A stretch of DNA of 64,000 bases from Candidatus Omnitrophota bacterium (GTDB lineage: Bacteria; Omnitrophota; Gorgyraeia; B26-G9). Shown here piece after piece: positions 1 through 64,000 of the stretch. The notes beneath the pieces were generated by a model. The model ran no database searches and was not told where the DNA came from. It saw only the letters and a list, made by a program, of their open reading frames with translations. The stretch lies in assembly GCA_018817165.1 (NCBI GenBank), contig JAHITY010000114.1, positions 81,721 to 145,720 of the forward strand. The letters run 5' to 3'. Both the position numbers and the translations under genes were made by a program. Each line of letters opens with the position of its first letter. Position 1 is the first letter of the stretch.

Positions 1-2
1 AT

Positions 3-581
3 AAGGCGATTGCTTGTAAGAGTTTAGGTTTTGAAAAAAATATATTTACCCTTTTAGTTTTTGGCGGTAGTCAAGGGTCTAGATTTCTGAATACATGTTT
101 TACTCAAGCAATTGAAAAACTGGAATATAATTTAAAGGATTGTTTACAGATTATCCACATTTCAGGTACAATGGACGTATCAGCATTGGTTGATTTTTAT
201 CAGAACCAAAATATTAAAGCAAAAGTATTCTCATATTGTAGCAAAATGTCTATTGCATACAGTGCGGCAGATATTGTGATTGGCCGTGCCGGAGCTGGAA
301 CGATTAATGAGCTTTGTTTTTTTGCTAAGCCGGCGATTTTTATTCCTTATCCGCATGCTAGCGGACATCAAAAAGTAAATGCTGAATTTATGCAAAAGCA
401 TGGCGCGGCATGTTTATTGTTAGAAAATAATTTAACCGCGGATAATCTTCAAAAAGAGATCAGGCATTTGATTGAAAAAAAAGATGTTTTATCTCGTATG
501 AGCCAAAAAAGCGGCGAACTCTTTGTTCCAGGAGCAGAATCTAAATTAGCACAATTAGTTTTGGCTATGGCTAAAAAATAA
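3..581 (+). CDS. murG: MurG (UDP-GlcNAc:undecaprenyl-PP-MurNAc-pentapeptide GlcNAc transferase), C-terminal part; 5' end truncated by window edge
   Basis: In-frame translation from nt 3 gives ...TLLVFGGSQGSRFLN...GRAGAGTINELCFFAKPAIFIPYPHA..., the MurG C-terminal glycosyltransferase fold motifs; sits immediately upstream of murC in canonical dcw order. Confidence 0.75.
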   Translation, partial: KAIACKSLGFEKNIFTLLVFGGSQGSRFLNTCFTQAIEKLEYNLKDCLQIIHISGTMDVSALVDFYQNQNIKAKVFSYCSKMSIAYSAADIVIGRAGAGTINELCFFAKPAIFIPYPHASGHQKVNAEFMQKHGAACLLLENNLTADNLQKEIRHLIEKKDVLSRMSQKSGELFVPGAESKLAQLVLAMAKK

Positions 582-633
582 ATTAAAGATACATTTTATT
601 TATCGACTTTTAAATTTAAGCTAAAAGGAGAAT

Positions 634-2031
634 ATGCAAAAAATAACAGAACTTATTCCGAATAAAAAAGTTCATTTTGTGGGTATCGGAGGCGTCGGGA
701 TGAGCGGCTTAGCCCAATTGCTTCTGGAGCAAGGATATTATGTTATTGGATCGGATCTTAAGAAAACTCGAAATACTGACCGCCTGGAGGCTTTAGGCGC
801 GACAATTTTTTTTAGTCACCGGGCCGAGAATTTAAAAGACGTGGATATTGTAGTTTATTCTTCGTGCATTAGAGAAGATAATCCGGAGCTTGAGGCGGCG
901 AAAAAGAAAAATATAAAAATAATTAAACGTGGTTTATTACTGGCTTTTTTGATGCAGGGTAAAACGGGTATTGTGATTGCCGGAGCGCATGGTAAGACAA
1001 CGACTACTTCATTAATATCTTTACTTCTAAATACAGCGGGAATGAATCCCAGCTTTGCGATTGGTGCTGACCTTGATGCTTTAGGCGGTAATGCTAGTCA
1101 TGGGCTGGGTGAATATTTTGTCGCTGAAGCCGATGAAAGCGATGGTTCTTTTTTATGTTTGCATCCGGATTATGCGGTTATCACGAATATTGATAAAGAA
1201 CATTTAGATTATTATCAGGATATGGCGCATATCGTTCGGACATACGCGGAATTTATTGCTAATTTAAATCCTCAGGGTATTTTGTTTTGCTATGGAGAAG
1301 ACGCGCATATTAAGCAGGCTTTAAAGTCATATAAAGGCCAGTTGGTAACTTATGGGTTTTCTGAGCATTGTGATGCCCGGGCAATAAATATGAGTTTTTC
1401 GGATATGCAGTCTGAATTTGAATGTATTTATCGCAATGAAATCAGTATTAAATTTAAATTATCTGTCCCAGGACAACATAATATACTCAATGCTTTGGCT
1501 TGTATTGCCGTAGGAATTAAGCTGGGAATTGATTTGGATATTATTCAAAAAGCCTTGGAAGCATTTAAAGGGGCAAAACGCAGATTCGAAGTCAGAAGTA
1601 AAAATGATAGGGTGATTATTGTTGATGATTACGCGCATCATCCCACAGAAATAAACGCGACTTTGCAGGCTGCTAAATCCTGGAAAAACAGACGGCTTGT
1701 GGGCGTATTTCAGCCGCATCGTTATAGCCGGACGAAATTTCTTCAAGAAGAATTTGCCCACTGTTTTGATTGTGCTGATCAGATTATTATAACCGATATC
1801 TATGCGGCCAGTGAACAGCCGATTAAGGGAATAGCCGCGCGGACGATTTATGATCAGGTTAAGAAAAGCGGACATAAAAATGTGTTTTTTTCTCCGAGGA
1901 GTGAATTAAAACAGCACTTATTGGACAATGTTCAAGCAGGAGATATATTGATGCTCTTGGGTGCTGGGGATATTAATGACTTGTCTGAAGAATTATCAGA
2001 AAATTTTTCTAAACAAATTGAAGTTAATTAA
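634..2031 (+). CDS. murC: UDP-N-acetylmuramate--L-alanine ligase MurC
   Basis: N-terminal VHFVGIGGVGMSGLA motif, Mur ligase central GKTTTT P-loop, length 465 aa, SD AAAGGAG 5 nt upstream. Confidence 0.9.
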   Translation: MQKITELIPNKKVHFVGIGGVGMSGLAQLLLEQGYYVIGSDLKKTRNTDRLEALGATIFFSHRAENLKDVDIVVYSSCIREDNPELEAAKKKNIKIIKRGLLLAFLMQGKTGIVIAGAHGKTTTTSLISLLLNTAGMNPSFAIGADLDALGGNASHGLGEYFVAEADESDGSFLCLHPDYAVITNIDKEHLDYYQDMAHIVRTYAEFIANLNPQGILFCYGEDAHIKQALKSYKGQLVTYGFSEHCDARAINMSFSDMQSEFECIYRNEISIKFKLSVPGQHNILNALACIAVGIKLGIDLDIIQKALEAFKGAKRRFEVRSKNDRVIIVDDYAHHPTEINATLQAAKSWKNRRLVGVFQPHRYSRTKFLQEEFAHCFDCADQIIITDIYAASEQPIKGIAARTIYDQVKKSGHKNVFFSPRSELKQHLLDNVQAGDILMLLGAGDINDLSEELSENFSKQIEVN

Positions 2032-2047
2032 ATTTTATTAAGGGTAA

Positions 2048-3007
2048 ATGAAAACAATAAGTAATCTTAAAATTCAGGAAAATTTGGCGCGGGTGTTTAA
2101 AGGCCGGATAAGGCAAAATGAAGCCTTATCCCAGCATACCTATATGAAAATCGGCGGACCAGTTGATTTATTTTTAAATCCTGAAGATATCGCGGATTTG
2201 AAAGCCGCGGTTGAATTTTTAAATCAAGCGGCTATCCCTTGGGTAATTATTGGTAAGGGCAGTAATCTTTTAGTCAGTGATCAACATCTGCCGATAGCGG
2301 CAATTGAGTTAAGTAGTGCTTTTTTTCAAGAATTAAGCAGACAGAACAATGTTGTATACGCTGCTGCTGGTGTGAGTTTGGCAAGTTTTATTAATTTCAA
2401 TAAAAGCCAGGGTTTAGCGGGTAGCGAGTTTTTAGCGGGTATTCCCGGGAGTATTGGCGGCGCTGTATTCATGAATGCTGGCGCGCGAAATCTTAATTCG
2501 GCAGGTTTGGAAAAACTATGTTCAGTTTTCGATATTGTTTCTCAAGTCCAAGTAATGGATAAAGCAGGGGAATTAAGTATAATAAGTAAAAAGGATATTG
2601 AATTTTCTTATCGGAGTTGCGGCTTGGATGATCAGATAGTTATTGCCGCTTGGTTTGAGCTTGAACCCGGAGCTGAGGTAAAAATCGATTTGGATATTCA
2701 AGCTTTTCTCGATAACAAAATAAAGACGCAAGAGCTTGGTTTGCCAAATGCTGGATGTATATTTAAAAATCCGTCGATTATTAAGATCAGTGCGGGAGCT
2801 TTGATTGAGCAAGCTAATTTGAAAGGTTTGGCAATTGGCGATGCGGCAGTATCTTTGATTCACGCGAACTTTATTGTGAATAAAGGCAAGGCTAGCTTTG
2901 CTCAAGTTAAATCACTGATTTCTCAGATCCAAGTGATAGTGGAAAATAAATTTTCTGTTTATTTAGAGCCAGAAGTAAAGATTTGGGATAGGGAAGGATT
3001 CAAGTAG
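2048..3007 (+). CDS. murB: UDP-N-acetylenolpyruvoylglucosamine reductase MurB
   Basis: FAD-binding MurB pattern YMKIGGP...; position between murC and ddl; stop overlaps ddl start. Confidence 0.85.
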   Translation: MKTISNLKIQENLARVFKGRIRQNEALSQHTYMKIGGPVDLFLNPEDIADLKAAVEFLNQAAIPWVIIGKGSNLLVSDQHLPIAAIELSSAFFQELSRQNNVVYAAAGVSLASFINFNKSQGLAGSEFLAGIPGSIGGAVFMNAGARNLNSAGLEKLCSVFDIVSQVQVMDKAGELSIISKKDIEFSYRSCGLDDQIVIAAWFELEPGAEVKIDLDIQAFLDNKIKTQELGLPNAGCIFKNPSIIKISAGALIEQANLKGLAIGDAAVSLIHANFIVNKGKASFAQVKSLISQIQVIVENKFSVYLEPEVKIWDREGFK

Positions 3008-3960
3008 TGGCAAAAGAAAACAAGACAATTGGAATTTTAATGGGCGGATTTTCCAGTGAACGGGAGATTTCCCTTAAATCAGGCACTGCTGTTTGCCAAG
3101 CTTTAAGAAATCTGTATGATAAAATTATAGTATTTGATTTTAAAACAGAGCAGGAGCTTATAGAGAAATTAAAAAAAATAAAAGTTGATTGTATGTTTAA
3201 CGCGCTACATGGACGCTTTGGCGAAGATGGCCAGGTGCAGAAGATTCTTGATGATTTAAATATTCTTTATACTGGTTCTGGGGCTGCTGCCTGCGCTTTG
3301 GCAATGAATAAAGTGGCCGCGCATCAGGTGTTTAAACAGCATGGGCTGACGGTGCCGGAATATCAGGTTTTTAATAAAAATTCTGAGCAGTCGCAAGGAT
3401 TTTACGCTGATTTTCCTTTGGTGGTTAAACCCGCAATGGAAGGCTCAAGCATTGGGCTTTCGATCGTCGATGATCCCCAGGCGCTTTTTTTAGCCTTAAA
3501 ACAAGCTTTATTGCTTGATCAGGATATTATAATTGAAAAATATATTTCCGGCCGAGAAATAACGATTGGAATTCTTGAAGATAGGCCTTTACCGGTTATT
3601 GAAGTAAAGCCAAAGAATAAATTCTATGATTTTCAGTCAAAGTATACAGTGGGGATGACTGAATATATAATTCCCGCTCAATTACCGGAAAAGATTATTG
3701 AACAAGTACAGGATTTAGCGATAAAAGCCCATAAAGCGCTGGGATGCGATTGTTTTTCCCGGGTGGATATGATTATTGATCATCAGAATAATCCGTTTAT
3801 CCTTGAGGTAAACGCGATTCCTGGCTTAACTGAGACAAGTTTATTGCCTAAAGCAGCCAGAGCGTTGGGTATAGAGTTTCCTGAGCTTTGTCAGAAAATG
3901 ATCCGGGCCGCGGATAAAATAGAGATGCTTGATCAGGATATGTTTTTAGTAAATGAATAA
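3007..3960 (+). CDS. ddl: D-alanine--D-alanine ligase
   Basis: IGILMGGFSSEREISLKSG N-terminus, ATP-grasp motifs, 317 aa. Confidence 0.9.
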   Translation: MAKENKTIGILMGGFSSEREISLKSGTAVCQALRNLYDKIIVFDFKTEQELIEKLKKIKVDCMFNALHGRFGEDGQVQKILDDLNILYTGSGAAACALAMNKVAAHQVFKQHGLTVPEYQVFNKNSEQSQGFYADFPLVVKPAMEGSSIGLSIVDDPQALFLALKQALLLDQDIIIEKYISGREITIGILEDRPLPVIEVKPKNKFYDFQSKYTVGMTEYIIPAQLPEKIIEQVQDLAIKAHKALGCDCFSRVDMIIDHQNNPFILEVNAIPGLTETSLLPKAARALGIEFPELCQKMIRAADKIEMLDQDMFLVNE

Positions 3961-3974
3961 TCGGGGAGGAATTA

Positions 3975-4808
3975 ATGTCCAGAAAAAGAAAAGCAAAAAG
4001 AAGAAAACAAAATATTCATTGGCTGAGTGCTAAACAAGTCCAAGAAACTGTTCAGAAAAACTGGGGGAAAATATTTTGCACACTTGCGGTTATTGGAATT
4101 ATTGTTTTTATGGGTATAAGTTTAAATACATTTCTCTTTGCTTCAGATTTTTTTAATCTTAGTGAGATTGAAGTAGTTGATAAGAATTCGGAAAAAATTG
4201 ATTATCCTTTGGCGAGAATTGATGATCAGGCTAATATTTTTCGCATTGACTTAGAACAAATTGCTTCTAATGTCGAACGAGAACATTATGATATTCAGAA
4301 AGCGATTGTAAAAAGAGTATTACCGAATAAACTGATTATTGAGGTTTTGCGCAGACGTCCGATAGCTCAAATCCAAATCAATGAAAATCCGCAAACTGAA
4401 GAACTGAAACATTTTTTTTCAGTAAATAAAGAAGGCTATATATTAGCTGATATCGGCAAAGACAAACGTAAATCATTGCCAGTGATTGTCGGGACTGAAC
4501 TTTTTGCTAATGAAATTGAAGTTGGACGCGCTTATCCCAAAACTAACCTCTTATGCGCATTGGACTTTCTCGAAGAATTAAACAATAGCGGATTTCTCGA
4601 TAAATATAATGTAACTATCCTGGATGTCAGCCAACCGCGGATAATGTCTTTTTTTATTGATAATTTAGAAGTAAAAATTGGCAATCGTAATTTAAAACAA
4701 AAAATTGAAAATCTTAGTGGAATATTAGCAAGTAAAGATATTAACTATTCAGAAGGTTACTATATTGACCTTAGGTTTAAAGATATTGTTTTTGGAAGGA
4801 ATGAATGA
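3975..4808 (+). CDS. ftsQ: Cell division protein FtsQ/DivIB-like (basic N-terminus, one TM helix, POTRA-like region)
   Basis: KR-rich N-terminus, single TM, position between ddl and ftsA, 4-nt overlap with ftsA. Confidence 0.6.
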   Translation: MSRKRKAKRRKQNIHWLSAKQVQETVQKNWGKIFCTLAVIGIIVFMGISLNTFLFASDFFNLSEIEVVDKNSEKIDYPLARIDDQANIFRIDLEQIASNVEREHYDIQKAIVKRVLPNKLIIEVLRRRPIAQIQINENPQTEELKHFFSVNKEGYILADIGKDKRKSLPVIVGTELFANEIEVGRAYPKTNLLCALDFLEELNNSGFLDKYNVTILDVSQPRIMSFFIDNLEVKIGNRNLKQKIENLSGILASKDINYSEGYYIDLRFKDIVFGRNE

Positions 4809-6088
4809 TAAATAGTGATTTGCTAATAGCTGGTCTTGATATCGGCAGCGCTAAAACCACCGTTTGTCTGGGGAGTTTTGATCCTCAGGGGCGGATAGAA
4901 ATTCATAATGCTTCGATGGTAAAGACGCGGGGCATGGAGCGGGGAGTAATAACTGATCTGGGTGAGGTTGCTGCTTGCATTGAAGAAGTGATCAAAAAAG
5001 TAGAAACCAAAATGCAGCGTTCTGAGCAGTCAAACACGCTTTGGCCGAAAAAAAATTTTAAAATTAATTCAGTTTACGCGACAATTAGCGGGGAGCATGT
5101 ATTAGGCAATAATACCAAAGGTATGCTTAATTTGTCCAACCATCCGATTGAGATCAGCCATAAGGATATGTTCAAAGCTATTGAATCAGCCAAGTATTTG
5201 TCTAGTTCAATTGACCGGGAAATTCTTCATGCTTTAGCTCAGGAATATGTGATCGACGGATACAAAAGGATCAAAGATCCTTTAGGAATTTACGCCACGC
5301 GTTTGGGAGTTAATCTCCACATCTTGACCGCGGAATTATCGTTTATCACTAATGTGGTTAAAACGATAAACCGCGCTGGCATTGATGTCGAGCAGATCGC
5401 TTATTCCGGTTTAGCAACCAGCTTGGCGACTATTACTGAGCAGGAAAAACAAGCGGGGGTGATTTTACTAGAGCTTGGTGCCGGCACTGTAAATATTTTG
5501 TTTTTCAGTGAAGGCAGTTTGCAGTATACAAGTGTTATTCCGATCGGCGGACAGGATATTACTCAGCAGATCAGCAGTTTGCTGAATATTGATTTTGCTC
5601 AGGCTGAAGAGTTGAAAATGCAGTATCGAAGCCGCTACGGCAATGATTTTGACCAAGGTAAGTGTGAAGGTAAGATAATAATAAAAAAGGACGCTGCTAA
5701 TTATGAAAGCATTACCCGGAAAGAATTGACAGATATTATTGATAAAAAGCTGGAAGTGATTTTGGGAATGATAAAAAAAGATATTGAAATGGCCGGGATT
5801 TTATCGCGGGTTAATTGCGGAGTGGTTGTTTGCGGCGGGATGTCGTTTATGGATGGGATTATTGAGCGCTTGGAAAAAATAACTAAACTTCCGGTAAATA
5901 TGGGGATAATGCGGGGATTTGTCAGCAGTTCTTCGGGAATGAGCAATATCTTTTACGCGACTGGTATTGGCTTAGTCATGCACGCGCTTAATGAGCGCAG
6001 GAATTTTAATCAGGGTGCTTTTTTAACTCATAGTGCTTTGGGCAAGGTATTTGCGAAAATCAAAAACATTTATGAGGAGTATTTTTAA
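4805..6088 (+). CDS. ftsA: Cell division protein FtsA (actin-like ATPase)
   Basis: LIAGLDIGSAKTTVCLG phosphate-1 motif, actin-fold blocks, 427 aa. Confidence 0.85.
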   Translation: MINSDLLIAGLDIGSAKTTVCLGSFDPQGRIEIHNASMVKTRGMERGVITDLGEVAACIEEVIKKVETKMQRSEQSNTLWPKKNFKINSVYATISGEHVLGNNTKGMLNLSNHPIEISHKDMFKAIESAKYLSSSIDREILHALAQEYVIDGYKRIKDPLGIYATRLGVNLHILTAELSFITNVVKTINRAGIDVEQIAYSGLATSLATITEQEKQAGVILLELGAGTVNILFFSEGSLQYTSVIPIGGQDITQQISSLLNIDFAQAEELKMQYRSRYGNDFDQGKCEGKIIIKKDAANYESITRKELTDIIDKKLEVILGMIKKDIEMAGILSRVNCGVVVCGGMSFMDGIIERLEKITKLPVNMGIMRGFVSSSSGMSNIFYATGIGLVMHALNERRNFNQGAFLTHSALGKVFAKIKNIYEEYF

Positions 6089-6089
6089 A

Positions 6090-7058
6090 ATGAAAGATAA
6101 TGTATCGATAATGCTTATTGATCGAGATAGCGCGGTATTGGATTCCTTTGCCAGCTTGTTTATTGAAGAAGGATATCAAGTGAATAAAGCAATGAGCTGG
6201 TTTGAAGCAAAATCAATTATTAAAATGAAGCCGGTTAATATTATTATCGCGGATGTTAAGCTCAGCGATATAAGCTATCAGGAAATGATTGAAAAAATTA
6301 GAGAAGATAATAAATACGCTTTTATTATTACCACTGCAGGATTCTCTGATATTGAAATGGCGATAGAATCAATTCAATTAGGGGCGCATGATTATCTGAG
6401 TAAGCCTTTTGACCCGTCGGACACAATTGTTTTGGTTCGTAAATTAGTCGAAAAGCAGCGTTTGCAGTCTGATAATATTCAGTTGTTTGATACCATTAAA
6501 GTTTTGGCGATGGCTTTAGATGCCCGCGATAATTATACGCATAATCATTCCCAGGAAGTTATGGAATATTCCGTAGCAATTGCCCGGGAGATGGGCTTAA
6601 GTGTCCGGGAAATAGAGATCATTCGTGATGCCGGAGCATTGCATGATATTGGAAAAATTGGTATCCCGGATGCCGTATTATTAAAGCCTGGAAGATTAAC
6701 TGATGAAGAATATGAGCAGATTAAAAAACATCCGGAAATCGGTAAAAGCATTCTTGAGCCGGTTAAATGTTTAGCCGACAACATTCCCTTGATTTATCAT
6801 CATCATGAGCGGATTGACGGGACTGGATATCCCGCTGGTTTGGCGGGTGAGGCGATTCCTTTGGGCGCGAGAATTCTTGCGGTGGCTGATTCTTATCAGG
6901 CGATGACTTCGGACCGTCCGTATCGTAAGGCTTTGTCCATGCAGATTGCGATAGGTGAATTGGAAAAATTTAAAGATAGGCAATTTGATTCTAAAGTAGT
7001 TGATGTTTTTCTTAGAATTTTAAAACGGATGGGTAATGGAAATACTAATAAAACATAA
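6090..7058 (+). CDS. Response regulator receiver fused to HD-GYP domain (putative c-di-GMP phosphodiesterase)
   Basis: REC-like N-terminus (MLIDRD...IIIADVKL); HD-GYP motifs HDIGKIGIPD and HHERIDGTGYP. Start chosen at MKDNV (nt 6090) rather than the upstream in-frame ATG 6033, which overlaps ftsA. Confidence 0.8.
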   Translation: MKDNVSIMLIDRDSAVLDSFASLFIEEGYQVNKAMSWFEAKSIIKMKPVNIIIADVKLSDISYQEMIEKIREDNKYAFIITTAGFSDIEMAIESIQLGAHDYLSKPFDPSDTIVLVRKLVEKQRLQSDNIQLFDTIKVLAMALDARDNYTHNHSQEVMEYSVAIAREMGLSVREIEIIRDAGALHDIGKIGIPDAVLLKPGRLTDEEYEQIKKHPEIGKSILEPVKCLADNIPLIYHHHERIDGTGYPAGLAGEAIPLGARILAVADSYQAMTSDRPYRKALSMQIAIGELEKFKDRQFDSKVVDVFLRILKRMGNGNTNKT

Positions 7059-7076
7059 AATCCAAAAGGAGTTATT

Positions 7077-8174
7077 ATGGAAATAGATCTATTAGAAATG
7101 CTCAAAGCTATGGTAAAACAAGAGGCTTCGGACGCTCATTTTAAAGTTGGACGTTCTCCGGTATTTAGAATAAAAAAAGAATTGATCAGCTCTTCATTTC
7201 CCGTACTTTCGAATAAAGATATTGAAAAAATCGCTTATTTTATGATGCGCGAGCGCCATAGAAAAGAATTTGAAAAATCCAATGAAATTGATTTTTCGTA
7301 CCAATTACCGGAGATTGGCCGCTTTCGGGTAAACGTGTTTCGCCAAAGAGGCGATGTGGGAATTGTTATGCGGATTGTGAAAAATAAAGTTCCTTCTTTT
7401 GATGATCTGATGATTCCGGCAGTGTTTAAAAAAATCGCGATGTATGAAAGAGGAATTGTTTTGATTACCGGAGCAAGCTCACAAGGTAAGTCAACAACAC
7501 TAGCAGCAGTTATTGATTATATTAATAATAAAAAGAAATGTCATATTATAACCATTGAAGATCCGATTGAATATATTCATGAAGATAAACAGGCTTTGAT
7601 CAATCAAAGAGAAGTCGGTCTGGATACTGATTCTTTTAACTTGGCACTGCGTTATGTTATTCGTCAGGATCCGGATGTTATTCTGATTGGCGAAATGCGT
7701 GATGCTGAGACTTTTCAGACAGCTTTATCCGCTTCAGAAACCGGGCATTTGGTTTTCGCTACTTTGCATGCTTCGGATACTGCTCAGGTTGTCGACCGCA
7801 TTCTTGATTTTTTTCCGATAGCGCAGCACAATATGATCAGAATGCAATTATCGTTTAATCTCAAAGCCGTGACTTGTCAGCGTTTGATGCCGCGAGCTGA
7901 TGGAGAAGGGGTTGCTCCGGCAGTGGAAGTGATGCTGATGAATCCCACGATTGAGAAAATGCTTCGGGATAATAAGACAGACCGATTAAGCAATACCTTG
8001 CAGGCTTTCTCCAAGGAAGGAATGATTACTTTTAATCAGTCCTTGGTAAATTTAGTAAAAAGTAAAATTATTTCTCTGGAAACCGCGCTGGCTGCTTCCA
8101 GTAATCCGGAAGCTTTAAAAATGAATCTCAAGGGGATTTATTTAGATGAAGAACGTAGGATATTAGGTGAGTAG
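7077..8174 (+). CDS. pilT: Type IV pilus retraction ATPase PilT/PilU family
   Basis: Walker A GASSQGKSTT, DPIEY, ILIGEMRD, TLHA his-box-like region; 365 aa. Confidence 0.85.
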   Translation: MEIDLLEMLKAMVKQEASDAHFKVGRSPVFRIKKELISSSFPVLSNKDIEKIAYFMMRERHRKEFEKSNEIDFSYQLPEIGRFRVNVFRQRGDVGIVMRIVKNKVPSFDDLMIPAVFKKIAMYERGIVLITGASSQGKSTTLAAVIDYINNKKKCHIITIEDPIEYIHEDKQALINQREVGLDTDSFNLALRYVIRQDPDVILIGEMRDAETFQTALSASETGHLVFATLHASDTAQVVDRILDFFPIAQHNMIRMQLSFNLKAVTCQRLMPRADGEGVAPAVEVMLMNPTIEKMLRDNKTDRLSNTLQAFSKEGMITFNQSLVNLVKSKIISLETALAASSNPEALKMNLKGIYLDEERRILGE

Positions 8175-9570
8175 GTATCATTCTGATTACCTGGCTAATG
8201 AAATAAATACTCTTGTTTTGAAAAAAAACGCTCGCTTTAAAATTGCTTTGATATATCCGAATAGTTACGCGATTGGGATGAGTAATTTGGGAGTGCACAG
8301 TGTTTATGATCTTTTTAATCAAAGTTTGGATGTAGTTTGTGAACGGGTGTTTTTTGATCCGAAAAAAAAACAGCTATTTTCTCTGGAAACCGGACAGGCT
8401 TTAAAAGCATTTGATATTCTCGCGTTTTCAATTTCCTATGAACTGGATTATTTTAATTTTATTAAAATTCTTAAACAAATAGACCTTCTGATTGATTCCA
8501 CGCAGCGAACAGTTAGGCCCTTAATTATTAGCGGAGGGATAGTTCATTCTTTTAATCATTTGCCTTTGGCTAATTACTGCGATTTGATTTTTGTCGGAGA
8601 AGCTGAGCAGTCAATTCCTTTGTTTATTAAAACATTGGCTGAATTTCCGAATATTAACTCTTTGCGGAAAAAAAATGATTTTTTGCAGATTTTTTCCAAC
8701 CTTGACGGGTTTTTTGTCCCGGGATTTTCCGATCCCCAATCAGTAAAACCATGCTTTGTTCAGGATTTAAATAGTTTTCCAGTATCATCTAAGATAATTA
8801 CTAAAGATACGGAATTTTCCAATACATTTTTAGTTGAGATATCCCGGGGTTGTCCTTGGAACTGTAAGTTTTGTGTGACCGCTGGGATCTGCGGTGCATT
8901 TCGCCCCAGATCAATTAAGTTGCTTAAGCAACAGATTGAACAAGGCCTTAGCCTAACCAATAAAATCGGACTGGTGGGTGCCGCAGTATCGGATTATCCC
9001 CAAATCGATGAATTAGTTGCTTTTTTACGCGAAAAAGCGGCGAAAATATCAGTATCTAGCTTGAGAGTGGAAACAGTTAAGTCTATCCTCTTAAAAGCGC
9101 TTGCTGAGAGCGGGCAAAATACAATTACTTTTGCGCCGGAAGCAGGCAGTGATAGATTGCGTTATTTTCTGAATAAAAAAATAAGCAATAAACAGATAAT
9201 TCAAATAATTTCAACAGCGAATAATTTTGGAATAAGAAAAGTTAAATTGTATTTTATGATTGGGTTGCCCACGGAAGCAGAGGAAGATATTCTGGCAATT
9301 ATTCAGCTGGTTGAAGCAGTTTCCAAAATAGTATTTGTCAAAGCTTCGATCGGGATATTTGTGCCAAAACCTAAAACCCCTTTTGCGGATCAACCTATGG
9401 CAGATAAAAATATTTTGCTCAAAAAGATTAAATTTCTTAAATCAAAATTAGCTTTGCTTAAAGATGTTGATTTTAATACCGCAAATATAAAAGAAGCTAA
9501 AATCTCCCATTTGCTTTCCTTTGCCGATGAGAATTTTTTAAAGGATTATTTGACTAAAAATCAATTTTGA
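8167..9570 (+). CDS. Radical SAM protein with N-terminal B12-binding-like domain; start codon uncertain (GTG at 8167 overlapping pilT, or an internal ATG)
   Basis: CxxxCxxC cluster motif in EISRGCPWNCKFCV; N-terminal KIALIYPNSYAIGMSNLG pattern typical of uncharacterised rSAM families. Confidence 0.7.
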   Translation: MSRYHSDYLANEINTLVLKKNARFKIALIYPNSYAIGMSNLGVHSVYDLFNQSLDVVCERVFFDPKKKQLFSLETGQALKAFDILAFSISYELDYFNFIKILKQIDLLIDSTQRTVRPLIISGGIVHSFNHLPLANYCDLIFVGEAEQSIPLFIKTLAEFPNINSLRKKNDFLQIFSNLDGFFVPGFSDPQSVKPCFVQDLNSFPVSSKIITKDTEFSNTFLVEISRGCPWNCKFCVTAGICGAFRPRSIKLLKQQIEQGLSLTNKIGLVGAAVSDYPQIDELVAFLREKAAKISVSSLRVETVKSILLKALAESGQNTITFAPEAGSDRLRYFLNKKISNKQIIQIISTANNFGIRKVKLYFMIGLPTEAEEDILAIIQLVEAVSKIVFVKASIGIFVPKPKTPFADQPMADKNILLKKIKFLKSKLALLKDVDFNTANIKEAKISHLLSFADENFLKDYLTKNQF

Positions 9571-9652
9571 ATAGTTTTGACTGTTTAATGTCCTTAAGTA
9601 AAAGTATTTTATTCGTGATTTAAATCCTAATTTTTGTTATATTTTGGTTTGT

Positions 9653-9682
9653 TTGACAATAATGCGGATAATATGGTATGAT
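9653..9682 (+). promoter_or_regulatory. Sigma70-like promoter TTGACA-N18-TGgTATGAT (extended -10) upstream of the two-component operon
   Basis: Hexamers read directly in the 160-nt intergenic region; about 45 nt upstream of the ATG at 9729. Confidence 0.4.
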
Positions 9683-9728
9683 TTATACCTACCTAAGATA
9701 GTATACAAAAAGATGTTAGAGGAAATAT

Positions 9729-11075
9729 ATGGGAAATCGGTTGATTTTGATACTAGGAGTATTAAGCCTTGTCTTTTTAGTTATTATAGTTAGTTCGCAT
9801 AGCCTTTACCATTATCATCACAGTGTCAGGGATCAAAAGGAAAAAGGCTGGGTTCTTGCCAATACGATTGCTAAATCTTTGGACTTACCGATGCTTGAAG
9901 GCGAAATGACTACTGTTCAGGAAATGTTGGTTACAGTGGGTGAGCTGGAGCATTTAAGACGAATTCATCTTACTGATTCAGCGGGAATCATCCGCTATAG
10001 TTCTGACCCTACCAGAATAAATACTGCTACTGGATCTGATGTTATTAAGCAAGTTTTAGTGAATAAGGTGGAAGTCGATGCTTTTGAGCAAAGAGGCGAT
10101 GATTATATTTTTTCTTTAGCCTTGCCGATATTCAATGAAAAACGCTGTCAGCCTTGTCATGGTGATACAAAAGATTTATTGGGTGTTTTGCGTGTAGGTA
10201 TGGATTGGGTTCCGATCAGAAAAAATTTAATGACTGTTCTTCGGCGGGATGTCATCGTTTCAGTGATTTTTTTTGTGTTTATTGTGGTTATCTCGATTCT
10301 ATTCCAAAGACTGTATAATAATGCGCAGCAGGCATATGTCCATTTGCAGCAGACTCAGCAGCAATTAATAAAAACCGAAAAAATGGCGGCGATTGGCCAG
10401 ATGGCCGCGGCAATCAGTCATGATCTGCGCAATCCTTTGACTGGGATAAAGATGGCCACCTATTATCTGGGCAGTAAAATCGACAAGTCTGAGGTTGAAA
10501 TAAACAGTATTCTTCAGGATATTGAGTTAGAAATCGATTATGCGAGCAATGTTGTAACCAATATCCTAACCTATTCTCGGCCGACCGAGCTTATTTATAC
10601 TATGTCTAATATAAATAAGATAATTGAAGATACAATGCATTTTGTTAATCTTAAAAATCGGGATGAAGGTATTGAACTGATTAAAGAATATGATAATAAT
10701 ATTCCGGAAATTTTATTGGATAATAAGAAAATAAAACAAGTTATTGTTAATTTATTATCTAATTCCATGCAGGCAATGCCTAATGGCGGACAGTTAAAAA
10801 TCTCCACTAAACTAAATCCGGACAATGTCCAGATCAGTATTTCTGATACTGGCAAGGGGATTGAAAAGAGTGTTCAGGAAAGAATTTTCACTCCATTTTT
10901 CACTACAAAGGCCAGAGGGGTTGGTCTGGGGCTTTCGATTGTAAATAATATTGTTCAGAAACATGGGGGTAAAACTGAAGTAATTAGCGAAATCGATAAG
11001 GGCACAGTGTTTATTGTTACTTTGCCTATCTCTAAACAAAGAGATATCATTCAAGAGGATGATCAAGATGGCTGA
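9729..11075 (+). CDS. Membrane sensor histidine kinase; ~150-aa extracytoplasmic domain between two TM helices carries a single CXXCH motif
   Basis: TM1 aa 5-22, TM2 around aa 175-195; CQPCH at nt 10146-10160; HisKA H-box AAISHDLRNPLTGI; HATPase_c G-boxes (DTGKGI, GVGLGLSIV). Confidence 0.8.
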   Translation: MGNRLILILGVLSLVFLVIIVSSHSLYHYHHSVRDQKEKGWVLANTIAKSLDLPMLEGEMTTVQEMLVTVGELEHLRRIHLTDSAGIIRYSSDPTRINTATGSDVIKQVLVNKVEVDAFEQRGDDYIFSLALPIFNEKRCQPCHGDTKDLLGVLRVGMDWVPIRKNLMTVLRRDVIVSVIFFVFIVVISILFQRLYNNAQQAYVHLQQTQQQLIKTEKMAAIGQMAAAISHDLRNPLTGIKMATYYLGSKIDKSEVEINSILQDIELEIDYASNVVTNILTYSRPTELIYTMSNINKIIEDTMHFVNLKNRDEGIELIKEYDNNIPEILLDNKKIKQVIVNLLSNSMQAMPNGGQLKISTKLNPDNVQISISDTGKGIEKSVQERIFTPFFTTKARGVGLGLSIVNNIVQKHGGKTEVISEIDKGTVFIVTLPISKQRDIIQEDDQDG

Positions 11076-11946
11076 GTATAAAAAACTCTTAAAGATAATT
11101 CAACAAGCCGAAGATAAGGATACTTTTATTAAGCAGCTTGTTGAGGCTGTAGATATAGAAGATCAGCAACAGCAGCAGGAAATTATTCGGCAGTTAGACT
11201 TGAAATTAAGTGAGCTAAAGCAAAATCAGCCGGAACAAAATGAATCTACGCTCCGGCAAATGCATTCAGCTCGACTTAGCGCGATGGGGCAAATGGCGGC
11301 GGCAATTAGTCATGAATTAAGAAATCCCCTGAGCGGGATTAAAGTCGCCGCGGAATATCTAATGCGTAAATTAAAGAACCATCCGGACGCGGTAGATATT
11401 ATTATTAATATCCAGAATGAAGTTATTTTTGCTAATAATATTATTACTAATATTCTGGAACACGCGCGGATCGGCAAGCCTGATCCGGAAAGAGTAAACA
11501 TAAAAAGAATAATTGAAGAAGCGATAATAACGATTGCTCAGCAGGGATCATTTAATAATATTGAAATCAAAAAAAATATTTCTAGCTCTTTACCTGATTT
11601 AGACTTGGATATTTTGCAAATAAAACAAGTTTTTATGAATGTATTTATTAATGCTGCGGAAGCAATGGTCGGCGGTGGATTATTAACAATCAATGTCTTG
11701 ACTCAGGGGAGTATGGTTATTGTCGAGATTTCTGACACTGGTCTAGGAATTGAAAAGAACAATTTGGATAAATTGTTTGAGCCGTTTTTTACAACTAAAG
11801 TTAAAGGCGTTGGGCTGGGCTTGGCAATTTGCAAAGAAATAATTGAAAACCACTGTGGCAAAATTGATCTGGAAAGCAAGCCGGGTAAGGGAACGAAGTT
11901 TACCATATCCTTGCCCATCGTTCAGGATTGTCTGCAGAAAAATTAG
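11068..11946 (+). CDS. Soluble histidine kinase (Q-rich coiled-coil N-terminus, HisKA + HATPase_c); overlaps upstream kinase by 8 nt
   Basis: MAAAISHELRNPLSGI H-box, DTGLGI/GVGLGLAIC G-boxes; no TM segment; start taken at MAEYKK (11068) inside ORF 11014..11946. Confidence 0.75.
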   Translation: MAEYKKLLKIIQQAEDKDTFIKQLVEAVDIEDQQQQQEIIRQLDLKLSELKQNQPEQNESTLRQMHSARLSAMGQMAAAISHELRNPLSGIKVAAEYLMRKLKNHPDAVDIIINIQNEVIFANNIITNILEHARIGKPDPERVNIKRIIEEAIITIAQQGSFNNIEIKKNISSSLPDLDLDILQIKQVFMNVFINAAEAMVGGGLLTINVLTQGSMVIVEISDTGLGIEKNNLDKLFEPFFTTKVKGVGLGLAICKEIIENHCGKIDLESKPGKGTKFTISLPIVQDCLQKN

Positions 11947-11993
11947 AGCTCTAATTAGCGGTTATCGGGTTTATTGAGAGAGTAAGGACATTA

Positions 11994-12380
11994 TTGATTA
12001 TGAGTAAAAAAAACTTTTCTGTATTAGTTGTCGATGATGAGCCCGTTCTTAGGGAAACAGTCAAAAGGATTCTGTTTGATGAAGGTTTTAATGTTTTTGT
12101 TGCCGCGGATGGGAAGTCAGCGATTGAGGTTGCCAAAAATCAGGATTTAGACGCGGCGCTTTTAGATATTAAACTTCCTGATATTAACGGCGTGGAGGTT
12201 TTTGAAAGGATAAAAGTATTGAGGCCGAATCTCAAAGCGGTTATTATGACTGCTTTTGAAATAAAGGAATTGGTTAATCGCGCTTTTGAATTGGGCGCTT
12301 TTGCTTGTTTACATAAGCCTTTTGATATTAAAAAATTATTACATATTTTAAATGAAATTAAACGGGAAAATGAACAATAA
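11994..12380 (+). CDS. Single-domain response regulator (CheY-like REC)
   Basis: VLVVDDEPVLRE acidic pocket, conserved D and K positions, 128 aa. Confidence 0.8.
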   Translation: MIMSKKNFSVLVVDDEPVLRETVKRILFDEGFNVFVAADGKSAIEVAKNQDLDAALLDIKLPDINGVEVFERIKVLRPNLKAVIMTAFEIKELVNRAFELGAFACLHKPFDIKKLLHILNEIKRENEQ

Positions 12381-13803
12381 TTCTGAAAAATCCAAAATTC
12401 TGCTGGTTGATGATGAGCCGGTAATCAGAGAAACTTTATGCTCGATCTTAAAAGATGATGGGTATATTGTTTTAACTGCCGATAGTGGCGCGAAAGCGAT
12501 TGCTTTAGGTGAACAAGGTGATTTTGATGTAGCGATTATTGATTTAAAATTACCGGATACGGAAGGCACTGTTGTCCTGCATAATATTAAGAAAACCAAT
12601 CCCGCGATATGCGCTATTTTAATTACGGCTTATCCGACCACTGAATCAGCGATCCGGGCTATTCAAGAAGAAGCTTATGAATATATCACCAAACCGTTTG
12701 ATATCGGACATGTAAAACTGGTGATCAAGCGCGGATTGGAAGAAAGAAAACTGGAATTTGAAAATAAACGGCTTTTAAGTAATTTAAAAAAAGAAAAATC
12801 AAAACTTGAGACAATGCTTCAGCTTGGACACGCGATGAGTTCAATTCTGAATCTTGATGAATTAAGCGAGTTTATTGTCAATAAAATAACAGCTGTTTTA
12901 AACGCGAAAATCTGTTCATTGATGTTGATTGATCATGAGGATGAAACTTTGGTAATTAAGGCCGCGGTCGGGTTGGATGAGGCGATTATAAAAACAACTC
13001 GGATTAAACTCGGTCAATCGATCAGCGGCTGGGTCGCGCAGCAGGGCGAGCCGGTTTTAATTTCGAATATTGAAGATGATATTCAGTTTGGCCGAACGAA
13101 TCTGCCGAAATATGAAACAAAATCATTGCTCTGTATCCCCTTGAAAGTGAAAGATAATATTTTGGGAGTAATAAATGTCGCTGATAAAACTATTGCTGAA
13201 CAGGAAAATATTTTCACTGAAGAAGATATGCACTTTTTGGCAATAATCTGTAATTACGCGGCAATTGCTTTGGAAAACGCGTTATTGTATGGAGAAGTCA
13301 GAAAGCTCGCGATCACTGACGGTTTGACCAACTTGTATAATCACCGTTATTTTCAGACAAATATAAATTCTGAAGTGATCAGGGTTATGCGTTATCCCCG
13401 GCCTTTGTCTTTGATAATGTTTGACATTGATTTTTTTAAGAACTTTAATGATTCCTATGGGCATCCAATGGGCGATATTGTTTTAACTGAAATTGCTAAA
13501 GTAATTAAAAAAAATGTGCGCAAAGTTGATATCGCTTGTCGTTATGGCGGTGAAGAATTCGCGGTTATTCTGCCGGAAACAAAAATTAAAGAGGCGATAT
13601 TGGTTGCCGAGAAGATTAGGACTACTGTGGAAAATCTACGTTTTAATACTGGCAAGGGGACGAAGAAAGAAAAGATGACTCTCAGCGGAGGAGTTGCTCA
13701 GTTTAAATCAGGAATGACAAAAGTTGATTTTGTTCGCAGCGCGGATGATTCGCTTTATAAAGCGAAAACCGAGGGGAAGAACAAAATTTGTGTCCATTCT
13801 TGA
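12352..13803 (+). CDS. Response regulator REC-GAF-GGDEF diguanylate cyclase (GGEEF active site; RxxD I-site present)
   Basis: ILLVDDEPVIRE REC; GAF-like central region; ...RKVDIACRYGGEEFAVILPET GGDEF motif with I-site 5 residues upstream; start may be 12352 or 12370. Confidence 0.85.
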   Translation: MKLNGKMNNNSEKSKILLVDDEPVIRETLCSILKDDGYIVLTADSGAKAIALGEQGDFDVAIIDLKLPDTEGTVVLHNIKKTNPAICAILITAYPTTESAIRAIQEEAYEYITKPFDIGHVKLVIKRGLEERKLEFENKRLLSNLKKEKSKLETMLQLGHAMSSILNLDELSEFIVNKITAVLNAKICSLMLIDHEDETLVIKAAVGLDEAIIKTTRIKLGQSISGWVAQQGEPVLISNIEDDIQFGRTNLPKYETKSLLCIPLKVKDNILGVINVADKTIAEQENIFTEEDMHFLAIICNYAAIALENALLYGEVRKLAITDGLTNLYNHRYFQTNINSEVIRVMRYPRPLSLIMFDIDFFKNFNDSYGHPMGDIVLTEIAKVIKKNVRKVDIACRYGGEEFAVILPETKIKEAILVAEKIRTTVENLRFNTGKGTKKEKMTLSGGVAQFKSGMTKVDFVRSADDSLYKAKTEGKNKICVHS

Positions 13804-13861
13804 ATATCCAGCCGAGCTGATTTAAGCTAATCAATCACAAATATGATTCAAAAATTATCCT

Positions 13862-14575
13862 ATGAATTTAAAACAACGAATAGAGTTAATAAAAAATGAA
13901 ATTAATCAGGCTGTTATTTGTTCTCAAACCAGTGCGGATAAAGCGCGGATTGTTTGTGTGACAAAATATGCTAAAATTGAAGATGTTATTGATATTATTA
14001 AATTAGGTTATTATGATATCGCTGAGAATTATCTCCAGGAAGTAAATCGGAAAATGCCGCTGCTAAAACAGGCTTTATCCCCAGAGCAGTTTTCCCTGAT
14101 TAACTGGCATTTTATTGGACATCTTCAGAGGAATAAAGCAGAGGCAGTGATTGATTTTTCCCAGCTTATTCAATCAGTGGATAGTTTACGGCTGGCACAG
14201 CGGATTAATCAAATCGCCGCGAAACTAAATAGAAAAGTGAATATTCTTGTTCAGGTAAATATATCCGCGGAAGAGTCAAAATTTGGAATCGGTTTTTCCG
14301 ATGCTGAAAAATTGTTTTTCGAGATTTTAAAACTTGAGAATATAAATATACAGGGAGTAATGGGCATTGGACCACTGGTTGCGGATCCGGAAGATTCTCG
14401 GCCGGGATTTAAACAGCTTAAAATTTTTTATGATAAAATAAATCAGGCTTTATCGATCACTGAATATCCGCTTATGTCGGTTTTATCCATGGGCATGAGC
14501 AGTGATTATATAGTTGCTTTGCAGGAAGGCTCAACAATGGTTCGAATCGGCAGTGCTATTTTTAAAGGAGAATAA
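13862..14575 (+). CDS. yggS: YggS-family PLP homeostasis protein (alanine-racemase-N-like fold)
   Basis: HFIGHLQRNKA signature, 237 aa, immediately upstream of proC as in many genomes. Confidence 0.8.
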   Translation: MNLKQRIELIKNEINQAVICSQTSADKARIVCVTKYAKIEDVIDIIKLGYYDIAENYLQEVNRKMPLLKQALSPEQFSLINWHFIGHLQRNKAEAVIDFSQLIQSVDSLRLAQRINQIAAKLNRKVNILVQVNISAEESKFGIGFSDAEKLFFEILKLENINIQGVMGIGPLVADPEDSRPGFKQLKIFYDKINQALSITEYPLMSVLSMGMSSDYIVALQEGSTMVRIGSAIFKGE

Positions 14576-14580
14576 AAACC

Positions 14581-15378
14581 ATGGTTAAACTGAAAATCGG
14601 CTTGATCGGCGCGGGTAATATGGGGCAGGCAATTATCCAGGGACTTATTGCTGAGAAATCTTATGAGATTTGGATATATGAAAAAGATGAAAGCCGGGCA
14701 AATCTGATAAACCGTAAATATAAATTACAAAAAAAGAAATTAGAACAATTGACAAATGACTCTAATATTATTATTATTTGTGTTAAACCTCAGATCATTG
14801 ATCAGGTTCTTGGTTTGATCAAAAATCAATTAAAGCCCAATCAATTGCTTGTCAGTATCGCGGCGGGAATAAATACCGGGCATATTGAACAGCAGTTGGC
14901 TGAAAAGATTCCGGTCATCAGGGTTATGCCGAATATGCCGGCTTTAATTGGTCAGGGTATTTCCGGGTTTTGTTTGGGCAAATACGCCCGGACAATGCAT
15001 GTAAACCAAGTAATAAAGATATTTTCGGCTGTAGGCAAAACCCTGGCTATTGACGAGTCAAAAATGGATTTGTTTACTGCTGTGGCGGGAAGCGGTCCGG
15101 GATTTATTGCTTATATTACGGATTGTTTGATCAAAGCGGCGGTTAAAGCCGGCTTGGATAAAAAATCAGCAAAGTCTTTGTGTATCAAGACTTTACAGGG
15201 AACAATCAATTTAATTGATCAAACCGGCATCGAGCCCAAAGAATTGGCAAAAAAAGTTGCCTCTAAAGGCGGAACAACTGAAGCGGGTTTAAAGGTTTTA
15301 AAAGCAAAACAAACTGCGGCAATTATTGAACAAACTATAAAAGCCGCGGCTAAAAGAGCAAAGGAGTTAAGTCGATAA
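14581..15378 (+). CDS. proC: Pyrroline-5-carboxylate reductase
   Basis: KIGLIGAGNMGQAIIQGL Rossmann N-terminus, P5CR C-terminal dimerisation domain pattern. Confidence 0.85.
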   Translation: MVKLKIGLIGAGNMGQAIIQGLIAEKSYEIWIYEKDESRANLINRKYKLQKKKLEQLTNDSNIIIICVKPQIIDQVLGLIKNQLKPNQLLVSIAAGINTGHIEQQLAEKIPVIRVMPNMPALIGQGISGFCLGKYARTMHVNQVIKIFSAVGKTLAIDESKMDLFTAVAGSGPGFIAYITDCLIKAAVKAGLDKKSAKSLCIKTLQGTINLIDQTGIEPKELAKKVASKGGTTEAGLKVLKAKQTAAIIEQTIKAAAKRAKELSR

Positions 15379-15383
15379 ATATT

Positions 15384-18221
15384 ATGGAAAATGAATTTGA
15401 CTATAAGCAAACAGTTAATTTGCCGCAAACCGAATTCTCAATGAAGGCAAATCTTCCTAACAAAGAGCCATTGTTGATTGAAAAATGGAATAAGCTGGAT
15501 ATTTATAATAAAATTATTGAGCAGAATAAAAACAAACCGCGGTATATCCTGCATGATGGTCCGCCATATGCTAATGGCAATATTCATATTGGACATGCTT
15601 TAAATAAAATCTTAAAAGACATTATTCTTAAATATAAGACCTTAAGTGGTTTTTCTACTCCATATATTCCGGGTTGGGATTGTCATGGTTTGCCGATTGA
15701 GCATCAATTGTTTAAAAATCTTGGTAAAAGTAAAGATGAAGTCGGCCAAATTGAATTTCGCGAAAAAGCGCATGATTTCGCGATGAAATATGTGGATATT
15801 CAAAAAGATGAATTTAAGCGCTTGGGAGTTTTTGCTGATTGGGATAATCCTTATATAACCTTGCTGCCGGAATATGAAGCTGGGATAATTCGTTCTTTTG
15901 GTAAGCTGGTGGGTAAGGGGTATATTTATAAAGGCAATAAGCCGATAAACTGGTGCTGCGGCTGTGAAACTGCTTTGGCGGAAGCGGAAGTAGAATATGA
16001 TAATCATGTATCGCCTTCGGTTTACGTAAAATTTCCGATTAAGCAAATTAAAAATATTCCGAATAATGAAAATTTTAACAATGATAAAGTGTTTATTCTG
16101 ATCTGGACAACAACGCCTTGGACGCTGATGGGCAATGTTGCTTGCGCGGTTCATCCTGATTTTACTTATGTGCAGTTAAAAGTAAATAACCAGATATTGA
16201 TTATGGAAAAACAGCTGTCATCCTTTGTTATGGAAAAAGCCGGCATAGCTGATTATACAATCATTGGCCAATGCAGGGGGGTGGAGCTGGAAAATATTGA
16301 GTATGAGCATCCTTTTGGTTTGCGTACAGGTAGAGTTGTGCTAGCGGATTATGTTTCCGCGGAAGACGGTTCAGGCGTGGTACATACTGCTCCTGGCTAT
16401 GGCGCGGAAGACTTTCTTACTGGTAAGCGCTATGATCTTGATGTATTAATGCAGGTTGATGATCGAGGCCATTTTTTTGCTAATATTCCAGAGGTCGGAG
16501 GAATGTTTACTTTAAAAGCCAGTAAGTATATTACGGAAAAGTTAAAGGAAAGAGGACTGCTTTTATTTGGCGGAACAATCGAACATTCTTATCCGCATTG
16601 CTGGCGCTGTAAAAAGCCGATAATTTACCGGGCAACTGATCAATGGTTTATGCGGATTGATCATAAAGATTTGCGTGATAATATCCTTAAAGAAATTAAA
16701 AATGTATCTTGGGTGCCGCATTTTGGCGAGAATCGAATTACTAGTATGGTGGAAAACCGGCCGGACTGGTGTCTTTCCCGCCAAAGATTATGGGGTGTGC
16801 CGATTCCGGTTTTTTATTGCCAGAAATGCAATACTCCGGTTTTGGATGAAAAGGTTATTGAAAATTTTGCTAAAATCGTGGAAAAAGAAGGAACCAATGC
16901 TTGGTTCAAGAAAGAGGCAGCTGAGCTATTGCCGCAGGGATATGTTTGTGCTGATTGCGGACATAAAAAGTTTAATAAAGAAAAAGATATTCTCGATGTT
17001 TGGTTTGACTCTGGAGTCAGTCATCAGTCGGTTTTAAGACAAAGAAAGAATTTGGCTTATCCCGCGGATTTATATCTCGAGGGTTCTGATCAGCACAGGG
17101 GTTGGTTTCAGGCGGCATTTATCACTGGAATGGCAATTGAAACTAAAGCGCCGTTTAAGCAGGTTTTAACTCATGGGTTTATTGTGGACGGTGAAGGTAA
17201 AAAAATGTCCAAATCTCGGGGCAATGTTATTGCTCCCCAGAAAGTTATTGATAAATTGGGAGCAGATGTTTTGCGTTTGTGCATTGCTTCTTCGGATTAT
17301 AATGATGATGTCAGAATGTCCCAGGAAAGTATTGATCGAGTAAGCGAGAGTTATCGCAAAATCAGAAATACTTTAAAGTTTACTTTGGGAAATCTTTTTG
17401 ACTATGACCCGGATAAGGATGCGGTTGCTTATGACCAATTATGGGAAATAGATCGCTGGGCGCTTTCAGTTTTGCATTATTTATTGAAACAGGTCACAGT
17501 TGCTTATGATAATTTTATTTTTCATCAAGCCGTTAAGCTGATTTATAATTTTTGCGTTGTTGAAATGAGCTCATTTTATTTGGATGTTTTAAAAGACAGA
17601 TTATATACTTCAGGCGCTAAATCAATAGAGCGCAGATCAGCGCAAACTGTTTTATTTGAGATATTAACCGTATTAACTAAAATTATTTCTCCGATTTTAT
17701 CGTTTACTGCTGAGGAAACCAATGATTTTATTCCGCAGAAAAAGCAGGAGAGTATTTTCTTAAGTAATTGGCCTCAAGTGAATAAAGATTATATTGATGG
17801 CGGATTAAACAGTACCTGGCGTTTATTGTTCAATATTCGTAATTGCGTGTTAAAAGCCTTAGAGCAGGCTCGCGGCGAAAAACTGATTGGCAATAGTTTG
17901 CAGGCTCAAGTGACAATTTGCGCTACAAACAGCGAGGGGATTATTGCTCAGACAATAAATAAGTATAAAGATGAGCTGGCAGCGATATTTATAGTCTCTG
18001 ATGTGCAGATAAACTTGAGTGTTGACAGTCTAGACGCGGAAGTATATAATATTGAATTTGTAAAGAATAATACGGTTGTAGAAAACGGTAAGTTTAATAT
18101 TAAAATTACCAAAGCCAGTGGGGATAAATGTATTCGTTGTTGGAATTATAGCCAGAGTGTGGGACAGAATAAACAGCATGCCCAAATTTGTCAGCGTTGT
18201 ATTGCGGCTATTACAATTTAA
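15384..18221 (+). CDS. ileS: Isoleucine--tRNA ligase (class I, bacterial type with C-terminal zinc-binding region)
   Basis: HIGH motif PPYANGNIHIGHALN, KMSKS motif, editing domain, C-terminal CxxC...CxxC. Confidence 0.95.
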   Translation: MENEFDYKQTVNLPQTEFSMKANLPNKEPLLIEKWNKLDIYNKIIEQNKNKPRYILHDGPPYANGNIHIGHALNKILKDIILKYKTLSGFSTPYIPGWDCHGLPIEHQLFKNLGKSKDEVGQIEFREKAHDFAMKYVDIQKDEFKRLGVFADWDNPYITLLPEYEAGIIRSFGKLVGKGYIYKGNKPINWCCGCETALAEAEVEYDNHVSPSVYVKFPIKQIKNIPNNENFNNDKVFILIWTTTPWTLMGNVACAVHPDFTYVQLKVNNQILIMEKQLSSFVMEKAGIADYTIIGQCRGVELENIEYEHPFGLRTGRVVLADYVSAEDGSGVVHTAPGYGAEDFLTGKRYDLDVLMQVDDRGHFFANIPEVGGMFTLKASKYITEKLKERGLLLFGGTIEHSYPHCWRCKKPIIYRATDQWFMRIDHKDLRDNILKEIKNVSWVPHFGENRITSMVENRPDWCLSRQRLWGVPIPVFYCQKCNTPVLDEKVIENFAKIVEKEGTNAWFKKEAAELLPQGYVCADCGHKKFNKEKDILDVWFDSGVSHQSVLRQRKNLAYPADLYLEGSDQHRGWFQAAFITGMAIETKAPFKQVLTHGFIVDGEGKKMSKSRGNVIAPQKVIDKLGADVLRLCIASSDYNDDVRMSQESIDRVSESYRKIRNTLKFTLGNLFDYDPDKDAVAYDQLWEIDRWALSVLHYLLKQVTVAYDNFIFHQAVKLIYNFCVVEMSSFYLDVLKDRLYTSGAKSIERRSAQTVLFEILTVLTKIISPILSFTAEETNDFIPQKKQESIFLSNWPQVNKDYIDGGLNSTWRLLFNIRNCVLKALEQARGEKLIGNSLQAQVTICATNSEGIIAQTINKYKDELAAIFIVSDVQINLSVDSLDAEVYNIEFVKNNTVVENGKFNIKITKASGDKCIRCWNYSQSVGQNKQHAQICQRCIAAITI

Positions 18222-18308
18222 TTTATTTGTATAATTCAAGATTGATGATCAATTTAGCAGTTGAAATTATAGGATGATATTTCAGCCGTGGCGAAAGGAG
18301 CAATCGTA

Positions 18309-18692
18309 GTGGATAAAAAGGATGCTGGTGAATTTAAAAAAAGACTTGTTGATTTAAGAACTAAAATCTCCGATGAAATACGGCAAATCGGCGGAGGTAC
18401 CCTTAAACAATCACAAAGGGATGCTAGTGGAGATTTGTCCGCGTATACTTTTCATATGGCTGATGTAGCTAGTGATAGTTTTGAACGGGAACGTTCTTGG
18501 GATAGAGCTAGTGTTGAACAAAAAGTATTGTTCAGCATCGACGATGCCTTGAAAAAAATTGACGATGGAATATATGGTCAATGTGAAGGTTGCGAGAAAA
18601 AAATCAATAAAGAAAGACTTAAAGCTATCCCGTACGCGAAGTTTTGTCGTAGTTGCAAAGAAGGTTTTGAAAAAAGTAATAAAACAATTTAA
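18309..18692 (+). CDS. DksA/TraR-family C4 zinc-finger protein
   Basis: CEGCEKKI...CRSCK four-Cys finger at C-terminus with coiled-coil N-terminus; start placed at GTG 18309, 8 nt downstream of SD AAAGGAG (track ORF begins at GTG 18288). Confidence 0.7.
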   Translation: MDKKDAGEFKKRLVDLRTKISDEIRQIGGGTLKQSQRDASGDLSAYTFHMADVASDSFERERSWDRASVEQKVLFSIDDALKKIDDGIYGQCEGCEKKINKERLKAIPYAKFCRSCKEGFEKSNKTI

Positions 18693-18703
18693 GAACCTTT
18701 CTG

Positions 18704-19159
18704 ATGAGTAAAATATTCTTCATTGTTTTCTTAATTTTCTTTGATCAAGTTTCTAAATTAGCTGTATTAAAAAGGCTGCATCAGAACGATAGTATTCCGG
18801 TTATTAGTAATATTTTTCATATAACCCTGGTCTATAATACTGGTTCTGCTTTTGGCGCTTTTCGTGAGCATAATTGGTTATTATCCTACATTTCGGTATT
18901 CGCGATAATCATGATTCTTTATATGCTTGTGCGCAGACCGAGGTTCTCGTCTAATATATATATGCATTTATGGCAATGGGCTTTATTGTTTATTTTATGC
19001 GGCGCTACGGGAAATCTTATCGACAGGGTAAGGCTGGGCTATGTTGTTGATTTTCTTGACTTCCGCTTTTGGCCTGTTTTTAATCTGGCGGATTCTTTTA
19101 TTACTTGCGGAGTTTTTGTGCTTTTATTTTTGCTGTTTAATAAAAAAGCGATTGAATAA
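18704..19159 (+). CDS. lspA: Lipoprotein signal peptidase II
   Basis: NTGSAFG and FNLADSFI conserved blocks, 4 TM, classic ileS-lspA linkage. Confidence 0.85.
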   Translation: MSKIFFIVFLIFFDQVSKLAVLKRLHQNDSIPVISNIFHITLVYNTGSAFGAFREHNWLLSYISVFAIIMILYMLVRRPRFSSNIYMHLWQWALLFILCGATGNLIDRVRLGYVVDFLDFRFWPVFNLADSFITCGVFVLLFLLFNKKAIE

Positions 19160-19161
19160 TT

Positions 19162-19896
19162 ATGCACCCCATTCTTTTTTCCTTTTTTAGGATACATATC
19201 TATTCTTATGGTTTAATGGTAGCTTTGGGAATTGTTCTGGCGGTTTATTTGATTGAACGTGATGCTATAAAGAATAATTTACCTAAAGATGCGATCGTTG
19301 ATCTGATTTTTTGGGTTATAATTTGGGGATTGGTTGGGGCAAGATTGTTTTATGTATTGCTTTATCCTGATGTATATCTGCATTCTCCTCAGGATATTCT
19401 AAAAATATACCAAGGCGGGTTGGTGTTTCACGGCAGTCTGATCTTTGGTTCAATAGCGGCGTTTATAAATTTTAAAGCCAAAAAACTTCCGGTATTAAAA
19501 ACCTTGGATCTGTTAATGCTTTATCTGCCGCTGGCGCATGCTTTTGGCCGGATTGGTTGTTTTTTTAATGGATGTTGTTATGGTAAAGTAACTGATTTAG
19601 CCTGGGGGATTATATTTCCAGGGCAGATCCAAGCTGTTCACCCTACTCAGCTTTATTCCGCTTTTTTGTTATTGATCCTTTTTTGGGGATTGTTTTTAGT
19701 GCGGCAAAAACAAGTATTTGCTGGTCAGATATTCTGTTTATATCTGATTTTTTATGGACTGATCAGGTTTTTTATTGAATTTGTCCGGGATAATCCGATT
19801 TTTGCTTGGGGCATGAGTATTTATCAATATATAAGCTTAATTTTGATATGCGCGGGTATTTTCGGCTATATTAGGCTAAAGAAAGCAAAGCAATGA
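19162..19896 (+). CDS. lgt: Prolipoprotein diacylglyceryl transferase
   Basis: Lgt signature GRIGCFFNGCCYG, multi-TM, 244 aa. Confidence 0.85.
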   Translation: MHPILFSFFRIHIYSYGLMVALGIVLAVYLIERDAIKNNLPKDAIVDLIFWVIIWGLVGARLFYVLLYPDVYLHSPQDILKIYQGGLVFHGSLIFGSIAAFINFKAKKLPVLKTLDLLMLYLPLAHAFGRIGCFFNGCCYGKVTDLAWGIIFPGQIQAVHPTQLYSAFLLLILFWGLFLVRQKQVFAGQIFCLYLIFYGLIRFFIEFVRDNPIFAWGMSIYQYISLILICAGIFGYIRLKKAKQ

Positions 19897-20822
19897 ATGC
19901 AAATAATAAAATTTTAAATTTAAAAATCGGGGAAAGTGATACTATCGGCAGACTGGATAAATGTCTGGCTGATAAATTATCCAAAGAATTATCCCGTTCG
20001 GATATTAAAAGACTTATCGATCAAGGTAATGTTAGTTTAAATGATTTGATTGTTAAGCCAAATCATAAAATAAAACTCGGCGATCGGATTACGCTAATTT
20101 TAGAGGAAAAGGCGGCATTAGAAGGCTTGGTTGAGGCTAATATTCCGCTGGATATAATTTTTGAAGATAAGTATATTATTGTGGTTAATAAGCCAGCTGG
20201 TTTGGTTGTGCATCCTGCGGCAGGTCATTTTAGTGATACTTTGGTTAATGCTTTGATCTTTTATTGTAAGAATCTTTCTGATCTGAATGGGCCGATGAAG
20301 CTGGGGATTGTTCATCGCTTGGATAAGGATACATCAGGATTATTGATTATCGCTAAAGACAATAAAACGCATAGGCATTTGGCTAATCAATTTAAGAAAC
20401 ATACTATTGAAAAAACCTATGTAGCAATTGTTCAAGGTAGTGTTAATTATGATGAGGGTATAATTGACGCGCCTTTATCGCGCAATCTGTTTAATCGCAA
20501 GAAAATGAGTGTTTCGCATGCCAGTAGCCGGCAGGCAATTACCCGGTATAAAGTGCTTAAACGTTTCGCTAATTTAACTCTTTTGGAAGTGTATCCTCAA
20601 ACCGGTAGAACTCATCAAATTCGAGTCCATATGGCTCATCTAGGATATCCTATATTAGGGGATAGTACGTATAATAAGTCTAAAGGAATTAAAGGCTTAA
20701 TCAGTCGGCAGGCTTTACATGCTGAAAAAATTCGATTTAAACATCCGCATACAGCTAAAATGGTTGAATTTAAAGCAAAAATTCCTAATGATATGCAGAG
20801 TGTGATAAAAAGTATGAGTTAG
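19893..20822 (+). CDS. rluD: RluA-family 23S rRNA pseudouridine synthase with N-terminal S4 domain (RluD-like)
   Basis: HRLDKDTSGLLIIAK catalytic Asp motif, S4-like N-terminus. Confidence 0.8.
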   Translation: MNANNKILNLKIGESDTIGRLDKCLADKLSKELSRSDIKRLIDQGNVSLNDLIVKPNHKIKLGDRITLILEEKAALEGLVEANIPLDIIFEDKYIIVVNKPAGLVVHPAAGHFSDTLVNALIFYCKNLSDLNGPMKLGIVHRLDKDTSGLLIIAKDNKTHRHLANQFKKHTIEKTYVAIVQGSVNYDEGIIDAPLSRNLFNRKKMSVSHASSRQAITRYKVLKRFANLTLLEVYPQTGRTHQIRVHMAHLGYPILGDSTYNKSKGIKGLISRQALHAEKIRFKHPHTAKMVEFKAKIPNDMQSVIKSMS

Positions 20823-20879
20823 CGCAGGATCTAATTGGTTTTTTTGCAAAAACAGGATTTATATAGTTTATCAAAGTTA

Positions 20880-20908
20880 TTGCAATAAAAAGCTTTAGAT
20901 GATATACT
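20880..20908 (+). promoter_or_regulatory. Sigma70-like promoter TTGCAA-N17-TATACT upstream of the CheC-like gene
   Basis: Hexamers and 17-nt spacer counted in sequence; SD AAGGGGG 5 nt before the ATG at 20937. Confidence 0.45.
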
Positions 20909-20936
20909 AATATTCTAAGTAGTTTAAGGGGGAACT

Positions 20937-21596
20937 ATGAAGAAAATCATAACTGAGCATGATATAATTACGGAAGTAGGCAGTATTTGCGCTTGTAATT
21001 CTACCCATGTTTTTTCTCAAATGATTAACCGTTCTCTCCAACTTGAGTCTCCAGTCCTTCAAGTCGTAAAATTTAAAGATGTAGATAATATTTTAAAAAG
21101 TAAAGATAATATTGTTATTGGGGTGCATTGTCAGATATTGTCCGGGGTTTTAGGACAAGTTTCTTTATTGTTTAAAGAAAAAAGCGCTTTTGAATTTGTC
21201 TCAATTTTTGCCGCAAAAGGAAAACAATCAGCTGGTTTTTTAACTCAATTAGGAGTTTCGACAATTAAAGAAATCGGTAATGTGGTTATTTCCGCTTATT
21301 CCGGAGCAATGAGTTTGCTGATGGATGTGTCGGTTATTCCTTCAATCCCAGTATTGTCCAGCGGACCTTTAAAAGATGTTATAAAATTCGGGATGATGAA
21401 TCTAAACGAAGAAGGAAAAGTTTATGTGCATACAATGACTTTTCGCGATGAACAGCGAAAAATAAACGGGTCATTTTATTTAGTGCTTGAACCGGAAACA
21501 GTTAAAAAAATAGTGGCGATGATGCGCAAGCAGCTGACTAATTTAAATAATCCAAAGCGAAAAATTGATGGGGCAAAAAAATATGAAAGCGCATAA
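20937..21596 (+). CDS. CheC/CheX/FliY-family protein (putative CheY-P phosphatase); second E-x2-N site intact, first degenerate
   Basis: Two CheC-like repeats: ITEVGSICACNST...ESP and IKEIGNVVISAYSGAMSLLMDVSVIPSIP (EIGN...P matches the CheC active-site pattern). Confidence 0.55.
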   Translation: MKKIITEHDIITEVGSICACNSTHVFSQMINRSLQLESPVLQVVKFKDVDNILKSKDNIVIGVHCQILSGVLGQVSLLFKEKSAFEFVSIFAAKGKQSAGFLTQLGVSTIKEIGNVVISAYSGAMSLLMDVSVIPSIPVLSSGPLKDVIKFGMMNLNEEGKVYVHTMTFRDEQRKINGSFYLVLEPETVKKIVAMMRKQLTNLNNPKRKIDGAKKYESA

Positions 21597-21846
21597 TATA
21601 ATGGAAGATATTGTAGAAGAATATCTTAAAGAAATAATTTCTGCTGACAATAAAGTGTGTAATTGTGAGCTTTGCCATGATAAAATGTTTGCTGAAATTT
21701 TGAGTAATATCCCGGCTAAATATGTTACTTCAGAAACCGGGGCAATGTATGCTGTGATCGAACAGGTTCGTGTTGAGCAATCATCAGTTATTTTAAAAGA
21801 ATTAGTTAAAGCGATGAAAAATTTAAAGCCGCATCCTAAGGCATAA
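21583..21846 (+). CDS. Standalone ComFB-like small protein (cyclic-dinucleotide receptor family)
   Basis: NIMEDIVEEYL...VCNCELCHDKMFAEILSNIPAKYV matches the ComFB CxC..C..D...P.YV signature; start ambiguous (21565/21583/21601). Confidence 0.55.
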   Translation: MKAHNIMEDIVEEYLKEIISADNKVCNCELCHDKMFAEILSNIPAKYVTSETGAMYAVIEQVRVEQSSVILKELVKAMKNLKPHPKA

Positions 21847-21881
21847 TTTATTTTTTAATAATATAAATGGAGTGTTTTTAA

Positions 21882-22982
21882 ATGAAAGCATGCAATATCA
21901 TGGAGGATATTACAAAGAAGTATCTTGATGAGATGCTGTCTATGCGTTTTGACATATGCACTTGTGATATTTGCAAGCAAGATATTATTGCTTTTGCTTT
22001 AACTCGGATCCCTCCTAAATATGTTACTGCTGAGTCTGCTTTCATGGATACTTTAATTGAACAAGCCCGCACAGAAAATTCTCAGCTGATATTAAAAGAA
22101 CTGGTTATGGCAATCCGAACAATAACGGCAAATCCGAAACATGAAGAAGGGCAGGATCGGGATAAAGCGTATCATTTGTTAATGAAGCAGATTAAAGATG
22201 ACCGGGGTGTGGATTTTTCTCATTATCGCGATCGAGTTTTAAAACGGAGGATTGCTTTGCGGATGCGGGCGAGAAATGTGCAAACATATTCTGAATACCT
22301 CCAGGTATTAATTCATAGCCCTGAAGAGTATGAGGATTTATTTGATGTTTTAACGATTAATGTTTCTGCGTTTTTTCGGGATAAGGTCGTGTGGGATAAG
22401 CTAAAACGAGATGTTTTTCCCGCGCTTATCGCTAAGAAATTAAAAGAGCATGGATTGCGGAGAATAAGGGTCTGGAGTGCTGGGTGTTCGCATGGAGAAG
22501 AGCCATATTCATTAGCGATTATGCTTTATGAATTGACAGAAAAAATGCCGGAAAAAATAAAAATAGAAATTTATGGCAGTGATATTGATCGAGAGTGTTT
22601 AAAACAAGCAATGCTTGGTCAATATGATAGTGAAAGTGTTAAAGGTCTAAGTGCTTATCAGTTGCGGCGGTTTTTTATTCCGGTTGGTGATAAATATCAG
22701 ATTGTTCCGCATGTAAAGGAGCTTGTTCAGTTTAAAAAACGGAATCTGATTCATGATCCGGCTTTTCCGGGCGTAGATATGGTTACTTGCCGCAATGTAT
22801 TTATCTATTTTAACCGCAGTTTGCAAGAGCATCTTATCATGAAATATCATGGGGCTTTAAATGATGAAGGTTATTTTGTTATGGGTACATCAGAAAATCT
22901 TTTGGGTGAAGCCAGACAGGTTTTTAGCGGAGTAGACAGCAGTTATCGAATTTATCAAAAAATCCCAATGAAACGGTATTGA
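21882..22982 (+). CDS. cheR: ComFB-like N-terminal domain fused to CheR-type chemotaxis protein methyltransferase
   Basis: N-terminus NIMEDITKKYL...ICTCDICKQDIIAFALTRIPPKYV (ComFB pattern, paralogous to upstream gene); C-terminal CheR blocks FFRD, VWSAGCSHGEEPYSLAIML, RNVFIYF. Confidence 0.8.
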   Translation: MKACNIMEDITKKYLDEMLSMRFDICTCDICKQDIIAFALTRIPPKYVTAESAFMDTLIEQARTENSQLILKELVMAIRTITANPKHEEGQDRDKAYHLLMKQIKDDRGVDFSHYRDRVLKRRIALRMRARNVQTYSEYLQVLIHSPEEYEDLFDVLTINVSAFFRDKVVWDKLKRDVFPALIAKKLKEHGLRRIRVWSAGCSHGEEPYSLAIMLYELTEKMPEKIKIEIYGSDIDRECLKQAMLGQYDSESVKGLSAYQLRRFFIPVGDKYQIVPHVKELVQFKKRNLIHDPAFPGVDMVTCRNVFIYFNRSLQEHLIMKYHGALNDEGYFVMGTSENLLGEARQVFSGVDSSYRIYQKIPMKRY

Positions 22983-23039
22983 GCAATATTTCATTCCTTG
23001 AATTTTTTATCTGCGTATATTAATCAAAAAAAGCACATA

Positions 23040-23090
23040 ATGTCTATAAAAATAAACAGTTGGTCTGTTTGTTTTTATAGACATTTTTTA
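23040..23090 (+). terminator. Rho-independent terminator after cheR: 20-bp stem (1 mismatch), loop TTGGT, T-run
   Basis: ATGTCTATAAAAATAAACAG-ttggt-CTGTTTGTTTTTATAGACAT followed by TTTTTT. Confidence 0.6.
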
Positions 23091-23185
23091 CATTTAAATT
23101 GTAAATTGAACATTTTCAATGCTTTAGTGCGTTTATCTTTTTATGGCATATAAAGTGCTAATAATTTGTCCTAGGTGGTGATAAA

Positions 23186-23647
23186 ATGATTATCAGGCAG
23201 GCTAAGTTGTTGGATGCTGATTCAATTGGGCAGCTTATTTACGAGTTTTATGAGGAAAGTTTATCAGCATATGATCTTGGTTTTGAATCAGATGCGGTAA
23301 AGCAGACAATCAAGCAAATAATAAGCAGTAATATTGCTTTTGTCAGTGAAGAATCTGAGCGAATTAGCGGAGTGATTGCCGGGGTGATTAATTCATCAAT
23401 TTTTGACTATCGCCAGACAGTGGCTTATGAGCTGATCTGGTTTGTTAGTAAGCCTTATCGCCGGGGCAGGGCGGGTATGATGTTGCTGAAAAAATTTGAA
23501 CAGCATTGTGAAAATATGGGCGCATCTAAAATTGTTATGAAACATATGGAAAATCTTAATGCATCTGATATGAATCAGCTTTATGAAAGAAAAAAATATA
23601 AACTCATGGAGCTGGAGTATATAAAGAATATTAAGGTTGCAGTTTAA
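23186..23647 (+). CDS. GNAT-family N-acetyltransferase
   Basis: Motif A-like ...IWFVSKPYRRGRAGMMLL..., 153 aa. Confidence 0.65.
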   Translation: MIIRQAKLLDADSIGQLIYEFYEESLSAYDLGFESDAVKQTIKQIISSNIAFVSEESERISGVIAGVINSSIFDYRQTVAYELIWFVSKPYRRGRAGMMLLKKFEQHCENMGASKIVMKHMENLNASDMNQLYERKKYKLMELEYIKNIKVAV

Positions 23648-23719
23648 TGGCGTTCAGCGTTTAGAAAAAAAGTGGTATCCTGAAATAGGTTGACAAAGAA
23701 GAAGATAATTTTATAAATC

Positions 23720-23918
23720 GTAGGGGAGGGCCTTGCGTCCTCCCGGATATTAATATTATTATTGTAATTGTTGATGATAAAAATACCATGAATGTGGTTA
23801 GGCAGAATAATGTATTTGTTCAATTCAATATCAGCATTGATTGTGTATATTATTGCGGGCCGACGCAAGGTCTGCCCCTACGTTGTGTCTTTGTGACCTT
23901 GTGTCTTGTGACTTGTGA
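23720..23918 (+). repeat. Long-form GTAGGGG...CCCCTAC bipartite-hairpin element (about 162 bp) plus 3' tail of CTTGTGAC-like octamer repeats
   Basis: Left hairpin GGGAGG-gccttgcgt-CCTCCC, AT-rich core, right GC hairpin ...CCCCTAC(23881), then gttgtgtc tttgtgac cttgtgtc ttgtgac ttgtgaa; inverted copy at 49605-49734. Confidence 0.7.
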
Positions 23919-23928
23919 ATTATTTGGT

Positions 23929-23963
23929 TTGACAAAATTAGCGAGATTGATTATATTTATAAT
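23929..23963 (+). promoter_or_regulatory. Promoter-like TTGACA-N17-TATATT (and overlapping TATAAT) upstream of the PilZ membrane protein gene
   Basis: Read directly; about 85 nt upstream of the ATG at 24045. Confidence 0.35.
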
Positions 23964-24044
23964 CAAGGGATTGTTTAGATCTGAACATTTGAAGTTTTAG
24001 CTGGATTTTACAAGTTTGTTTTTTAACCAGGGAGCGATAAGTTT

Positions 24045-24740
24045 ATGGCTGCAAATAAAAGAAGGTATTCACGCTTAGATTCTGTGATAAATGGCACATT
24101 TCTCTCCAGAGAAGATAATGCTGTTGGAGACATGATGCTGACTAATTTTAGCCGTGACGGATTTAAAGCCGCACTCAGCCGTCCGATAGTTCCCGGGAGA
24201 ATTATCCAGTTTCAAATGAGATATCCTAATCAGACAATGCCTATTTTTGCCACAGGTAAAGTAATGTGGGTTAAATCAAAAAATCAGGATTTAACGTATG
24301 GTTTTGACGCGGGGATACATCTTATTGAGCCAGACGCGATAATTCGTCAAAAAGCCAGTGAATATGATTTTGATAATTGGCATATCAAACAAGTTGCTGA
24401 CTTTGCCAAGCAAAGAGGTTATCTGGCTAAGCATTTTCCTGATCAGGTTTTTAAATTATCCTGTTTTGTGCCCAGCGCCTTATTAATATATTTTATTTTA
24501 GGAGCCATTGTTTCTTTTTTGAATGTAAATATGGCTTTAATATACTCCGCGAGTATTATGGCTTATTTTTTATCAATTTTTGTCACAACTGCAATTTGGC
24601 TATTAACTGAAAAGAGCCATAAAACATTGATTGAAAAAATATCAGTGATTTTTCCAGTTAGTGCTGCGCGGATTTCTGCACATATAAGCTACGGTGTATT
24701 TTTCTTGCGTGGTTTATTCTCAAAAAAGGAATATAACTAG
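24045..24740 (+). CDS. PilZ-domain protein with C-terminal transmembrane segments
   Basis: RRYSRL (RxxxR) ... NFSRDGFKAAL (D/NxSxxG-like) ... GKVMWVK; two hydrophobic helices near C-terminus. Confidence 0.55.
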   Translation: MAANKRRYSRLDSVINGTFLSREDNAVGDMMLTNFSRDGFKAALSRPIVPGRIIQFQMRYPNQTMPIFATGKVMWVKSKNQDLTYGFDAGIHLIEPDAIIRQKASEYDFDNWHIKQVADFAKQRGYLAKHFPDQVFKLSCFVPSALLIYFILGAIVSFLNVNMALIYSASIMAYFLSIFVTTAIWLLTEKSHKTLIEKISVIFPVSAARISAHISYGVFFLRGLFSKKEYN

Positions 24741-25010
24741 TCTAATATCCGCTTAAGCCCATAATAAGAGTTGTGCTTGTTAAACAATCTTAAACAACAT
24801 ATTGTCTATTTATTTAGACGGATTCAATTATTTTTTAATACGCTATTATCTTTATAAAACTATTTGTTATAAGCTATTAAAGGAGTTAGAGCAATTAAAA
24901 AAAATAAATTCGATTGGCATGAATAATGCTTTATTTAATAAGAGGATAAAATTTATATTTATACATCTGAGAAGTTTTGCAGAGATGTTTATTTTATTTA
25001 GGGGCTATCA

Positions 25011-25235
25011 GTGATAGAGTATAATAAATACAAAGAGGCGGTTATTTACGCTGGTTTGGAAGAATATCCTGTTTTAATTGATACCCAGACTGATAGAGTT
25101 GTTGAAGCTTATGTCAGGGGCAAGTGGATAAGCACTAAGTATTATACAATTTGGCAGGAATATTATGATGCGCAGAAATCTTATCGTGAAGAAAAGATTA
25201 AATCACGCAGAGGGCATATTAAAAAATCAGTATAG
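25011..25235 (+). CDS. Hypothetical small protein (74 aa), followed by strong terminator structures
   Basis: Non-repetitive composition; ends 20 nt before tandem hairpins; no recognisable motif. Confidence 0.3.
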   Translation: MIEYNKYKEAVIYAGLEEYPVLIDTQTDRVVEAYVRGKWISTKYYTIWQEYYDAQKSYREEKIKSRRGHIKKSV

Positions 25236-25256
25236 AATTAGATTATTGTAATTTCC

Positions 25257-25322
25257 GTACACTGTTTCAGTGTACAAGGGATAGCGGAATTGTCACCCCC
25301 TGACAAGCTATCCCTTTTTTAA
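25257..25322 (+). terminator. Tandem hairpins ending in a T-run (rho-independent terminator)
   Basis: GTACACT-gtttc-AGTGTAC then AAGGGATAGC-(21 nt loop)-GCTATCCCTT followed by TTTTTT. Confidence 0.55.
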
Positions 25323-25391
25323 TAATTAAAACAGTTAGCGATTTACCCCTTCGACTTCGCTCAGGGCAATACACTTTTGCCCTTATTTGTT

Positions 25392-25420
25392 TTGACATTT
25401 AAAAATTTAATTGATATATT
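25392..25420 (+). promoter_or_regulatory. Promoter-like TTGACA-N17-TATATT upstream of yihY-like gene
   Basis: Hexamers and spacer counted in sequence; followed by a further hairpin (TCCCACGG...CTGTGGGA + T-run) before the ATG at 25496. Confidence 0.4.
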
Positions 25421-25495
25421 ATATGAAACTCCCACGGACGGCGATTAGGCTGTGGGAATTTTTATTCTCAAATTTTATTCAATTGAGTTTAAATT

Positions 25496-26830
25496 ATGGA
25501 GGAAAGAATGATTGCAAAAGTAGTAAACTTTTTTAAAACTGATATATGGCGGATTCGCACCAAAAATCTTTCGAAAACAAAATCAATTTTATTGAAACCC
25601 CTGATGATCATTGTTCTGGCATTGCGCAGTTTTGACGAGGATAAATGTCAGCTAAGAGCTTCAGCGCTTACGTTTTATTCCCTGATTTCTATTGTGCCGG
25701 TAGTGGCCATGGCTTTTGGCATTGCTAAAGGCTTTGGCTATGAACAGAAATTACAAGGCGTGATCTATGAAAAAATGGCAGGGCAGAAGGAAGTAGCGGA
25801 ATATATAGTTAATTTTGCTCAGTCTTTTTTAGAGAATACTAAAGGCGGAATTGTTGCTGGAATTGGAGTTGCTATACTGTTTTGGACAGTTATTAAAGTT
25901 TTGGGCAATATAGAAAAATCGTTTAATGATATTTGGGGGATAAAAATTTCTAGAAGCATTGGCAGGAAATTTAGTGATTACCTTTCGATTATGTTGATAT
26001 GCCCGATATTGCTGATTATTTCCAGTGGATTAACCGTGTTTATCGCAACTCAGGTTAAATTGATAGTAGCGAAAATATCGCTTTTAGGGGTATTGAGTCC
26101 GCTTATTATGTTTTCGCTTAATCTGCTCCCTTTTGTTCTGGTCTGGATTCTTTTTTCCTTCATATATATATTTATGCCTAATACTAAAGTTTATTTTAAA
26201 TCCGGGCTTGTCGGAGGGATTTTAGCCGGAACTTTATATCAGGTTATTCAGTGGGTTTATTTTACTTTTCAGGTTGGGGTGACAAAATACAATCAAGTAT
26301 ACGGAAGTTTTGCGGCATTGCCTCTATTCTTAGTCTGGATGCAGATCAGCTGGCTGATTGTTTTGTTTGGCGCTGAGATCTCTTTTGCCCGTCAGAATCT
26401 GGAGACTTATGAATTTGAGCCGGATTGCTTAAATGTCAGCTATAGCTATAAACAAATGCTGACAATTAATATTGTGCGTTTGATTTTTAACAGTTTTACT
26501 GTTGGCGGTAAAGTTTGGACTGCTGCCGCCATATCGCATGAGTTAGAAATACCAATCCGCTTAATCCGGCAGATACTGTTTGAATTAGTCGAAGCCGGTG
26601 TATTGATTGAAACAAAAGAATTGGCTGGCGCGGGAATCGGTTATCAGCCAGCGCATTCTCCGGAAAATCTAACGATCAAAGATATCATTTATAAATTAGA
26701 GCATAAGGGTACGGATGATATTCCTGTTACACAGAACAGTGCTTTTAAAGCAATCAAAGAGTCATTGTCAGCCATGGATAAGACTCTGAGCAAGTCCGCG
26801 GCTAATTTGAAGATAAACGAGATAAAATGA
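25496..26830 (+). CDS. YihY/BrkB-family inner membrane protein with ~130-aa C-terminal soluble extension
   Basis: LRASALTFYSLISIVPVVAMAFGIAKGFG family signature, 6 predicted TM, hydrophilic C-terminus. Confidence 0.75.
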   Translation: MEERMIAKVVNFFKTDIWRIRTKNLSKTKSILLKPLMIIVLALRSFDEDKCQLRASALTFYSLISIVPVVAMAFGIAKGFGYEQKLQGVIYEKMAGQKEVAEYIVNFAQSFLENTKGGIVAGIGVAILFWTVIKVLGNIEKSFNDIWGIKISRSIGRKFSDYLSIMLICPILLIISSGLTVFIATQVKLIVAKISLLGVLSPLIMFSLNLLPFVLVWILFSFIYIFMPNTKVYFKSGLVGGILAGTLYQVIQWVYFTFQVGVTKYNQVYGSFAALPLFLVWMQISWLIVLFGAEISFARQNLETYEFEPDCLNVSYSYKQMLTINIVRLIFNSFTVGGKVWTAAAISHELEIPIRLIRQILFELVEAGVLIETKELAGAGIGYQPAHSPENLTIKDIIYKLEHKGTDDIPVTQNSAFKAIKESLSAMDKTLSKSAANLKINEIK

Positions 26831-26852
26831 ATTTAATAGAAAGGGGTAGGGG

Positions 26853-27269
26853 ATGAAGCAAAAATTATTTTTATTGGGATTAGCTGCTATTTTGGTTATC
26901 AGTGGGTGTTCTAAAAAAGCCGATGATTCTATGGCTAAAGAGCCGGAAACTAAAATGCCGGCAATGGAACAAAAGCTTGTGGCGGCTAAACAGGTAATGG
27001 CGGAGACTGGCAAGCAAGCGATTGCTTTTGCTGAGAAACTAAAAACTGTTGCTGAGAAAAAAGAGTATTTAATTGCTCAGGCAGAAGCTTTTTATGCATC
27101 CAAGAAATTTGAGCAAGTTAGCGAGGTCGGGCAATACGTTCTGCAGTATCTGGACAAAGACTCGGCAGCGGCAAAAGATTTGCTGGAAAAAGCAAAAGCT
27201 CAAGTACAGGCGCAAGCCCAAAAAGCTGTGGGAGATGTTAAGCAAGCCTTAGGCGGTTTAAATAATTAG
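26853..27269 (+). CDS. Small lipoprotein, coiled-coil/Ala-Lys-rich, function unknown
   Basis: Signal peptide with lipobox LVISGC, 138 aa. Confidence 0.5.
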   Translation: MKQKLFLLGLAAILVISGCSKKADDSMAKEPETKMPAMEQKLVAAKQVMAETGKQAIAFAEKLKTVAEKKEYLIAQAEAFYASKKFEQVSEVGQYVLQYLDKDSAAAKDLLEKAKAQVQAQAQKAVGDVKQALGGLNN

Positions 27270-27352
27270 CTGTTAAGCAGAAATGAGTATTAATAAAAGT
27301 AACTGATTGCGGCTCAAAATAATAATTTAATTTTAAGAAGGATGGATGACAG

Positions 27353-28168
27353 ATGGAAGATATAATTTTAAAAATAAAAGGATATGTTTTGCTTTATGGG
27401 ATAAAAGTTATTGCGGCAATTCTGATTTTTGTAATTGGAAAGTTTGTAGCCCATATTTTAACCGGGATATTGAGAAAAATAATGCTCAAAGCTAAGGTTG
27501 AAGAAACTCTGGTCACCTTTGTGCATAATATTGCTTATGTCGGGGCGATGACCTTTGTCGTGATTGCCGCGATTGGTCAGCTGGGCGTGCAGACAACTTC
27601 TTTTATTGCGGTAATCGGTGCTGCTGGTCTGGCAGTTGGGCTGGCTTTGCAGGGTTCGCTTTCTAATTTTGCGGCTGGGGTTATCTTAATATTGTTCAAA
27701 CCGTTTAAAGTCGGTGATTTTATTATCGCCGGAGGCGAAAAAGGTACAGTAAAAGAGATTCAGATTTTTAACACAATTCTCGCTCATCCGGATAATCGGA
27801 AAATTGTTCTGCCTAATTCTCAGGTAACCGGGGGGACGATAACTAATTTTTCGGCAATTGATAAACGCCGAATTGATTTGATTTTTGGGATTTCTTATAC
27901 TGATGATATGAAAAAGGCGAAAGATGCCTTGGCAAAAGTCGTTGCCAGTGATAAACGGATATTAACTGATCCGGCGCCGGTGATTGCTGTTTCAGAATTA
28001 GGAGAGAGTAGTGTGAATTTAGTTTGCCGTCCATGGGTAAATCCGAGTGATTATTGGGATGTATATTTTAATCTGGTTGAGCAGGGTAAGCTTGAGCTGG
28101 AGAAAAATGGAATCACTATTCCTTTTCCTCAGCGAGATATTCATGTCTATGAGGAAAAGAAAGTCTAA
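27353..28168 (+). CDS. MscS-family small-conductance mechanosensitive channel
   Basis: Three TM then MscS beta-domain GDFIIAGGEKGTVKEIQIFNTIL, 271 aa. Confidence 0.85.
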   Translation: MEDIILKIKGYVLLYGIKVIAAILIFVIGKFVAHILTGILRKIMLKAKVEETLVTFVHNIAYVGAMTFVVIAAIGQLGVQTTSFIAVIGAAGLAVGLALQGSLSNFAAGVILILFKPFKVGDFIIAGGEKGTVKEIQIFNTILAHPDNRKIVLPNSQVTGGTITNFSAIDKRRIDLIFGISYTDDMKKAKDALAKVVASDKRILTDPAPVIAVSELGESSVNLVCRPWVNPSDYWDVYFNLVEQGKLELEKNGITIPFPQRDIHVYEEKKV

Positions 28169-28262
28169 TCAATCATTAAGTCTTAAGTTTTTTTGATTGA
28201 GAATATGTTTTTTCAGATCTAATTTAGATTGATTTGTAATTTAAATACTTGTGTTTTTAAAA

Positions 28263-28297
28263 AACCCGCATTATTTAAAAAAAATGCGGGTTTTTTA
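28263..28297. terminator. Bidirectional rho-independent terminator
   Basis: AAAAACCCGCAT-tatttaaaaaaa-ATGCGGGTTTTTT (A-run / stem / T-run). Confidence 0.6.
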
Positions 28298-28361
28298 ATA
28301 TGTTTTTTATTCCTTAAGTCTTTCTATTGCAATAAATTATAATTATTTTACTATGGTGAAC

Positions 28362-28390
28362 TTGCAAAAATAATTTATCTCATGTATACT
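28362..28390 (+). promoter_or_regulatory. Sigma70-like promoter TTGCAA-N17-TATACT upstream of the glycan export/biosynthesis operon
   Basis: Identical hexamers to the promoter at 20880; about 80-nt leader to the ATG at 28470. Confidence 0.45.
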
Positions 28391-28469
28391 TAATCAACCA
28401 CTTTTAATAAGTGTATTTAAAAGTTAGTTTTTTGGTTAAGGATTTGAGTTAAAAATAGGGGACAAAAAA

Positions 28470-29249
28470 ATGAGTAACAAAAATAAAATTATAAGTTTCT
28501 TAAAATGGTCAAGAGTCGGAGCAATTGCTGTTTGTTTGATGATGATTGTTTCAACCCTGGCATTAGCCTCAGAAAATTTAAATGAGCGCGAATATGATAA
28601 AAAACAGGCATATTCTAATGGAATAAGCACTATGCCGCTGGCAACTCCGGAATATCTTCTTGATGTAAGTGATGTTATTGAAGTAGTTGTTTGGCGCAAT
28701 GAAGATTTAAGTAGAATTTTAAAAATTCGCCCAGACGGCAGGATATCACTTCCTTTAGCCGGAGAAGTAAAAGCTAGTGGACTTACTCCTAAGCAGTTAA
28801 GCGATGTAATTGCCGCGACCTTAGAGCGTAAATATATCCTCAATCCTCAGGTAACGGTTATTGTCCAGAAAGTTGAAAGCAAAACAATTATGGTATTGGG
28901 ACATGTTAATAAACCCGGGCAATACAATATTTCAGAAAAAGTTACAGCTTTGCAGGCTATTGCCAGAGCTGGCGGTAATTCTCAATTTGGTCATATGGAA
29001 AATGTGGTGGTTGTGCGTAATGCTTATGCGATGAAGCCAGCTATCTATAATATTGATTTACAGAGCGCGATGAATCAGGCGAATTATAGTAATGATATGC
29101 TTCTGCAGCCCGGAGATATTGTTTATGTGCCAAAGAATTTCTTGGGTAAAATCGACGATGTTATGGGATTTTTCAGACTTAATATTCAACCTACATTAAG
29201 TTCTTATTTACAGTATAGAACTTTGGAAGCAGTGGAAGATAATAATTAA
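28470..29249 (+). CDS. Wza/GumB/KpsD-family polysaccharide export protein (Poly_export + SLBB)
   Basis: Signal peptide; DVIEVVVWRNEDLSRILKIRPDGRISLPLAGEVKASGLTPKQL polysaccharide-export motif. Confidence 0.8.
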   Translation: MSNKNKIISFLKWSRVGAIAVCLMMIVSTLALASENLNEREYDKKQAYSNGISTMPLATPEYLLDVSDVIEVVVWRNEDLSRILKIRPDGRISLPLAGEVKASGLTPKQLSDVIAATLERKYILNPQVTVIVQKVESKTIMVLGHVNKPGQYNISEKVTALQAIARAGGNSQFGHMENVVVVRNAYAMKPAIYNIDLQSAMNQANYSNDMLLQPGDIVYVPKNFLGKIDDVMGFFRLNIQPTLSSYLQYRTLEAVEDNN

Positions 29250-29270
29250 TACCTAAAAAGGGGATAAACC

Positions 29271-30935
29271 GTGAAAGATAAAAATCAAGATAAAAAAGAT
29301 GTAGATTTAGTAGATGTCCTGGAGATTATTAAAAGAGGCAAGCTGATTATTACGGCTTCGGTAATCCTGACATTGGCAGCAACTTTTTTTGTCACAAAAG
29401 TGTTGATTACTCCGGTTTATCAGACAAGCGCGAAAATTCTGATTCGCGAAGAAAAGCTTAATCCTAAAGATGATTTTCCTATATATGAAACTGGTTCACA
29501 ATTCGCGATCACCCAAGGGGAGATCATTAAAAGTAAAAATGTGATCAGTAAGGCTTTAGAAAAAATAGATCTGACTGCCAAAGCTTTGAGCGGCATAGAT
29601 AAAAAATCGCTTAATATTAGTGAACTCCAGAAAAATATAGATATCAATCTTCTTGAGAGCACTAATGTTTTAGAACTTAAGATTGAACAAAAAAATCCGC
29701 TATTTGCCGCGGAATTGGCTAATTCTATTGCCCAAACTTATATTGATAATAGAGCCAGCATGAAAAATAATACTGTAGCTCAGATCATTGCTTCATTGGA
29801 AAATGAAGCTCAGACAGCGAAAACAGGTTTTATTGAAGTGGAGAATGAATTAACTCAAATCGCCAGCCAGGATAATATGATTATGATATCCGGGTCTGAT
29901 ATGGTTTTGGATTTGCAGAAATATGCTGATGCGGATATGCATTTAATTAATGCAAACGGGGACATTGAAATGGTTGATGCCCAGATCAATGCGATCAGGC
30001 AGAGTATTAAGCAGCAGAAAAATCCCGAAGAACTTAACTTGAAATTTATTGCGAATAGTGATATTATAAACGACCTGAAATCTCAAATCCGTTTAGCTGA
30101 TTTAAAGCTGGAATTACTAATGAGTCAGTTCAGTCCTAATCATCCTGATGTGGTTGTCGCTACAGCGGCTATTGCTATACTTAAGGCTGATATTGCTCAG
30201 GAAGCGGATAGAATTATTAAAGCGGAAGTTGAATTTTTAGAAACAGAGAAAAAATCTTTAGTTAGTAAAAAAGAAGTTTTGCTGACTGCTTATAAAAAGC
30301 AAACTGATCGTTTGGATAAAGTAATCAAAAATCAGCCAAAATTAGCAATGCTCAAACGTGATGTAGAAATGAAACGTTCGATTTATAGTGATCTTATGGA
30401 AAAACTGCAGGAAGTTAGGGTCCTCCAGCATAGAACAAGACTGTTGCCGGATGCGGAGATAATTGAATTAGCTGAAGTTCCTGCGCAACCAGCAAAACCG
30501 AGCTTATTGAAAAATTTATTACTGGGATTAGTTGCGGGCCTAACTATGGGATTTGCTTTGGCTTTAATGTTTTCGGTTTCCGCTCAAACCGAGGATAAAT
30601 CAGAGGCTAAAAAATTACAAGATATAGAAAGGAGGACTTCAAGGAGGACTAAAAGCGCGCATAAGGTTACTTGTAGTGTTGTTGGTGAAAAAAAGGAATA
30701 TGTTTGCTGGAGTAATGATGTTGGTTCTGCGGGAATGAAGATAATTACCGATGAGAAGTTAAAGGAAAATAATATACTTAAATTTGAAATTCATAGAGAT
30801 AAGATGAAGCCGATTGTTGGTAATGGTATGGTAGTTTGGACATCACCGGTTTCGAAGAACGGCAGTAATAATAGTTATGCGTCAGGGATAAAGTTTTATG
30901 ATGTAGAGCTGGATATTAATAAAGAAAAAGCGTAA
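29271..30935 (+). CDS. Polysaccharide co-polymerase (Wzz/Wzc-like PCP, no BY-kinase domain) with C-terminal PilZ-like domain
   Basis: N-terminal TM, long coiled-coil periplasmic region, second TM (LLLGLVAGLTMGFALALMF). C-terminal ~110 aa RRTSRRTK...DVGSAGMKI...GNGMVVW resembles RxxxR / DxSxGG / GxVvW PilZ blocks (degenerate). No Walker A. Confidence 0.6.
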   Translation: MKDKNQDKKDVDLVDVLEIIKRGKLIITASVILTLAATFFVTKVLITPVYQTSAKILIREEKLNPKDDFPIYETGSQFAITQGEIIKSKNVISKALEKIDLTAKALSGIDKKSLNISELQKNIDINLLESTNVLELKIEQKNPLFAAELANSIAQTYIDNRASMKNNTVAQIIASLENEAQTAKTGFIEVENELTQIASQDNMIMISGSDMVLDLQKYADADMHLINANGDIEMVDAQINAIRQSIKQQKNPEELNLKFIANSDIINDLKSQIRLADLKLELLMSQFSPNHPDVVVATAAIAILKADIAQEADRIIKAEVEFLETEKKSLVSKKEVLLTAYKKQTDRLDKVIKNQPKLAMLKRDVEMKRSIYSDLMEKLQEVRVLQHRTRLLPDAEIIELAEVPAQPAKPSLLKNLLLGLVAGLTMGFALALMFSVSAQTEDKSEAKKLQDIERRTSRRTKSAHKVTCSVVGEKKEYVCWSNDVGSAGMKIITDEKLKENNILKFEIHRDKMKPIVGNGMVVWTSPVSKNGSNNSYASGIKFYDVELDINKEKA

Positions 30936-30980
30936 TCATCTTAAATTTTAAACAATTATATTTTATATTAAGGAGTCAAA

Positions 30981-31646
30981 ATGTCAACCGGAATCAATAT
31001 CGCAATTCCCAAAACAGAGGTAAAACTCGAGGATTGTTTTGCGGGTATTAATCAAAGATTTTATGAGTTTCTTAAAAGAAGCATGGATATATTCGGCAGT
31101 GCTCTTGCGCTGACCTTGGCCATGCCATTGATGCTGTTTATCGCGATTTTAATCAAGCTTACTTCTCCTGGCCCGATTTTTTATAAGCAGCAGCGCTGCA
31201 CTAAAAACGGTAAAGAATTTTGGTTGTATAAGTTTCGCTCTATGCCGGATAATATTGAAAATGGAAATGGACCTAAATGGGGAAAAACTGATGATCCCAG
31301 ATGCAATAATTTTGGCCGAATTTTGCGCTTATTACTTATTGACGAATTGCCTCAATTAATCAATGTTTTAAAAGGTGATATGAGTTTGGTTGGACCCAGA
31401 CCGGAAAGACCATTTTTTATAGAAAAATTTAGAAAGAGTGTTAAAGATTATGATTTGCGTCACAATATCAAAGCCGGGCTTACTGGTTGGGCGCAGGTTA
31501 ATGGGTATAGAGGCAATACTTCGATAGTAAAAAGAATTGAACATGATCTTTTTTACATGGAAAATAGATCTATATGTTTTGATCTTAAAATAATTCTGAT
31601 GACTCCATTTTCTATCCGACTGGCTAAATTAAAGTCAAAACAATAG
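30981..31646 (+). CDS. Bacterial sugar transferase (undecaprenyl-phosphate hexose-1-phosphate transferase, WbaP/WcaJ C-terminal-domain type)
   Basis: YKFRSM, DELPQLINVLKGDMSLVGPRPERP signature. Confidence 0.85.
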   Translation: MSTGINIAIPKTEVKLEDCFAGINQRFYEFLKRSMDIFGSALALTLAMPLMLFIAILIKLTSPGPIFYKQQRCTKNGKEFWLYKFRSMPDNIENGNGPKWGKTDDPRCNNFGRILRLLLIDELPQLINVLKGDMSLVGPRPERPFFIEKFRKSVKDYDLRHNIKAGLTGWAQVNGYRGNTSIVKRIEHDLFYMENRSICFDLKIILMTPFSIRLAKLKSKQ

Positions 31647-31832
31647 AATGATATTGTATTGATCAGAGTGTAGATGAATTTCACTCCAGGGTTGGGTTTG
31701 TTATGCATATCCTTTTTTCTGCAATATAAGCGTATTTTAATATGCTTAATCAGGGTAAATATTCTTGATCTGATTAAATTAATAAACTATCTAAATTCTT
31801 CTAAACCCTCTCTAAAGGGAAAAAGCAAATTA

Positions 31833-31861
31833 TTGATGTTATTCTAGCTGGATGTTATAAT
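31833..31861 (+). promoter_or_regulatory. Promoter-like TTGATG-N17-TATAAT in the 290-nt AT-rich spacer before the flippase gene
   Basis: Counted in sequence; about 80 nt upstream of the ATG at 31941. Confidence 0.4.
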
Positions 31862-31940
31862 AATTCAATATGTTATGTTTAAAATAAGTATAATATAATT
31901 TTTTTATAAATCGAGCAGAAATAAATTTGAAAAATATATT

Positions 31941-33368
31941 ATGAGTTTAAGACAGAAAACAATTCAAGGTTTGTGGTGGGGATTTGGCGCCAGGGTCTTT
32001 ATTCAGTTAAGCCAGTTTATTATTATGGCTGTTTTGGCGCATCTTCTGAGTCCAAGTGATTTTGGGCTTATTGGCATGGTCACAGTTTATTTTGGTTTTG
32101 CTTTGATGTTTGGGGAATTAGGAGTTAGCGCGGCTTTGATTCAAAGCCAAAAAGTCAATCAGGATCATTTTTCCTCAGCCTTTTGGATAAATCTTCTGGC
32201 TGGGATAACTCTGAGTTTAATTTTTTTATTAAGCGCTCCATTTATCGCGGGGTTTTATGCCAAACCAGAATTAATTAAGTTGATCCGGGTGATATCAATC
32301 AGCTGTTTTATTTCCTCTTTTTCAATTGTTCAATCAGCAATATTAAGAAAAGAAATGAATTTCAAAGCCATTGCTTTGGCCGAAAGCGCGGCGATTTTAA
32401 TTGCGGGAATACTCGGAATTTTCGCGGCCCTCAATGGTAAAGGGGTCTGGAGTTTGGTTTTTCATTTCATGAGTTTTATTTTTATCAAGAGTGTGCTTGT
32501 ATGGTTTTTTTCTCCCTGGCGGCCAAAATTTTTATTTTCTAAAACAGCGATTAAGGATATTTTTAGTTTTAGTATGAATATGACGGGGCTGAATATTGTG
32601 GAATATTTCGCCCGGAATATTGATTATTTATTAGTCGGCAAATTTCTCGGCGCCGGAGCATTGGGTTTGTATACTTTGGCTTATAAATTTATGCTTTATC
32701 CCTTACAGAATATCTCTAATGTCATCGGAGGGGTAATGTTTCCGGCTTTTTCTAAAATTCAGGATGATCTGGAGAAAGTTCGGGCAAATTATTTAAAAAT
32801 GGTCAAAGCGATTGCTTTGATTAGTTTTCCTTTAATGCTCGGCATGTTTGTGCTTGCCCCGGAATTTATCCGGATTGTGTTTGGGATTAAATGGGAACAA
32901 GCTATTCCGATAGTAAGGATATTAAGTTTTTGCGGGATGCTTCAATCTATTGAGGCTACAGTAGGCGATATCTTTCGTTCTCAAGGCAGAAGTGATATTC
33001 ATTTCAGACTACAGGTTGTGGGAACAATTATTGTTTCTCTGTGTATTTCAATTGGTTTAAAATGGGGCATAAAAGGAGTTGCTTGTTTGTATGCTTTGTA
33101 TAATTTTGCTTGGGTTCCTTATTTGATATCCCGATCAAATAATTTGATTAAATTAGCAAATAAACACTTAATCAAAGCAATTTATCCCGGGTTGTTAATA
33201 TCAGGATTAATTGCAGGATTGTTGAGTTTGATTAAATATTTTATTATTGCTTCGGATCTGTATATTTTACTTTTAGCCGTAGCATTGGGAGCGATTTTTT
33301 ATTTAGTTTTGCTGCTGTTCACAAAAAATATTTTAATCAGCAATAAGCGATTAGTATTGAACATTTAA
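31941..33368 (+). CDS. Wzx-like polysaccharide flippase (MOP/polysaccharide biosynthesis protein family)
   Basis: About 12-14 predicted TM helices, 475 aa, typical Wzx hydropathy pattern and position in locus. Confidence 0.7.
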   Translation: MSLRQKTIQGLWWGFGARVFIQLSQFIIMAVLAHLLSPSDFGLIGMVTVYFGFALMFGELGVSAALIQSQKVNQDHFSSAFWINLLAGITLSLIFLLSAPFIAGFYAKPELIKLIRVISISCFISSFSIVQSAILRKEMNFKAIALAESAAILIAGILGIFAALNGKGVWSLVFHFMSFIFIKSVLVWFFSPWRPKFLFSKTAIKDIFSFSMNMTGLNIVEYFARNIDYLLVGKFLGAGALGLYTLAYKFMLYPLQNISNVIGGVMFPAFSKIQDDLEKVRANYLKMVKAIALISFPLMLGMFVLAPEFIRIVFGIKWEQAIPIVRILSFCGMLQSIEATVGDIFRSQGRSDIHFRLQVVGTIIVSLCISIGLKWGIKGVACLYALYNFAWVPYLISRSNNLIKLANKHLIKAIYPGLLISGLIAGLLSLIKYFIIASDLYILLLAVALGAIFYLVLLLFTKNILISNKRLVLNI

Positions 33369-33402
33369 AATAATTTGGAAAAGCAAAAGGAGCGTTTATC
33401 TA

Positions 33403-34182
33403 ATGGATGATAAAAAGTGGCAGAAACATTTGGGCGAAGAACCATATGCTTGTGGACAAGAAAGTGTGGATCGTCCTTATGAAGAAAAGGTAGCTCTTTC
33501 TGCGCGAGTACTTATTTTTGTTCCTTCAGAAGCAAAAAATGTGCTTGTGGTTGGATGCGGAGATGGGACAGAAGTTAAATGGCTGGTTGACCGCGGGTTT
33601 GATTCACGAGGAGTTACCCGGAATCAATCAGAAGTAATCAATGCTAAAAAACGCTATGGCGTGGATATTGAAGTCGGAGACATGCATGAATTGCCTTATC
33701 CGGATAAACAGTTTGATTGTCTTGTGGCTAAAGATGTTTTTGAACACGCGATTGCTCCGACGATTGCTTTAAGGGAATTCTATCGGGTGCTTAATGATTA
33801 TGGATTACTGATATTAACCATGCCTTCGATGGAATGGGCTGATGAATTTTATCATCACAGTGTATTAACCCATAAACAAATGCGGATTATGTTTGAGAAA
33901 CATTCTTTTGAGCTTTTGGCCGGGCCGGGAATTAAACCAAAAATTCCGTTAAAGTCGCCGATTATCATTCCTTTGGGTTTGAAACAAGGGCATATTGATG
34001 TGTTTATCGCTAAAAAGTTAAAGTATAAACCAGCTGATTTCGCGATTGATGTTCAGCAAATTCAGCAAATTCCCTATGTCCGATTTTTAAAAAGCATATA
34101 CAAGCATTGTCCTGCTCCAATCGCAAAATTATTCAGAGGAATTTATAATCAGCTATTGATGTTTAAGGCCAGGTTTTATTAA
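33403..34182 (+). CDS. Class I SAM-dependent methyltransferase
   Basis: Motif I VLVVGCGDGTE, acidic loop D at motif II, 259 aa. Confidence 0.65.
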   Translation: MDDKKWQKHLGEEPYACGQESVDRPYEEKVALSARVLIFVPSEAKNVLVVGCGDGTEVKWLVDRGFDSRGVTRNQSEVINAKKRYGVDIEVGDMHELPYPDKQFDCLVAKDVFEHAIAPTIALREFYRVLNDYGLLILTMPSMEWADEFYHHSVLTHKQMRIMFEKHSFELLAGPGIKPKIPLKSPIIIPLGLKQGHIDVFIAKKLKYKPADFAIDVQQIQQIPYVRFLKSIYKHCPAPIAKLFRGIYNQLLMFKARFY

Positions 34183-34193
34183 AATTAAATTTA

Positions 34194-35687
34194 TTGCATA
34201 AGGGGAAAATGAAAGAAAATATAAAAAAAATAGTTTTAATTAATCCACCTTGGATTTTTGCGCATGAACGGGAGATAGTCCTTTCGCAAAATTTAGGTTT
34301 GGGCTATTTGACGGCATATCTATTAAAACATGGTCATCAGGTTGAGATTATTGATGCTCTTTGTGAGGGTATTAATAATTATCAAAAGATAAAAAGTAAT
34401 GATCAGCCATTTTTACAAGTAGGTTTAGATTATCAGCAAATAGTCAAAAGAATCCCTTTGGACACAGATTTTATCGGGATTTCCGCTCCCTTTACCAATA
34501 ATGCGAAAATAGTCAAGCAATTAGCACATGTAATAAAAGAAAGTTTCCCGGAGATTCCAATTATTATGGGTGGGGTATATCCGTCATTGACTCCTTATGA
34601 TGCATTTTGCGAAAAGATTGAATATTATGTCATCGGCGAGGGGGAAAAGGCTTTGCTTGATTTGGTTAATGGGCAAGAGCCAAATCAGATTAAAGGAGTG
34701 CTTTGTTTTGGTAAGTCTAAAGGCTTTGAAGCTGGACAAATAATTGAAAATTTAGATCAGCTGCCTTTTCCGGCACGCGATAAATTGCCGATGAGTAAAT
34801 ATGTTAATTTTCATTCTCCCCGCAGGCTGCAACTTAAAACCGGATCAATAATCACTTCACGCGGCTGTCCGTTTGACTGTACTTTTTGTTCAATTCATCG
34901 GATTACCGGTTATAAATGGCGAATGCGCTCAGCGGAAAATGTTTTAGCGGAAATTCGGGAATTAGTTGAGAAATATGGGGTAGAGCATATTGAGTTTGAG
35001 GATGATAATCTTACTCTTGATAAGCAGAGGGCATTGGCAATATTTGAGGGGCTTATAAAAATAAACAAAGAACTTAAGCCTTTATCTTGGTCAACGCCCA
35101 ATGCAGTGCGGATTGATACGCTAGATCGGGATTTATTGGAAAAAATCAAGCAGTCGAATTGCCTGTCTTTGAATTTCGCGATTGAGTCTGGGGATCCGGA
35201 ATTATTAAAAAAGATGAATAAAAAACTTGATTTGAATACTGTCTTAGAAATGACAAGATTATGCAAAGCATTAAATATTAAAATGAATGCTTTTTTTATG
35301 ATCGGTTATCCCGGAGAAGACCAGGCAAGTTTTCAGAAAACTTTAAGTTTTATTAAGGAAATAAAAATAATCGGCGTGGACAATGTTTATACGACCATCA
35401 CGCGCGCTTATCCTGGTACAAAGCTCTATGAATTTTGTGAAAAAAATAATTATATTACAATTAAAGATAAGCAAATAAACACTTATTTGGGCAATGCGAT
35501 TACTCCGGAAAATCTGATTGTTACTCCGGATTTTGATAAAAAAGTTTTGCTTAAGAGATTAGCTTTGGTGGAAAAAGCGGTATATCCATGGTATCTGCGA
35601 TTTTATCATCGGTACGCGTATTTGATAAAAAAAATAATTCCAATTAATATGATAAAATATATAAAAAAGTTGATTGATGAAAAATAA
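34194..35687 (+). CDS. B12-binding-domain radical SAM enzyme (class B)
   Basis: N-terminal B12-binding-like region, TSRGCPFDCTFCSI CxxxCxxC; conserved DQLPFPARD block shared with paralog at 44321. Confidence 0.8.
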   Translation: MHKGKMKENIKKIVLINPPWIFAHEREIVLSQNLGLGYLTAYLLKHGHQVEIIDALCEGINNYQKIKSNDQPFLQVGLDYQQIVKRIPLDTDFIGISAPFTNNAKIVKQLAHVIKESFPEIPIIMGGVYPSLTPYDAFCEKIEYYVIGEGEKALLDLVNGQEPNQIKGVLCFGKSKGFEAGQIIENLDQLPFPARDKLPMSKYVNFHSPRRLQLKTGSIITSRGCPFDCTFCSIHRITGYKWRMRSAENVLAEIRELVEKYGVEHIEFEDDNLTLDKQRALAIFEGLIKINKELKPLSWSTPNAVRIDTLDRDLLEKIKQSNCLSLNFAIESGDPELLKKMNKKLDLNTVLEMTRLCKALNIKMNAFFMIGYPGEDQASFQKTLSFIKEIKIIGVDNVYTTITRAYPGTKLYEFCEKNNYITIKDKQINTYLGNAITPENLIVTPDFDKKVLLKRLALVEKAVYPWYLRFYHRYAYLIKKIIPINMIKYIKKLIDEK

Positions 35688-35841
35688 GGATTTTTCTATA
35701 GAGAATTATACGGTATGTAATTTATCGACACCGAAGAGGCGATTGTTTTTAATTCGCAAGATCCGCGGTTATTTATTGCCGTTAAGGGCAAAAGAAGATA
35801 TTATTATTGGGAAAAATGAAAAACACGGAGCTAGTTAATAT

Positions 35842-37353
35842 ATGAAAATTACATTTATTTATCCGGATGTGATCGGCAGTGCCAATTATACCGGTATCTT
35901 TAATTTGGGGATCGGGCTTTTATCCGGGGTATTAAAAAAAGCGGGATTTCAGACATCTTTAATTCATATTAGTCAGCCGATTACGAAAATTGATTTTATC
36001 CGGCAGCTAAAAAGAGAAAACGCTGATCTTTATGCGTTTTCGACAACGACTCCGATGTTTAATTTTGTTCAGGATTGGGCTCAGTGGATCAAGGAAAATG
36101 ATCCCAGTAAATTAATCCTGGTTGGCGGAGTGCACGCGATTTTAAATCCAGAAGAGGTGTTTTCTTGCCCGGCAGTTGATTTTGTTTGTACCGGAGAAGG
36201 GGAATATCCTATTTTAGCACTTTGCAATGCTTTAAAACATAAGCAGGCTGTTCAAGGTATCAATGGCTTATGGACTAAAGAAAAAGGCAAGATTATCAAA
36301 ACTCCAAATCAAGCTTTGATCAAGGATCTGGATCAATTGCCATTTGCTGATAGAACTATTTTTAATTATAAGAACTTGATGGAAGGCAAAGAACAAATGT
36401 TTTTTGTCATGGCTTCACGCGGCTGTCCGTATAATTGTCCTTATTGCTGCAATCAAAGTATTCGGGAGAGTATTGCGGAGAATCAATCATGGGTAAGGTT
36501 TCGCAGTGTGGATAATGTGATTCAGGAAATTCAGCAAGTTTTAAAGCTTTACCCCCAGACGAAATTTATTGGTTTTTATGATGATATTTTGGCTTTAAAA
36601 AAAGATTGGTTTGCTGAGTTTACCGAAAAATATAAAAAATATATAAAATTACCATTCCGCTGTAATATGCGGGCGAATTATTTGGCTAAGGAAGAAATTA
36701 CTCGGATGATGTATGAGGCTGGTTGTCGAAGAGTTATTATTGGTTTAGAAAGCGGCAATGAAGGTTTGCGCAATGGAATTTTGCAGCGAAATATGTCAGA
36801 GGCTGTTATTTTGGAATCAGGTAGATTATGTAAAAAATACGGGATTGAATTCGCGACTTTTAATATGGTGGGATTGCCGGGTGAAGGCGCGGCTGAAATT
36901 CTGGACACAGTAAAGCTCAATGCCCGTTTAAATGCTGATTTTACTTATACATCGATTTTCTATCCTTTTGCCAAAACCGCTTTGCACGCATTGTGTGAAG
37001 ATAAAAAGCTATTAACGGATCGGATTATTACTGATTATGTTGAGGGCAGTATGCTTGATTTTGATCATCCGACTATTTGCCGGATAATCTTTGTCCGCAA
37101 CTTTTTCCGGCCATTAATGAATCTCTACAGATTGATTTATAAGCTGCCCAAAAGAATAAAAAAATACGCGGAGAAAATAATTGATCTTTTTTTAGGTTCA
37201 AAAATAATTGCAGTTACCTTGTTTGCCGCGGTCAATTTTTTATTTGCTACTGTGCGGGATAATAAGATTCTAGCTGGGTTTATCAATTGGCTTAAAAGAA
37301 TCGGAAAATCAAGAAAAATATCAATGTTCAATTCCAGTTTAAAGAAGAGCTAA
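35842..37353 (+). CDS. B12-binding-domain radical SAM enzyme (class B)
   Basis: ASRGCPYNCPYCCN cluster motif, LDQLPFADR block, 503 aa. Confidence 0.8.
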   Translation: MKITFIYPDVIGSANYTGIFNLGIGLLSGVLKKAGFQTSLIHISQPITKIDFIRQLKRENADLYAFSTTTPMFNFVQDWAQWIKENDPSKLILVGGVHAILNPEEVFSCPAVDFVCTGEGEYPILALCNALKHKQAVQGINGLWTKEKGKIIKTPNQALIKDLDQLPFADRTIFNYKNLMEGKEQMFFVMASRGCPYNCPYCCNQSIRESIAENQSWVRFRSVDNVIQEIQQVLKLYPQTKFIGFYDDILALKKDWFAEFTEKYKKYIKLPFRCNMRANYLAKEEITRMMYEAGCRRVIIGLESGNEGLRNGILQRNMSEAVILESGRLCKKYGIEFATFNMVGLPGEGAAEILDTVKLNARLNADFTYTSIFYPFAKTALHALCEDKKLLTDRIITDYVEGSMLDFDHPTICRIIFVRNFFRPLMNLYRLIYKLPKRIKKYAEKIIDLFLGSKIIAVTLFAAVNFLFATVRDNKILAGFINWLKRIGKSRKISMFNSSLKKS

Positions 37354-37355
37354 AT

Positions 37356-38360
37356 ATGCAAAGTTCAGAAATATTAATATCCGTGATTATCCCTTGTAAA
37401 AATGAAGAGAAGAATATTCTCCGCTGTCTTGGTTCGATTATCGCTGAGCTTAAAAATATCGGTAGGTCAGAGGTTCTGGTTATTGATTCGCGTTCCACGG
37501 ATAAAACTGTGGAGAAAGCTAAGCAGTTTCCGGTCAGTATCGTGCAGCTTAAAGAAAATTGGGATATCAGTCCTGCGGCAGCAAGATATGTGGGCTGTCT
37601 GCATACAATCGGAAAATATCGTTTGTTCATTGATGGGGATATGGAACTTATCCCCGGATTTTTGGGCCAAGCCATAGATTTTCTGGAAAAGCATAAGCAG
37701 GTTGCGGGCGTAGCTGGTCTAGGTTCTGAGTTTTATATTGAAGGCGGGAATCTGGAAAATATGTATAAACGAAAACAGTCAATTGCCGAAGTTGATGTCT
37801 TGGCCGGAGCCGGATTATTTACTGGCGCGGCGCTTAAAGCAGTGGGTTATTTTAATCCATTCTTAAAAGCCGAAGAAGAACATGAACTTGCGCAGAGATT
37901 AAAAAAAGCGGATTACAGCTTATTTACTCTGCCGATTCCAATGATCAAGCATTATACATCCAAAGGCATGGGTAATTTTGAACGCAGATTAAAAGCTGGG
38001 ATGTTCAAAGGAATTGGTCAGATGTTTCGCCTGACTTTAGAGCTGCAAACATTTTCCTTAAAATATTTTTTAGGGTTTAAATCATTTATTAGTTTTATCC
38101 TCCTGCTCATCGTTTTTATGGTAGCGCTATCCAATTTATTGTTTTTAGGTAATTCTTTGTTATTACAGGGAGTTGCCGGATTTATGGTATTAATATTGCT
38201 GATTTCCTGCTATAGTAAAAAGGGAATAAAATCAGGGATTTTAAGTTTTTATAAAATTTTTTTAATTAATCTCCAGATTTTTTCAGGTTTGTTTTACAAA
38301 ACTCCGGAAATCAGTAATTATCCAAATGATATTATAGTAATAAAAAAAGAGGGAGTATGA
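37356..38360 (+). CDS. Family 2 glycosyltransferase with C-terminal TM segments
   Basis: VIIPCKNEEKNI N-terminal GT2 motif, DxD-like FIDGD, 334 aa. Confidence 0.8.
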   Translation: MQSSEILISVIIPCKNEEKNILRCLGSIIAELKNIGRSEVLVIDSRSTDKTVEKAKQFPVSIVQLKENWDISPAAARYVGCLHTIGKYRLFIDGDMELIPGFLGQAIDFLEKHKQVAGVAGLGSEFYIEGGNLENMYKRKQSIAEVDVLAGAGLFTGAALKAVGYFNPFLKAEEEHELAQRLKKADYSLFTLPIPMIKHYTSKGMGNFERRLKAGMFKGIGQMFRLTLELQTFSLKYFLGFKSFISFILLLIVFMVALSNLLFLGNSLLLQGVAGFMVLILLISCYSKKGIKSGILSFYKIFLINLQIFSGLFYKTPEISNYPNDIIVIKKEGV

Positions 38361-39532
38361 TCAAAAACCAGACCATAATTTGTTTATCTACAATTGATTG
38401 GCACTATGCTAAGCAAAGACATCAAATCTTGATGGAAAAGTTCGCGCAAAACGATAATCAAGTTATTTTTGTTGAGCATCTGGGTTTTTCCCGTCAAAAA
38501 ATAACAGATTTCGCGAATATTGCCCGCAGGGTTTTTCGGGCCTTGTTTTCCTCAAAAAACATTCGCTCGGAAATTAAGCTGATTCCCAATCTTCAAATCA
38601 TTACGCCTTTAGTTTTGCCTCCGCAGAACAAATTGTTTAATTTTATTAATAAACATTTTTTTCTTAAATTACTAGCGGAAAAACTACGCAAGCTGGCTGA
38701 TAAGCAGCCGATTGTTTGGACTTATCTGGCGACAACCACTGCAGTGAATCTGATAAACAAATTAGACCCAAAAATCTTAATCTATGATTGTGTGTATGAT
38801 GCCTTGCGGCATCCTGAGGCTCCTAAGGATATCGCTCAATCTGAGCAGAAAATATTAGCCCAGGCAGATATTGTTTTAACTGACGCGCTTTATTTTTATA
38901 ATCATAAGAAAAATTTTAATAAAAATGTGTATCAAATTCCCCCGGGTGTTGATTTTAAGCATTTTAATCAGCCGGCTGAGAATGGTGAATTGCTGCTGGC
39001 GGATATTAAACCGCCCCGGATTTGTTTTTTTGGCTGTATGGGCAGGGGAAATATCCGGATTGATTTTGATTTACTGGAATTTATTGCCAGACAAAAGCCG
39101 GATTGGTCAATTGTGAATATCGGGCCATTGGTGAATATGGAAGTACCGGAAAATTTAGCCGGCCTGGATAATATTAAATGGTTGGGATTTATTTCCTATA
39201 GCGATCTGCCGCGGTATCTTCTACAGTGCGATCTGTTGATCTTGCCGTATCAATTAAATGATTTTACTGAATCAGTACTCCCGGCTAAGGTTTTTGAGTG
39301 TTTGGCCACGGGGAAACCGGTTGTGTCCACGGCTTTGCCGGAATTAAAACCTTATAAGCAGTATTTTTGTATCGCGGAAAATGAACAAGAATTTTTAAAC
39401 GGGATTGAGTCTGCTTTGGACAATGATACTAAAGAAAATAAGCAGCAAAGAATTGATTTTGCCCGGACAAATACCTGGGAAGAGCGGTTTGAAGCGATTT
39501 GTGCGATCTTAAATTCTAAATTAACAGAATAA
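38357..39532 (+). CDS. Glycosyltransferase (GT4/GT1-like C-terminal domain)
   Basis: C-terminal ...VFECLATGKPVVSTALPEL... resembles GT-B nucleotide-sugar binding block; weak. Confidence 0.5.
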   Translation: MIKNQTIICLSTIDWHYAKQRHQILMEKFAQNDNQVIFVEHLGFSRQKITDFANIARRVFRALFSSKNIRSEIKLIPNLQIITPLVLPPQNKLFNFINKHFFLKLLAEKLRKLADKQPIVWTYLATTTAVNLINKLDPKILIYDCVYDALRHPEAPKDIAQSEQKILAQADIVLTDALYFYNHKKNFNKNVYQIPPGVDFKHFNQPAENGELLLADIKPPRICFFGCMGRGNIRIDFDLLEFIARQKPDWSIVNIGPLVNMEVPENLAGLDNIKWLGFISYSDLPRYLLQCDLLILPYQLNDFTESVLPAKVFECLATGKPVVSTALPELKPYKQYFCIAENEQEFLNGIESALDNDTKENKQQRIDFARTNTWEERFEAICAILNSKLTE

Positions 39533-39564
39533 TAAATAGTTTATGCGGAATATAATTATAAAGC

Positions 39565-41037
39565 GTGGATCTTATGAAAAATATGACAATTAGTAAAATC
39601 TTGATAATCGGATTAGTTTGTTTGCTGATCGGGGGGATTTTGCCGTATTTGTTTCTGAATTTGTCGGGCAAGCTGATTATTTTGTTTGGCGCTTTATTGG
39701 TTATTTTAGGTCTGCTGCTGATTAAAAAAGGTAAAATCACGATTTATGATTGGCTAATTTTATTTTTTCTCAGCATTCCATTTCATGATTATCGGATAAT
39801 GTTTGGTTCTTTCTTTTTGAGATTGACCGAGGTTTGTTTTATTCCTTTGCTGGTCTGGGGAGTAATTCAAATGACCCGGCAGGAGGCTGATCGGAGAAAT
39901 TTGTTTAAACTTAACGCGGAATATATAATTCTCCTGTTTTTTTCTGCTTTTACGGCTATGTCGGTTTTGCTTTCAGCTGATCCGTTTGTTGGCACATATC
40001 GCACAATAATTCTTGCTTATCTAGTTATCCTGTCGTTCATTATTTCTAAAGTGCTGAAAGAGGAAGATAAGATTTATCTGATTGTCAAAGCCCTGATCGC
40101 GGTTTCCGCGGGGGCGAGTATTTTCGCGATTTTACAGGCTTTTTTGCCGGCATTTCAGCCGTTTTACCCAATCCCTTTGATTCAATTAGGTTCTGTAACT
40201 CTCTACCGCAGCGGTGTGGGCTGGCAAAATCCAAATTATTTCGCTTTGTATCTAAGCATGATTTTGCCGATCACTTATGTTTGTAAAATATATAAACTGT
40301 TCCCGGAAAAAAAATTTATCCAAACTTGCTTTGTTTTACAGACATGCGGTATATTCTGTACTTATTCTAGATTAGGATTTATTTCCCTGGGGCTGACTTT
40401 TCTTTTTCTGTTGTGGGTAAGAGGCAAGAAGACATTGGTGTTGATCATGGTGATTGTTATCGCTGTTTTATCAGTGCTTACATTTACTAGTATGGCCTAT
40501 ATTTACGAGCATAATCCTTATTTGGCAGTAACAATATTCCGCATCCCTAATCCTGGCTTAGTATTGAAGAATCCTTTGTTGATCGCCGGATGGCGGAGAG
40601 ATGCCTGGGTGGCCAATGCCCGGATGTTTTTAGATCATCCCTTTATTGGTATCGGTCCGTTTATGTCCACGGCAATGTATGAACAATATCGGCCGACTGA
40701 TCAGGTCTATCCTTGGAAATCAGGATTAGCTGTGCACAGTGAATATTTGTCTTTACTGTCTGAACGAGGGATAATTGGCACTGCTTTGTTTTTTCTGTTT
40801 TTATTGTTTTTAATGACCCGGGCAAATCTTTATTATCAGCAAAATAAGTCAGCGGTCTCTGGTAAACTGATGCTGGGATTATGGGCAAGCATTGTTAATT
40901 TTATCTGGTTTTCTTTTGGCGGTGCAACGATTTACTCCGTAGAGTTCTGGATCAATGTGGGATTGATTCTCGCGGTGTATAATCTGGGCAAAGCAAAGCG
41001 GATCGAAGAAAATCAATTGAATCAACTTGATAAATAA
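39565..41037 (+). CDS. O-antigen ligase / Wzy-type polymerase family membrane protein
   Basis: About 11 TM; Wzy_C-like block AVHSEYLSLLSERGIIGTALF (H-x-x-Y-L-x4-E-x-G-x2-G). Confidence 0.6.
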   Translation: MDLMKNMTISKILIIGLVCLLIGGILPYLFLNLSGKLIILFGALLVILGLLLIKKGKITIYDWLILFFLSIPFHDYRIMFGSFFLRLTEVCFIPLLVWGVIQMTRQEADRRNLFKLNAEYIILLFFSAFTAMSVLLSADPFVGTYRTIILAYLVILSFIISKVLKEEDKIYLIVKALIAVSAGASIFAILQAFLPAFQPFYPIPLIQLGSVTLYRSGVGWQNPNYFALYLSMILPITYVCKIYKLFPEKKFIQTCFVLQTCGIFCTYSRLGFISLGLTFLFLLWVRGKKTLVLIMVIVIAVLSVLTFTSMAYIYEHNPYLAVTIFRIPNPGLVLKNPLLIAGWRRDAWVANARMFLDHPFIGIGPFMSTAMYEQYRPTDQVYPWKSGLAVHSEYLSLLSERGIIGTALFFLFLLFLMTRANLYYQQNKSAVSGKLMLGLWASIVNFIWFSFGGATIYSVEFWINVGLILAVYNLGKAKRIEENQLNQLDK

Positions 41038-41070
41038 AAGGCGACTTATTAAAATAAGTTAAAAATCAAT

Positions 41071-42255
41071 ATGAAGAAAATTATTTTTTTCCAGATATTT
41101 GATTATCGGGATGTTTATTTCGCGATTGAAAATAATCAGGCGGAGACCTATGTATCGCAAAAACAGTTTATTGAGTTTACCTCTAGTTTGATGAAAAGCG
41201 ATGATGTTTCTGCGGTGTGTATTGTTTCTTTACTTAGTTCCGGGAAATATGATCAAATAATGCCTAATGGAGTAAGGGTTATCGGCATTCCTTTTTTAGC
41301 CGATGATCCAAAACAAACTCAAATAAAAGCAAATAAGTTTGTTGACTTATTCGCTCCGACGCATGCGATTATTCAGGTTCCTTTGCTTGGGTTGCTGGCG
41401 AAATGCATTAAAAATAAAATCAAGACTTGCCTGATTATTGCGGATAGCTTTACCGGAACCGGTTTGCGCGGTTTCATTTGGACAAGGATGTTTGCTTGGC
41501 TGTTAAATAATAAATATGTGGAGTTGGTTTCTAATCATAATTATCCGGCAGCTAATTTATTAAAAAGCTTTGGTGTTAAGCCAAATAAGATTATTCCTTG
41601 GGATCAATCCTGGGATCAGCAAACTGATAAATTCGCGGTAAAGGTTCTAAACTCCCTGCCTGATGTATGGAAATTTTTCTATGCCGGCAGAATCTTAACC
41701 GAAAAGGGAGTCGGCGATATTATTCAGGCCATATCTCTGCTCAAACAAAACAAAGTGCAAGCTTGCGCCGTGTTTGTTGGTTCAGGTAATATTACTGATT
41801 TTGAAAAACAGGCCGCTGATTTGGGGATATCGGAAAACATTGCTTTTTTAGGCTCGGTTGCCCATGCTCAGGTGCTTAGCGGTATGCGTAATGCCGACAT
41901 TGTGATTGTGCCCAGTCAGATTAAATCCAGCGAAGGCATGCCTTGTACAATATATGAATCGTTTATCGTGAAAACTCCGCTGATTATTTCAGATCATCCG
42001 ATGATGAAAAAAGCAATTAAAAACTGTGTTTTCTTTAAAGCCAATGATCCCGGGTCATTGGTTGAGGCAGTGAATCAATTGAGCAATGATTTGGCCGTGT
42101 ATAATAAATTGTCAGCCGACAGCGCCGCAGCGTTAAGCGAGTTGATTGTGCCGTTTGATTCTATTCAGATCCTTGACCATTGGCTGAGCGGCAAGCAAGC
42201 GGATAAACAGTGGTTGTATGAGCATAGTTTAAAAAAATTAAATAAGAATTATTAA
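41071..42255 (+). CDS. Glycosyltransferase family 4-like
   Basis: GT-B C-terminal block SSEGMPCTIYESFIVKTPLIISD (E-x7-E-like); weak. Confidence 0.5.
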   Translation: MKKIIFFQIFDYRDVYFAIENNQAETYVSQKQFIEFTSSLMKSDDVSAVCIVSLLSSGKYDQIMPNGVRVIGIPFLADDPKQTQIKANKFVDLFAPTHAIIQVPLLGLLAKCIKNKIKTCLIIADSFTGTGLRGFIWTRMFAWLLNNKYVELVSNHNYPAANLLKSFGVKPNKIIPWDQSWDQQTDKFAVKVLNSLPDVWKFFYAGRILTEKGVGDIIQAISLLKQNKVQACAVFVGSGNITDFEKQAADLGISENIAFLGSVAHAQVLSGMRNADIVIVPSQIKSSEGMPCTIYESFIVKTPLIISDHPMMKKAIKNCVFFKANDPGSLVEAVNQLSNDLAVYNKLSADSAAALSELIVPFDSIQILDHWLSGKQADKQWLYEHSLKKLNKNY

Positions 42256-42282
42256 ACACTAAATCAATCAAAAAAGCAGGCG

Positions 42283-44187
42283 ATGAAAAAAATTCTATTT
42301 TTAGAACAATACACTAAAATTTCCGGCGGACAAAAAGTTTTGCTGTCAATTCTCGATGGCTTAAAATCAGATTATCGCTTTTGCGTGACAGTGCCGGAGC
42401 GCGGGGAATTAACCGAAGAGCTGGACAAACGGAATATCGCGCATCAGCAATTAGCCGTGGGCTATTATTCTTTGGGCAAGAAAACCTTGCTTGATGTGCT
42501 TTTATATTTAATCCGCTTGCCTTATTTAGTTCTCAGATTATCGCGGATCATTAAGCAAGAAAAACCGGACTTGGTTTATGCCAATGCCGCTCGGACTTTT
42601 GTCTGCGCGGCAATTGCTTGTAGTCTGGCTAAGGTTCCCTTGGTTTGGCATGTCCATAGTATTTTTGATAAAGGTATCTCCCGGAAATTATGTAATTATT
42701 TTGGTAAAAATAAAATCGTTAAAAAAATTATTGTGGTTTCCCAGGCAGCCAAAGCGCCGCTTGCTGATTTAGCGGATAAAATCGAAGTTATTTATAATGC
42801 GATTGATGAAAAAATATATTATCCCGGTGAAAAACAAGGCCCGATCCGCCAAAGCTTAAACCTCGGGAATAATCTTGTCGCCGCGATGGTCAGTTTATTA
42901 GTGGAGTGGAAATGTATTGATGATTTTATCCGGGCCGCGGGAATTATTAGCGCTGATTATCCTCAAGTGAAATTTCTGATTGTCGGTGATGTGCTTTATG
43001 ATCAGGCCGGTAAAAAATATAAACAGGATTTACTTGATCTGGTCAAACAGCTTAAGCTGGAAAACAAGGTTATTTTTACTGGTTTTCGTAATGATGTCGC
43101 GGCGATTATGCGTGAGCTGGATATTTTTGTTTTAGCGTCAAAGCAGCCTGATCCTTGTCCGACTTCTTTGCTTCAAGCCATGGGTTCTGGTATGGCGGTT
43201 ATTGCCACTGATTTTGGCGGTCCGGCGGAAATAATCCAGGATCAGCAAGATGGTTTATTATATCCGGCGCAGGATTATAAAATATTGGCAGCCAAGATTA
43301 AAAGTCTGATTACAGATGAAAAAAAGCGCAAGCAATTATCGAAAAACGCGGCAGATAAAATAAATCAGGATTTTAATTATAAAAATTATATGCTTAAAAT
43401 TAAACAGATAATTGAAAATCAAATCAAAATTACTGATAAGCATATTTATGGCAGTGGGAAATATTTGGAAAATAATCCGACTTGGCATCAAGAAGACGCG
43501 GATTGGAAAAGTCGGGAAATTATTAAAGTTATCCCCAAGAGTTTAAAAGAAAAGTTCAAAAAAACAAAGCAACCGATCAGAATTGTCGATATCGGCTGCG
43601 GTACCGGGCAAATCCTGAAAAATCTCGCTGTTTATTGGCAAAGCCAAAATATTCCGGCTGATTGTAAAGGATATGACTTATCCGAACAAATAATCGAGCA
43701 AGCAAAAAAGAATTTTCCGCAAGCTGAGTTTTCGGCTCGAGATTTTGCTTCCAAGGAATATAAAATTCAAGACAAGCGGATTGACTTTACTTTGCTGATA
43801 GATATTTTAGAGCATATTGAAAGTCCGCAGATGCTTTTAGCCGATGTAGCACAGGTAAGTGACTATATAATATGCCATCTTCCGCTTGAAGATAATCTGA
43901 TGGTAAATTCCCGCAAGCTTAAAGACAAATTTAAGAAAACTGTGGGGCATATAAACTACTATAATAAGAAAAGTGCTTTAGCGATGTTTGCTCAAGCTGG
44001 ATTAAGTGTGGGAAATGTGATATATACTTGTTCTGATTGCAGTGCTGATTATAAGTTGGAAAGTTTGCCGCGCAGGTTGATTCTCCAGCCTTTGCGGAAA
44101 TTGTTTTTTAAAATATCTCCGGATTGGACAGCGCATGTTTTGGGAAATTGTTCATTAATGCTATTGCTTAAAAAGCAGAAATTGTAG
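42283..44187 (+). CDS. Bifunctional GT4 glycosyltransferase (N-terminal) / class I SAM methyltransferase (C-terminal) fusion
   Basis: GT4 blocks (EWKCID..., CPTSLLQAMGSGMAVIATDFGGPAEI); MT motif I IRIVDIGCGTGQIL; stop codon TAG (44185-44187) lies inside the GTAGGGG terminus of the downstream repeat. Confidence 0.7.
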   Translation: MKKILFLEQYTKISGGQKVLLSILDGLKSDYRFCVTVPERGELTEELDKRNIAHQQLAVGYYSLGKKTLLDVLLYLIRLPYLVLRLSRIIKQEKPDLVYANAARTFVCAAIACSLAKVPLVWHVHSIFDKGISRKLCNYFGKNKIVKKIIVVSQAAKAPLADLADKIEVIYNAIDEKIYYPGEKQGPIRQSLNLGNNLVAAMVSLLVEWKCIDDFIRAAGIISADYPQVKFLIVGDVLYDQAGKKYKQDLLDLVKQLKLENKVIFTGFRNDVAAIMRELDIFVLASKQPDPCPTSLLQAMGSGMAVIATDFGGPAEIIQDQQDGLLYPAQDYKILAAKIKSLITDEKKRKQLSKNAADKINQDFNYKNYMLKIKQIIENQIKITDKHIYGSGKYLENNPTWHQEDADWKSREIIKVIPKSLKEKFKKTKQPIRIVDIGCGTGQILKNLAVYWQSQNIPADCKGYDLSEQIIEQAKKNFPQAEFSARDFASKEYKIQDKRIDFTLLIDILEHIESPQMLLADVAQVSDYIICHLPLEDNLMVNSRKLKDKFKKTVGHINYYNKKSALAMFAQAGLSVGNVIYTCSDCSADYKLESLPRRLILQPLRKLFFKISPDWTAHVLGNCSLMLLLKKQKL

Positions 44188-44294
44188 GGGCGCTGCTTGC
44201 CTGCGCCCGCTTATTAATGATTTGACCGATTTATGTAATTGTATATTATTACGGGCCGAGGCAAGCGCGGCCCCTACGTTGTGTCCTTGTGACC
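44184..44294 (+). repeat. Short-form GTAGGGG...CCCCTAC element (94 bp) + GTTGTGTCCTTGTGACC tail
   Basis: GTAGG-GGCGC-tgcttgcct-GCGCC-CGC, AT-rich core, GGCCG-aggcaagcg-CGGCC-CCTAC; sequence read directly. Confidence 0.75.
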
Positions 44295-44320
44295 TTTTAA
44301 CAGAATACAGAGAGCTATGA

Positions 44321-45799
44321 ATGAATATCAAAAAAATTCTATTAATTCAGCCGCCGTGCACGCTGAGTAAAAGTTATACCAAAGAGATTCAGCCGCCTTT
44401 GGGCATGGCTTATATTGCCGCGGTGCTTGAGGATAAATTCGAGGTCAGAATTCTTGATGCCGCGGTTGAGGGCTGGCATACTGAAATTGCGGTTTCTAAA
44501 CAGGAAATTCGCTATGGTCTTTCCTTTGAACAAATAGCAGCGAGGATCAAAGAGTTTGCTCCTGATTTAGTGGGCATATCTTGTTTGTTTTCGATGCAGG
44601 CACATAATGCCCATCAAGTCGGACAGATCGCGAAAAAAGCTAATCCGAAGATTATTACAGTTATGGGGGGAGCGCATCCTACTGTAATGGCTAAAAAAGT
44701 TCTGGAAGACTCGGCAATTGATTATGTGGTTATTGGCGAAGGCGAACAAATCATAACTAAGCTGATCGATTGCATTAATCAAAAACAATCTGTATCTGAA
44801 ATTGATGGCTTAGCTTATAAACAAGATAATAATATAATCGTAAACCCCAAAACCAGTTTTATTCAGGATCTGGATGCCTTGCCTTTTCCCGCCCGGCATT
44901 TATTACCCATGGATAAATATTTTAAGATCAATATGCCTCATGGTGTAACTACCCGGCGGAGTCCGAACACTTCGCTGATTACTTCGCGGGGTTGTCCGGC
45001 ACAGTGTATTTTTTGCGCGATTCATCCGATCTGGGGTAAAAAATTTCGCGCTCGATCAGCGGAAAATGTAGTCCAAGAAATAAAACATTTGATCAGTACT
45101 TATGGGATTCAGGAGCTGCAGTTTGAAGATGATAATCTGACTTTTGATAAACCAAGAGCAATGAGTATCTTTGATCAGATGATCCAAGAAAAACTCGATA
45201 TTCTCTGGACTACGCCCAATGGGGTGGCTTTGTGGGCCATGGATGAGGCCATGCTGTTAAAAATGAAGCAAAGCGGCTGTTACCGGCTTTGTTTGGCCAT
45301 TGAAAGCGGGGATCAGGATGTACTGCATAAGATTATCAATAAACCCTTGGATTTAAACAAAGCCAAGCATTTGATCAGCTTTGCTTATAAAAATGGATTT
45401 GAAACAGATGCTTTTTTTGTGATTGGCTTTCCCGGAGAAACTAAGCAGCAGATCAAGCGGACTTTTAGCTTTGGCCGCAGTCTGGATGTAAGCAATGTTA
45501 ATTATTATATTGCTACGCCTTATCCCGGGACAAAGCTTTATGAGCAGTGTGTTAAAAACAATTATCTGGTCAAAGATTTTCAGGCTGACAGTTTGGGCGT
45601 GAAAAAAGGAGTGATTATAACTTCCGAGTTTACTCCTGAAGAATTAGAAAAAATGGTTTCGCAGGAAAAGCTTTTATTTTATGTGTTTCTTTTGTTTAAA
45701 AATCCCAAAGCTTTTTATACTAAAGTCATAAAACGCTTTGTCCAAGACCCGACTTATTTTATTAATTTTGTTAAAAATATATTCAAAAAAATCCTGTAG
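44321..45799 (+). CDS. B12-binding-domain radical SAM enzyme (class B)
   Basis: TSRGCPAQCIFCAI, DALPFPARH block; stop TAG (45797-45799) inside the next repeat terminus. Confidence 0.8.
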   Translation: MNIKKILLIQPPCTLSKSYTKEIQPPLGMAYIAAVLEDKFEVRILDAAVEGWHTEIAVSKQEIRYGLSFEQIAARIKEFAPDLVGISCLFSMQAHNAHQVGQIAKKANPKIITVMGGAHPTVMAKKVLEDSAIDYVVIGEGEQIITKLIDCINQKQSVSEIDGLAYKQDNNIIVNPKTSFIQDLDALPFPARHLLPMDKYFKINMPHGVTTRRSPNTSLITSRGCPAQCIFCAIHPIWGKKFRARSAENVVQEIKHLISTYGIQELQFEDDNLTFDKPRAMSIFDQMIQEKLDILWTTPNGVALWAMDEAMLLKMKQSGCYRLCLAIESGDQDVLHKIINKPLDLNKAKHLISFAYKNGFETDAFFVIGFPGETKQQIKRTFSFGRSLDVSNVNYYIATPYPGTKLYEQCVKNNYLVKDFQADSLGVKKGVIITSEFTPEELEKMVSQEKLLFYVFLLFKNPKAFYTKVIKRFVQDPTYFINFVKNIFKKIL

Positions 45800-45907
45800 G
45801 GGCGCTGCTTGCCTGCGCCCGCTTATTAATGATTTAACCGATTCATGTAATTGTATATTATTACGGGCCGAGGCAAGCGCGGCCCCTACGTTGAGTACTG
45901 GTGACTG
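45796..45907 (+). repeat. Short-form GTAGGGG...CCCCTAC element + GTTGAGTACTGGTGAC tail
   Basis: Near-identical to 44184 copy (core differs at 2-3 positions). Confidence 0.75.
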
Positions 45908-45923
45908 AAAATTAAGGATAAAA

Positions 45924-47375
45924 ATGAAAATATTGATGCTTAATCCGCCGTTTTTCCCGCGTTATTCGCGTTCACAGCGCAGTCCGGCAGTGACGAAAAG
46001 CGGCACACTGTATTATCCGGTGTGGTTGGCTTATGCTACTGCTGTGCTGGAAAAAAAAGGTTTTGATGTCAGACTTGTTGATGCTCCGGCTCAAGGCTTA
46101 AATGCGCGGGCGATCCTTGATCTGGCCGAGGCGTATGATCCGGGGTTAATTGTTCTGGGAACATCCACGCCAAGTATTTATAATGATCTAGAGATAGGGG
46201 GAAAATTAAAAGCCATATTACCGCAGAGCTTTATAACTTTGGTCGGCACTCATGTATCCGCTTTGCCCGAGGAATCTTTGAATTTAAACAAAAGTATTGA
46301 TGCCGTGGCCAGAGCAGAATATGATTATACAATTGCTGAATTAGCTGAGGCTTTGGTTAATAAAGCTGATTTAACTAAAGTCCTGGGCATAAGTTTTCGC
46401 CAGAATGACCAAATAATCCATAATCCGGATCGAGAAAAAATCAGCAATTTGGATGAGATCCCTTTTGTCAGCAGTGTGTTTAAAAAACACTTAAATATTA
46501 ATAATTATTTTTTTGCTGCTTCAGATTATCCGATGGTGCAGATCTTTACAGCGCGGGGTTGTCCGTTTCAGTGTTTTTTCTGTGTTTATCCGCAAACGAT
46601 TCATGGCCATATTTATCGCACCCGTTCAGCGGAAAATGTGGTCGATGAATTTGCTTATATTAAAGAAAATCTGCCGCAGGTCAGGGAAGTGGTGATTGAA
46701 GATGATACTTTTTCCGTGGATAAGAAAAGAGTAAAAAAAATCTGCGAATTGCTTATTCAGCGAAAAATTAATTTAAAGTGGAATGCTAATGTCCGGGCGG
46801 ATCTTGATCTTGCGACAATGCGGCTGATGAAAAAAGCCGGCTGCCGTTTGATTATCATTGGTTTTGAAAGCGCGGATCAGATGATTTTGGACAATATCCA
46901 GAAGGGCGCGCAAGCCGAAAAGATGGAGCAATTTTTTAGCAATACCAAGAAAGCCGGATTATTATTGCATGCGGCTTTTATGGCGGGAAATCCCGGGGAA
47001 ACCCGGGAAACTCTGAAAAAGACATTTGCTTTTGCTAAAAAATCTATGCCGGATACGGTGCAGTTTTTCCCCCTCATGGCTTATCCCGGCACAAAAGCTT
47101 ATCAATGGGCTAAGGATAATAATTTATTAAAGAGCGAGAAATATTCTGATTGGGTGACTAAAGAAGGCCTGCACAATTGCGTATTAAATCTGCCGAATTT
47201 AACTTCCCAAGAATTGGTGGAATGGTGTGATATCAGTCGGAAAAAATATTATCTTAGCTTTAGATATCTTTGCTATAAAACGATCCAAATGATCTTACAT
47301 CCTCAAGAGATTAAGCGAACATTTCGGGCAATGTTTAAATTTAGAAAATTCCTCTGGCGCGGCAGTTTTAAATGA
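45924..47375 (+). CDS. B12-binding-domain radical SAM enzyme (class B)
   Basis: TARGCPFQCFFCVY cluster motif, 483 aa. Confidence 0.8.
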   Translation: MKILMLNPPFFPRYSRSQRSPAVTKSGTLYYPVWLAYATAVLEKKGFDVRLVDAPAQGLNARAILDLAEAYDPGLIVLGTSTPSIYNDLEIGGKLKAILPQSFITLVGTHVSALPEESLNLNKSIDAVARAEYDYTIAELAEALVNKADLTKVLGISFRQNDQIIHNPDREKISNLDEIPFVSSVFKKHLNINNYFFAASDYPMVQIFTARGCPFQCFFCVYPQTIHGHIYRTRSAENVVDEFAYIKENLPQVREVVIEDDTFSVDKKRVKKICELLIQRKINLKWNANVRADLDLATMRLMKKAGCRLIIIGFESADQMILDNIQKGAQAEKMEQFFSNTKKAGLLLHAAFMAGNPGETRETLKKTFAFAKKSMPDTVQFFPLMAYPGTKAYQWAKDNNLLKSEKYSDWVTKEGLHNCVLNLPNLTSQELVEWCDISRKKYYLSFRYLCYKTIQMILHPQEIKRTFRAMFKFRKFLWRGSFK

Positions 47376-47524
47376 GAGCCTGACTTACAGAGCGTTAGCG
47401 ATGTCAAGTCAGCCTGCTCGAATTTAGTCCGAAATAGCTGCGACCAAGCAGATATTTTCGGAATCATTATTATAAAAGCAGCGAATAGCGTTTAGCGTAT
47501 AGGAAAAAGATAAAAACAGAAATT

Positions 47525-47551
47525 GTAGGGGCCGATCCATGTATCGACCCG
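47525..47551 (+). repeat. Solo left-end half element (GTAGGGG + hairpin GGCCGATccatgtATCGACC)
   Basis: Shares GTAGGGG terminus and GC hairpin but lacks core/right end; about 45 nt of AT-rich spacer separates it from the full copy. Confidence 0.5.
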
Positions 47552-47594
47552 TTACAAAATGATAAAAAATATCATGAAAAATGATAATCATAAA

Positions 47595-47697
47595 GTAGGG
47601 GCGCTGCTTGCCTGCGCCCGCTTATTAATGATTTTACCGATTTATGGAATTGTATATTATTACGGGCCGAGGCAAGCGCGGCCCCTACGTTGTGACC
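47595..47697 (+). repeat. Short-form GTAGGGG...CCCCTAC element + GTTGTGACC tail
   Basis: Same architecture as 44184/45796 copies. Confidence 0.75.
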
Positions 47698-47715
47698 TTT
47701 TAAAAAAGGAAAATT

Positions 47716-48855
47716 ATGCAGATTATTTTCTGGATTTCATTAATTAGTTTATTCCATGTATATATCGGATATTTAATTATCTGCATTATTGCGGCTAAAT
47801 TATTTAAACAGCCGATAGATAAACAGGAAATTTTCCCCACAGTGACTTTGCTGATTCCGGCTTATAATGAACAGCCGGTGATTAAAGCCAAAATTGAAAA
47901 CAGCCTGGCTTTGGAATATCCCAAAGATAAATTAAAGATTGTGATTGCCTCGGAATCAACGGATAATACCAATCAATTGGTCAGCGAATACTTAGATCAA
48001 GGGATAGTTTTACATGCTTTTGCCCAGCGCCGTGGTAAAAGTCGGATGCTTTATGATGTGGTGGGAAAAACCACAGGAGAAATCATTGTTTTCTCAGACG
48101 CTAACGCGATGTATAAACCGGATGTTATCAGCAAATTGGTGCGAAATTTTAATGATCGCAAAATCGGGGGAGTATTAGGCAGTTTAATTATTACTAATCC
48201 TGATGATTCATCAATCAGCGAAGGTGAATCTGTGTTTAAAAAATATGAATCTATTCTGCGTAAAGCCAATACAGCGGTGCATTCGATTATCGGCGCTGAT
48301 GGAACAATGCTGGCAATCCGGCGGGATTTATATAAGCCGATAAGTCCGGAACGGGGCGATGATTTTGAAATAGCCTTAAGAATCAGGGTACAAGGTTATG
48401 GCATGGTGTTTGAGCCGGAAGCGATTTCTTATGAAAAAGCCTCAGTTGACTTTCAGGCTGAAATTAAACGAAAAAGAAGAATTGTTTCCTGGTTTTGGAA
48501 AAGCGCTTTGATCCTGCTTTCCGAAATGGTTAATCCTTGGCAAGGGTTTTTAATTTTTCAGGTAATATCAAATAAGATCATGCGCTGGCTGTCGCCGGTT
48601 TTTTTAATTGCCCTGTTTGTCAGCAGCTTGAGTTTAGCTCCAGGGAGTATTTTTTATGGTTTATTTTTTCAGCTGCAGGTGTTTTTTTATTGCGTAGCTA
48701 TGCTGGGCGGAATTTTTTCTAAAAAAACAGAAAATAAATTAGAAAAGATACTGCGAATGCCTTTTTTCTTTATTGTGTTTAATTACGCTTTTTTAATTGG
48801 AACGATCGAGGGGCTGTTTTTAAAACAAAAACCTTTTTGGCAAAAAGTACGCTAA
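47716..48855 (+). CDS. Family 2 glycosyltransferase (processive/CESA-like topology with C-terminal TM helices)
   Basis: TVTLLIPAYNEQPVI, DxD region FSDAN, QxxRW-like region absent/uncertain; 379 aa. Confidence 0.8.
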   Translation: MQIIFWISLISLFHVYIGYLIICIIAAKLFKQPIDKQEIFPTVTLLIPAYNEQPVIKAKIENSLALEYPKDKLKIVIASESTDNTNQLVSEYLDQGIVLHAFAQRRGKSRMLYDVVGKTTGEIIVFSDANAMYKPDVISKLVRNFNDRKIGGVLGSLIITNPDDSSISEGESVFKKYESILRKANTAVHSIIGADGTMLAIRRDLYKPISPERGDDFEIALRIRVQGYGMVFEPEAISYEKASVDFQAEIKRKRRIVSWFWKSALILLSEMVNPWQGFLIFQVISNKIMRWLSPVFLIALFVSSLSLAPGSIFYGLFFQLQVFFYCVAMLGGIFSKKTENKLEKILRMPFFFIVFNYAFLIGTIEGLFLKQKPFWQKVR

Positions 48856-48879
48856 ATATAAAAACTAGGAGAATGGATA

Positions 48880-49587
48880 GTGCAAGTAATTTATGATCAA
48901 GCTGATCCTTGGGAATTGTATTTGAAAACCCTTAATCAATGTATTGAACAATATTCCTGCAAAAGTTTGTGTGAAATCGGCGGGGGAGCTTTTCCCGCGA
49001 TTTCTTTAGAGCAAATAAACCGGCAGAAGCTTGATTATACAATTCTCGATATATCGCAGGTCGAGTTAGATCGGGCGCCTCAAGGATACCGGAAACTTTT
49101 AGCGGATATTTGTCAGCCGGATTTAAATATCACTGAGCAGTATGATTTTATTTTTTCTAAAATGCTGGCTGAACATGTTAAGGACCCAGAACTGTTTCAT
49201 TCCAATGTCTATAAATTGCTTAAGCCCGGAGGGATTGCTTTTCATTTTTTTCCGACCTTGCATTCTTTGCCATTTATGATTAATTGGTTATTGCCGGAAT
49301 TTATCGCTAATTTTTTATTTAAACTTTTTGTCTGCAATGATCCAATTGAGCATAAAAGATTTTCTGCGCATTATAAATGGTGTAAAGGTCCGACCAAAAA
49401 GCAGATCAGTAATTTCGAAGGCTTAAATTATGAAATATTGGTTTATCAGGGATTTTTCGGTCACAAATATTATCAGCGGATTCATTTGCTAAGAGATATC
49501 CATAAACTTGTAGTCAAGCTCTTAGCGAGATTTCCTAATCCTTATCTGACCAGCTTTGCTTTTGTGATTCTAAGAAAAAAATCCTAA
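48880..49587 (+). CDS. Putative class I SAM-dependent methyltransferase
   Basis: Motif I-like CEIGGGAF, post-III LLKPGG; weak. Confidence 0.5.
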   Translation: MQVIYDQADPWELYLKTLNQCIEQYSCKSLCEIGGGAFPAISLEQINRQKLDYTILDISQVELDRAPQGYRKLLADICQPDLNITEQYDFIFSKMLAEHVKDPELFHSNVYKLLKPGGIAFHFFPTLHSLPFMINWLLPEFIANFLFKLFVCNDPIEHKRFSAHYKWCKGPTKKQISNFEGLNYEILVYQGFFGHKYYQRIHLLRDIHKLVVKLLARFPNPYLTSFAFVILRKKS

Positions 49588-49604
49588 GTGCAGCGGATAG
49601 GTTA

Positions 49605-49734
49605 CAACGTAGGGGCCGCGCTTGCCTCGGCCCGTGACAATATAAATTTATCTAACCTCATTCATGGTATTTTGATCATCAACAATTACAATAATGATAT
49701 TAATATTCGGGAGGACGCAAGGCCCTCCCCTACG
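49605..49734 (-). repeat. Long-form element, inverted orientation relative to 23720 copy (internal ~35-bp deletion)
   Basis: Reverse complement aligns with 23720-23881 across both termini and about 75 bp of core with few mismatches. Confidence 0.7.
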
Positions 49735-49794
49735 ATTTCTGATATTATCTTTTTCTGGTTATTGTTGTTGTCATTTTATTATTGTTTTATATCG

Positions 49795-49818
49795 GACAGG
49801 TCGTGACCTGTCCCTACA
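49795..49818 (+). repeat. Solo right-end half element (hairpin GGACAGGtcgtgaCCTGTCC + CTAC)
   Basis: Hairpin followed by CCCTAC-type terminus about 60 nt downstream of the full element. Confidence 0.4.
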
Positions 49819-50055
49819 GGATTTTGTTTTTTCATTTTTGCTCGTCTTGTCCTAATATAGTTGACACTTTTTAACATAAATAATTTACTTAACCGCCCGC
49901 TTCGCTCGATAAACACTGATTAACACTGTTTAAAACAACTATTTACTCCTTTAAGTACGCTCAATACTTTTTATCTGCGTCCATCTGCGTTCATCTGCGG
50001 TTAATTTATTTTTCTGTCAACCTATTTCAGGATATCACACTCTATCTCCTATTCG

Positions 50056-51441
50056 CTAATCGCTATTTACAATTCGAAGCACTGCGGCGGCAACATTTCT
50101 GGCGATTACTTCATAGCCGGAAGCGGTGCAGTGCCGGTCAAATTCCGAGACAAAAAATTCCCGGGGGGAGTGTTCTTGGAGTAGATCATAAAAAGTTAGG
50201 CTATTGTCGACTAAAGGAATATTATATTTTTCTGCCACGGTTTTCATGTCTTCCAATAAGATCGAGGGATAGCTGGAAAAAATTAAATCGATCTTTTCTT
50301 GTTCGCAGAGTTTTGCGGCTTTTTCATAATTAAGGTATCGGAGTTCCGAAATATTGATTATTCTTTCGCTGATTTTTTTTGAAAAGTTTTTCCAAAATGA
50401 TTGGGGTTTATTCTTTGGATTATAAGCCGCTTTGCTCTGGACATAATAACTTTCTAATAAGTCAAGCTCGGACTTACTCAGACTATTAATATCCAGAGTT
50501 TTTGTTTGGCTGTTGGCGATTTTTTTTGCTAGATTACTGGAAAAAAACGGTTCGCCGAGAATAGAATAAACATAGCATAATCTTTGGATTAAATACATAT
50601 TGTCGGGAAAGCGATTTTTTAGTCTTAAGAGTAAAGAAAATTCTTCCGGGATGTTTTTGTGTTTTATGAATAAGTCAGTTAATTCCCTGTGAATGATTTT
50701 ACTTTCTGGGTTTTGAACAAACGCTTTTTCAAGAGTTAGTCCGGCGGCTTGGTAATCTTTGGTTAATTTTTGACAGCGCCCCAATTCAAGCAGAGCAATA
50801 GGATCCTGCGGATTAATCATCAGCGCTTGTTCATAATACGCCTGAGCTTGATTGTACTTTTTTGCGTCTCTTAACTGATTGGCAGTTTTAATGATTGAAG
50901 GGATATCCGAGCCAGGGGCGATCGGAGTCTTTAAATTATAAGCAATAAGGTCAATCAGTTTGAAAAATTTAAGATTTAGGCTAAAGGGGTTTAATTCCTG
51001 GATTGATTTAGAAAATCTGAACTTGCAATATCTGGGCAAGGACCAGGTATCATTTATTCCGCTCAAGATAATAACAATGTCCGGCTGAAATTCTTTGACT
51101 GCTTTGTCTAATTTAATTAATGTTTGACTTAAGGTTTCTCCGGGTATGCCTAGATTTTTCACCAGAAAAATTTTGTTTTGCCTGCTTTGATTCAATATCT
51201 TTTCCATTTGCGCTGGGTAGCTGTTTTCCCTACTCGCGCCCAGGCCATAAGTAAACGAATCACCCAAGCAGATGATTTTACAGACATTTTCCGTGTTTTC
51301 GCTGTTTGCTGCTTGATTTCTTTGGTTGGGAGAAGAAGCAATCGGATTAAATAGATTAAGACATATTTCCACAAAAACAATAGCCAGCGCTATGCCAAAC
51401 AGGATTAAACCTAAAATAGATTTTTGAACTTTTTTTTTCAT
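50056..51441 (-). CDS. Secreted SGNH/GDSL-type hydrolase-like protein with large internal TPR-repeat insertion
   Basis: Signal/anchor helix; block I ICLGDSFTYG, block II NLGIPGET, block III ILSGINDT; about 250 aa TPR-like segment; C-terminal FDRHCTASGYEV resembling the catalytic His block. Confidence 0.6.
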   Translation of the reverse strand: MKKKVQKSILGLILFGIALAIVFVEICLNLFNPIASSPNQRNQAANSENTENVCKIICLGDSFTYGLGASRENSYPAQMEKILNQSRQNKIFLVKNLGIPGETLSQTLIKLDKAVKEFQPDIVIILSGINDTWSLPRYCKFRFSKSIQELNPFSLNLKFFKLIDLIAYNLKTPIAPGSDIPSIIKTANQLRDAKKYNQAQAYYEQALMINPQDPIALLELGRCQKLTKDYQAAGLTLEKAFVQNPESKIIHRELTDLFIKHKNIPEEFSLLLRLKNRFPDNMYLIQRLCYVYSILGEPFFSSNLAKKIANSQTKTLDINSLSKSELDLLESYYVQSKAAYNPKNKPQSFWKNFSKKISERIINISELRYLNYEKAAKLCEQEKIDLIFSSYPSILLEDMKTVAEKYNIPLVDNSLTFYDLLQEHSPREFFVSEFDRHCTASGYEVIARNVAAAVLRIVNSD

Positions 51442-51641
51442 AATTTTTTCATAAAACAGCTTTAGATTATTAAGCTAAGTGATGGATAATAGAAGATTTA
51501 TGCTTAATTATTCAGGAATGGTAAATCAACTAAAGCATTAAAAATTCTCAAGCATAGCCAATTTTCAGTTTTTATTTGATTTAAACCAATAGCTGATATG
51601 CTTTGATTATATTTTCCCTACTGGTTTTAGTCAATAATAAT

Positions 51642-51670
51642 TTGCTTTTTTAAGCTTTCTATATTATAAT
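51642..51670 (+). promoter_or_regulatory. Promoter-like TTGCTT-N17-TATAAT for the PAP2-like gene (divergent region)
   Basis: Counted in sequence, 9 nt before the ATG at 51680 (leaderless or short leader). Confidence 0.35.
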
Positions 51671-51679
51671 TATCTAACT

Positions 51680-52144
51680 ATGCAGCTAAAAGACACGAAT
51701 TTTTTTGAAGAGGTTATCAGTAATAGAATTATCTGGGCTTCGTTTTGCTCTTGGGGAATAGCTCAAAGCATTAAAATCATTACCGGCGTGATCAAGGAAA
51801 AGCGGTTTGATTTCCGATGGTTGATGAGTACAGGAGGGATGCCTAGCGCCCATTCCGCGGGAGTCAGCTCTTTGGCCACTGCCGTAGGGATGTATTCTGG
51901 TTTTGATACAGTTGTTTTTGCGATTACCGCGATTATTGCTTTGATCATCATGTTTGATGCGCAAGGATTGCGTCGGATGACTGGCCGTCAAGCTGTAGCC
52001 TTGAATAAACTTATGGAAGACATTTATTATAAACATGAAGTAAAGCCTGAGCGATTAATGGAATTGATTGGACATACACCTGTGGAGGTATTTGTCGGGG
52101 CATTACTGGGGATTATGGTTGCTATTTTTGTAGTGACTTTGTAA
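51680..52144 (+). CDS. Divergent PAP2 family membrane protein (PF02681-like)
   Basis: GGMPSAHSAGVSSLATAVG signature, 154 aa, 3-4 TM. Confidence 0.65.
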   Translation: MQLKDTNFFEEVISNRIIWASFCSWGIAQSIKIITGVIKEKRFDFRWLMSTGGMPSAHSAGVSSLATAVGMYSGFDTVVFAITAIIALIIMFDAQGLRRMTGRQAVALNKLMEDIYYKHEVKPERLMELIGHTPVEVFVGALLGIMVAIFVVTL

Positions 52145-52154
52145 GGGGGTTGGA

Positions 52155-53108
52155 ATGAGAAGAAACTTTATTATCGGAATACTTATTGTTTTGGCAATAT
52201 TTTTTATAATGAAAATGGGACATTCTAAGAAACAAGCAGGATCAGGAGCAGAAGTAGAAGTAGAAGCAAAAGCAGAAGCAAAAGTTAGTTCGCCTTTGCC
52301 AGAATCAGAAATTGCTTTAAATATGGCTTTAGAAATAAAAACCAATAATCCAGAACAGGCGGTAGAGGCATTGGATAAAGTTATTGCTGATTTCCCGCAA
52401 ACTATAGAAGCGGAAAAAGCAATTATAACTATTGCTGATATTTATAATAAAGGCCAGGATACTGATATGGAAAAGCAGGCTTTAAATCGCTTGATCGAAC
52501 AGTATCCGAATAGTGAATTAAAGGAAAAAGCTTTAGACAGAGTAGCAACGATTAATTTGGACAGCTTTTTTTCCCGCGCGCCGACTGCGAATAGTATTAT
52601 TTATGAAGTGCAGCCAGGGGATTCATTGTATAAAATAGCTAAACAATATCATACTAATGTGGAATTAATTCAGAAAACGAATAATTTGAATAGTTCCTTG
52701 ATTAAGCCAGGGATGAAATTAAAAGTCATAACTTCAGTTTTTTCCTTGTTTGTGAGCAAGACAGATTGTTTGATGACTTTAAAGGCTGATGGCGAACTGG
52801 TTAAAGTTTACAAAATCGGGATCGGCCGGGATAATTCTACTCCGGTTGGCCAATTTAAAATTGTAAATCGGATTATTAGTCCGGTTTGGTATAAAACCGG
52901 AGCAATTGTTCCGGCAGGCAGCGCGGAAAATATTTTGGGAACTCGTTGGCTGGGATTATCCGAGCCAGGCTATGGGATTCATGGAACAGTCGATAATCAG
53001 CCGATTCAGCAACAGAAGACTCAGGGTTGCGTGCGGATGATGAATGATCAAGTCGAAGAATTATTTGTAATTGTTCCAGTAGGAACAGAGATTGTTATTG
53101 TTGATTAA
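52155..53108 (+). CDS. LysM + YkuD-domain L,D-transpeptidase with N-terminal TPR-like region
   Basis: LysM YEVQPGDSLYKIAKQYHTNVELI; YkuD catalytic HGT...GCVRM. Confidence 0.8.
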   Translation: MRRNFIIGILIVLAIFFIMKMGHSKKQAGSGAEVEVEAKAEAKVSSPLPESEIALNMALEIKTNNPEQAVEALDKVIADFPQTIEAEKAIITIADIYNKGQDTDMEKQALNRLIEQYPNSELKEKALDRVATINLDSFFSRAPTANSIIYEVQPGDSLYKIAKQYHTNVELIQKTNNLNSSLIKPGMKLKVITSVFSLFVSKTDCLMTLKADGELVKVYKIGIGRDNSTPVGQFKIVNRIISPVWYKTGAIVPAGSAENILGTRWLGLSEPGYGIHGTVDNQPIQQQKTQGCVRMMNDQVEELFVIVPVGTEIVIVD

Positions 53109-53285
53109 TTGAAAAGCAATTTAACCTTATTTAGCTTTATAAGTTAAGATGATTCCCGAATCAGCAGCTAGCCGCTGCTTCTCGGGCAAAATTCCCCGCC
53201 ATAGAACAGCGGGACAAGCGCGCTGGTTGACTTGACGTCGCTAAAAGCGCTTCGTAAGTCAAGCGTTTATTTAAGGAAAATAAAT

Positions 53286-54242
53286 ATGAGCGGAACCGGA
53301 TTAGAATTTGAAAAACCAATAGTAGAGCTTGAACAGAAAATCCTGGAATTGCGGAATTTTTCCGATAATCGAAAAATTGATCTTTCCGATGAGATTGTAA
53401 AGTTTGAGGAAAAACTGAAAAAACTAAAGGAAGATATCTATGGCAATCTCAGCGCTTGGCAAAAAGTGCAGATTGCCCGGCATCCGAAACGTCCTTATAC
53501 TAAAGATTATATTAATTTGATTATGACTGATTTTATTGAATTGCACGGAGATCAGTTGTTTGGCGATGATCAGGCGATACTTTGTGGTTTGGCGAAAATC
53601 GACGGTCAGAAAGTCATGGTGATCGGACATCAAAAAGGCCGGGATACAAAAGAAAATCTTAAACGCAGTTTTGGCTGCGCTCATCCGGAAGGATATCGCA
53701 AGGCTTTGCGTTTGATGCGTTTGGCTGAGAGATTCAATGTGCCGATTATAACTTTTATTGATACGCCGGGAGCTTATCCGGGAATAGACGCTGAAGAGCG
53801 AGGACAAGCCAATGCGATCGCGGTTAATATTCGTGAGATGTCGCAATTTAAAGTGCCGATAATTATTGTGATCATTGGCGAAGGCGGGTCTGGCGGGGCA
53901 TTAGGGATTGGCGTTGGCGATCGGGTTTGCATGTTTGAAAATTCATATTATTCGGTAATTTCTCCAGAAGGCTGTGCCGCGATTCTTTGGCGTAATCGGG
54001 CTAATGCTCCGGAAGCAGCAGCAGCGCTGAAAATTACCGCGGATGATTTGACTAAATTGAAAATTGTTGATGAGGTTATTCCCGAGCCATTGGGTGGGGC
54101 GCATCGTGCTCCGAGTATTGCCGCGGCAGCCTTAAAAACATCGCTTAAGAAAAATCTCAAAGAATTGTTAAAACTGCCGATTGAACAGCTGGTGGAAAAA
54201 CGTTATGAAAAATTCAGAAATATGGGAACGTGGAACGAATAA
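53286..54242 (+). CDS. accA: Acetyl-CoA carboxylase carboxyltransferase alpha subunit
   Basis: MSGTGLEFEKPIVELE...; AccA blocks (ARHPKRPYT, FIDTPGAYPG, GEGGSGGALG); start at 53286 with SD AAGGA. Confidence 0.9.
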   Translation: MSGTGLEFEKPIVELEQKILELRNFSDNRKIDLSDEIVKFEEKLKKLKEDIYGNLSAWQKVQIARHPKRPYTKDYINLIMTDFIELHGDQLFGDDQAILCGLAKIDGQKVMVIGHQKGRDTKENLKRSFGCAHPEGYRKALRLMRLAERFNVPIITFIDTPGAYPGIDAEERGQANAIAVNIREMSQFKVPIIIVIIGEGGSGGALGIGVGDRVCMFENSYYSVISPEGCAAILWRNRANAPEAAAALKITADDLTKLKIVDEVIPEPLGGAHRAPSIAAAALKTSLKKNLKELLKLPIEQLVEKRYEKFRNMGTWNE

Positions 54243-54265
54243 ATTTTAATTAACCGGAGGTTGAA

Positions 54266-54868
54266 ATGAAAAAATCAGTAGCTTGGCATTTAACGCAAAA
54301 AGAGTTTATCTCTGATCAAGTATTTATAAAATCTATAGGGATCATTACTTTTTTATTATTAATTACTTTAGGAGCATTTGTTTATATTCCTTTGCCGTTT
54401 ACTCCGATTCCGATGACTTTGCAGACATTTTTTGTATTGTTATCCGCTGCTTTTTTAGCTAAAAAAGACGGAGCTTTTGTTCAGAGTTTATACGCGGGAC
54501 TTGGGGCGATGGGATTGCCGATTTTCAGCGCGGCTCAGGGCGGCTTATTGAAATTATTCGGACCAACCGGAGGCTATATAGTTGGTTTTATTGCCGCTGT
54601 ATTTGCTTTAAAGCAGATGCTTAATTATTTCAGCAAAAAAAGTTTGAAACTGACTTTTCCGCAGGTTGTAATATCGATGACAACTGCGATGTTAGTGATT
54701 TATGTTTGCGGTGGCTTATGGCTTGCGATTTCTTTAAAGTTTACATTCAGCCAGATTATTATGCTGGGAATTGTTCCGTTTATTCCCGGGGAAGTAATTA
54801 AAGTATTATTGGCTTCTACGATTTATTACAAATCAAATGAAAGATTGAAAAATATTTTTCAAAATTAA
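54266..54868 (+). CDS. bioY: BioY-family biotin transporter (ECF S-component)
   Basis: TPIPMTLQTFFVLL...GPTGGYIVGF BioY signature; adjacent to accA. Confidence 0.8.
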   Translation: MKKSVAWHLTQKEFISDQVFIKSIGIITFLLLITLGAFVYIPLPFTPIPMTLQTFFVLLSAAFLAKKDGAFVQSLYAGLGAMGLPIFSAAQGGLLKLFGPTGGYIVGFIAAVFALKQMLNYFSKKSLKLTFPQVVISMTTAMLVIYVCGGLWLAISLKFTFSQIIMLGIVPFIPGEVIKVLLASTIYYKSNERLKNIFQN

Positions 54869-54886
54869 AATATAGCTGAATTAAAA

Positions 54887-54917
54887 AAGCGGATCTTAAC
54901 CGATCCGCTTTTTTTTG
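54887..54917 (+). terminator. Rho-independent terminator after bioY
   Basis: AAGCGGATC-ttaacc-GATCCGCTTTTTTTTT. Confidence 0.65.
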
Positions 54918-55103
54918 TTTCTAAAATTATTGTTATTTAGCTATGTTGACTAAACAGCTTATTTCTCTGGCGGTCCGGAATCAATTATTTTGGCTCATTC
55001 TCGTCCCGCATCGTGCGGGACTCCGAGGATGAATCTCTGATTTTGCCAGTCCTATCAAAATCAGGCTTCAAACCCGCTAAAATAATTATTTCTGCCCTCT
55101 ATA

Positions 55104-55245
55104 GTAGGGGCGCTGCTTGCCTGCGCCCGCTTATTAATAATTTCACCTATTTAATTAATTGTATATTATTCCGGGCCGGGGCAAGCGCGGCCCCTACGTT
55201 GCAACCTGTGTCCTTGTGACGTGTGACCTTGTGACCTGGTGTCCT
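55104..55245 (+). repeat. Short-form GTAGGGG...CCCCTAC element + long tail of CTTGTGAC-like octamers (about 5 units)
   Basis: ...CCCCTAC gttgcaac ctgtgtc cttgtgac gtgtgac cttgtgac ctggtgtcc; tail ends at the TAG stop (minus strand) of ORF 55244..55429. Confidence 0.75.
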
Positions 55246-55429
55246 AAAATAAGGTATAAATAAACGGTACTGCTGCCGGATTGCTCGCGGTGAAAATAAT
55301 CAGACCCCCAATTAAAATCAGAACAATGAAAAACGGGGTGAGCCACCAGATCTTATTTTCCCAAAGAAATTGCAGCAATTCATTGATTATTTTAAAGCGC
55401 TGTTTTAAAATATTAAATATTTTTTTCAT
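55244..55429 (-). CDS. Small membrane protein (61 aa) translationally coupled downstream of the carbamoyltransferase gene (possible SxtK/DUF5989-like companion)
   Basis: ATGA overlap with upstream gene; one TM helix WWLTPFFIVLILIGGLIIF. Confidence 0.4.
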   Translation of the reverse strand: MKKIFNILKQRFKIINELLQFLWENKIWWLTPFFIVLILIGGLIIFTASNPAAVPFIYTLF

Positions 55430-57213
55430 GATTTTTTTTCATCCTTATATATAATATAATCGCCTAAAACCAAAAGGTCAATACCGCTGCGGATAAAAGT
55501 ATTATACGCGTTTTCCGGAGTATTGACAACCGGTTCGCCTTTTAAATTAAACGATGTGTTTAAGAGCACTGGTATTCCAGTTTTTTGGGCAAAAGCACTT
55601 ACTAAATCATAATATAAAGGATTTGTTTCGCGGTTGATAGTTTGGACTCTACCGGTTCCTTGATGATTAACCGCGGGAATAACTTTTCTCTTCTCAGGCT
55701 TAATTGCTAAAACCAAAAGCATAAAACGCAAAGGGTATTGATTGGGATTTTTTATCTCAAAATAATTTTCTAATTCGCTTTCCAGAATTACCGGAGCAAA
55801 AGGGCGAAAAGGCTCGCGGAATTTAATTTTCGCGTTAACGATCTCCTTCATTTTCTCATTGCGCGGATCAGCAATAATCGAGCGATTGCCCAAAGCACGG
55901 GGGCCCCATTCAAATCTGCCTTGAAACCAGCTGATGATCTTGCCATCAGCAATGGCTTGAGCGCAGGTATCAATCAATTGCTCTTTAGCCGTAAATTTTT
56001 TTGCGGAAATATTATTTTCATTTAGGAAATCAGCTATTTCCTGATTTGAATATTCCTGTCCTAAATAAGCATTATCCATAACATATTCTCTTTTTTGATC
56101 AAGAACTGTATGATATACATATAAAGCCGCGCCAATTGCCGCTCCTGAGTCTCCGGGAGCCGGTTGAATATATATCTGTTCAAATGGCCCATCTTGCAAA
56201 ATACGGCCATTTGCCGTTGAATTTAAGGCTACTCCGCCGGCAATGCATAGCTGTTTAAGGCCGGTTTGTTGAGCGAGAAATTCAATTTGTTTTAAAATGA
56301 TCTGTTCAATTACTTGCTGAATACTTGCGGCAATATCGGCAAAGTATTGATTCTTAATGCAAAGCTCGGCATAATCAAGGGGTTTTTCGCCAAAATAAGC
56401 GGGGTATTCAAACTGATCAGTGAAAAAATCACTGTTTACCGCGCGGCTTGGGCCAAATAAAGTTTCCAGTTTTTTGCTAAAGCTTTTTTTAGAAGAATGC
56501 TGAAAACTGAAATAATCCAGGTTTAAAGCAAATGATCCGTCATCAGCAATCTGCAGTACCTTTTCTTTGATTTTATCCGCGAAGCAAGGTTGGCCATAAG
56601 CAGCCATGCCCATGACTTTATACTCGCCTTCATTGACTTCAAATCCCAGATAAGCCGTAAACGCGCTGTATAAAAGCCCTAAAGAGTGAGGGAAGTTAAT
56701 TTGTTTGAATAGTTTGATATCATTTTCTTGGCCAATGCCTAATGTTCCGGTGGCCCATTCGCCAACACCGTCAATGGTCAGAATTGCCGCTTGTTTAAAT
56801 GGACTAAGCAGAAAAGCACTGGCAGCATGCGCAAGGTGATGCTCGGTAAATAGAATCTTATCCGGGGAAATATTAAATTTTCCTTGGATCGTGCTTTTGA
56901 TCCAGAGTTTTTTAGTCAGCCATTTTTTCATTACCTGTCCAAATACCGCGCAAGACAAAGGATAGCTACTGACAATTGTTTTCATGATCCGATCTAATTT
57001 ACGAAATGGTTTTTCATAAAAAACCACATAATCAATATCCTGGCTTGATATCCCGGCATGGGCCAAACAAAATTCAATTGCTAAATTAGGAAAATTCGAA
57101 TCATGCTTTTTCCGGCTAAAGCGTTCTTCTTCAGCCGCCGCGATGATTTTTCCGTTTTTAAGCAAAGCCGCGGCAGAATCATGATAATAGCAGGAGATAC
57201 CTAAGATATACAT
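55426..57213 (-). CDS. NodU/CmcH-family carbamoyltransferase
   Basis: N-terminus MYILGISCYYHDSAAALLKNGKIIAAAEEERFSRKKHD; HypF/YrdC-like C-terminal domain; 595 aa. Confidence 0.85.
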   Translation of the reverse strand: MYILGISCYYHDSAAALLKNGKIIAAAEEERFSRKKHDSNFPNLAIEFCLAHAGISSQDIDYVVFYEKPFRKLDRIMKTIVSSYPLSCAVFGQVMKKWLTKKLWIKSTIQGKFNISPDKILFTEHHLAHAASAFLLSPFKQAAILTIDGVGEWATGTLGIGQENDIKLFKQINFPHSLGLLYSAFTAYLGFEVNEGEYKVMGMAAYGQPCFADKIKEKVLQIADDGSFALNLDYFSFQHSSKKSFSKKLETLFGPSRAVNSDFFTDQFEYPAYFGEKPLDYAELCIKNQYFADIAASIQQVIEQIILKQIEFLAQQTGLKQLCIAGGVALNSTANGRILQDGPFEQIYIQPAPGDSGAAIGAALYVYHTVLDQKREYVMDNAYLGQEYSNQEIADFLNENNISAKKFTAKEQLIDTCAQAIADGKIISWFQGRFEWGPRALGNRSIIADPRNEKMKEIVNAKIKFREPFRPFAPVILESELENYFEIKNPNQYPLRFMLLVLAIKPEKRKVIPAVNHQGTGRVQTINRETNPLYYDLVSAFAQKTGIPVLLNTSFNLKGEPVVNTPENAYNTFIRSGIDLLVLGDYIIYKDEKKS

Positions 57214-57467
57214 TAAAATTGTCTCCTTAAGCTTTCTAGGCTATTATCAGCAGGCTTTATGTCTAGCCAGAATGAAGTTGGTTTATTGTTTTGGCTAGGA
57301 TTATTTAAATCAGGAGAAATGCTTTTAGTTTGAAAACTATTTTTATAAACAAAATAATAGGGCAGGATCAGAATAAAATAAAGCAGAGCTAAAACAATAT
57401 TCAAAGGGATTTGAATGATTTGAATTAAAACAGTCAGTATTTTTTTAAAACCTAATTTCATGATCAA
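57213..57467 (-). CDS. Small membrane protein (84 aa) immediately upstream of and coupled to the carbamoyltransferase gene
   Basis: One TM helix; 1-nt overlap with downstream gene start. Confidence 0.35.
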   Translation of the reverse strand: MIMKLGFKKILTVLIQIIQIPLNIVLALLYFILILPYYFVYKNSFQTKSISPDLNNPSQNNKPTSFWLDIKPADNSLESLRRQF

Positions 57468-57564
57468 AAACTTTAATTTTATATCGTGGATTAGCAGATA
57501 GTGATAGCTGAATTTTGCTTATGCTAATCTTAGCATATTCTCGATGTTTAGCCAATTGATTTTT

Positions 57565-57589
57565 GTAGGGCCACGGCGTGACGTGGCCG
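57565..57589 (+). repeat. Solo left-end half element (GTAGGG + perfect hairpin GGCCACGgcgtgaCGTGGCC)
   Basis: Same architecture as the 47525 solo unit, about 30 nt upstream of a full element. Confidence 0.45.
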
Positions 57590-57621
57590 TATCATTAATA
57601 TTTGATCAATATTATAATTTT

Positions 57622-57710
57622 GTAGGGGCGCTGCTTGCCTGCGCCCGTTTATTAATGATTCGATTGGATTATTACGGGCCGGGGCAAGCGCGGCCCCTAC
57701 ATTGAAATCT
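57622..57710 (+). repeat. Short-form GTAGGGG...CCCCTAC element (shorter core); right flank ATTGAAATCTTGTGTTC
   Basis: Both terminal hairpins conserved; ends 12 nt before the minus-strand TAG stop of the AsmA-like gene. Confidence 0.7.
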
Positions 57711-57721
57711 TGTGTTCTTTT

Positions 57722-60700
57722 CTATTTAAAAATCCCGTTAAGGACTCCTTTAAATAATTCCATCTTTATGTCTTTTTCGGAGTTTTGCTGCGGTTCGTCC
57801 GGGGATTTAGTTTTTAAAAGATTATTAAGTATCGCATTAGCGCCAAGTCCAAACAATAATTTTTTTTGGTCGATTATTGGCGCGCTGAGCGTGCCTTTGA
57901 CTTCAATTTCTTTTTGATAAACTTTTCCATTAAAATCAAAAACATCGCGTAAGGCCTGATTTATTTTTTGCGCGCCGGATTCAGTTAATTGGAGAGTTGT
58001 CCAAAAGTTTTCAAAGCCCAGAGTATCAAGCAGGATCGCGCCGCGGGCTAAGATAATTGCTTCCGGGCCATTAAAGCTGGTGTTTTGCAGCGTTGCTTTT
58101 GCCTGGTCAAAAATAATATCGGCATTGCCTTGAGTAATTTCAAAATTAACCAGGAAATCCGCGCTGAAGATAGCGGCAATTGATTTAAGCAAAGGCATGG
58201 CGATGATCAGCGCGTCATTTAATTTAATATTTGCTTTGCCCTGGATTGTTTTTAAATCATTGCCCGTGCCGTTTAGGTCAGCATTCAGAGATACGATGCC
58301 TTTATGCTGTTGAGCAATGATTTTTGATTCTTTGATCAACAGGCCAAAATCGAGCTTATCAATATTCGCTTTAGCGGTATAAGTAAATTTTGGCTGAGTA
58401 AAATCCGCATCAACAATTAAATCAGCTTTGCCTTGATAAGCATTAAGTCGGGCATCTGCATTAAGGATTTTATTGCGCATATTGGCCTTAAGCGCAATTT
58501 CATTGAGTTTAATTTTTTTAATTTCAATTTGATCAGATAAAATATTTGCCGTTAAATTCATCGCGGCTAAATCAGACACTGGAGTATCAATATTAATTTT
58601 TGCCGAAACATTGCCTTTTAATTCCAGGCTATCCAACTGTTTTTTAATATTCTGGGGAATCGGCAGTTTGTTCAAGTCATCAATATTCAGCTGAGAATCA
58701 ATATCCAGATTTATCAGCGGATTATTATTCAGTGAACTTATTTTGCCGGAGGCTTTGGCCAGGATGTCTTTATACACAAGTGATGAATCTTTTAAAATAA
58801 TACTATTGTTCTGATAATCCGCGTTTATTTGGGCATTGGCTTTTTCAATTGTAATCTTATTAACCAGTACATTTTTTAAATCAAGATCAAGCTTGGAATT
58901 AAAATTTAGATTTTCCGGTTTGGCTCCAGAGCCGGATAGCTTAATTTGCGCGTTCAGCAGTCCTTGAAAATCCGTCTGAATTAATTTGGTTTGCAGGGCA
59001 AAAGACTGCATATCCAGCTGTTCAAGATTTGCGGTTAAATTAAATTTAGGGCTTGCGATATTGTTTAGATCCGCATTAGCCGCGGCTTTGATTTGTCCGG
59101 AATATAATTCAGCGAGCAGGGAAGAAAGATTAAATTGTTGATTTTTAAAAGTGCCTTTGGCTTTTAAACTGTCGAGATTAAATTGATTGTATTTAAGTTC
59201 AGCCGTATTAAGGTTAAAACTTATTTCCAGGGTTTGAGGTTTTTTTAATAAACCACTGGTTTTGAAATCAATTATCGGATTACCGCTTAATTTAAATGTA
59301 TCGGGTAGTTTGAGCATTGAATAAGTATTGAGCTGGTCTAATTTAGTTTTTAGCTGTCCGGTTAGCTCAGCATTTGGATCAAATATAATATTAGCGATAT
59401 TTCCATTAATGCTCAGCTGACTGACCAGATCATTGAGCACTGCTTTGCGCAAAACAATGCTATTTAGATTTTTTATGCTCAGATCCGCGTCAAGTTCAAT
59501 CAACTCCGGCAAAATCATTTGTTGATAGATCAGATTATTTCCCGTAATACTTGTTTCTAAAGTTATAAGATTTAAATCCAAAGCGCTGCCTTTTAGGGAG
59601 ATATTGGCATTAATTCTTCCCGCCAAATAATCATTAAACTTTGCTTTTTGCGCCAAAATTTCTTTGAGCTTTTTCAACTCTAAATCAGCGAGATTGGCGC
59701 GCAGATTATAATCACGATCTTTACTCAATAGATTAAGGCTGCCAGTAAGGTTAATCGCGGTATCGAGCAGACTGAGCGATAGATTAGACAGATTAACTTG
59801 TCCGTTTTCAATCTGGGCTTGGATGAGTAAATTATTGATCTCATAGTCAAATAAACGCAGCTTATCAGTGTTAAGCGATATTGTTCCGCCCAGCTCGGGG
59901 ATGTTTCTTAATGGCCCATTTATCTGGATATTGCCGTTTAATATTCCGCTGGGTTTTGCTGTTTCTAAAATTGGTTTTATTTCTAAAGGCAGCTGCGCTA
60001 AATCCTCAAGCTGAATTTTGATTCGGGTGCTTATTTGAGCCAGAGGGTTTTCTTTTAGATCAGCAATCTGTCCGGTTACATCCAGGCTGATTTGATTGTA
60101 GCTGGCAGTCAGCTGGGAAATTAAAAGCGTATCTTGGTTTAAATCGCATTTTAATTTAACTAACAGCGGGCTAAGTTCGCAATTAAGTTCTATTTTGGGA
60201 TTAGCATAATCTTTGATTAAAAAATCAAGCTTGGCGATCGCGTCATTAATTGTTCCTTGGAGATCAGAGGCGTAAATATTATCTTTATGAATGTTTATTG
60301 TTCCTTTTATATCTTTGATCTGACCAAAAACCGGTATTTGATTGATTTCCATGGGGTTTAGCTTTAATTCAGCGCTGTAATTTAAATTGTCCGGGTTTTT
60401 AAGATCAAGATTTATCAATACATTGGCTTGCGCGTCAAGGTTGATGATTATTGGCGCTTGATTGACTTGGGCTTTGCTTATTTCCAGATAGAAAGGCAAA
60501 TCAAATTTATTTTTATCCTTATTCCAAGAAGTAAATATTTGTTTATAATCAGGGATTAATCTAATTAAATCAGCAAACACAAAAGTACTATTGCTTTGTT
60601 TTTGATAAAGCGCAACTTGCTTGATCGCAATAATTCCTTGCGGAGATATCTGGATATTTTTTATCTTAATTTCCTGGCCCAGGGTTTTGTTGATCTGCTT

Positions 60701-60826
60701 TTCAATCTGAGGAATAGCAATCTGAGGCAAGAGGATAAGATTGATCAGAAAATATCCGCCAATAATCAAGCTAAGGATAATTGCCAGAAAAATAAACAAA
60801 ATGATTAAGGGATTAGTTTTTTTCAT
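57722..60826 (-). CDS. Large AsmA/TamB-like envelope protein (N-terminal membrane anchor, ~1000-aa repetitive beta-rich region)
   Basis: Single N-terminal TM, N/Q/L/K-rich repetitive body with recurring 'LxxNxxI' patterns, no enzymatic motifs. Confidence 0.5.
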   Translation of the reverse strand: MKKTNPLIILFIFLAIILSLIIGGYFLINLILLPQIAIPQIEKQINKTLGQEIKIKNIQISPQGIIAIKQVALYQKQSNSTFVFADLIRLIPDYKQIFTSWNKDKNKFDLPFYLEISKAQVNQAPIIINLDAQANVLINLDLKNPDNLNYSAELKLNPMEINQIPVFGQIKDIKGTINIHKDNIYASDLQGTINDAIAKLDFLIKDYANPKIELNCELSPLLVKLKCDLNQDTLLISQLTASYNQISLDVTGQIADLKENPLAQISTRIKIQLEDLAQLPLEIKPILETAKPSGILNGNIQINGPLRNIPELGGTISLNTDKLRLFDYEINNLLIQAQIENGQVNLSNLSLSLLDTAINLTGSLNLLSKDRDYNLRANLADLELKKLKEILAQKAKFNDYLAGRINANISLKGSALDLNLITLETSITGNNLIYQQMILPELIELDADLSIKNLNSIVLRKAVLNDLVSQLSINGNIANIIFDPNAELTGQLKTKLDQLNTYSMLKLPDTFKLSGNPIIDFKTSGLLKKPQTLEISFNLNTAELKYNQFNLDSLKAKGTFKNQQFNLSSLLAELYSGQIKAAANADLNNIASPKFNLTANLEQLDMQSFALQTKLIQTDFQGLLNAQIKLSGSGAKPENLNFNSKLDLDLKNVLVNKITIEKANAQINADYQNNSIILKDSSLVYKDILAKASGKISSLNNNPLINLDIDSQLNIDDLNKLPIPQNIKKQLDSLELKGNVSAKINIDTPVSDLAAMNLTANILSDQIEIKKIKLNEIALKANMRNKILNADARLNAYQGKADLIVDADFTQPKFTYTAKANIDKLDFGLLIKESKIIAQQHKGIVSLNADLNGTGNDLKTIQGKANIKLNDALIIAMPLLKSIAAIFSADFLVNFEITQGNADIIFDQAKATLQNTSFNGPEAIILARGAILLDTLGFENFWTTLQLTESGAQKINQALRDVFDFNGKVYQKEIEVKGTLSAPIIDQKKLLFGLGANAILNNLLKTKSPDEPQQNSEKDIKMELFKGVLNGIFK

Positions 60827-61032
60827 AGTACTGCTTATTATATTAAATCAGTATCTTATTGCAAGTCATATTTAGCTTGGATAAATCTAAGAATAATTTT
60901 AGCAATGCTTTATGCGCAAAACAATCTTCTGATTTATTTTTTTTATTCTTGACAAACTGCCTGACTGAGGAATAAAATAAATAATAGGGTGCAAATAAAT
61001 GGATTTGGTTTAATTTTACAAGGAGAGGTAAA

Positions 61033-61407
61033 ATGGCACTGAGCGGAGCTGTATGTGAGAGAAGGAAATTTGTTAGAATGTATTCTGATTTTCCTGTACA
61101 GTTAAAGTACATGAAGCCAAATACGCCTATTCAAATTCACAATTCACTTTCCCAGGATTTAAGTGAGGGGGGGCTGCAGATATCTTCATATTATTTTTAT
61201 CCTGTGAATTCTCAAATGATTGTGGAATTACAACTCAATGCGGACACGGTGCCAATAAAAACTGTTGGTAAGGTTGTTTGGGTCGAGCAGCTGCCTTATC
61301 AGGATGTTTTTAAACTCGGAATAGAGTTTTCCGAATTAAGCGTATTTAATCAAAAAGCTTTGCGCCAGCTTATTGCTGATAAATTCGATTTAAATCAAAT
61401 CAATTAG
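61033..61407 (+). CDS. Stand-alone PilZ-domain c-di-GMP receptor
   Basis: RRKFVRM (RxxxR) ... DLSEGGLQI (DxSxGG) ... GKVVWVE canonical PilZ blocks; 124 aa. Confidence 0.65.
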   Translation: MALSGAVCERRKFVRMYSDFPVQLKYMKPNTPIQIHNSLSQDLSEGGLQISSYYFYPVNSQMIVELQLNADTVPIKTVGKVVWVEQLPYQDVFKLGIEFSELSVFNQKALRQLIADKFDLNQIN

Positions 61408-61477
61408 TAGTGGCCGCGCTTGCCTCGGCCTGATTATTGATAATTCTATACGGGCGCAGGCAAGCGGCGCCCCTACT
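61408..61477 (-). repeat. Short-form element in inverted orientation (70 bp), directly abutting the TAG stop of the PilZ gene
   Basis: TAGTGGCCGCGCTTGCCTCGGCC ... CGGGCGCAGGCAAGCGGCGCCCCTAC = reverse complement of the right and left termini of the + copies. Confidence 0.6.
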
Positions 61478-61775
61478 AAGTGTCATCTTTTAATCCGCTG
61501 TTTTAATTCATTTTCTCTGCTTTTCCTAAACATTTACCCGAGCAAGGTCGAAGGGCTTTTTCTCTTTTACTATTAGCTATGAGCCACAGCTATGAGCCAA
61601 GCATGTTTTTTTATGCTTTCCTATTCGCTAACCTGTTGCCAATAAACCACTAATGAATCTTTAAAAAACTTTGGATGCTATTGAAATAATTGTTTTTATG
61701 TGGTATACTTTGCCAGCTTATTTTATATTTAATAATAATTCTTAAATAATATATAATTTAATTACGGAGACAAGC

Positions 61776-64000
61776 ATGACTGCTTATATCAAAAAGAATT
61801 TTTTCAGAAAAGTTTTTATTGTTTTTCTGCTTCAGTCGTTTTTATCCCAGGGGGCTTCCTACGCCATAGACACAGAGTCTTTCGCCGATACCGCTATGCT
61901 TTCGCCGCACGTGCAGATCTCAGAACAGAGTTTTACGCAACAGATGCAAAATATCTGTAATATTAGCGGCGACATGAATGTCATCTCACCAGTTCTTAAT
62001 AAAAATAAAAAACGCGAGAATTATAACGCGGTAGTTGATCGCGTAGAAATGGACCCATTCCCAGGTGAAAATATCGCAATTGCTTTTGGTGAAAATTTTG
62101 AAGTTACGGTAACGGTGTATACGAAAGATGATACCGACCCGGAATCCGACGATCTGCGTGTAGTCCTGTGGACTGATCTTAGCCCGACGAACTATATTCA
62201 GATAAAAAACATTACCATGGCCGAGAATGAAGACGGCACCCCTAATCCGCGAAAATTCTACGCGACAATAAAAATCAAACCTAAAGCGCCAGGAGCATAT
62301 AATTTCACGGCTTTTGCTAAAACCAAACACCAGCCCGATAACAGCAATATGGAGCCGGTTTTTGTCGCGGATAAAGGACGAGTGCATGTCCAGGTCCATC
62401 AGATCCCGCATTGGGCGGACAGGAATAAACTGCATCCATATTATTTGTTCCTGGAAGATGTCGCGACCGATGGACACTCGCTTAACTGGACGGGAATCGA
62501 AGAATTTATCAAGAAAACTTCCGTCAATACTGGTAAGAATATGTTTGTCCTGTCGCCGTTTTTCCCCACGCCCGGATCTTCATCTTTTTCACCGCTCTCG
62601 GTTTTTGCTTTGAGTCCTCGGCTTATTGATTGGATAATGGTAAAAGACAAGGGTGCAACGCCGATAGAAAAATTCCGCAATTTTCTGGCCAAGGGAGTGA
62701 GGGAGCGAAAAATGCGGTTCGAAAATTTTAAAGATAATCAGGAAATAAAAAATTACGCGGAACTGATCGCGCAAAGAACCATAGACAATAATGGTGATGC
62801 CGTGTACGGTTCTCATTACGATATCCATGATTTTAAAAATATCGAAGAGTTTAAAGGATTTATTATTTATGAGCAGTTTGTAAACCTGGAGCAGATGCAT
62901 GAGTTTTTGGCTTCATGTCGCGGTGCAAATGTGCGCATTTGCGGCGATCTGCCTTTTTACCGGGCGAAAGACGGAGTAGATGCTGAATTCAATCGCTGGT
63001 ATTTCGATGCCGAGAACGGCGAGATTGTCAGCCCGGGGCATAAAGGTCTTGACCAGATGTGGGGAGATCTGGCGGCCTGGGACGAAAAAGAGATAAATAA
63101 ATTTACCCGCGAGAAAGGTTATGATCCCCGCTTATTGCCGTTTAAATACTGGAATGAAGTTTTCTGGGATGTCTTTAAAGACAGTAAGGACAAGGTTTCC
63201 GGCTGGCGGATGGATGCTTTGCACATGTATGGACGCGGCTCTTATAATGACAATGCCGAAAGGTTGGTTCATGATACGCTCTTCTGGGACGATGTTGCCG
63301 AATTCTTTATGAACAACAATCTGTTCCCGATCGTTGAACAGCTGGGTGCGGATGCTCACGCTTTTAATTATTTCCTAAAAAGAAAAGGGTTTGTGCAGTA
63401 CGCGATAGTTCTAGATCTGAAATCGAAATCTCTGAACGATTTTATCCGGGACTTGGAGAATATTTCCCGCGGGCTGGCTGTTACGGTGGTCGATACCCAT
63501 GATAGTAATCGCTGGGCTAAGGAATACATGAATATGTTTGAATCCCTGACCGGCAAGACTAACCTTAATCAAGACCCTGAAGTTCGCGACGAAATACTCA
63601 AATTGGTCGGCCCGGCGTTTTTTACGTTTCTGTATCTGGCCCCGAAGATGGAATGCTTTACTCTGAGCCTATCGGAATTCAGTACCCAGGATTCGATTAA
63701 AAGAGAGACGTTTAATGAACGCGGTACGGTTATCGGGTCGGATTGGGGGACTAAGGAAAAAGGTAACATAGATTTTTCTCCTTGGATAAAAAAGTTTGCG
63801 CAGATCCGAGAAGAGAATCCGGCAATCAGCAATTCCGCTTTTGTAAGAATTGCGAATAACGATCCTGAGCACCTGCTCTCGGCTTATAAATCTTATGATG
63901 GCAATAATATTCTGATCATGGCGAATTTCAGCGGCAAAGAAAAAACAATAGAGTTTAACATACCGCGGAGCAGGTTTAAACTTGGGGCGGCATCCTGGAT
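61776..64000 (+). CDS. Secreted GH77-like 4-alpha-glucanotransferase (amylomaltase family), 3' end beyond window; not in supplied ORF track because no stop occurs before the window edge
   Basis: Open frame from ATG 61776 to the window end; signal peptide MTAYIKKNFFRKVFIVFLLQSFLSQGASYA; GH77-like blocks ICGDLPFYRAKDGVDAEF, GWRMDALHMYG (nucleophile Asp region), PIVEQLGAD (acid/base Glu region); visibly higher GC and CG-rich codons than the rest of the window. Confidence 0.55.
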   Translation, partial: MTAYIKKNFFRKVFIVFLLQSFLSQGASYAIDTESFADTAMLSPHVQISEQSFTQQMQNICNISGDMNVISPVLNKNKKRENYNAVVDRVEMDPFPGENIAIAFGENFEVTVTVYTKDDTDPESDDLRVVLWTDLSPTNYIQIKNITMAENEDGTPNPRKFYATIKIKPKAPGAYNFTAFAKTKHQPDNSNMEPVFVADKGRVHVQVHQIPHWADRNKLHPYYLFLEDVATDGHSLNWTGIEEFIKKTSVNTGKNMFVLSPFFPTPGSSSFSPLSVFALSPRLIDWIMVKDKGATPIEKFRNFLAKGVRERKMRFENFKDNQEIKNYAELIAQRTIDNNGDAVYGSHYDIHDFKNIEEFKGFIIYEQFVNLEQMHEFLASCRGANVRICGDLPFYRAKDGVDAEFNRWYFDAENGEIVSPGHKGLDQMWGDLAAWDEKEINKFTREKGYDPRLLPFKYWNEVFWDVFKDSKDKVSGWRMDALHMYGRGSYNDNAERLVHDTLFWDDVAEFFMNNNLFPIVEQLGADAHAFNYFLKRKGFVQYAIVLDLKSKSLNDFIRDLENISRGLAVTVVDTHDSNRWAKEYMNMFESLTGKTNLNQDPEVRDEILKLVGPAFFTFLYLAPKMECFTLSLSEFSTQDSIKRETFNERGTVIGSDWGTKEKGNIDFSPWIKKFAQIREENPAISNSAFVRIANNDPEHLLSAYKSYDGNNILIMANFSGKEKTIEFNIPRSRFKLGAASW

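Follow-up and report, generated by a model that had tools for sequence, protein, structure and literature searches.

A three-gene operon in a Candidatus Omnitrophota MAG comprises a cheC homologue, a gene coding for a stand-alone ComFB protein, and a comFB::cheR fusion, and suggests that chemosensory adaptation is tuned by a cyclic-dinucleotide signal. ComFB has recently been established as the third widespread family of c-di-GMP receptors. Based on the established domain identities, conserved catalytic and Zn-binding residues, operon structure and gene neighborhoods, we consider it about an even chance (roughly 50%) that the operon is part of an Omnitrophota chemosensory pathway in which a putative ComFB-type c-di-GMP module regulates an MCP-methylating CheR. 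The relevant features of the window, i.e., the whole 64-kb stretch of DNA analyzed, are compiled in Table 1.

Table 1. Features of the 64-kb window that bear on the cheC-comFB-comFB::cheR operon
Feature	Position	Strand	Basis or remarks
REC-HD-GYP	6033-7058		
REC-GAF-GGDEF	12352-13803		GGEEF and RxxD I-site
Promoter candidate, sigma-70-like	20880-20908	+	TTGCAA-17-TATACT with extended TG; weak evidence
cheC, CheC-family CheY-P phosphatase homologue, 219 aa, operon gene 1	20937-21596	+	NCBI "chemotaxis protein CheC", MBU1044896.1
Stand-alone ComFB, 87 aa, full-length domain	21583-21846	+	Pfam PF10719; NCBI MBU1044897.1
comFB::cheR fusion, 366 aa, whole gene	21882-22982	+	Pfam: ComFB, CheR_N and CheR
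Fusion, ComFB domain, aa 1-88	21882-22145	+	Pfam match at aa 5-85
Fusion, CheR_N all-helical subdomain, aa 97-147, with basic helix LKRRIALRMRAR	22170-22322	+	Pfam PF03705, E = 5e-12
Fusion, CheR SAM-dependent methyltransferase domain, aa 160-353	22359-22940	+	Pfam PF01739, E = 4e-53
Terminator-like hairpin, 20-bp AT-rich stem followed by a T run	23040-23084	+	pattern match only
GNAT acetyltransferase, 153 aa	23186-23647	+	Pfam
PilZ-TM protein, 231 aa	24045-24740	+	Pfam PilZ, E = 4e-6
Single-domain PilZ protein	61033-61407		motifs intact

All four proteins of the locus are already annotated at NCBI; the fusion protein is 100% identical to the deposited sequence MBU1044898.1 from a Candidatus Omnitrophota MAG, where it is named ComFB family protein. 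The ComFB-CheR architecture itself is known and not new. Samir et al. (PNAS 2025; PMC12448109) catalogued Omnitrophota fusions with the same succession of ComFB, CheR_N and CheR, for example UniProt A0A1G1PT98; that paper lists the architecture only (main text and SI figures), without gene context, residue analysis or experiment on these fusions. What is added here is the cheC-comFB-fusion operon, the occurrence of tandem A- and B-type paralogs, the neighborhoods with pilus-like and che operons, and the Cys3-His site.

The end of cheC overlaps the start of the stand-alone comFB gene by 14 nt, and a gap of 35 nt separates the latter from the fusion gene. Because of the overlap, cheC heads the same operon and is not a separately transcribed neighbor; the first-pass annotation, made from the DNA sequence, had recognized a CheC/CheX-like gene at this position but assigned it a promoter of its own. 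The promoter candidate falls within the 114 nt that separate rluD from cheC; promoter-like sites occur across the region in numbers at chance level, i.e., the promoter scan was uninformative. The operon likely ends at the hairpin located 58 nt past the stop codon of the fusion, a type of site whose count in the region is not above shuffled expectation. The cheC product gave a weak match with the CheC Pfam profile alone (E = 0.07); it matched a Pfam-verified CheC protein of Geobacter with E = 1.3e-30 (phmmer), and the NCBIfam models CheC_Thtogales with E = 8e-20 (positions 7–198 of 201, below the equivalog cut-off) and FliY with 2e-11. Its second active-site motif, S-x3-E-x2-N-x22-P (aa 108–138), is intact, while the first is degenerate (E-x2-S). 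These comparisons identify the predicted protein as a true CheC homologue, and the intact phosphatase motif implies a CheY-P to act on.

Both of the ComFB-like ORFs described in the first-pass annotation are present. PF10719 matched the stand-alone protein with 54.3 bits (E = 1.5e-14, profile positions 1–83 of 83) and the fusion with 57.7 bits (E = 1.3e-15), compared with a gathering score of 25; all Pfam matches of the two ORFs exceed the respective gathering scores. The motifs N-I-M-E-D-I, C-x-C-x-x-C and P-x-K-Y-V are found in both sequences, and the identity of the two domains, previously estimated at about 45%, amounts to 48% (41/86 residues, E = 7e-26) by BLASTP. B. subtilis ComFB (4WAI) was matched with E = 4e-6 by a single sequence (phmmer) and 2e-9 by a profile of the fused domain (PDB search), and the same profile matched the cyanobacterial c-di-GMP receptor 8HJA (1.2e-3, PDB search). 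The N-terminal domain of the fusion is not the helical subdomain of CheR, which is a separate match located later in the protein.

The CheR fold of the fusion was confirmed by an AF2 model (mean pLDDT 87.7, pTM 0.67), the best structural matches of which, as identified by Foldseek, were the CheR structures 5FTW, 5Y4R/5Y4S/5XLY, and 1AF7. TM-scores reached 0.85 (target-normalized, 5Y4S chains), with a value of 0.70 for the top match 5FTW. Foldseek searches with the full-length model matched only methyltransferases, hence they say nothing on the ComFB part, and membership in the ComFB family rests on sequence profiles. At the sequence level, the fusion matched 5FTW with E = 4e-34, 1AF7 with 4e-29, and CheR1 of P. 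aeruginosa with 9e-33 (phmmer). Residue-by-residue alignment with B. subtilis CheR 5FTW (HMMER) revealed intact CheR motifs, namely, FFRD with Arg166, WSAGCSHGEE, SDID, and CRNVFIYF with Tyr309. Arg122, Arg127, Arg166, Trp198, Ser199, Gly205, Glu207, Asp234 and Cys303-Arg-Asn-Val306 are invariant in 46 family members, and Arg123, Ala200, Gly201, Glu206, Asp236 and Tyr309 are conserved in at least 90% of them. Catalytic and SAM-binding motifs as well as the basic alpha-2 helix are also kept in the tandem paralogs. The basic helix presumably aligns with the alpha-2 arginines of Salmonella CheR. The loop of the beta-subdomain is short, lacks the Gly-rich insertion that binds the pentapeptide (NWETF), and resembles that of B. 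subtilis CheR; presumably, it is also shorter than its counterpart in Salmonella CheR. In view of the missing insertion, we filed the fusion as a CheR of the pentapeptide-independent type. B. subtilis CheR (5FTW), the best match of the CheR part in both sequence and structure, has no N-terminal sensor domain and belongs to a pathway that drives flagella.

The ComFB domain of the fusion contains Asn5, Glu8, Cys26, Cys28, Cys31, Asp34, Ala37, Arg42, Tyr47 and Val48, and terminates in an N-P-x-H motif. With BsComFB it shares the Bacillus-type Zn triad (Cys25/27/30 of BsComFB), the dimer residues Asn4, Glu7 and Tyr46, and several ligand residues. The cysteine triad is invariant in the 46 fusions, and is also found in all stand-alone copies and in all copies of the second, B-type ComFB-CheR paralog, which occurs in tandem with the A-type fusion in nine distinct loci. 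Cys88, the fourth Zn ligand of BsComFB, is absent; its place as metal ligand is probably taken by the near-invariant His87 two residues away, which is retained in 48/50 A-type and 12/12 B-type sequences. Five of the seven positions that contact c-di-GMP (BsComFB numbering) are kept or conservatively replaced in the fusion (Asp33, Ala36, Phe37, Arg41, Val47), whereas Asn40 is replaced by Thr and Tyr55 by Asp. Among its dimer-interface positions, Asn4, Glu7, Asp33 and Tyr46 are retained, and position 40 is Thr. Family-wide, the fused domains possess Asp33 in 32/45, Ser40 in 38/45, and Arg or Lys41 in 39/45 sequences, and mostly His, Arg or Gln at position 55.

This conservation pattern also bears on a reading we regard as possible, though rather doubtful, namely, that the fused ComFB is a ligand-independent, Zn-stabilized module for dimerization or targeting, with cyclic dinucleotides having no direct role. 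It would form CheR dimers, including A/B heterodimers of tandem paralogs and, in the window, pairs of fusion and stand-alone ComFB, or it would tether CheR to a partner and so substitute for the absent pentapeptide tether. Consistent with such a role, conservation is strictest at residues of the metal site or the dimer interface (Cys triad, His87, Asn5, Glu8, Tyr47), it does not extend to ligand positions 40 and 55, the beta-subdomain is devoid of the pentapeptide-binding loop, and the B-type paralog persists with Cys3-His and CheR catalytic residues intact despite the loss of its PAKYVT segment and most ligand positions. ComFB proteins moreover are dimers or tetramers in solution (PMC12448109). 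However, most A-type domains retain Asp33, Arg/Lys41, Ala36 and Val47, and c-di-GMP was reportedly bound by all four ComFB proteins assayed to date (PMC12448109). In BsComFB, the N40A and D33A replacements reduce binding about 30-fold and 75-fold, respectively (PMC12448109); Ser or Thr at position 40 nevertheless need not abolish binding, since the N40A variant of BsComFB continues to bind c-di-GMP at 5 μM, and wild-type T. brockii ComFB does so at 8 μM (PMC12448109). The same source cautions that some members of the family may not bind nucleotides (PMC12448109).

Both copies of the window keep only some of the residues that contact cyclic dinucleotides, and the stand-alone ComFB has lost more of them than the fused domain (Asp33, Asn40, Lys41). 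It retains the Cys26/28/31 triad, Ala36, Val47 and Tyr55, as well as the dimer-interface residues Asn4, Glu7 and Tyr46, and shows the replacements Asp33 to Lys, Leu37 to Glu, Asn40 to Ser, and Lys41 to Asn (BsComFB numbering), so that interface positions 33 and 40 are Lys and Ser. In a neighbor-joining tree, the stand-alone ComFB groups with the fused domains from its own clade, as their sister, indicating that the fused domain was duplicated within this clade, and it is placed apart from the ComFB proteins of the che operons in the related loci L108, L140 and L145. Orthology with the ComFB of the L108 che operon was rejected based on identity values and on this tree, which is derived from a short alignment and has modest support. 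A comparison of the window with locus L087 gave identities of 51% (stand-alone ComFB), 67% (fusion) and 73% (CheC), and clade members L088, L089, L083, L001 and L090 lack the stand-alone ComFB. Its in-clade origin, faster evolution than its neighbors and absence from several relatives would fit an independent cyclic-dinucleotide receptor with a target of its own, for instance a transcription factor, by analogy with the proposal made for CdgR-DevH, that came to lie beside the fusion by chance after duplication. We consider this improbable, because the gene is translationally coupled to cheC and lies 35 nt 5' of the fusion, the cluster has moved as a block in L082, three ligand-contact residues are missing from its product, and the L108 che operon holds an unrelated stand-alone ComFB.

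The neighborhood survey covered 58 distinct related loci, and tallies were made with BLAST-defined anchors and de-duplicated loci. A contig scan with full-length alignment used CheR-core patterns, and one of the 80 matches listed (L002) contained an Omnitrophota fusion. The window was searched with phmmer, using the proteins of the Geobacter che operon (L049) as query set, and by a Pfam scan of ORFs that are 110 aa or longer and lie outside positions 13862–20822, the genes of that interval being identified by synteny with L001. Neither approach detected MCP, CheA, CheW, CheB or CheD genes within the 64 kb. The earlier observation that further che genes are missing nearby thus holds for the window, but the resulting picture of an orphan is a local one, as relatives adjoin a che operon, MCP or CheW genes, or a type IV pilus-like operon. 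In L108, the ComFB-CheR gene is divergent from genes coding for CheW, CheC, CheB, CheD, CheY, ComFB, CheC, CheA and CheC, and MCP genes, in one case with cheW, are located 4–7 kb away in L095, L098, L100/L102 and L128. Linkage of ComFB and che genes has arisen more than once, because the stand-alone ComFB within the L108 operon is unrelated. CheC, co-encoded in the window, and CheD, present in L108, are components of CheC/CheD-type chemotaxis systems. In 21 of the 42 distinct loci with >1 kb of upstream sequence, a type IV pilus-like operon coding for pseudopilins, PilMN, PilO, a secretin and an MshEN-ATPase is divergent from the fusion; the loci of the window's own clade have no such operon next to them, but are preceded by a housekeeping block ending in rluD.

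Downstream of the fusion, the gene of a PilZ-TM protein with an N-terminal PilZ domain (RRYSR and NFSRDG) and a hydrophobic C-terminal half is found in the window and in L001, L086, L088, L103 and L082, and in degraded form in L087; a GNAT gene is inserted between fusion and PilZ-TM gene only here and in L082, where the CheC-ComFB-fusion-GNAT-PilZ cluster has been relocated as a block. The PilZ-TM protein was rejected as a universal partner of the fusion, since its gene occurs in 6/35 distinct loci with downstream sequence, all belonging to the window's clade. Together with the missing MCP, CheA and CheW genes and the preference of most family members for a pilus-like operon over che genes, this neighbor could point to a CheR recruited to a non-MCP substrate, such as the PilZ-TM protein or a component of the pilus-like machine, outside any classical chemosensory pathway. 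Such a recruitment appears quite unlikely, given that the fusion has a canonical basic receptor-binding helix and a fully canonical set of catalytic residues, its gene is transcribed together with that of a CheC phosphatase, the L108 fusion adjoins a complete CheA/W/B/D/Y/C operon, MCPs occur near several loci, and the PilZ-TM gene is limited to one clade; besides, we know of no non-MCP substrate of CheR-family enzymes.

The first-pass annotation had placed the operon in a c-di-GMP-centered circuit of surface behavior. HD-GYP, GGDEF and PilZ genes with intact motifs are indeed present in the window, and both PilZ proteins carry canonical RxxxR and D/NxSxxG motifs, but the link of these genes to the locus is one of proximity. 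The diguanylate cyclase block (HK-HK-REC-GAF-GGDEF) recurs upstream in two of seven clade relatives examined, with housekeeping genes intervening; the PilZ-TM gene is found downstream in five of the seven. A single REC gene of this block is missing in one relative.

It is reasonable to propose that the fused ComFB relays a cyclic-dinucleotide signal to the methylation of chemoreceptors. A precedent in trans exists in P. aeruginosa, where c-di-GMP-bound MapZ inhibits CheR1 (PMC6370697); these CheR1-MapZ complexes are among the best structural matches of the AF2 model. As in the MapZ-CheR1 system (PDB 5XLY, 5Y4R), a c-di-GMP receptor would act on a homologous CheR and alter MCP methylation; however, MapZ is a separate, inhibitory PilZ protein, whereas in the window the candidate receptor, a ComFB domain, is part of the same polypeptide as CheR, so that the likeness is a functional resemblance and not one of family membership. 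The PilZ proteins of the window were also considered with respect to MapZ, but despite their intact motifs, nothing ties them physically to CheR. BsComFB (4WAI) and CdgR/SyComFB (8HJA), in contrast, belong to the same domain family as the ComFBs of the window, a family that has been connected with motility and with type IV pili. They are stand-alone proteins or have a helical N-terminal extension, while the domain described here is joined to an enzyme.

In the proposed mechanism, the fusion would be an active glutamate O-methyltransferase of the pentapeptide-independent CheR type that acts on MCP-type receptors, and its N-terminal Zn-binding (Cys3-His) ComFB domain would be the regulatory module. 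Like other ComFB proteins, this domain probably dimerizes and binds c-di-GMP, possibly c-di-AMP; the ligand would alter either how the protein oligomerizes or how accessible the adjoining receptor-binding helix of CheR_N is, and thereby couple second-messenger level to receptor methylation, i.e., adaptation. The logic would be that of the inhibition of CheR1 by c-di-GMP-MapZ, but in cis. The stand-alone ComFB most likely pairs with the fused domain, as heterodimer or competitor, and CheC would dephosphorylate the CheY of the pathway, the remaining genes of which would be located outside the 64-kb window. Throughout the phylum, the usual output probably is the type IV pilus-like machine that adjoins most family members. 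Tentatively, and with less assurance, c-di-GMP or c-di-AMP bound at a ComFB-ComFB interface might switch CheR and so tune a pathway that steers type 4a pili; this interface could be that of a homodimer, of an A/B heterodimer of tandem paralogs or, in the window, of the fusion and the stand-alone copy.

To our knowledge, no molecule has been described as the direct target of a ComFB domain, nor do we know of a target behind the c-di-GMP-dependent motility phenotype of B. subtilis ComFB. If the proposed regulation is true, the fusion would be the first case of a cyclic-dinucleotide receptor domain built straight into a chemosensory adaptation enzyme, and as a "Rosetta stone" it would predict that stand-alone ComFB proteins, including that of B. 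subtilis, act on the chemotaxis methylation system. Since the architecture is in the literature and control of CheR by c-di-GMP is known from Pseudomonas, the locus is valuable less as a discovery than as a test system: ComFB is naturally joined to an enzyme whose activity, MCP methylation, is simple to assay in vitro, which makes this the easiest place to learn what ligand binding by ComFB does. For ComFB proteins from four phyla, c-di-GMP binding and an effect on motility have been reported (PMC12448109), and Omnitrophota have been described to have type 4a pili, in a paper that is silent on flagella and chemotaxis (PMC10066038). The recurrent linkage of ComFB with che and pilus genes provides a concrete hypothesis for the control of surface behavior in these uncultured, pilus-dependent nanobacteria; if it is true, steering of pili would matter for ultra-small, possibly host-attached Omnitrophota that depend on type 4a pili.

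The 87-aa protein encoded upstream of the fusion matches the ComFB model of Pfam over its full length (PF10719, E = 1.5e-14), and the 366-aa fusion protein comprises a ComFB domain (aa 5–85, E = 1.3e-15), a CheR_N domain (aa 97–147, E = 5e-12) and the SAM-binding domain of CheR (aa 160–353, E = 4e-53). The two ComFB sequences share 48% identity over 86 residues (E = 7e-26), and among solved structures a profile of the fused domain retrieved ComFB of B. subtilis (BsComFB, PDB 4WAI) at E = 2e-9 and CdgR/SyComFB, a c-di-GMP receptor of cyanobacteria (8HJA), at E = 1.2e-3. The proposal of the first-pass annotation that ComFB occurs twice, once stand-alone and once N-terminal to CheR, is thus borne out; the N-terminus does not correspond to the helical subdomain of CheR, since CheR_N is found as a separate segment. 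The gene overlap, the short intergenic gap and the AT-rich hairpin and T-run behind the fusion indicate that cheC, comFB and comFB::cheR form a single predicted transcription unit, in contrast to the earlier view of the cheC gene as standing under its own promoter.

Features of the cheC-comFB-comFB::cheR locus (window positions)
Feature	Position	Strand	Product	Remarks
cheC	20937–21596	+	219 aa	
stand-alone ComFB	21583–21846	+	87 aa	ATG 14 nt within 3' end of preceding gene
comFB::cheR fusion	21882–22982	+	366 aa	35-nt gap before start
hairpin, long, AT-rich, then T-run	23040–23084			58 nt past fusion

The 219-aa protein barely matches the CheC model of Pfam, which spans 38 residues (E = 0.07). 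Comparison with a Pfam-verified CheC of Geobacter (phmmer, E = 1.3e-30), the NCBIfam model CheC_Thtogales (192 of 201 positions aligned, E = 8e-20) and the NCBI annotation as CheC identify it as CheC. One of the two phosphatase motifs (S-x3-E-x2-N-x22-P, aa 108–138) is intact, the other degenerate.

By sequence, the CheR part matches CheR of B. subtilis (5FTW), CheR1 of P. aeruginosa (5Y4R/5XLY) and CheR of Salmonella (1AF7). An AF2 model of the fusion (mean pLDDT 87.7) retrieved the same entries, with target-normalised TM-scores of 0.60–0.88, the highest being those of the CheR1 entries. Among 46 family members, the arginine of FFR, the tyrosine of CRNVFIYF, the SAM-binding motifs WSAGCxxGEE and SDID, and the arginines of the basic helix alpha-2 either do not vary or are conserved to at least 90%, and the conserved residues line up with B. 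subtilis CheR residue by residue. The loop of the beta-subdomain is short, as in pentapeptide-independent CheRs, in a comparison with Salmonella CheR. That the CheR domain acts on a substrate other than MCPs appears less likely; on the simplest reading, the fusion would serve adaptation as the methyltransferase of a chemosensory pathway in Omnitrophota, with ComFB as a regulatory input.

Residues listed in the ComFB paper (BsComFB numbering) were transferred via HMMER alignment to 4WAI for 50 A-type fusions (the first or only copy at a locus), 12 B-type fusions (the second, tandem copy) and the stand-alone copies. The fused domain of the window retains Asn4, Glu7, the triad Cys25/27/30, Asp33, Ala36, Tyr46, Val47, an aromatic residue at position 37 and Arg at position 41; Asn40 is replaced by Thr and Tyr55 by Asp. 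Across the family, 38 of 45 fused domains have Ser at position 40, and His or Arg predominates at position 55. In the stand-alone ComFB, Tyr55 is retained and positions 33, 40 and 41 are occupied by Lys, Ser and Asn. Because BsComFB variants D33A and N40A reportedly still bind at 12.6 μM (~75-fold weaker) and 5 μM (~30-fold weaker), respectively (PMC12448109), such partial residue loss is compatible with physiologically relevant nucleotide binding by the fused domain, which it would neither exclude nor assure. An N-P-x-H motif closes the ComFB domain (aa 84–87 of the window's fusion) in all related loci. Its His87, which aligns two positions away from Cys88 of BsComFB, is near-invariant (48/50 A-type, 12/12 B-type) and a plausible candidate for the fourth Zn ligand in place of Cys88.

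A second ComFB-CheR paralogue directly downstream of the first was found in nine distinct loci (tandem copies are seen at L084 (10001–12213), L094, L099, L101, L104, L106, L109, L113, L123 and L125); the two paralogues are 37–38% identical to the window's fusion. In the B-type N-terminal domains, where Pfam finds no ComFB domain, the metal ligands (Cys3-His) persist, but the PAKYVT segment is gone, as are most of the residues that contact the ligand; the catalytic, SAM-binding and alpha-2 residues of CheR are retained. The residue conservation pattern of the family and the degenerate B-type paralogues speak for the main rival explanation, namely that the fused ComFB is a ligand-independent Zn/dimer module, which we consider rather improbable. 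In the favoured reading as a regulatory input, the fused ComFB would be a cyclic-dinucleotide sensor, a dimerisation module that may pair ComFB with ComFB, or both.

On the 5' side of the locus, where the dcw cluster ends, ftsA is immediately followed (6033–8174) by the gene of a REC-HD-GYP phosphodiesterase (HD ... HHHERIDGTGYP) and by that of a retraction ATPase of the PilT family (TIGR01420, E = 1e-132). Two histidine kinases, a REC protein, a REC-GAF-GGDEF protein (GGEEF, RxxD I-site) and a housekeeping block (Ala racemase-like protein, P5C reductase, IleRS, DksA, LspA, Lgt, RluD) are also encoded there. The 3' side harbors genes of a GNAT protein, a PilZ-TM protein whose RxxxR and NxSxxG motifs are canonical, BrkB and MscS, and a long EPS/O-antigen cluster. 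The HD-GYP, GGDEF and PilZ genes annotated previously were thus recovered, as REC-HD-GYP, REC-GAF-GGDEF and two PilZ proteins. The second PilZ protein, which has 124 aa, a single domain and the motifs RKFVR and DLSEGG, is encoded close to the window's end (61033–61407); MapZ of Pseudomonas, the adaptor controlling CheR1, is likewise a stand-alone PilZ, a resemblance in type alone. Four B12-binding radical SAM genes (34194–35687, 35842–37353, 44321–45799 and 45924–47375) located among the Wza/Wzz/Wzx/Wzy, glycosyltransferase and methyltransferase genes of the polysaccharide cluster suggest an unusual sugar modification. Neither phmmer searches with Geobacter che proteins nor Pfam scans of the ORFs of at least 110 aa on either side of 13862–20822 detected MCP, CheA, CheW, CheB or CheD in the 64-kb window, in agreement with the first-pass annotation, which had noted no cheA, cheW, cheB or mcp genes nearby.

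Scanning metagenomes with the N-terminal alignment as seed yielded 62 related loci, to which look-ups of single homologues added 5; de-duplication left 58 distinct loci, assigned to the window's clade at ≥58% identity and to a distant majority at 35–50%. Within the clade, the fusion always comes after the RluD block, and CheC is present in most members; PilZ-TM occurs in six loci and stand-alone ComFB in four only (the window, L086, L087 and L082). The five genes of the CheC-ComFB-fusion-GNAT-PilZ cluster of L082 (561–6053) are inverted with respect to the RluD/Lgt/LspA/IleRS block and adjoin a DDE transposase, so that the cluster has evidently been relocated as a unit. A neighbor-joining tree and identity values group the clade's stand-alone ComFBs with its fused domains, indicating a probable origin by local duplication of the fused domain. 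Locus L083 (10001–15089) contains two non-adjacent copies of ComFB-CheR; the interval of some 3 kb between them holds an SNase-like gene and one for a fusion of a Na/H exchanger with PTS EIIA.

In the distant majority, a divergent type IV pilus/T2SS-like operon codes for pseudopilins, PilMN, PilO, a secretin and an MshEN-type ATPase; 21 of 42 distinct loci with >1 kb of upstream sequence have it, and the proposed pathway using the fusion probably steers this pilus-like machine. Type 4a pili are reportedly near-universal in Omnitrophota and have been proposed to mediate attachment and surface motility; that paper mentions neither flagella nor chemotaxis (PMC10066038). In 21 or more distinct loci of Omnitrophota, the first gene of the pilus-like operon codes for a protein (210 aa in L084, 9223–9855, minus strand) that combines a MerR-type HTH (aa 3–56) with a prepilin N-terminal cleavage/methylation motif and a pseudopilin body; a DNA-binding domain preceding a pilin signal is an odd combination.

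At locus L108, the fusion is divergent from a full che operon, CheC-CheA-CheC-(FtsA/PilM-like)-ComFB-CheY-CheD-CheB-CheC-CheW (1017–9808, minus strand), whose stand-alone ComFB (4216–4479) has a complete BsComFB-like ligand set. The FtsA/PilM-like gene of this operon (4480–6648) encodes an actin-fold protein of 722 aa. MCP genes lie 4–7 kb from the fusion in four further distinct loci, with CheW alongside in one; the Omnitrophota MCP of L100 is encoded at 8548–10218. The apparent orphan CheR of the window reflects local gene order, not a family trait. The earlier observation holds, and its interpretation is supported in part: the domain calls and the nearby c-di-GMP genes stand, the own promoter of cheC does not. 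An unrelated role of the stand-alone ComFB appears less likely than the ligand-independent module. In L128 (9464–11095), some 180 further open codons precede the conserved start of ComFB-CheR, giving a frame of 543 aa; they represent an additional N-terminal domain or else an ORF-calling artefact.

MBU1044898.1, a protein of a Candidatus Omnitrophota MAG with the close relatives GCA_043805415.1 and GCA_043814605.1, matches the fusion at 100% identity, and all four local proteins carry GenBank annotation. Almost all of the best 120 database relatives share its composition of three Pfam domains, and those for which a source gives a phylum are all Omnitrophota; the ComFB-linker-CheR_N segment forms about twenty clusters at 50% identity. 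The architecture in Omnitrophota was catalogued by Samir et al., who report nothing further on it (PMC12448109); it is thus already known from literature and database annotation, and its novelty is low. [quoted passage not shown] In P. aeruginosa, c-di-GMP-loaded MapZ inhibits the methylation of MCPs by CheR1 (PMC6370697). This is a parallel design; here the candidate receptor is fused in cis to CheR, whichever direction its regulation of methylation may take. The fusion of ComFB to an enzyme and the repeated linkage of ComFB to che genes offer a direct experimental route to the function of the ComFB domain, and also suggest that the methylation system of chemotaxis may be a target of stand-alone ComFBs.

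Follow-up and report, generated by a model that had tools for sequence, protein, structure and literature searches.

According to Nunvar (2010) and Di Nocera (2013), GTAG-type REPs are recognised by a 5' GT[AG]G, by a GC-rich stem-loop of 20-40 nt in which structure is conserved over sequence, by many dispersed extragenic copies and by a cognate RAYT; GTAG followed by a GGG-footed hairpin is their defining signature (PMC3733652). A GTAG combined with a stem foot of three successive G-C pairs likewise characterises the REPs of the TnpAREP of subclass 2.4, and a REP of Cytophaga hutchinsonii, GTAGGGGCGACCCTTGCGGTCGCCC, is given in the supplement of the same work (Quentin et al. 2018, PMC6006769). 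Intragenic REP insertions generally lie between HuH and Y (PMC6006769).

In the present work, we analysed the repeats of a stretch of 64 kb from a Candidatus Omnitrophota genome (hereafter, the window). They are a known kind of element, not a new class. The original prediction had described their architecture as REP/BIME- or MITE-like, and rightly so; it had also set them outside the known families, which does not hold, since head, foot and loop are the REP signature of the GTAG type and of subclass 2.4 TnpAREP. As for an already named family of this lineage, the repeats do belong to a described class of REPs, but no name was found for Omnitrophota, nor did the literature yield any report of REPs from this group. 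The elements are very probably GTAG-type REPs, mostly inverted doublets (REPIN/BIME-like), and the cognate substrates of a RayT/TnpAREP (Y1 HUH) whose clade gene carries these hairpins within its reading frame.

The REPs of subclass 2.4 share with those of the window the GTAG head, the three G-C foot pairs and the CTTGC loop, and the corresponding REPtrons, like the RayT clade described below, are scattered across phyla and have REPs both in frame inside the tnpAREP gene and flanking it (PMC6006769). In the clade, however, one intragenic REP precedes and one follows the HUH motif, bracketing the HUH-coding segment; both are nearly fixed, and the dispersed doublets carry the coding segment as their core. 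Feature by feature (GTAG with a G-C foot, in-frame REPs, Y1 HUH protein), the clade REPs fit subclass 2.4, an agreement of features rather than a formal placement in the phylogeny of PMC6006769.

The REPINs of Pseudomonas fluorescens SBW25 (Bertels and Rainey 2011, PMC3116915) resemble the doublets of the window in that two inverted REPs with a short spacer form one long hairpin, doublets outnumber singlets, and the presumed mobiliser is a RAYT acting in trans. Their spacer, however, is not gene-derived, and the SBW25 RAYT is single-copy and flanked by REPINs, whereas related MAGs here have at least two RayT copies (L040 and L087 are two full copies in one MAG, JBDRBQ01, and L086 holds two) and most clade genes carry REPs solely inside the ORF. 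These copy numbers, together with the occurrence of the REP in about ten phyla, depart from the single-copy, vertically inherited RAYT of REPINs.

The REP/BIME elements of Escherichia coli with their TnpAREP (RayT/YafM; PDB 4ER8; PMC3333891, PMC8266576) have the same 5' GTAG guide with a single-stranded DNA hairpin, a Y1 HUH enzyme and, within one BIME, inverted REPs whose stems are of two types; the clade protein agrees with 4ER8 in fold, at about 17% sequence identity in the structural alignment. In contrast, the REP of E. coli has an imperfect, bulged stem and different sequences, and the E. coli gene is without intragenic REPs. The IS200/IS605 elements (IS608, ISDra2) share the enzyme fold, the subterminal hairpins and the lack of target duplication, and insert beside a short fixed motif, to which the CAAC beside REP1 is possibly analogous; but they carry their own tnpA between two same-strand hairpins, whereas the present elements have inverted hairpins and their dispersed copies are non-coding. 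Lastly, the Rickettsia palindromic elements (mentioned in PMC3733652) are, as in the clade, in-frame palindromic repeats tolerated in protein surface loops; they enter many unrelated genes, whereas the notable in-frame sites of the present case belong to the transposase gene itself, and the window copies are intergenic.

Extent and structure of the repeat family

The predicted GTAGGGG..CCCCTAC family is real: in the window, GTAGGGG occurs 17 times (2.4 expected), the 25-nt unit GTAGGGGCSSYGCTTGCCTSSSCCC 13 times with up to three mismatches (0 expected), and perfect GC-rich hairpins with a GTAG head 16 times, against 0.03 in 100 dinucleotide shuffles. One GTAGGGG, at 26846, is not an element but matches by chance in the ribosome-binding/start region of ORF 26853. 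The 16 units lie within 38 kb, are intergenic throughout, measure 24-26 nt with stems of 6-8 bp and follow the canonical REP layout (5' GTAG, GGG/CCC stem foot, CTTGC-centred loop). All of them start with GTAG, followed by GG in 15 and by TG in one; the GGG..CCC foot is present in the 14 units with a GTAGGGG head, is just GG..CC in the units at 49817 and 57565, and is also absent at 61407 (GTAGTGG).

The units are arranged as eight inverted doublets, 70 to 162 bp long, and three solo units (Table 1). The eight full copies lie where they had been predicted, save for two starts (49605 and 61408) that we corrected to 49609 and 61407; perfect 7-bp termini in every copy are excluded by the degenerate GTAGTGG of the 61407 copy, and the doublet lengths form a graded series (70, 79, 94, 125 and 162 bp) instead of two size classes. 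The number of three solo half-units was right (47525-47550, 57565-57588 and 49793-49817), but their stems differ, and two start with GTAGGGC or GTAGGGA. The predicted GTTG right flank is found beside six of the eight doublets and is lacking in the other two. Similarly, the copies are all intergenic, as had been claimed, but in only about half of them is a stop codon about 22 nt away or less, and three overlap one; the stop codon of ORF 42283-44187, for instance, is the TAG of the GTAG in the adjoining doublet, and the PilZ gene ends at 61407 in a TAG that shares one base with the REP unit. The RayT sense is on the minus strand in seven of nine doublets; the orientation bias with respect to the GC-skew strand is not significant.

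Table 1. REP doublets, solo units and adjoining features in the window (positions counted from its first nucleotide).
Feature	Position	Strand	Remarks
162-bp REP doublet	23720..23881	-	RayT sense on minus strand; BLASTN 73% over 148 nt vs L032 gene
REP1 of 162-bp doublet, GTAGGGGCAGACCTTGCGTCGGCCC	23881 down to 23857	-	
REP2 of 162-bp doublet, GGGAGG..CCTCCC	23744 down to 23720	-	
RayT-derived core of 162-bp doublet	within 23720..23881	-	still encodes DIELNKYIILPNHIHGIFIINN
Flank past REP2: remnant RayT codons after the second hairpin (PT-IxxII)	23690..23719	-	from alignment; common to 49734-49760
GTTG, then octamer tail (TTGTGWC units)	23882..23918	+	
94-bp REP doublet	44184..44277	-	A unit GGGCGC on + strand, B unit GGGCCG on - strand
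GTTG, then octamer tail (GTTGTGTCCTTGTGACCTT)	44278..44296	+	
94-bp REP doublet	45796..45889	-	its GTAG supplies the TAG stop of ORF 44321-45799
Solo REP, different stem (GTAGGGGCCGATCCATGTATCGACCC)	47525..47550	+	
94-bp REP doublet	47595..47688	-	
125-bp REP doublet	49609..49733	+	RayT sense on plus strand; BLASTP vs P0001 E 9e-08
Third REP (GTAGGGACAGGTCACGACCTGTCC), then RayT 5' UTR, ATG and 8 codons (MTTTITRKR)	49751..49817	-	solo unit 49793-49817
94-bp REP doublet	55104..55197	-	Logan contig L176 breaks inside
GTTG, then longest octamer tail	55198..55244	+	
Solo REP, different stem (GTAGGGCCACGGCGTGACGTGGCC)	57565..57588	+	same unit also in L033 and L009
79-bp REP doublet, further core deletion	57622..57700	-	Logan contig L176 breaks inside
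70-bp REP doublet, degenerate head GTAGTGG	61407..61476	+	adjoins PilZ gene 61033-61407

The stems covary: the proportion of paired cells is 94%, compared with 81% after shuffling (none of 500 shuffles was as high as the real alignment) and at most 57% in a control with slid partners. Since the stems covary, recognition of a hairpin rather than of a duplex is suggested. When folded as RNA, the four 94-bp strands each give one long hairpin (z from -4.1 to -6.3), and the RNA fold energy of the doublets is -43 to -47 kcal/mol; folded as DNA, the doublets have z values from -2.2 to -5.9. The minimum-energy fold pairs the two arms with each other, as in REPINs. The two local hairpins originally described are therefore one of two possible folds, the predicted one being the whole doublet as one long hairpin. 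Concerning other known families, Rfam gave no match at the gathering score over the whole window and, at E up to 1 around 55 kb, only weak matches on a terminator; a tRNA scan found nothing.

These data bear on two other kinds of mobile or recombining element. The termini GTAGGGGC..GCCCCTAC are inverted repeats, as in a MITE of a DDE-transposase insertion sequence with terminal inverted repeats and target-site duplication; such an identity is very improbable, because a flanking direct repeat was found in none of the eight copies, the core is homologous to a Y1/HUH gene and not to a DDE one, and the stem covariation points to hairpin, not duplex, recognition. The alternation of genes and elements across 44-50 kb, the element length of 70-160 bp and the GTTG at one end recall integron-type attC sites separating gene cassettes. 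The GTTG, however, is one-sided and has no RYYYAAC partner, each arm forms a GTAG-headed hairpin with itself, the cores derive from RayT, and copies also occur in the dcw cluster and between convergent genes, so that the probability of attC sites is negligible.

The RayT gene and the origin of the doublets

In related genomes, the two hairpins lie within a Y1/HUH RayT gene, where they encode VGAxLAxA and RAxASxAPT and bracket the HUH-coding segment; in the full ORFs of L001, L011, L021, L032, L040 and L087, both are read through in frame. The REP-RAYT association thus concerns the inside of the gene in these six, and its flanks in L006. The clade proteins share the motifs PNHIH and WQRSFYDH..REYIxNNP, and the ORFs match Pfam Y1_Tnp (PF01797) above the cut-off and score 70-77 bits, just under the cut-off of 80, with NCBIfam REP_Tyr_transpos. 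The AlphaFold model of the clade protein (pLDDT 81) matches ISDra2, IS608 and TnpAREP 4ER8 (Foldseek matches 2XM3, 4ER8 and 2VJV, E about 1e-7).

The two hairpin peptides are kept in 108 and 111, respectively, of 116 homologues, in which their residues covary as the complementarity of the hairpin predicts (A/A, T/V, E/S). A strict pattern had hinted at presence/absence polymorphism of the intragenic hairpins, but the alignment revealed diverged hairpins and no empty sites. The RayT of L006 (Spirosomataceae) is without internal hairpins and is flanked classically by doublets of the same REP; its alignment with the Omnitrophota-type protein has gaps exactly at the two hairpin peptides.

The same segment can be recognised in the window. 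The 162-bp copy matches RayT P0001 (BLASTP E 1e-13, 24/46 identical) and still codes for ..YIILPNHIHGIFIINN.., and the 125-bp copy reads in frame VGAALASAR-DNINLS..LIHGILIINN..REDARPSPT-ISDII, that is, RayT minus about 31 codons. Together with the adjoining RayT 5' end, whose identity is 91% with L033 4564-4633 and 76% with the beginning of the RayT gene of L010, the 125-bp copy forms a three-REP mosaic. Among full proteins, the one most similar to the long copies is P0086 (REDARPSPT-ISDII), which belongs to another sample. Both long copies retain about 16-30 nt of gene-like sequence past one hairpin, and the opposite end of all copies has a non-gene flank of CAAC and octamers. An independent REP-HUH-REP mini-element, bounded at the REPs, is present in L029. 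Homology shows the window doublets to be, at the sequence level, an internal-deletion series of the RayT REP-HUH-REP segment; what is unusual about these repeats is that they are shrunken copies of a hairpin-bracketed piece of the transposase gene.

The absence of a RAYT from the window, as predicted, holds for an intact gene (tblastn with six clade proteins gave fragments only), but not for RayT coding remnants, since the two long copies include the HUH motif and the RayT 5' end is also present. Nor was a RayT found in the approximately 10 kb read outside the window.

These coding remnants might also be read as RayT pseudogenes decayed in place, i.e., remnants of full genes rather than miniature elements that spread. 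The few gene-like codons outside one hairpin of the two long copies, the RayT 5' end and the decayed genes of other MAGs (L031, L033) would agree with this. Nevertheless, no RayT N- or C-terminal sequence adjoins any of the eight copies; the four 94-bp copies share an internal deletion and the CAAC/octamer junction and are 86-95% identical to each other over 111 nt, whereas the flanks of the short copies (these four and the 79-bp one) are unrelated; and the 94-bp version with this deletion recurs in other Omnitrophota MAGs, on several contigs (L018, L038, L039, L055 and L090). Decay in place is therefore quite improbable.

For the REP/RayT explanation, the following route can be depicted from what is known of the family. 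In single-stranded DNA, each unit would fold into a 6-bp GC stem, with a mismatch above it, one further pair and a CTTGC loop, and the 5' GTAG at the foot of the hairpin would serve as a guide. RayT, which would have to be encoded outside the window, would bind the folded hairpin, cut nearby and rejoin the strands, so that two inverted units and the DNA between them would be copied to new intergenic sites with no target duplication. As to origin, two fixed intragenic REPs surround the HUH-coding segment of the RayT gene in this lineage, and by homology the window doublets are copies of this REP-HUH-REP segment with a progressively shortened core (162, 125, 94, 79 and 70 bp).

Dispersal and possible roles

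According to the original prediction, confinement to this 40-kb region would have spoken against a dispersed family. The repeats are not confined to it: a further doublet is situated 0.6 kb to the left of the window (none was found in the 7.4 kb to its right), related Omnitrophota MAGs carry them on many contigs, and the 25-mer REP is common to MAGs of about ten phyla. In the search for an empty site, a metagenome scan with the carbamoyltransferase gene beside two doublets gave relatives of at most 65% identity and no orthologous loci; an exact-protein search for close strains with seven window proteins gave no match for four, and the other three matched the same genome (99.99-100%). Since no empty site was found, it is from the structure of the copies that we infer movement.

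Their position next to genes could also mean that the elements are kept mainly as RNA or expression signals (stabilisers of mRNA 3' ends, attenuators of translation at stop codons or outward promoters), the link with RayT being only historical. Effects of REPs on mRNA are known in E. coli. In the window, one element lies in each of the four consecutive gaps of a co-directional cluster of glycosyltransferase, radical-SAM and methyltransferase genes, and two of these four supply a stop codon; moreover, the RNA fold is very stable, as reported above, and the core includes TTGACC-16-TATTAT, a promoter-like match directed towards the genes downstream. GTAG REPs that supply TAG stops and flank exopolysaccharide genes have been described by Di Nocera et al.

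Yet, the 57622 copy is antisense to both of its neighbours, the 55104 copy lies between convergent genes, and promoter-like matches barely exceed the level of shuffles (55 vs 43). Intrinsic terminators were also rejected: the tails read GTTGTGTCC..., with no T-run after the hairpins, and the scan, which recovers the true terminator at 54883-54914, calls no terminator at any doublet. Expression signalling as the main reason for which the elements are kept is thus unlikely; it would explain their use and not their origin or spread, and hence it is compatible with the REP/RayT explanation, of which supplied TAG stop codons and strong hairpins set at mRNA 3' ends would be likely side effects.

More tentatively, the recognition hairpins fixed in the RayT frame on either side of the HUH segment might make this segment a master copy that seeds REP doublets. 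The enzyme could then act on part of its own gene by cutting, excising or inverting it, and the fixed CAAC/octamer tail might mark the site of strand transfer. This, in turn, would imply a self-limiting or switching device built into the gene, and would make visible a route by which REPINs are born.

From a practical viewpoint, the repeats can be annotated as REP/REPIN elements of a RayT system, and REP hairpins account for the odd peptides VGAxLAxA and RAxASxAPT that are encoded in hundreds of 'transposase' entries from metagenomes. The repeats also interrupt short-read contigs, which break inside REPs (Logan L176). As to the family itself, the size series placed side by side, from the REP-HUH-REP gene fragment to the bare 70-bp doublet, offers a concrete hint of how REP doublets may arise from a transposase gene.

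Repeat units and inverted doublets

With a G+C content of about 37%, the window is AT-rich, and its GC skew is positive throughout. GTAGGGG occurs 17 times in it against 2.4 expected, the 25-nt unit GTAGGGGCSSYGCTTGCCTSSSCCC was found 13 times with up to three mismatches and never in shuffles, and a perfect GC-rich hairpin follows GTAG at 16 places against 0.03 in shuffles. These units, GTAG-headed hairpins of the REP kind, form eight inverted doublets of 70 to 162 bp (two inverted REPs and the core between them), listed below with the solo units; GTAGGGG at 26846 was rejected as an element, being a chance match within a ribosome-binding/start-codon region. The four 94-bp copies share 86–95% identity over 111 nt and have unrelated flanks; this, together with counts far above chance, confirms that the repeat family is real. 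The original prediction described perfect termini in every copy and two size classes; one terminus is in fact degenerate, and the sizes form a series. The location within 0–20 nt of a stop codon, described as usual, applies to about half of the copies and not to the remainder.

Positions of the repeat elements in the window and of the motifs associated with them
Feature	Position	Length (bp)	Remark	Tandem octamers	Sigma-70-like match (+ strand)
Doublet	23720-23881	162	RayT sense on minus strand	23883-23918	
Doublet	44184-44277	94		44279-44296	44222-44249
Doublet	45796-45889	94			45834-45861
Doublet	47595-47688	94		47690-47698	47633-47660
Doublet	49609-49733	125			
Doublet	55104-55197	94		55206-55244	55142-55169
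Doublet	57622-57700	79			
Doublet	61407-61476	70			
Solo unit	47525		different stem		
Solo unit	57565		different stem		
Solo unit	49817		different stem; minus strand; part of 49751-49817		

Each unit comprises, in order, the GTAG head, a 6-bp stem starting with GGG, a mismatch or wobble, one further pair, a CTTGC loop, and the return strand to CCC. The stems vary by paired changes (GGGCGC/GCGCCC, GGGCCG/CGGCCC, GGGAGG/CCTCCC, GGACAGG/CCTGTCC, and others). Among 30 distinct units collected in the window and at related loci without requiring complementarity, 94% of the stem cells are paired against 81% in shuffles, with none of 500 shuffles as high as the observed value; when the partners were slid as a control, at most 57% paired. 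These data show that the REP hairpins are under selection as structures. The whole doublet is predicted to fold into one long hairpin, whose arms pair with each other, with energies of −16.6 to −25.6 kcal/mol for the doublets as DNA (z −2.2 to −5.9) and of −43 to −47 kcal/mol for four 94-bp strands as RNA (z −4.1 to −6.3).

The asymmetric flank beginning with GTTG is present in six of the eight doublets, on the side of REP1 (the first hairpin in the RayT sense), and missing from two. In four doublets (those ending at 23881, 44277, 47688, and 55197), GTTG is followed by one or more octamers TTGTGWC(C), starting one base past ...CCCCTAC-G on the REP1 side. Tandem octamers (TTGTGWC, variable C/T) were also seen at four loci outside the window (L018, L038, L057, and L033). 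They are not present in the RayT gene and may represent a target motif, a by-product of strand transfer, or a binding site. No direct repeats flank the doublets, and no T-run lies 3' of the hairpins. A canonical intrinsic terminator (13-bp stem, then a T-run) follows a BioY-like gene at 54883-54914, which shows that ordinary terminators of this genome differ in look from the REPs. The 94-bp cores also contain a sigma-70-like TTGACC-16-TATTAT (up to 10/12 matches) facing downstream genes; it amounts to no more than a match to the consensus in DNA that is AT-rich.

Just left of one doublet, about 125 nt (54972-55096) are 89% identical to positions 1328-1456 of L033, a contig of another MAG, in an unrelated gene context; for coding DNA, identity between that MAG and the window is only about 76%. 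The stretch is predicted to fold into a closing stem plus two hairpins, and the stem of one hairpin is wholly swapped between the two sequences (five compensatory pairs). No match was retrieved from Rfam, and the stretch could be either a structured RNA or a miniature repeat of another kind.

A RayT gene carrying the hairpins

Outside the window, both hairpins lie in frame within an ORF of about 180 codons at six loci (L001, L011, L021, L032, L040, and L087), with partial copies at six more (L010, L030, L047, L071, L086, and L091). The forward unit encodes the peptide VGAxLAxA and the reverse unit RAxASxAPT; between them lies ..IGQIIxxQWxxIPNQYxNVELDxYIIMPNHIHGIxIINN.., including the HUH motif. 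There is evidence that these ORFs encode RayT-type Y1 HUH transposases: the proteins are above the Pfam Y1_Tnp cut-off and reach 70–77 bits on the NCBIfam model "REP-associated tyrosine transposase" (cut-off 80); their WQRSFYDH..REYIxNNP region aligns to TnpAREP 4ER8; and an AlphaFold model (pLDDT 81, pTM 0.76), in which the two hairpin-encoded peptides are low-confidence loops, matches the ISDra2, IS608, and TnpAREP transposases (E ~1e-7).

A protein search retrieved 2091 homologues, some of them titled "REP element-mobilizing transposase RayT" by JGI. Among the best 116 with the HUH motif, the first peptide is kept in 108 and the second in 111, and residues 3 and 8 of each covary (A/A, T/V, or E/S) as complementarity of the DNA hairpin dictates; thus, both intragenic REPs are nearly fixed throughout the clade and are maintained as hairpins. 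Some clade genes (L010, L040, and L021) have an additional REP, located either immediately upstream of the gene or at its 3' end. A Spirosomataceae genome has the classical arrangement, i.e., a RayT without internal hairpins and doublets of the same REP on both sides; this protein is 35% identical to the Omnitrophota type (E 4e-39), with gaps exactly at both peptides. The REP hairpins are, on this evidence, tied to a clade of Y1 HUH enzymes.

Origin and probable spread of the doublets

Aligned with the hairpin-to-hairpin segment of six RayT genes, the doublets form a deletion series. The 162-bp copy retains ..DIELNKYIILPNHIHGIFIINN..REDARPSPT and matches the clade RayT protein P0001 by BLASTP (E 1e-13, 24/46 identical). 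The 125-bp copy reads in frame VGAALASAR-DNINLS, then, after a gap of about 31 codons, LIHGILIINN..REDARPSPT-ISDII (E 9e-08). The 94-bp copies keep only hairpin-adjacent codons (..RNNIQL.. and ..IINK..), with the same stem pairing as the L032 gene (REP1 GGGCCG, REP2 GGGCGC), and the 79- and 70-bp copies retain less. At the sequence level, these alignments show the doublets to be homologous to the REP-bracketed part of the RayT gene.

RayT N- or C-terminal sequence was not found elsewhere in the window, save for a short 5' end at 49751-49817 (minus strand), consisting of a REP with a different stem, the RayT 5' UTR, and ATG plus eight codons (MTTTITRKR). It is fused tail-to-tail with the 125-bp doublet, so that 49609-49817 is a three-REP mosaic and RayT fragments have been rearranged here. 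Another MAG (L029) has an independent mini-element, REP-HUH-REP, whose boundaries coincide exactly with its two REPs. In L033, about 265 bp (4564-4830) comprise two REPs, one of them upstream, and between them a truncated RayT whose N-terminus is fused to the HUH region; this is an intermediate from gene to doublet. Eight genes might instead have decayed in place; the common deletion junctions, the non-gene tail, and the unrelated flanks argue for the spread of a shrunken unit.

By analogy with the family (PMC3333891, PMC8266576, PMC6006769), the enzyme would bind the folded single-stranded hairpin, GTAG would serve as guide for a cut at a nearby CT or CA, and rejoining of the strands would allow two inverted REPs and their spacer to be copied without target duplication. 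Likely side effects are the provision of TAG stops to genes upstream and the formation of strong hairpins at 3' ends. GTAG supplies the stop codon in three cases, including ftsW just outside the window; according to Di Nocera et al., REP-supplied TAG stops are common, and arrays of GTAG REPs surround exopolysaccharide genes. The elements fill four consecutive intergenic gaps of a glycosyltransferase/radical-SAM/methyltransferase cluster, resembling those arrays. Four genes of the glycosyltransferase/methyltransferase cluster are paralogous (34194-35687, 35842-37353, 44321-45799, and 45924-47375) and have the DNA repeat families D5–D10 in common; the products of the last two, which were tested, are B12-binding radical SAM proteins.

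Distribution and relation to known REP systems

REPs are usually described as species-specific. The 25-nt pattern was retrieved from at least 93 stretches of a species-representative genome collection (L001-L093), and among the matches listed this REP head and loop is shared by MAGs whose labels span about ten phyla and include Omnitrophota, Chloroflexia, Ktedonobacteraceae, Spirosomataceae, Cytophagales, Planctomycetota, Elusimicrobia, Thermoanaerobaculia, Calditrichaceae, Auribacterota, and others. On short AT-rich contigs, incorrect binning may account for some of these labels; the matches under Chloroflexia and Spirosomataceae, by contrast, sit on megabase contigs. The 94-bp form (85–90% identity) is repeated across several contigs from other MAGs of the Omnitrophota; one of these MAGs is collinear with window positions 1-3036 (76% identity), which makes an Omnitrophota bacterium the probable source of the window. 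An extra 136-bp doublet with other stems lies about 0.6 kb (~551–686 nt) left of the window start (2517-2652 of the neighbouring sequence L174), between murG and ftsW, to which its GTAG gives the stop codon TAG; its core holds a decayed HUH-like stretch. Given these copies outside the window, in other MAGs, and under other phylum labels, the family is not a local duplication, which would have counted against the original prediction. The window is 100% identical to the 217-kb ENA contig ERZ27247128:k141_409720 over the 18.6 kb compared (45426-64000). A short-read Logan contig (L176, SRR7067536) ends inside REPs on both sides, at 55172 and 57637; the repeats thus fragment assemblies of this genome.

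The available part of Quentin et al. (2018, PMC6006769) describes REPs of subclass 2.4 TnpAREP as GTAG with three G-C pairs at the stem foot, placed in frame inside the gene, "generally between HuH and Y", abundant in Cyanobacteria and Bacteroidetes and scattered elsewhere; its table gives GTAGGGGCGACCCTTGCGGTCGCCC for Cytophaga hutchinsonii. The family of the window fits these features as described. Three aspects are not stated in that part: a further REP, fixed ahead of the HUH motif, which places the catalytic segment between the two; dispersal of doublets that have this coding segment as spacer; and the octamer tail. Occurrence in Omnitrophota is likewise not stated there, and no report linking this phylum with REP or RAYT was found in the literature searched. 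Judged from sequence, the family represents real, dispersed GTAG-type REP doublets of a RayT system; its REP-like nature was correctly anticipated, but its apparent novelty was not borne out, such doublets being a known kind and not a new class. The gene-derived cores and nested hairpins offer a testable picture of how doublets originate.

Follow-up and report, generated by a model that had tools for sequence, protein, structure and literature searches.

Background

Most characterised class-B radical SAM (rSAM) enzymes are methylases. They include GenK, GenD1 and MoeK5, which act on sugars and set the precedents for sugar C-methylation by B12-rSAMs (PMC9204698, PMC12931638). However, reviews place HpnJ, BchE and OxsB as non-methylases inside the same network, and sequence networks group HpnJ with MoeK5 and Fom3. 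HpnJ is a proposed non-methylase that would contract a sugar ring, and its substrate is lipid-linked glucosamine made by the GT2 glycosyltransferase (GT) HpnI. AprD4 is a cobalamin-free sugar 1,2-diol dehydratase that catalyses deoxygenation.

The window, the whole stretch of DNA that was analysed, covers 64,000 nt of a Candidatus Omnitrophota bacterium (GTDB: Bacteria; Omnitrophota; Gorgyraeia; B26-G9; assembly GCA_018817165.1, contig JAHITY010000114.1, positions 81,721-145,720 of the forward strand). The original prediction, that a glycan locus here carries four rSAMs and three methyltransferases (MTs), is confirmed, and the gene coordinates it gave all match ORFs. It also held that this complement of enzymes is not known from any characterised EPS pathway. 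Consistently, a literature search found no paper describing this gene arrangement.

Organization of the glycan locus

ORF calls and Pfam searches identify 16 genes between 28470 and 49587, all in the same direction:

28470..29249, +, outer-membrane polysaccharide export protein (Wza/OPX-like); Poly_export 84.6 bits, SLBB_2 55.8 bits
29271..30935, +, PCP without kinase domain; Wzz and GNVR, two TM-like segments
30981..31646, +, small priming polyprenyl-phosphate glycosylphosphotransferase (PGT), 221 aa; Bac_transf 214.6 bits
31941..33368, +, Wzx (MOP-family) flippase; Polysacc_synt_3 314.5 bits, eleven TM-like segments
33403..34182, +, MT_a, class I SAM methyltransferase; Methyltransf_11 61.9 bits
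34194..35687, +, rSAM1, B12-binding-domain radical SAM enzyme; PF02310 50.4 bits, PF04055 90.6 bits, CPFDCTFC at 225
35842..37353, +, rSAM2, B12-binding-domain radical SAM enzyme; PF02310 62.5 bits, PF04055 73.3 bits, CPYNCPYC at 195
37356..38360, +, GT2_a glycosyltransferase; Glycos_transf_2 76.8 bits
38357..39532, +, GT-B glycosyltransferase (TuaH-like); Glyco_trans_1_4 and Glycos_transf_1
39565..41037, +, Wzy_C-domain membrane protein (repeat-unit polymerase or ligase); Wzy_C 72.4 bits, at least nine TM-like segments
41071..42255, +, GT4 glycosyltransferase; Glycos_transf_1 87 bits
42283..44187, +, GT4 fused to a class I MT (MT_b); Glyco_transf_4 and Glycos_transf_1 at residues 15-357, Methyltransf_23 at residues 417-576
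44321..45799, +, rSAM3, B12-binding-domain radical SAM enzyme; PF02310 95.3 bits, PF04055 65.3 bits, CPAQCIFC at 225
45924..47375, +, rSAM4, B12-binding-domain radical SAM enzyme; PF02310 52.1 bits, PF04055 67.5 bits
47716..48855, +, GT2_b membrane glycosyltransferase; Glycos_transf_2, Glyco_tranf_2_3 and Glyco_transf_21, four TM-like segments
48880..49587, +, MT_c, class I SAM methyltransferase; Methyltransf_11 and Methyltransf_12

The PGT passes the curated cut-off of TIGR03025 EPS_sugtrans (297.2 bits against 295.55) and Wzx that of NF007773 MOP flippase (321.2 bits against 273); the complete Wzx/Wzy-type, OPX/PCP-exported pathway that had been proposed is supported. The export protein scores best on the XrtA/PEP-CTERM EPS export model (134.9 bits, missing the cut-off of 180), the PCP on EpsF (88 bits) and the GT-B on TuaH (116 bits), the latter two also under their cut-offs, and MT_a reaches no NCBIfam family cut-off. 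The three predicted class I MTs, two free-standing and one fused to a GT, agree with Pfam; the predicted "about 6 GTs" resolve into five GTs and the priming transferase. Pfam detects no nucleotide-sugar modification genes at the locus, so that unusual sugars would need tailoring.

The Wzy_C domain is common to polymerases, O-antigen ligases and O-oligosaccharyltransferases, and the product may instead belong to LPS, as O-antigen or as an extension of the core, or be attached to protein, with the Wzy_C protein acting as ligase or oligosaccharyltransferase. The best NCBIfam match of this protein is a putative O-glycosylation ligase (43 bits), Wzx scores 282 bits on an O-glycosylation flippase model, and orthologues of rSAM4 elsewhere adjoin GT9 heptosyltransferase and lipid A acyltransferase genes. 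However, both O-glycosylation scores lie well under cut-off, domain searches find no lipid A or core genes within the window, and the operon opens with a Wza-like exporter and a PCP, as is typical of exported EPS or capsule. An LPS or glycoprotein product is thus unlikely.

The gene order is repeated in other Omnitrophota assemblies (MAGs), where the rSAM3 orthologues are 91% and 73% identical, so the rSAM/GT/MT arrangement is not a chance juxtaposition and the four rSAMs belong to the locus itself and share its conserved synteny. Gaps between rSAMs and adjoining MT or GT genes are 2-11 nt: MT_a ends 11 nt before rSAM1 and rSAM2 ends 2 nt before GT2_a, which itself overlaps the GT-B gene by 4 nt. 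The GT4-MT fusion recurs in four related loci (L001, L002, L008 and L010) and is split into two genes in L003; MT_c is kept at the locus end in L001-L003. GT2_b is not present in the closest relatives, L001 and L002.

The four radical SAM enzymes

All four rSAMs exceed the gathering cut-offs of PF02310 (50-95 bits against 32.1) and PF04055 (65-91 bits against 29.5), and each has exactly one CxxxCxxC motif, starting at C225, C195, C225 and C213 in rSAM1 to rSAM4, respectively. The predicted class-B architecture is therefore supported at the level of sequence, and these enzymes would use cobalamin, although rSAM4 has GTH at the site of the rSAM3 GGxH motif. None of the four has a TM segment, the only hydrophobic stretch being one in rSAM2; this and their need for SAM and reductant place them probably in the cytoplasm. 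Pairwise identities of 25-37% make them distant paralogues; the paralogy that had been suggested stands, and a recent family expansion does not.

None of the four reaches a curated NCBIfam family cut-off, so that the type of reaction is assigned by analogy, and their casting as methylases in the original prediction is not established for the set. The best model for rSAM1 is SD_1168 (200.8 bits against a cut-off of 575), on which rSAM3 scores 345 bits. rSAM1 and rSAM3 are 37% identical, and an NJ node unites them with a MoeK5-like protein at 28% bootstrap. Its assignment to MoeK5 is tentative, from gene order compared with the moe cluster. The proximity of rSAM1 and rSAM3 to SD_1168 and, weakly, to the MoeK5-like protein is compatible with methylation. 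rSAM1 starts with TTG, an alternative ATG lying 15 nt downstream, and its orthologues are seen only in close relatives. rSAM2 scores best on HpnJ (145.5 bits against 577.6) and forms a separate lineage, with its own clade in the NJ tree.

AprD4 is the closest solved structure by sequence for all four enzymes (E 1e-12 to 1e-24) and the top solved-structure match by fold of the rSAM3 AF2 model (pLDDT 92.4; TM 0.74-0.81). This likeness argues for non-methylating radical chemistry, in which glycan tailoring by the rSAMs would consist of ring contraction or the formation of carbocycles (proposed for HpnJ, shown for OxsB), diol dehydration (AprD4), epimerisation or oxidation, and the three class I MTs alone would supply methyl groups. 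However, it is the cobalamin domains of TokK, OxsB and QCMT, not the N-terminal domain of AprD4, that align with the N-terminal domain of the rSAM3 family, and neither an AprD3-type reductase nor an HpnK-type deacetylase is found in the window or among conserved neighbours.

rSAM4 matches the HpnJ model over its full length (438.1 bits against 577.6). It shares 38% identity with Mycetohabitans HpnJ, and the NJ tree joins the two as sisters (78% bootstrap). The pairing of rSAM4 with a GT2 also parallels HpnJ acting on the product of HpnI. GT2_b, however, has no BLAST similarity to HpnI, and the co-clustering of HpnJ with MoeK5 and Fom3 means that closeness to HpnJ still allows methylation. The predicted methylase activity is thus at risk for rSAM4, whose nearest family is non-methylating, and glycan tailoring survives because the HpnJ family acts on sugars. 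Reviews list non-methylases in the same network, and most characterised class-B rSAMs, the sugar-acting ones included, are methylases. We regard a wholly non-methylating set as possible but less probable, and C-methylation, by analogy, as the most likely chemistry.

Genomic coupling of the rSAM families to glycan genes

Species-representative genomes contain at least 591 loci of the rSAM3 family, most of them arrays of several rSAMs with many GT and MT genes. In a set of 80 rSAM3-family loci, GTs are present in 49 and class I MTs in 40, and these genes account for 120 and 75 of 1054 ORFs, respectively. Of the MT genes, 33 of 68 adjoin an rSAM gene against about 20 expected, which we estimate from the counts to be a modest enrichment. 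One protein, P0115 (768 aa), joins an rSAM3-family enzyme and a class I MT in a natural fusion.

The rSAM4 orthologue is followed directly, on the same strand, by a GT2 gene in 49 of 79 metagenome loci (median gap 5 nt), whereas GT2 genes make up only 85 of 681 ORFs in these loci; about 23 of the downstream GT2s are of the GT2_b membrane type. In 13 loci the second gene downstream encodes a PGT, and in 19 of 77 a GT4 gene is directly upstream. The other conserved neighbours, CapD-type dehydratase, GT9 heptosyltransferase, lipid A acyltransferase, Wzy_C and NTP-transferase genes, are all envelope-glycan genes. LI_RS06575 of Lawsonia intracellularis, 52% identical to rSAM4, is encoded on plasmid 1 amid GT2s, GalE, five MTs and heptose-type activation genes; this plasmid is itself a glycan island.

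The rSAMs might instead be merely co-operonic and act on the lipid carrier, on membrane lipids, as hopanoid, ladderane and tetraether rSAMs do, or on a peptide. They match the ladderane-type model TIGR04072 (80-120 bits) and HpnR (64-112 bits) and, weakly, RiPP methylase models, and there are near-pure rSAM arrays in which GT genes are scarce or missing (nine rSAMs in L028, seven in L022). However, these lipid and RiPP scores are all far under the respective cut-offs, domain and ORF searches of the locus find neither genes for lipid synthesis nor SPASM or RRE domains, nor any ORF that would make a plausible precursor peptide, and rSAM4 orthologues are coupled to GT2 across phyla, with conserved neighbours that are all glycan or LPS genes. 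A lipid or peptide target is accordingly improbable. A sugar or lipid-linked glycan as the substrate is well supported by synteny, the GT- and MT-rich rSAM3 arrays, the kinship of rSAM4 with HpnJ, its GT2 pairing and the Lawsonia island.

Flanking genes and a repeat element

Two genes beyond the locus had been proposed to contribute to the pathway, and a repeat element runs through the region:

50056..51441, -, SGNH/GDSL hydrolase-TPR protein; Lipase_GDSL_2 61.1 bits and TPR repeats
55426..57213, -, NodU/CmcH-type carbamoyltransferase; Carbam_trans_N 299 bits, Carbam_trans_C 225 bits
44184..44278, +, copy of a GC-rich palindromic intergenic repeat of about 95 nt
45796-45890; 47595-47689; 49608-49740 (-); 55104-55198; 57622-57701; 61451-61476 (-), further copies

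The SGNH-TPR gene adjoins the locus in three relatives, on the minus strand in L001 and L002 and on the plus strand right after the last MT in L003. Its proposed membership is plausible: it probably belongs to the conserved locus as an accessory gene, for a candidate polysaccharide O-acyl esterase or transferase. The carbamoyltransferase gene lies about 6 kb beyond the cluster, behind the SGNH-TPR, DUF212, YkuD-LysM, accA and bioY genes, and is flanked on both sides by small TM ORFs and repeat copies. Three distant genomes have carbamoyltransferases within their rSAM/GT/MT loci, so a link is conceivable. However, this gene is non-contiguous, on the opposite strand and not found in the corresponding regions of syntenic relatives; its membership of the pathway is doubtful, and the predicted carbamoylation by this locus is not supported. 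Each arm of the repeat matches six sites (0 in 100 shuffles), and the core of its right arm is absent from 85 compared loci, including the 91%-identical relatives. This element also accounts for the small ORFs between the genes of the locus, which are translations of it.

Proposed pathway and comparison with known systems

We favour, with a probability of roughly 50%, a Wzx/Wzy-dependent exported surface polysaccharide tailored by the MTs and rSAMs. The repeat unit would be built on a polyprenyl-phosphate carrier primed by the small PGT and extended by the five GTs, and its tailoring would take place in the cytoplasm, before the unit is flipped. Individual sugars would be modified at the lipid-linked or nucleotide-sugar stage by three class I MTs and four cobalamin-type rSAMs. 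rSAM1, rSAM3 and probably rSAM2 would methylate unactivated sugar carbons in the manner of GenK, GenD1 and MoeK5. For rSAM4 an early step is proposed, in which what the priming transferase and the partner GT2 have made undergoes either C-methylation or an HpnJ-type skeletal rearrangement. Wzx would then flip the unit, the Wzy_C protein would polymerise it, and the PCP and the Wza-like protein would export the chain; the SGNH-TPR protein may work outside the cytoplasm, attaching or removing acyl groups.

Hundreds of uncultured bacteria and archaea carry relatives of these radical enzymes in their sugar-polymer loci, a distribution that suggests a widespread and unstudied chemical decoration of cell-surface sugars. 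The nearest characterised relatives of the four rSAMs are mixed: SD_1168 and the MoeK5-like protein are methylases, HpnJ represents a rearrangement and AprD4 a dehydratase.

Gene content of the polysaccharide locus

The region from 28470 to 49587 consists of 16 co-directional ORFs, the coordinates of which agree exactly with those of the original prediction. Most gaps between the genes measure 2–45 nt; two neighbouring genes overlap by 4 nt. Pfam assignments bear out the predicted Wzx/Wzy-type content, but the number of glycosyltransferases (GTs), which had been put at about six, is corrected to five plus the priming enzyme.

Genes of the locus with their Pfam assignments
Wza-like exporter (OPX): Poly_export and SLBB domains
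Polysaccharide co-polymerase (PCP): Wzz and GNVR domains, no kinase domain
Priming phosphoglycosyltransferase (PGT): 221 aa, Bac_transf domain
Wzx flippase
33403, MT_a: class I methyltransferase (MT), follows Wzx
34194, rSAM1: B12-binding and Radical_SAM domains
35842, rSAM2: B12-binding and Radical_SAM domains
GT2
GT-B
Wzy_C membrane protein
GT4
42283: GT4 fused to a C-terminal class I methyltransferase, MT_b
44321, rSAM3: B12-binding and Radical_SAM domains
45924, rSAM4: B12-binding and Radical_SAM domains
47716, GT2_b: membrane GT2
48880, MT_c: third class I methyltransferase

The priming transferase and Wzx score above the cut-offs of TIGR03025 (297.2 vs. 295.55) and of the MOP flippase family NF007773 (321.2 vs. 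273), respectively. Wzy_C, Wzz plus GNVR, and Poly_export plus SLBB exceed their Pfam thresholds with NCBIfam equivalog scores below cut-off, and the Wzy_C protein is either a polymerase or a ligase. The best matches of several locus proteins are TuaB, TuaC, TuaG, TuaH and EPS or PEP-CTERM-associated families. The window yielded neither a cobalamin riboswitch nor a cobalamin uptake gene. An Rfam search of all 64 kb gave no match at gathering score, and hence no known RNA such as a riboswitch or tRNA. Scans for promoters and terminators were uninformative, giving counts like those in shuffled sequences (74 vs. 66.8 and 26 vs. 18).

Four divergent class-B radical SAM families

Each of rSAM1–4 contains one CxxxCxxC motif and matches PF04055 (Radical_SAM) with 65–91 bits. 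PF02310 (B12-binding) scores 50.4, 62.5, 95.3 and 52.1 bits in rSAM1, rSAM2, rSAM3 and rSAM4, above the gathering score of 32.1. The class-B architecture proposed for all four proteins is thus confirmed, and a DxHxxG motif is present in none of them. Although four paralogues exist as predicted, they are distant from each other (25–37% pairwise identity), which argues against a recent expansion; rSAM1 and rSAM3 share 37% identity, and all other pairs 25–29%.

None of rSAM1–4 reaches the cut-off of a curated NCBIfam family. The best model for rSAM4 is HpnJ (TIGR03471, cut-off 577.6), which it matches over its full length with 438.1 bits; rSAM3, rSAM1 and rSAM2 score 205.1, 162.4 and 145.5 bits on the same model, which is also, weakly, the best one for rSAM2. 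For rSAM3 and rSAM1 the best model is SD_1168 (NF038361) with 345 and 201 bits against a cut-off of 575. All four proteins also fall below the cut-offs of the PhpK model TIGR04479 (107–166 bits vs. 600), the AprD4 diol-dehydratase model NF033070 (63–109 vs. 500) and the KedN5-type C-methyltransferase model (49–98 vs. 700). Identity with the Mg-protoporphyrin cyclase BchE, one of the non-methylating families considered, is rejected, with scores of 105–191 bits on TIGR02026 against a cut-off of 481 and only 26–27% identity between genuine BchE and rSAM3. The name "Mg-protoporphyrin cyclase" carried by homologues in JGI is an automatic label and an over-annotation.

Phylogeny was examined by a neighbour-joining tree, the references of which were HpnJ, a MoeK5-like protein and BchE. 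The members of the rSAM4 family form one clade, the sister group of which is HpnJ (78% bootstrap support each); for rSAM4, this puts in doubt the methylase expected from the original prediction. Consistently, rSAM4 is 38% identical over 480 residues to genuine HpnJ from the hpnI-hpnJ-hpnK locus of Mycetohabitans. Compatible with that expectation, rSAM1 and rSAM3 group weakly (28–43% bootstrap) with a protein of Streptomyces clavuligerus megaplasmid pSCL4, which is 27–30% identical to rSAM1–4 and which we tentatively take to be MoeK5-like from its gene order in comparison with the moe cluster. rSAM2 forms a lineage of its own.

By sequence, the closest solved structure for all four proteins is AprD4 (6FD2), followed by QCMT/MgmA (9CCB), CysS, TokK, OxsB and TsrM. 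An AlphaFold model of rSAM3 (pLDDT 92.4) matches AprD4 with a TM score of 0.74–0.81 and also TsrM, MgmA, CysS, TokK and OxsB with E values from 1e-23 to 1e-19. Because AprD4 and the cobalamin enzymes score almost equally, the fold does not decide the chemistry, and the fold search was dropped as a discriminator between methylases and non-methylases. In a profile of the rSAM3 family the N-terminal domain aligns with the cobalamin domains of TokK ("PDVLALSC...GGPHV"), OxsB and QCMT, whereas that of AprD4 gives no alignment (−3.3 bits). This difference indirectly favours real cobalamin binding by rSAM3. AprD4 and ArsL are described in reviews as having a related N-terminal domain without cobalamin.

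Core and accessory genes in Omnitrophota

The same gene order is found in other Omnitrophota assemblies, in which the rSAM3 orthologue is 91% (L001 and L002) or 73% (L003) identical. GT4 and MT_b are encoded by separate genes in L003, and the order of MT_a and rSAM1 is swapped there. As in the window, an SGNH-TPR gene adjoins the locus in all three relatives and is co-directional with it in L003. GT2_b is present in the window and in L003 but is missing from L001 and L002. GT2_b and the gene after it, MT_c, are flanked in the window by copies of a palindromic repeat, a direct one before GT2_b and an inverted one after MT_c. This absence and the flanking repeats point to a cassette-like gain or loss of GT2_b within the locus. 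A simpler locus in the distant Omnitrophota L009 and L027 consists of Wzx, GT2, GT4, Wzy, GT4, rSAM3, rSAM4, GT2, PGT, PCP and Wza, without MT genes, rSAM1 or rSAM2. Therefore, rSAM3 and rSAM4 are part of a core, to which rSAM1, rSAM2 and the MTs are accessory additions.

Repeat element, carbamoyltransferase and flanking genes

The palindromic repeat is a GC-rich intergenic element of about 95 nt (111 nt including conserved flanks), in which a left arm, GTAGGGGCGCTGCTTGCCTGCGCCCG, and a right arm, CGGGCCGAGGCAAGCGCGGCCCCTAC, enclose an AT-rich spacer. No arm matches were obtained in shuffled sequences, and three direct copies are 94–95% identical.

Copies of the repeat element in the window
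44184-44278: directly upstream of rSAM3
45796-45890: directly upstream of rSAM4
47595-47689: directly upstream of GT2_b
49608-49740 (−): after the last methyltransferase gene
55104-55198: on one side of the carbamoyltransferase cassette
57622-57701: on the other side of the cassette
61451-61476 (−): further copy

Because the right-arm core is absent from 85 loci examined, including the 91%-identical relatives, the element looks like a genome-specific MITE/REP-like repeat. For the same reason, its interpretation as a conserved regulator joining the carbamoyltransferase to the cluster is rejected. One copy holds a promoter-like TTGACC-16-TATTAT. Small intergenic ORFs, which could be read as RiPP precursors, are translations of the palindromic repeat, and there are no SPASM or RRE domains; the RiPP reading was therefore discarded.

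Carbamoylation of the glycan by this locus, as originally proposed, is not upheld. The carbamoyltransferase gene (55426-57213, −) lies behind housekeeping genes and is absent from the syntenic relatives. It belongs to a three-gene cassette (55244-57467, −) in which predicted membrane ORFs of 84 and 61 aa abut or overlap its ends. A functional link to the cluster is possible because carbamoyltransferases occur inside loci with rSAM, GT and MT genes elsewhere.

Several other genes of the window deserve mention. A fifth radical SAM protein (8167-9570, +; 467 aa) with Radical_SAM_N2 and Radical_SAM domains is encoded away from the cluster, with a PilT-like ATPase on one side and two histidine kinases on the other, and is 23–25% identical to rSAM1–4. 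c-di-GMP-type signalling genes, namely an HD_5 response regulator, an RR-GAF-GGDEF protein and two PilZ proteins, are located around the locus at 6033-7058, 12352-13803, 24045-24740 and 61033-61407. The protein encoded at 21882-22982 (+) combines, in an unusual fusion, an N-terminal ComFB domain and a CheR methyltransferase. GC skew is positive across the window (1-64000), suggesting that it lies in a single replichore.

Distribution of the rSAM3 family

A scan with one genome per species detected rSAM3 relatives in at least 591 loci. The best 80 of these (38–73% identity) all come from MAGs or SAGs and belong to Omnitrophota, Planctomycetota, Chloroflexota, Desulfobacterota, Elusimicrobiota, CPR, DPANN, Bathyarchaeia, Methanoperedens and others. 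Their neighbours were counted with our own profiles built from the window proteins. At least one GT is present in 49 of these 80 loci and at least one class I MT in 40; GTs and MTs make up 120 and 75 of the 1054 ORFs. Two or more B12-type rSAM genes are found in 49/80 loci and three or more in 26/80, with a maximum of nine (L028), and Wzx and carbamoyltransferases occur in 12/80 and 3/80, respectively. A 153-kb contig labelled Woesearchaeota (L004/L005) encodes Wzx, a second flippase-like protein, four rSAMs, five MTs, three GT2s and two carbamoyltransferases, with ADP-heptose genes adjoining.

In three loci (L028, CP070770.1; L022; L017), 7–9 B12-type rSAM genes stand in a row, and glycosyltransferases are few or absent. 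P0115, a 768-aa protein from an ENA metagenome, is an rSAM3-family enzyme (48% identity) fused to a C-terminal class I methyltransferase domain. As a Rosetta-stone link between MTs and rSAMs this fusion is weak, its MT domain being marginally similar to MT_a (E 0.001).

Association of the rSAM4 family with a GT2 and a priming enzyme

Relatives of rSAM4 are found in at least 587 loci of a metagenome scan, and neighbours were counted in the best 80 of them (51–88% identity). A GT2 is the next same-strand downstream gene in 49 of the 79 loci having one, at a median gap of 5 nt, while GT2s account for 85 of the 681 ORFs in these loci. Two genes downstream, 13 loci have a Bac_transf priming enzyme, and a GT4 lies directly upstream in 19/77. 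The median pairwise identity is 53% among the rSAM4 orthologues and 29% among their GT2 partners, which fall into two classes. Because the rSAM orthologues are far more conserved than their partners, the rSAM4 enzymes are suggested to act on an early substrate shared among them and not on the finished glycan, which varies.

Other recurrent neighbours, all of them envelope-glycan genes in our reading, encode a CapD-type dehydratase, a GT9 heptosyltransferase, a lipid A acyltransferase, Wzy_C and an NTP-transferase; a flavin amine-oxidase-like protein and a DUF362-ferredoxin also recur. The latter, a DUF362 protein with a C-terminal ferredoxin-like 4Fe-4S motif, is encoded in L122 (4702-6000) and 13 other rSAM4 loci, in eight of them directly upstream, and is possibly the electron donor of rSAM4 orthologues. 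The window locus has no such gene.

The rSAM4 family ranges over Omnitrophota, Desulfobacterota (including Lawsonia), Planctomycetota, Schekmanbacteria and Patescibacteria. A complete Desulfobacterales chromosome (L086) carries an isolated PilZ-rSAM-GT2-PGT unit, in which the PilZ gene (9530-9901) is directly upstream. Divergent PilZ seed sequences detected none in the rSAM4 metagenome loci. Plasmid 1 of Lawsonia intracellularis (NC_008012.1, 27 kb) encodes an orthologue 52% identical to rSAM4, adjacent to three GT2s, GalE, two DUF2304 proteins and a SIS isomerase. It also encodes five class I MTs, a second rSAM, a HAD-IIIA hydrolase and a GHMP kinase. Judged by its gene content, nearly the entire plasmid is a putative glycan island, with the SIS, GHMP-kinase and HAD genes predicted to serve heptose-type activation. 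No literature linking this island to radical SAM enzymes was found. Through the plasmid, the family becomes approachable in a named species, a veterinary pathogen of pigs.

Possible chemistry and significance

The genomic evidence strongly supports that rSAM1–4 belong to glycan pathways and act on lipid-linked or nucleotide-activated sugars. Apart from one hydrophobic stretch in rSAM2, these proteins have no transmembrane segments, and they require SAM and low-potential electrons. Tailoring would therefore take place in the cytoplasm, before flipping by Wzx.

The sequence family does not fix the reaction type: according to reviews, HpnJ falls together with MoeK5 and Fom3 in similarity networks, SD_1168 has no assigned physiological function, and AprD4 and ArsL do without cobalamin. 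By analogy, C-methylation is the most likely single chemistry, because most class-B enzymes are methylases, as are the known sugar-acting B12-rSAMs GenK, GenD1 and MoeK5 (PMC9204698, PMC12931638). For rSAM4, an HpnJ-type rearrangement is at least as plausible as C-methylation; reviews describe HpnJ not as a methylase but as an enzyme for which contraction of the glucosamine ring in a lipid-linked sugar is proposed. AprD4-type dehydration is possible for any of the four proteins. A further-reaching proposal is tentative, and we assign to it a probability of roughly 0.3. The rSAM4 family, together with its GT2 and a small PGT, would act on a sugar at an early stage, when it is polyprenyl-linked or nucleotide-activated, and give a residue that is ring-contracted, carbocyclic or C-branched. 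The rSAM1–3 families would add further radical modifications, such that cobalamin-dependent radical tailoring would be a major unrecognised source of structural variety among the envelope glycans of anaerobic bacteria and archaea not yet in culture.

The pathway type and the enzyme superfamily are already known. What is new is their combination, together with four rSAM families hitherto uncharacterised and, most of all, how widely rSAM and GT genes are coupled; neither an rSAM-rich polysaccharide locus nor such coupling was found described in the literature. To our knowledge, the substrates of all characterised sugar-acting cobalamin-type rSAMs are antibiotics or a hopanoid head group. We know of none shown to act in a Wzx/Wzy surface-polysaccharide pathway, nor did the literature searched contain one. 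Hundreds of species-level genomes carry the present families within glycan loci; almost all of these genomes are from uncultured anaerobes, CPR and DPANN included. If the enzymes do act on the polymer, the surface glycans of much of microbial diversity hold sugars (C-methyl, deoxy or carbocyclic) unforeseen by present schemes of glycan prediction, and these organisms need vitamin B12 for their cell surface. The tight rSAM4-GT2-PGT module would then be a compact three-gene system for heterologous reconstitution.

Comparison with known systems

The HpnI-HpnJ-HpnK module, which produces the bacteriohopanetetrol cyclitol ether side chain of hopanoids, resembles the rSAM4 unit in pairing a B12-domain rSAM with a GT2 that adds a sugar to a lipid acceptor. 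Unlike HpnJ, however, rSAM4 scores below the 577.6 cut-off and is placed in a Wzx/Wzy polysaccharide locus, and the window contains no hopanoid genes, hpnI, hpnJ or HpnK deacetylase. The GT2 lies downstream of rSAM4 but upstream of the rSAM in HpnI-HpnJ. An analogy between GT2_b and HpnI is rejected, as GT2_b scores 26.5 bits on the HpnI model and has no BLAST similarity to HpnI.

In moenomycin biosynthesis, the class-B rSAM MoeK5 and GTs act on a lipid-anchored glycan, and the pathway includes carbamoylation by MoeM5 (PMC9204698, PMC12931638). In contrast to the predicted product of the window locus, moenomycin, made with a single rSAM, is a secondary metabolite and not a polymerised, exported polysaccharide; the kinship is weak (28% bootstrap), and the window carbamoyltransferase lies outside the locus. 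The C-methylases GenK and GenD1 and the diol dehydratase AprD4 are, like rSAM1–4, rSAMs with a Rossmann-type N-terminal domain, and act on sugar carbons. These aminoglycoside enzymes differ in that they share about 20% identity with rSAM1–4, use soluble pseudo-oligosaccharides as substrates and, in the case of AprD4, lack cobalamin. The locus contains no AprD3-type reductase gene. As regards the SD_1168 and PhpK type of B12-rSAM (P-)methyltransferases, no phosphonate genes were found among the window ORFs scanned.

The PGT, Wzx, Wzy_C, PCP, OPX and GT2/GT4 proteins are common to the window locus and to Wzx/Wzy exopolysaccharide, capsule and teichuronic-acid (tua) loci. Unlike canonical Wzx/Wzy loci, the window locus has no nucleotide-sugar modification genes among the Pfam assignments of its ORFs and a PCP without kinase domain, and it carries four class-B rSAMs and three MTs interspersed with its GT genes.
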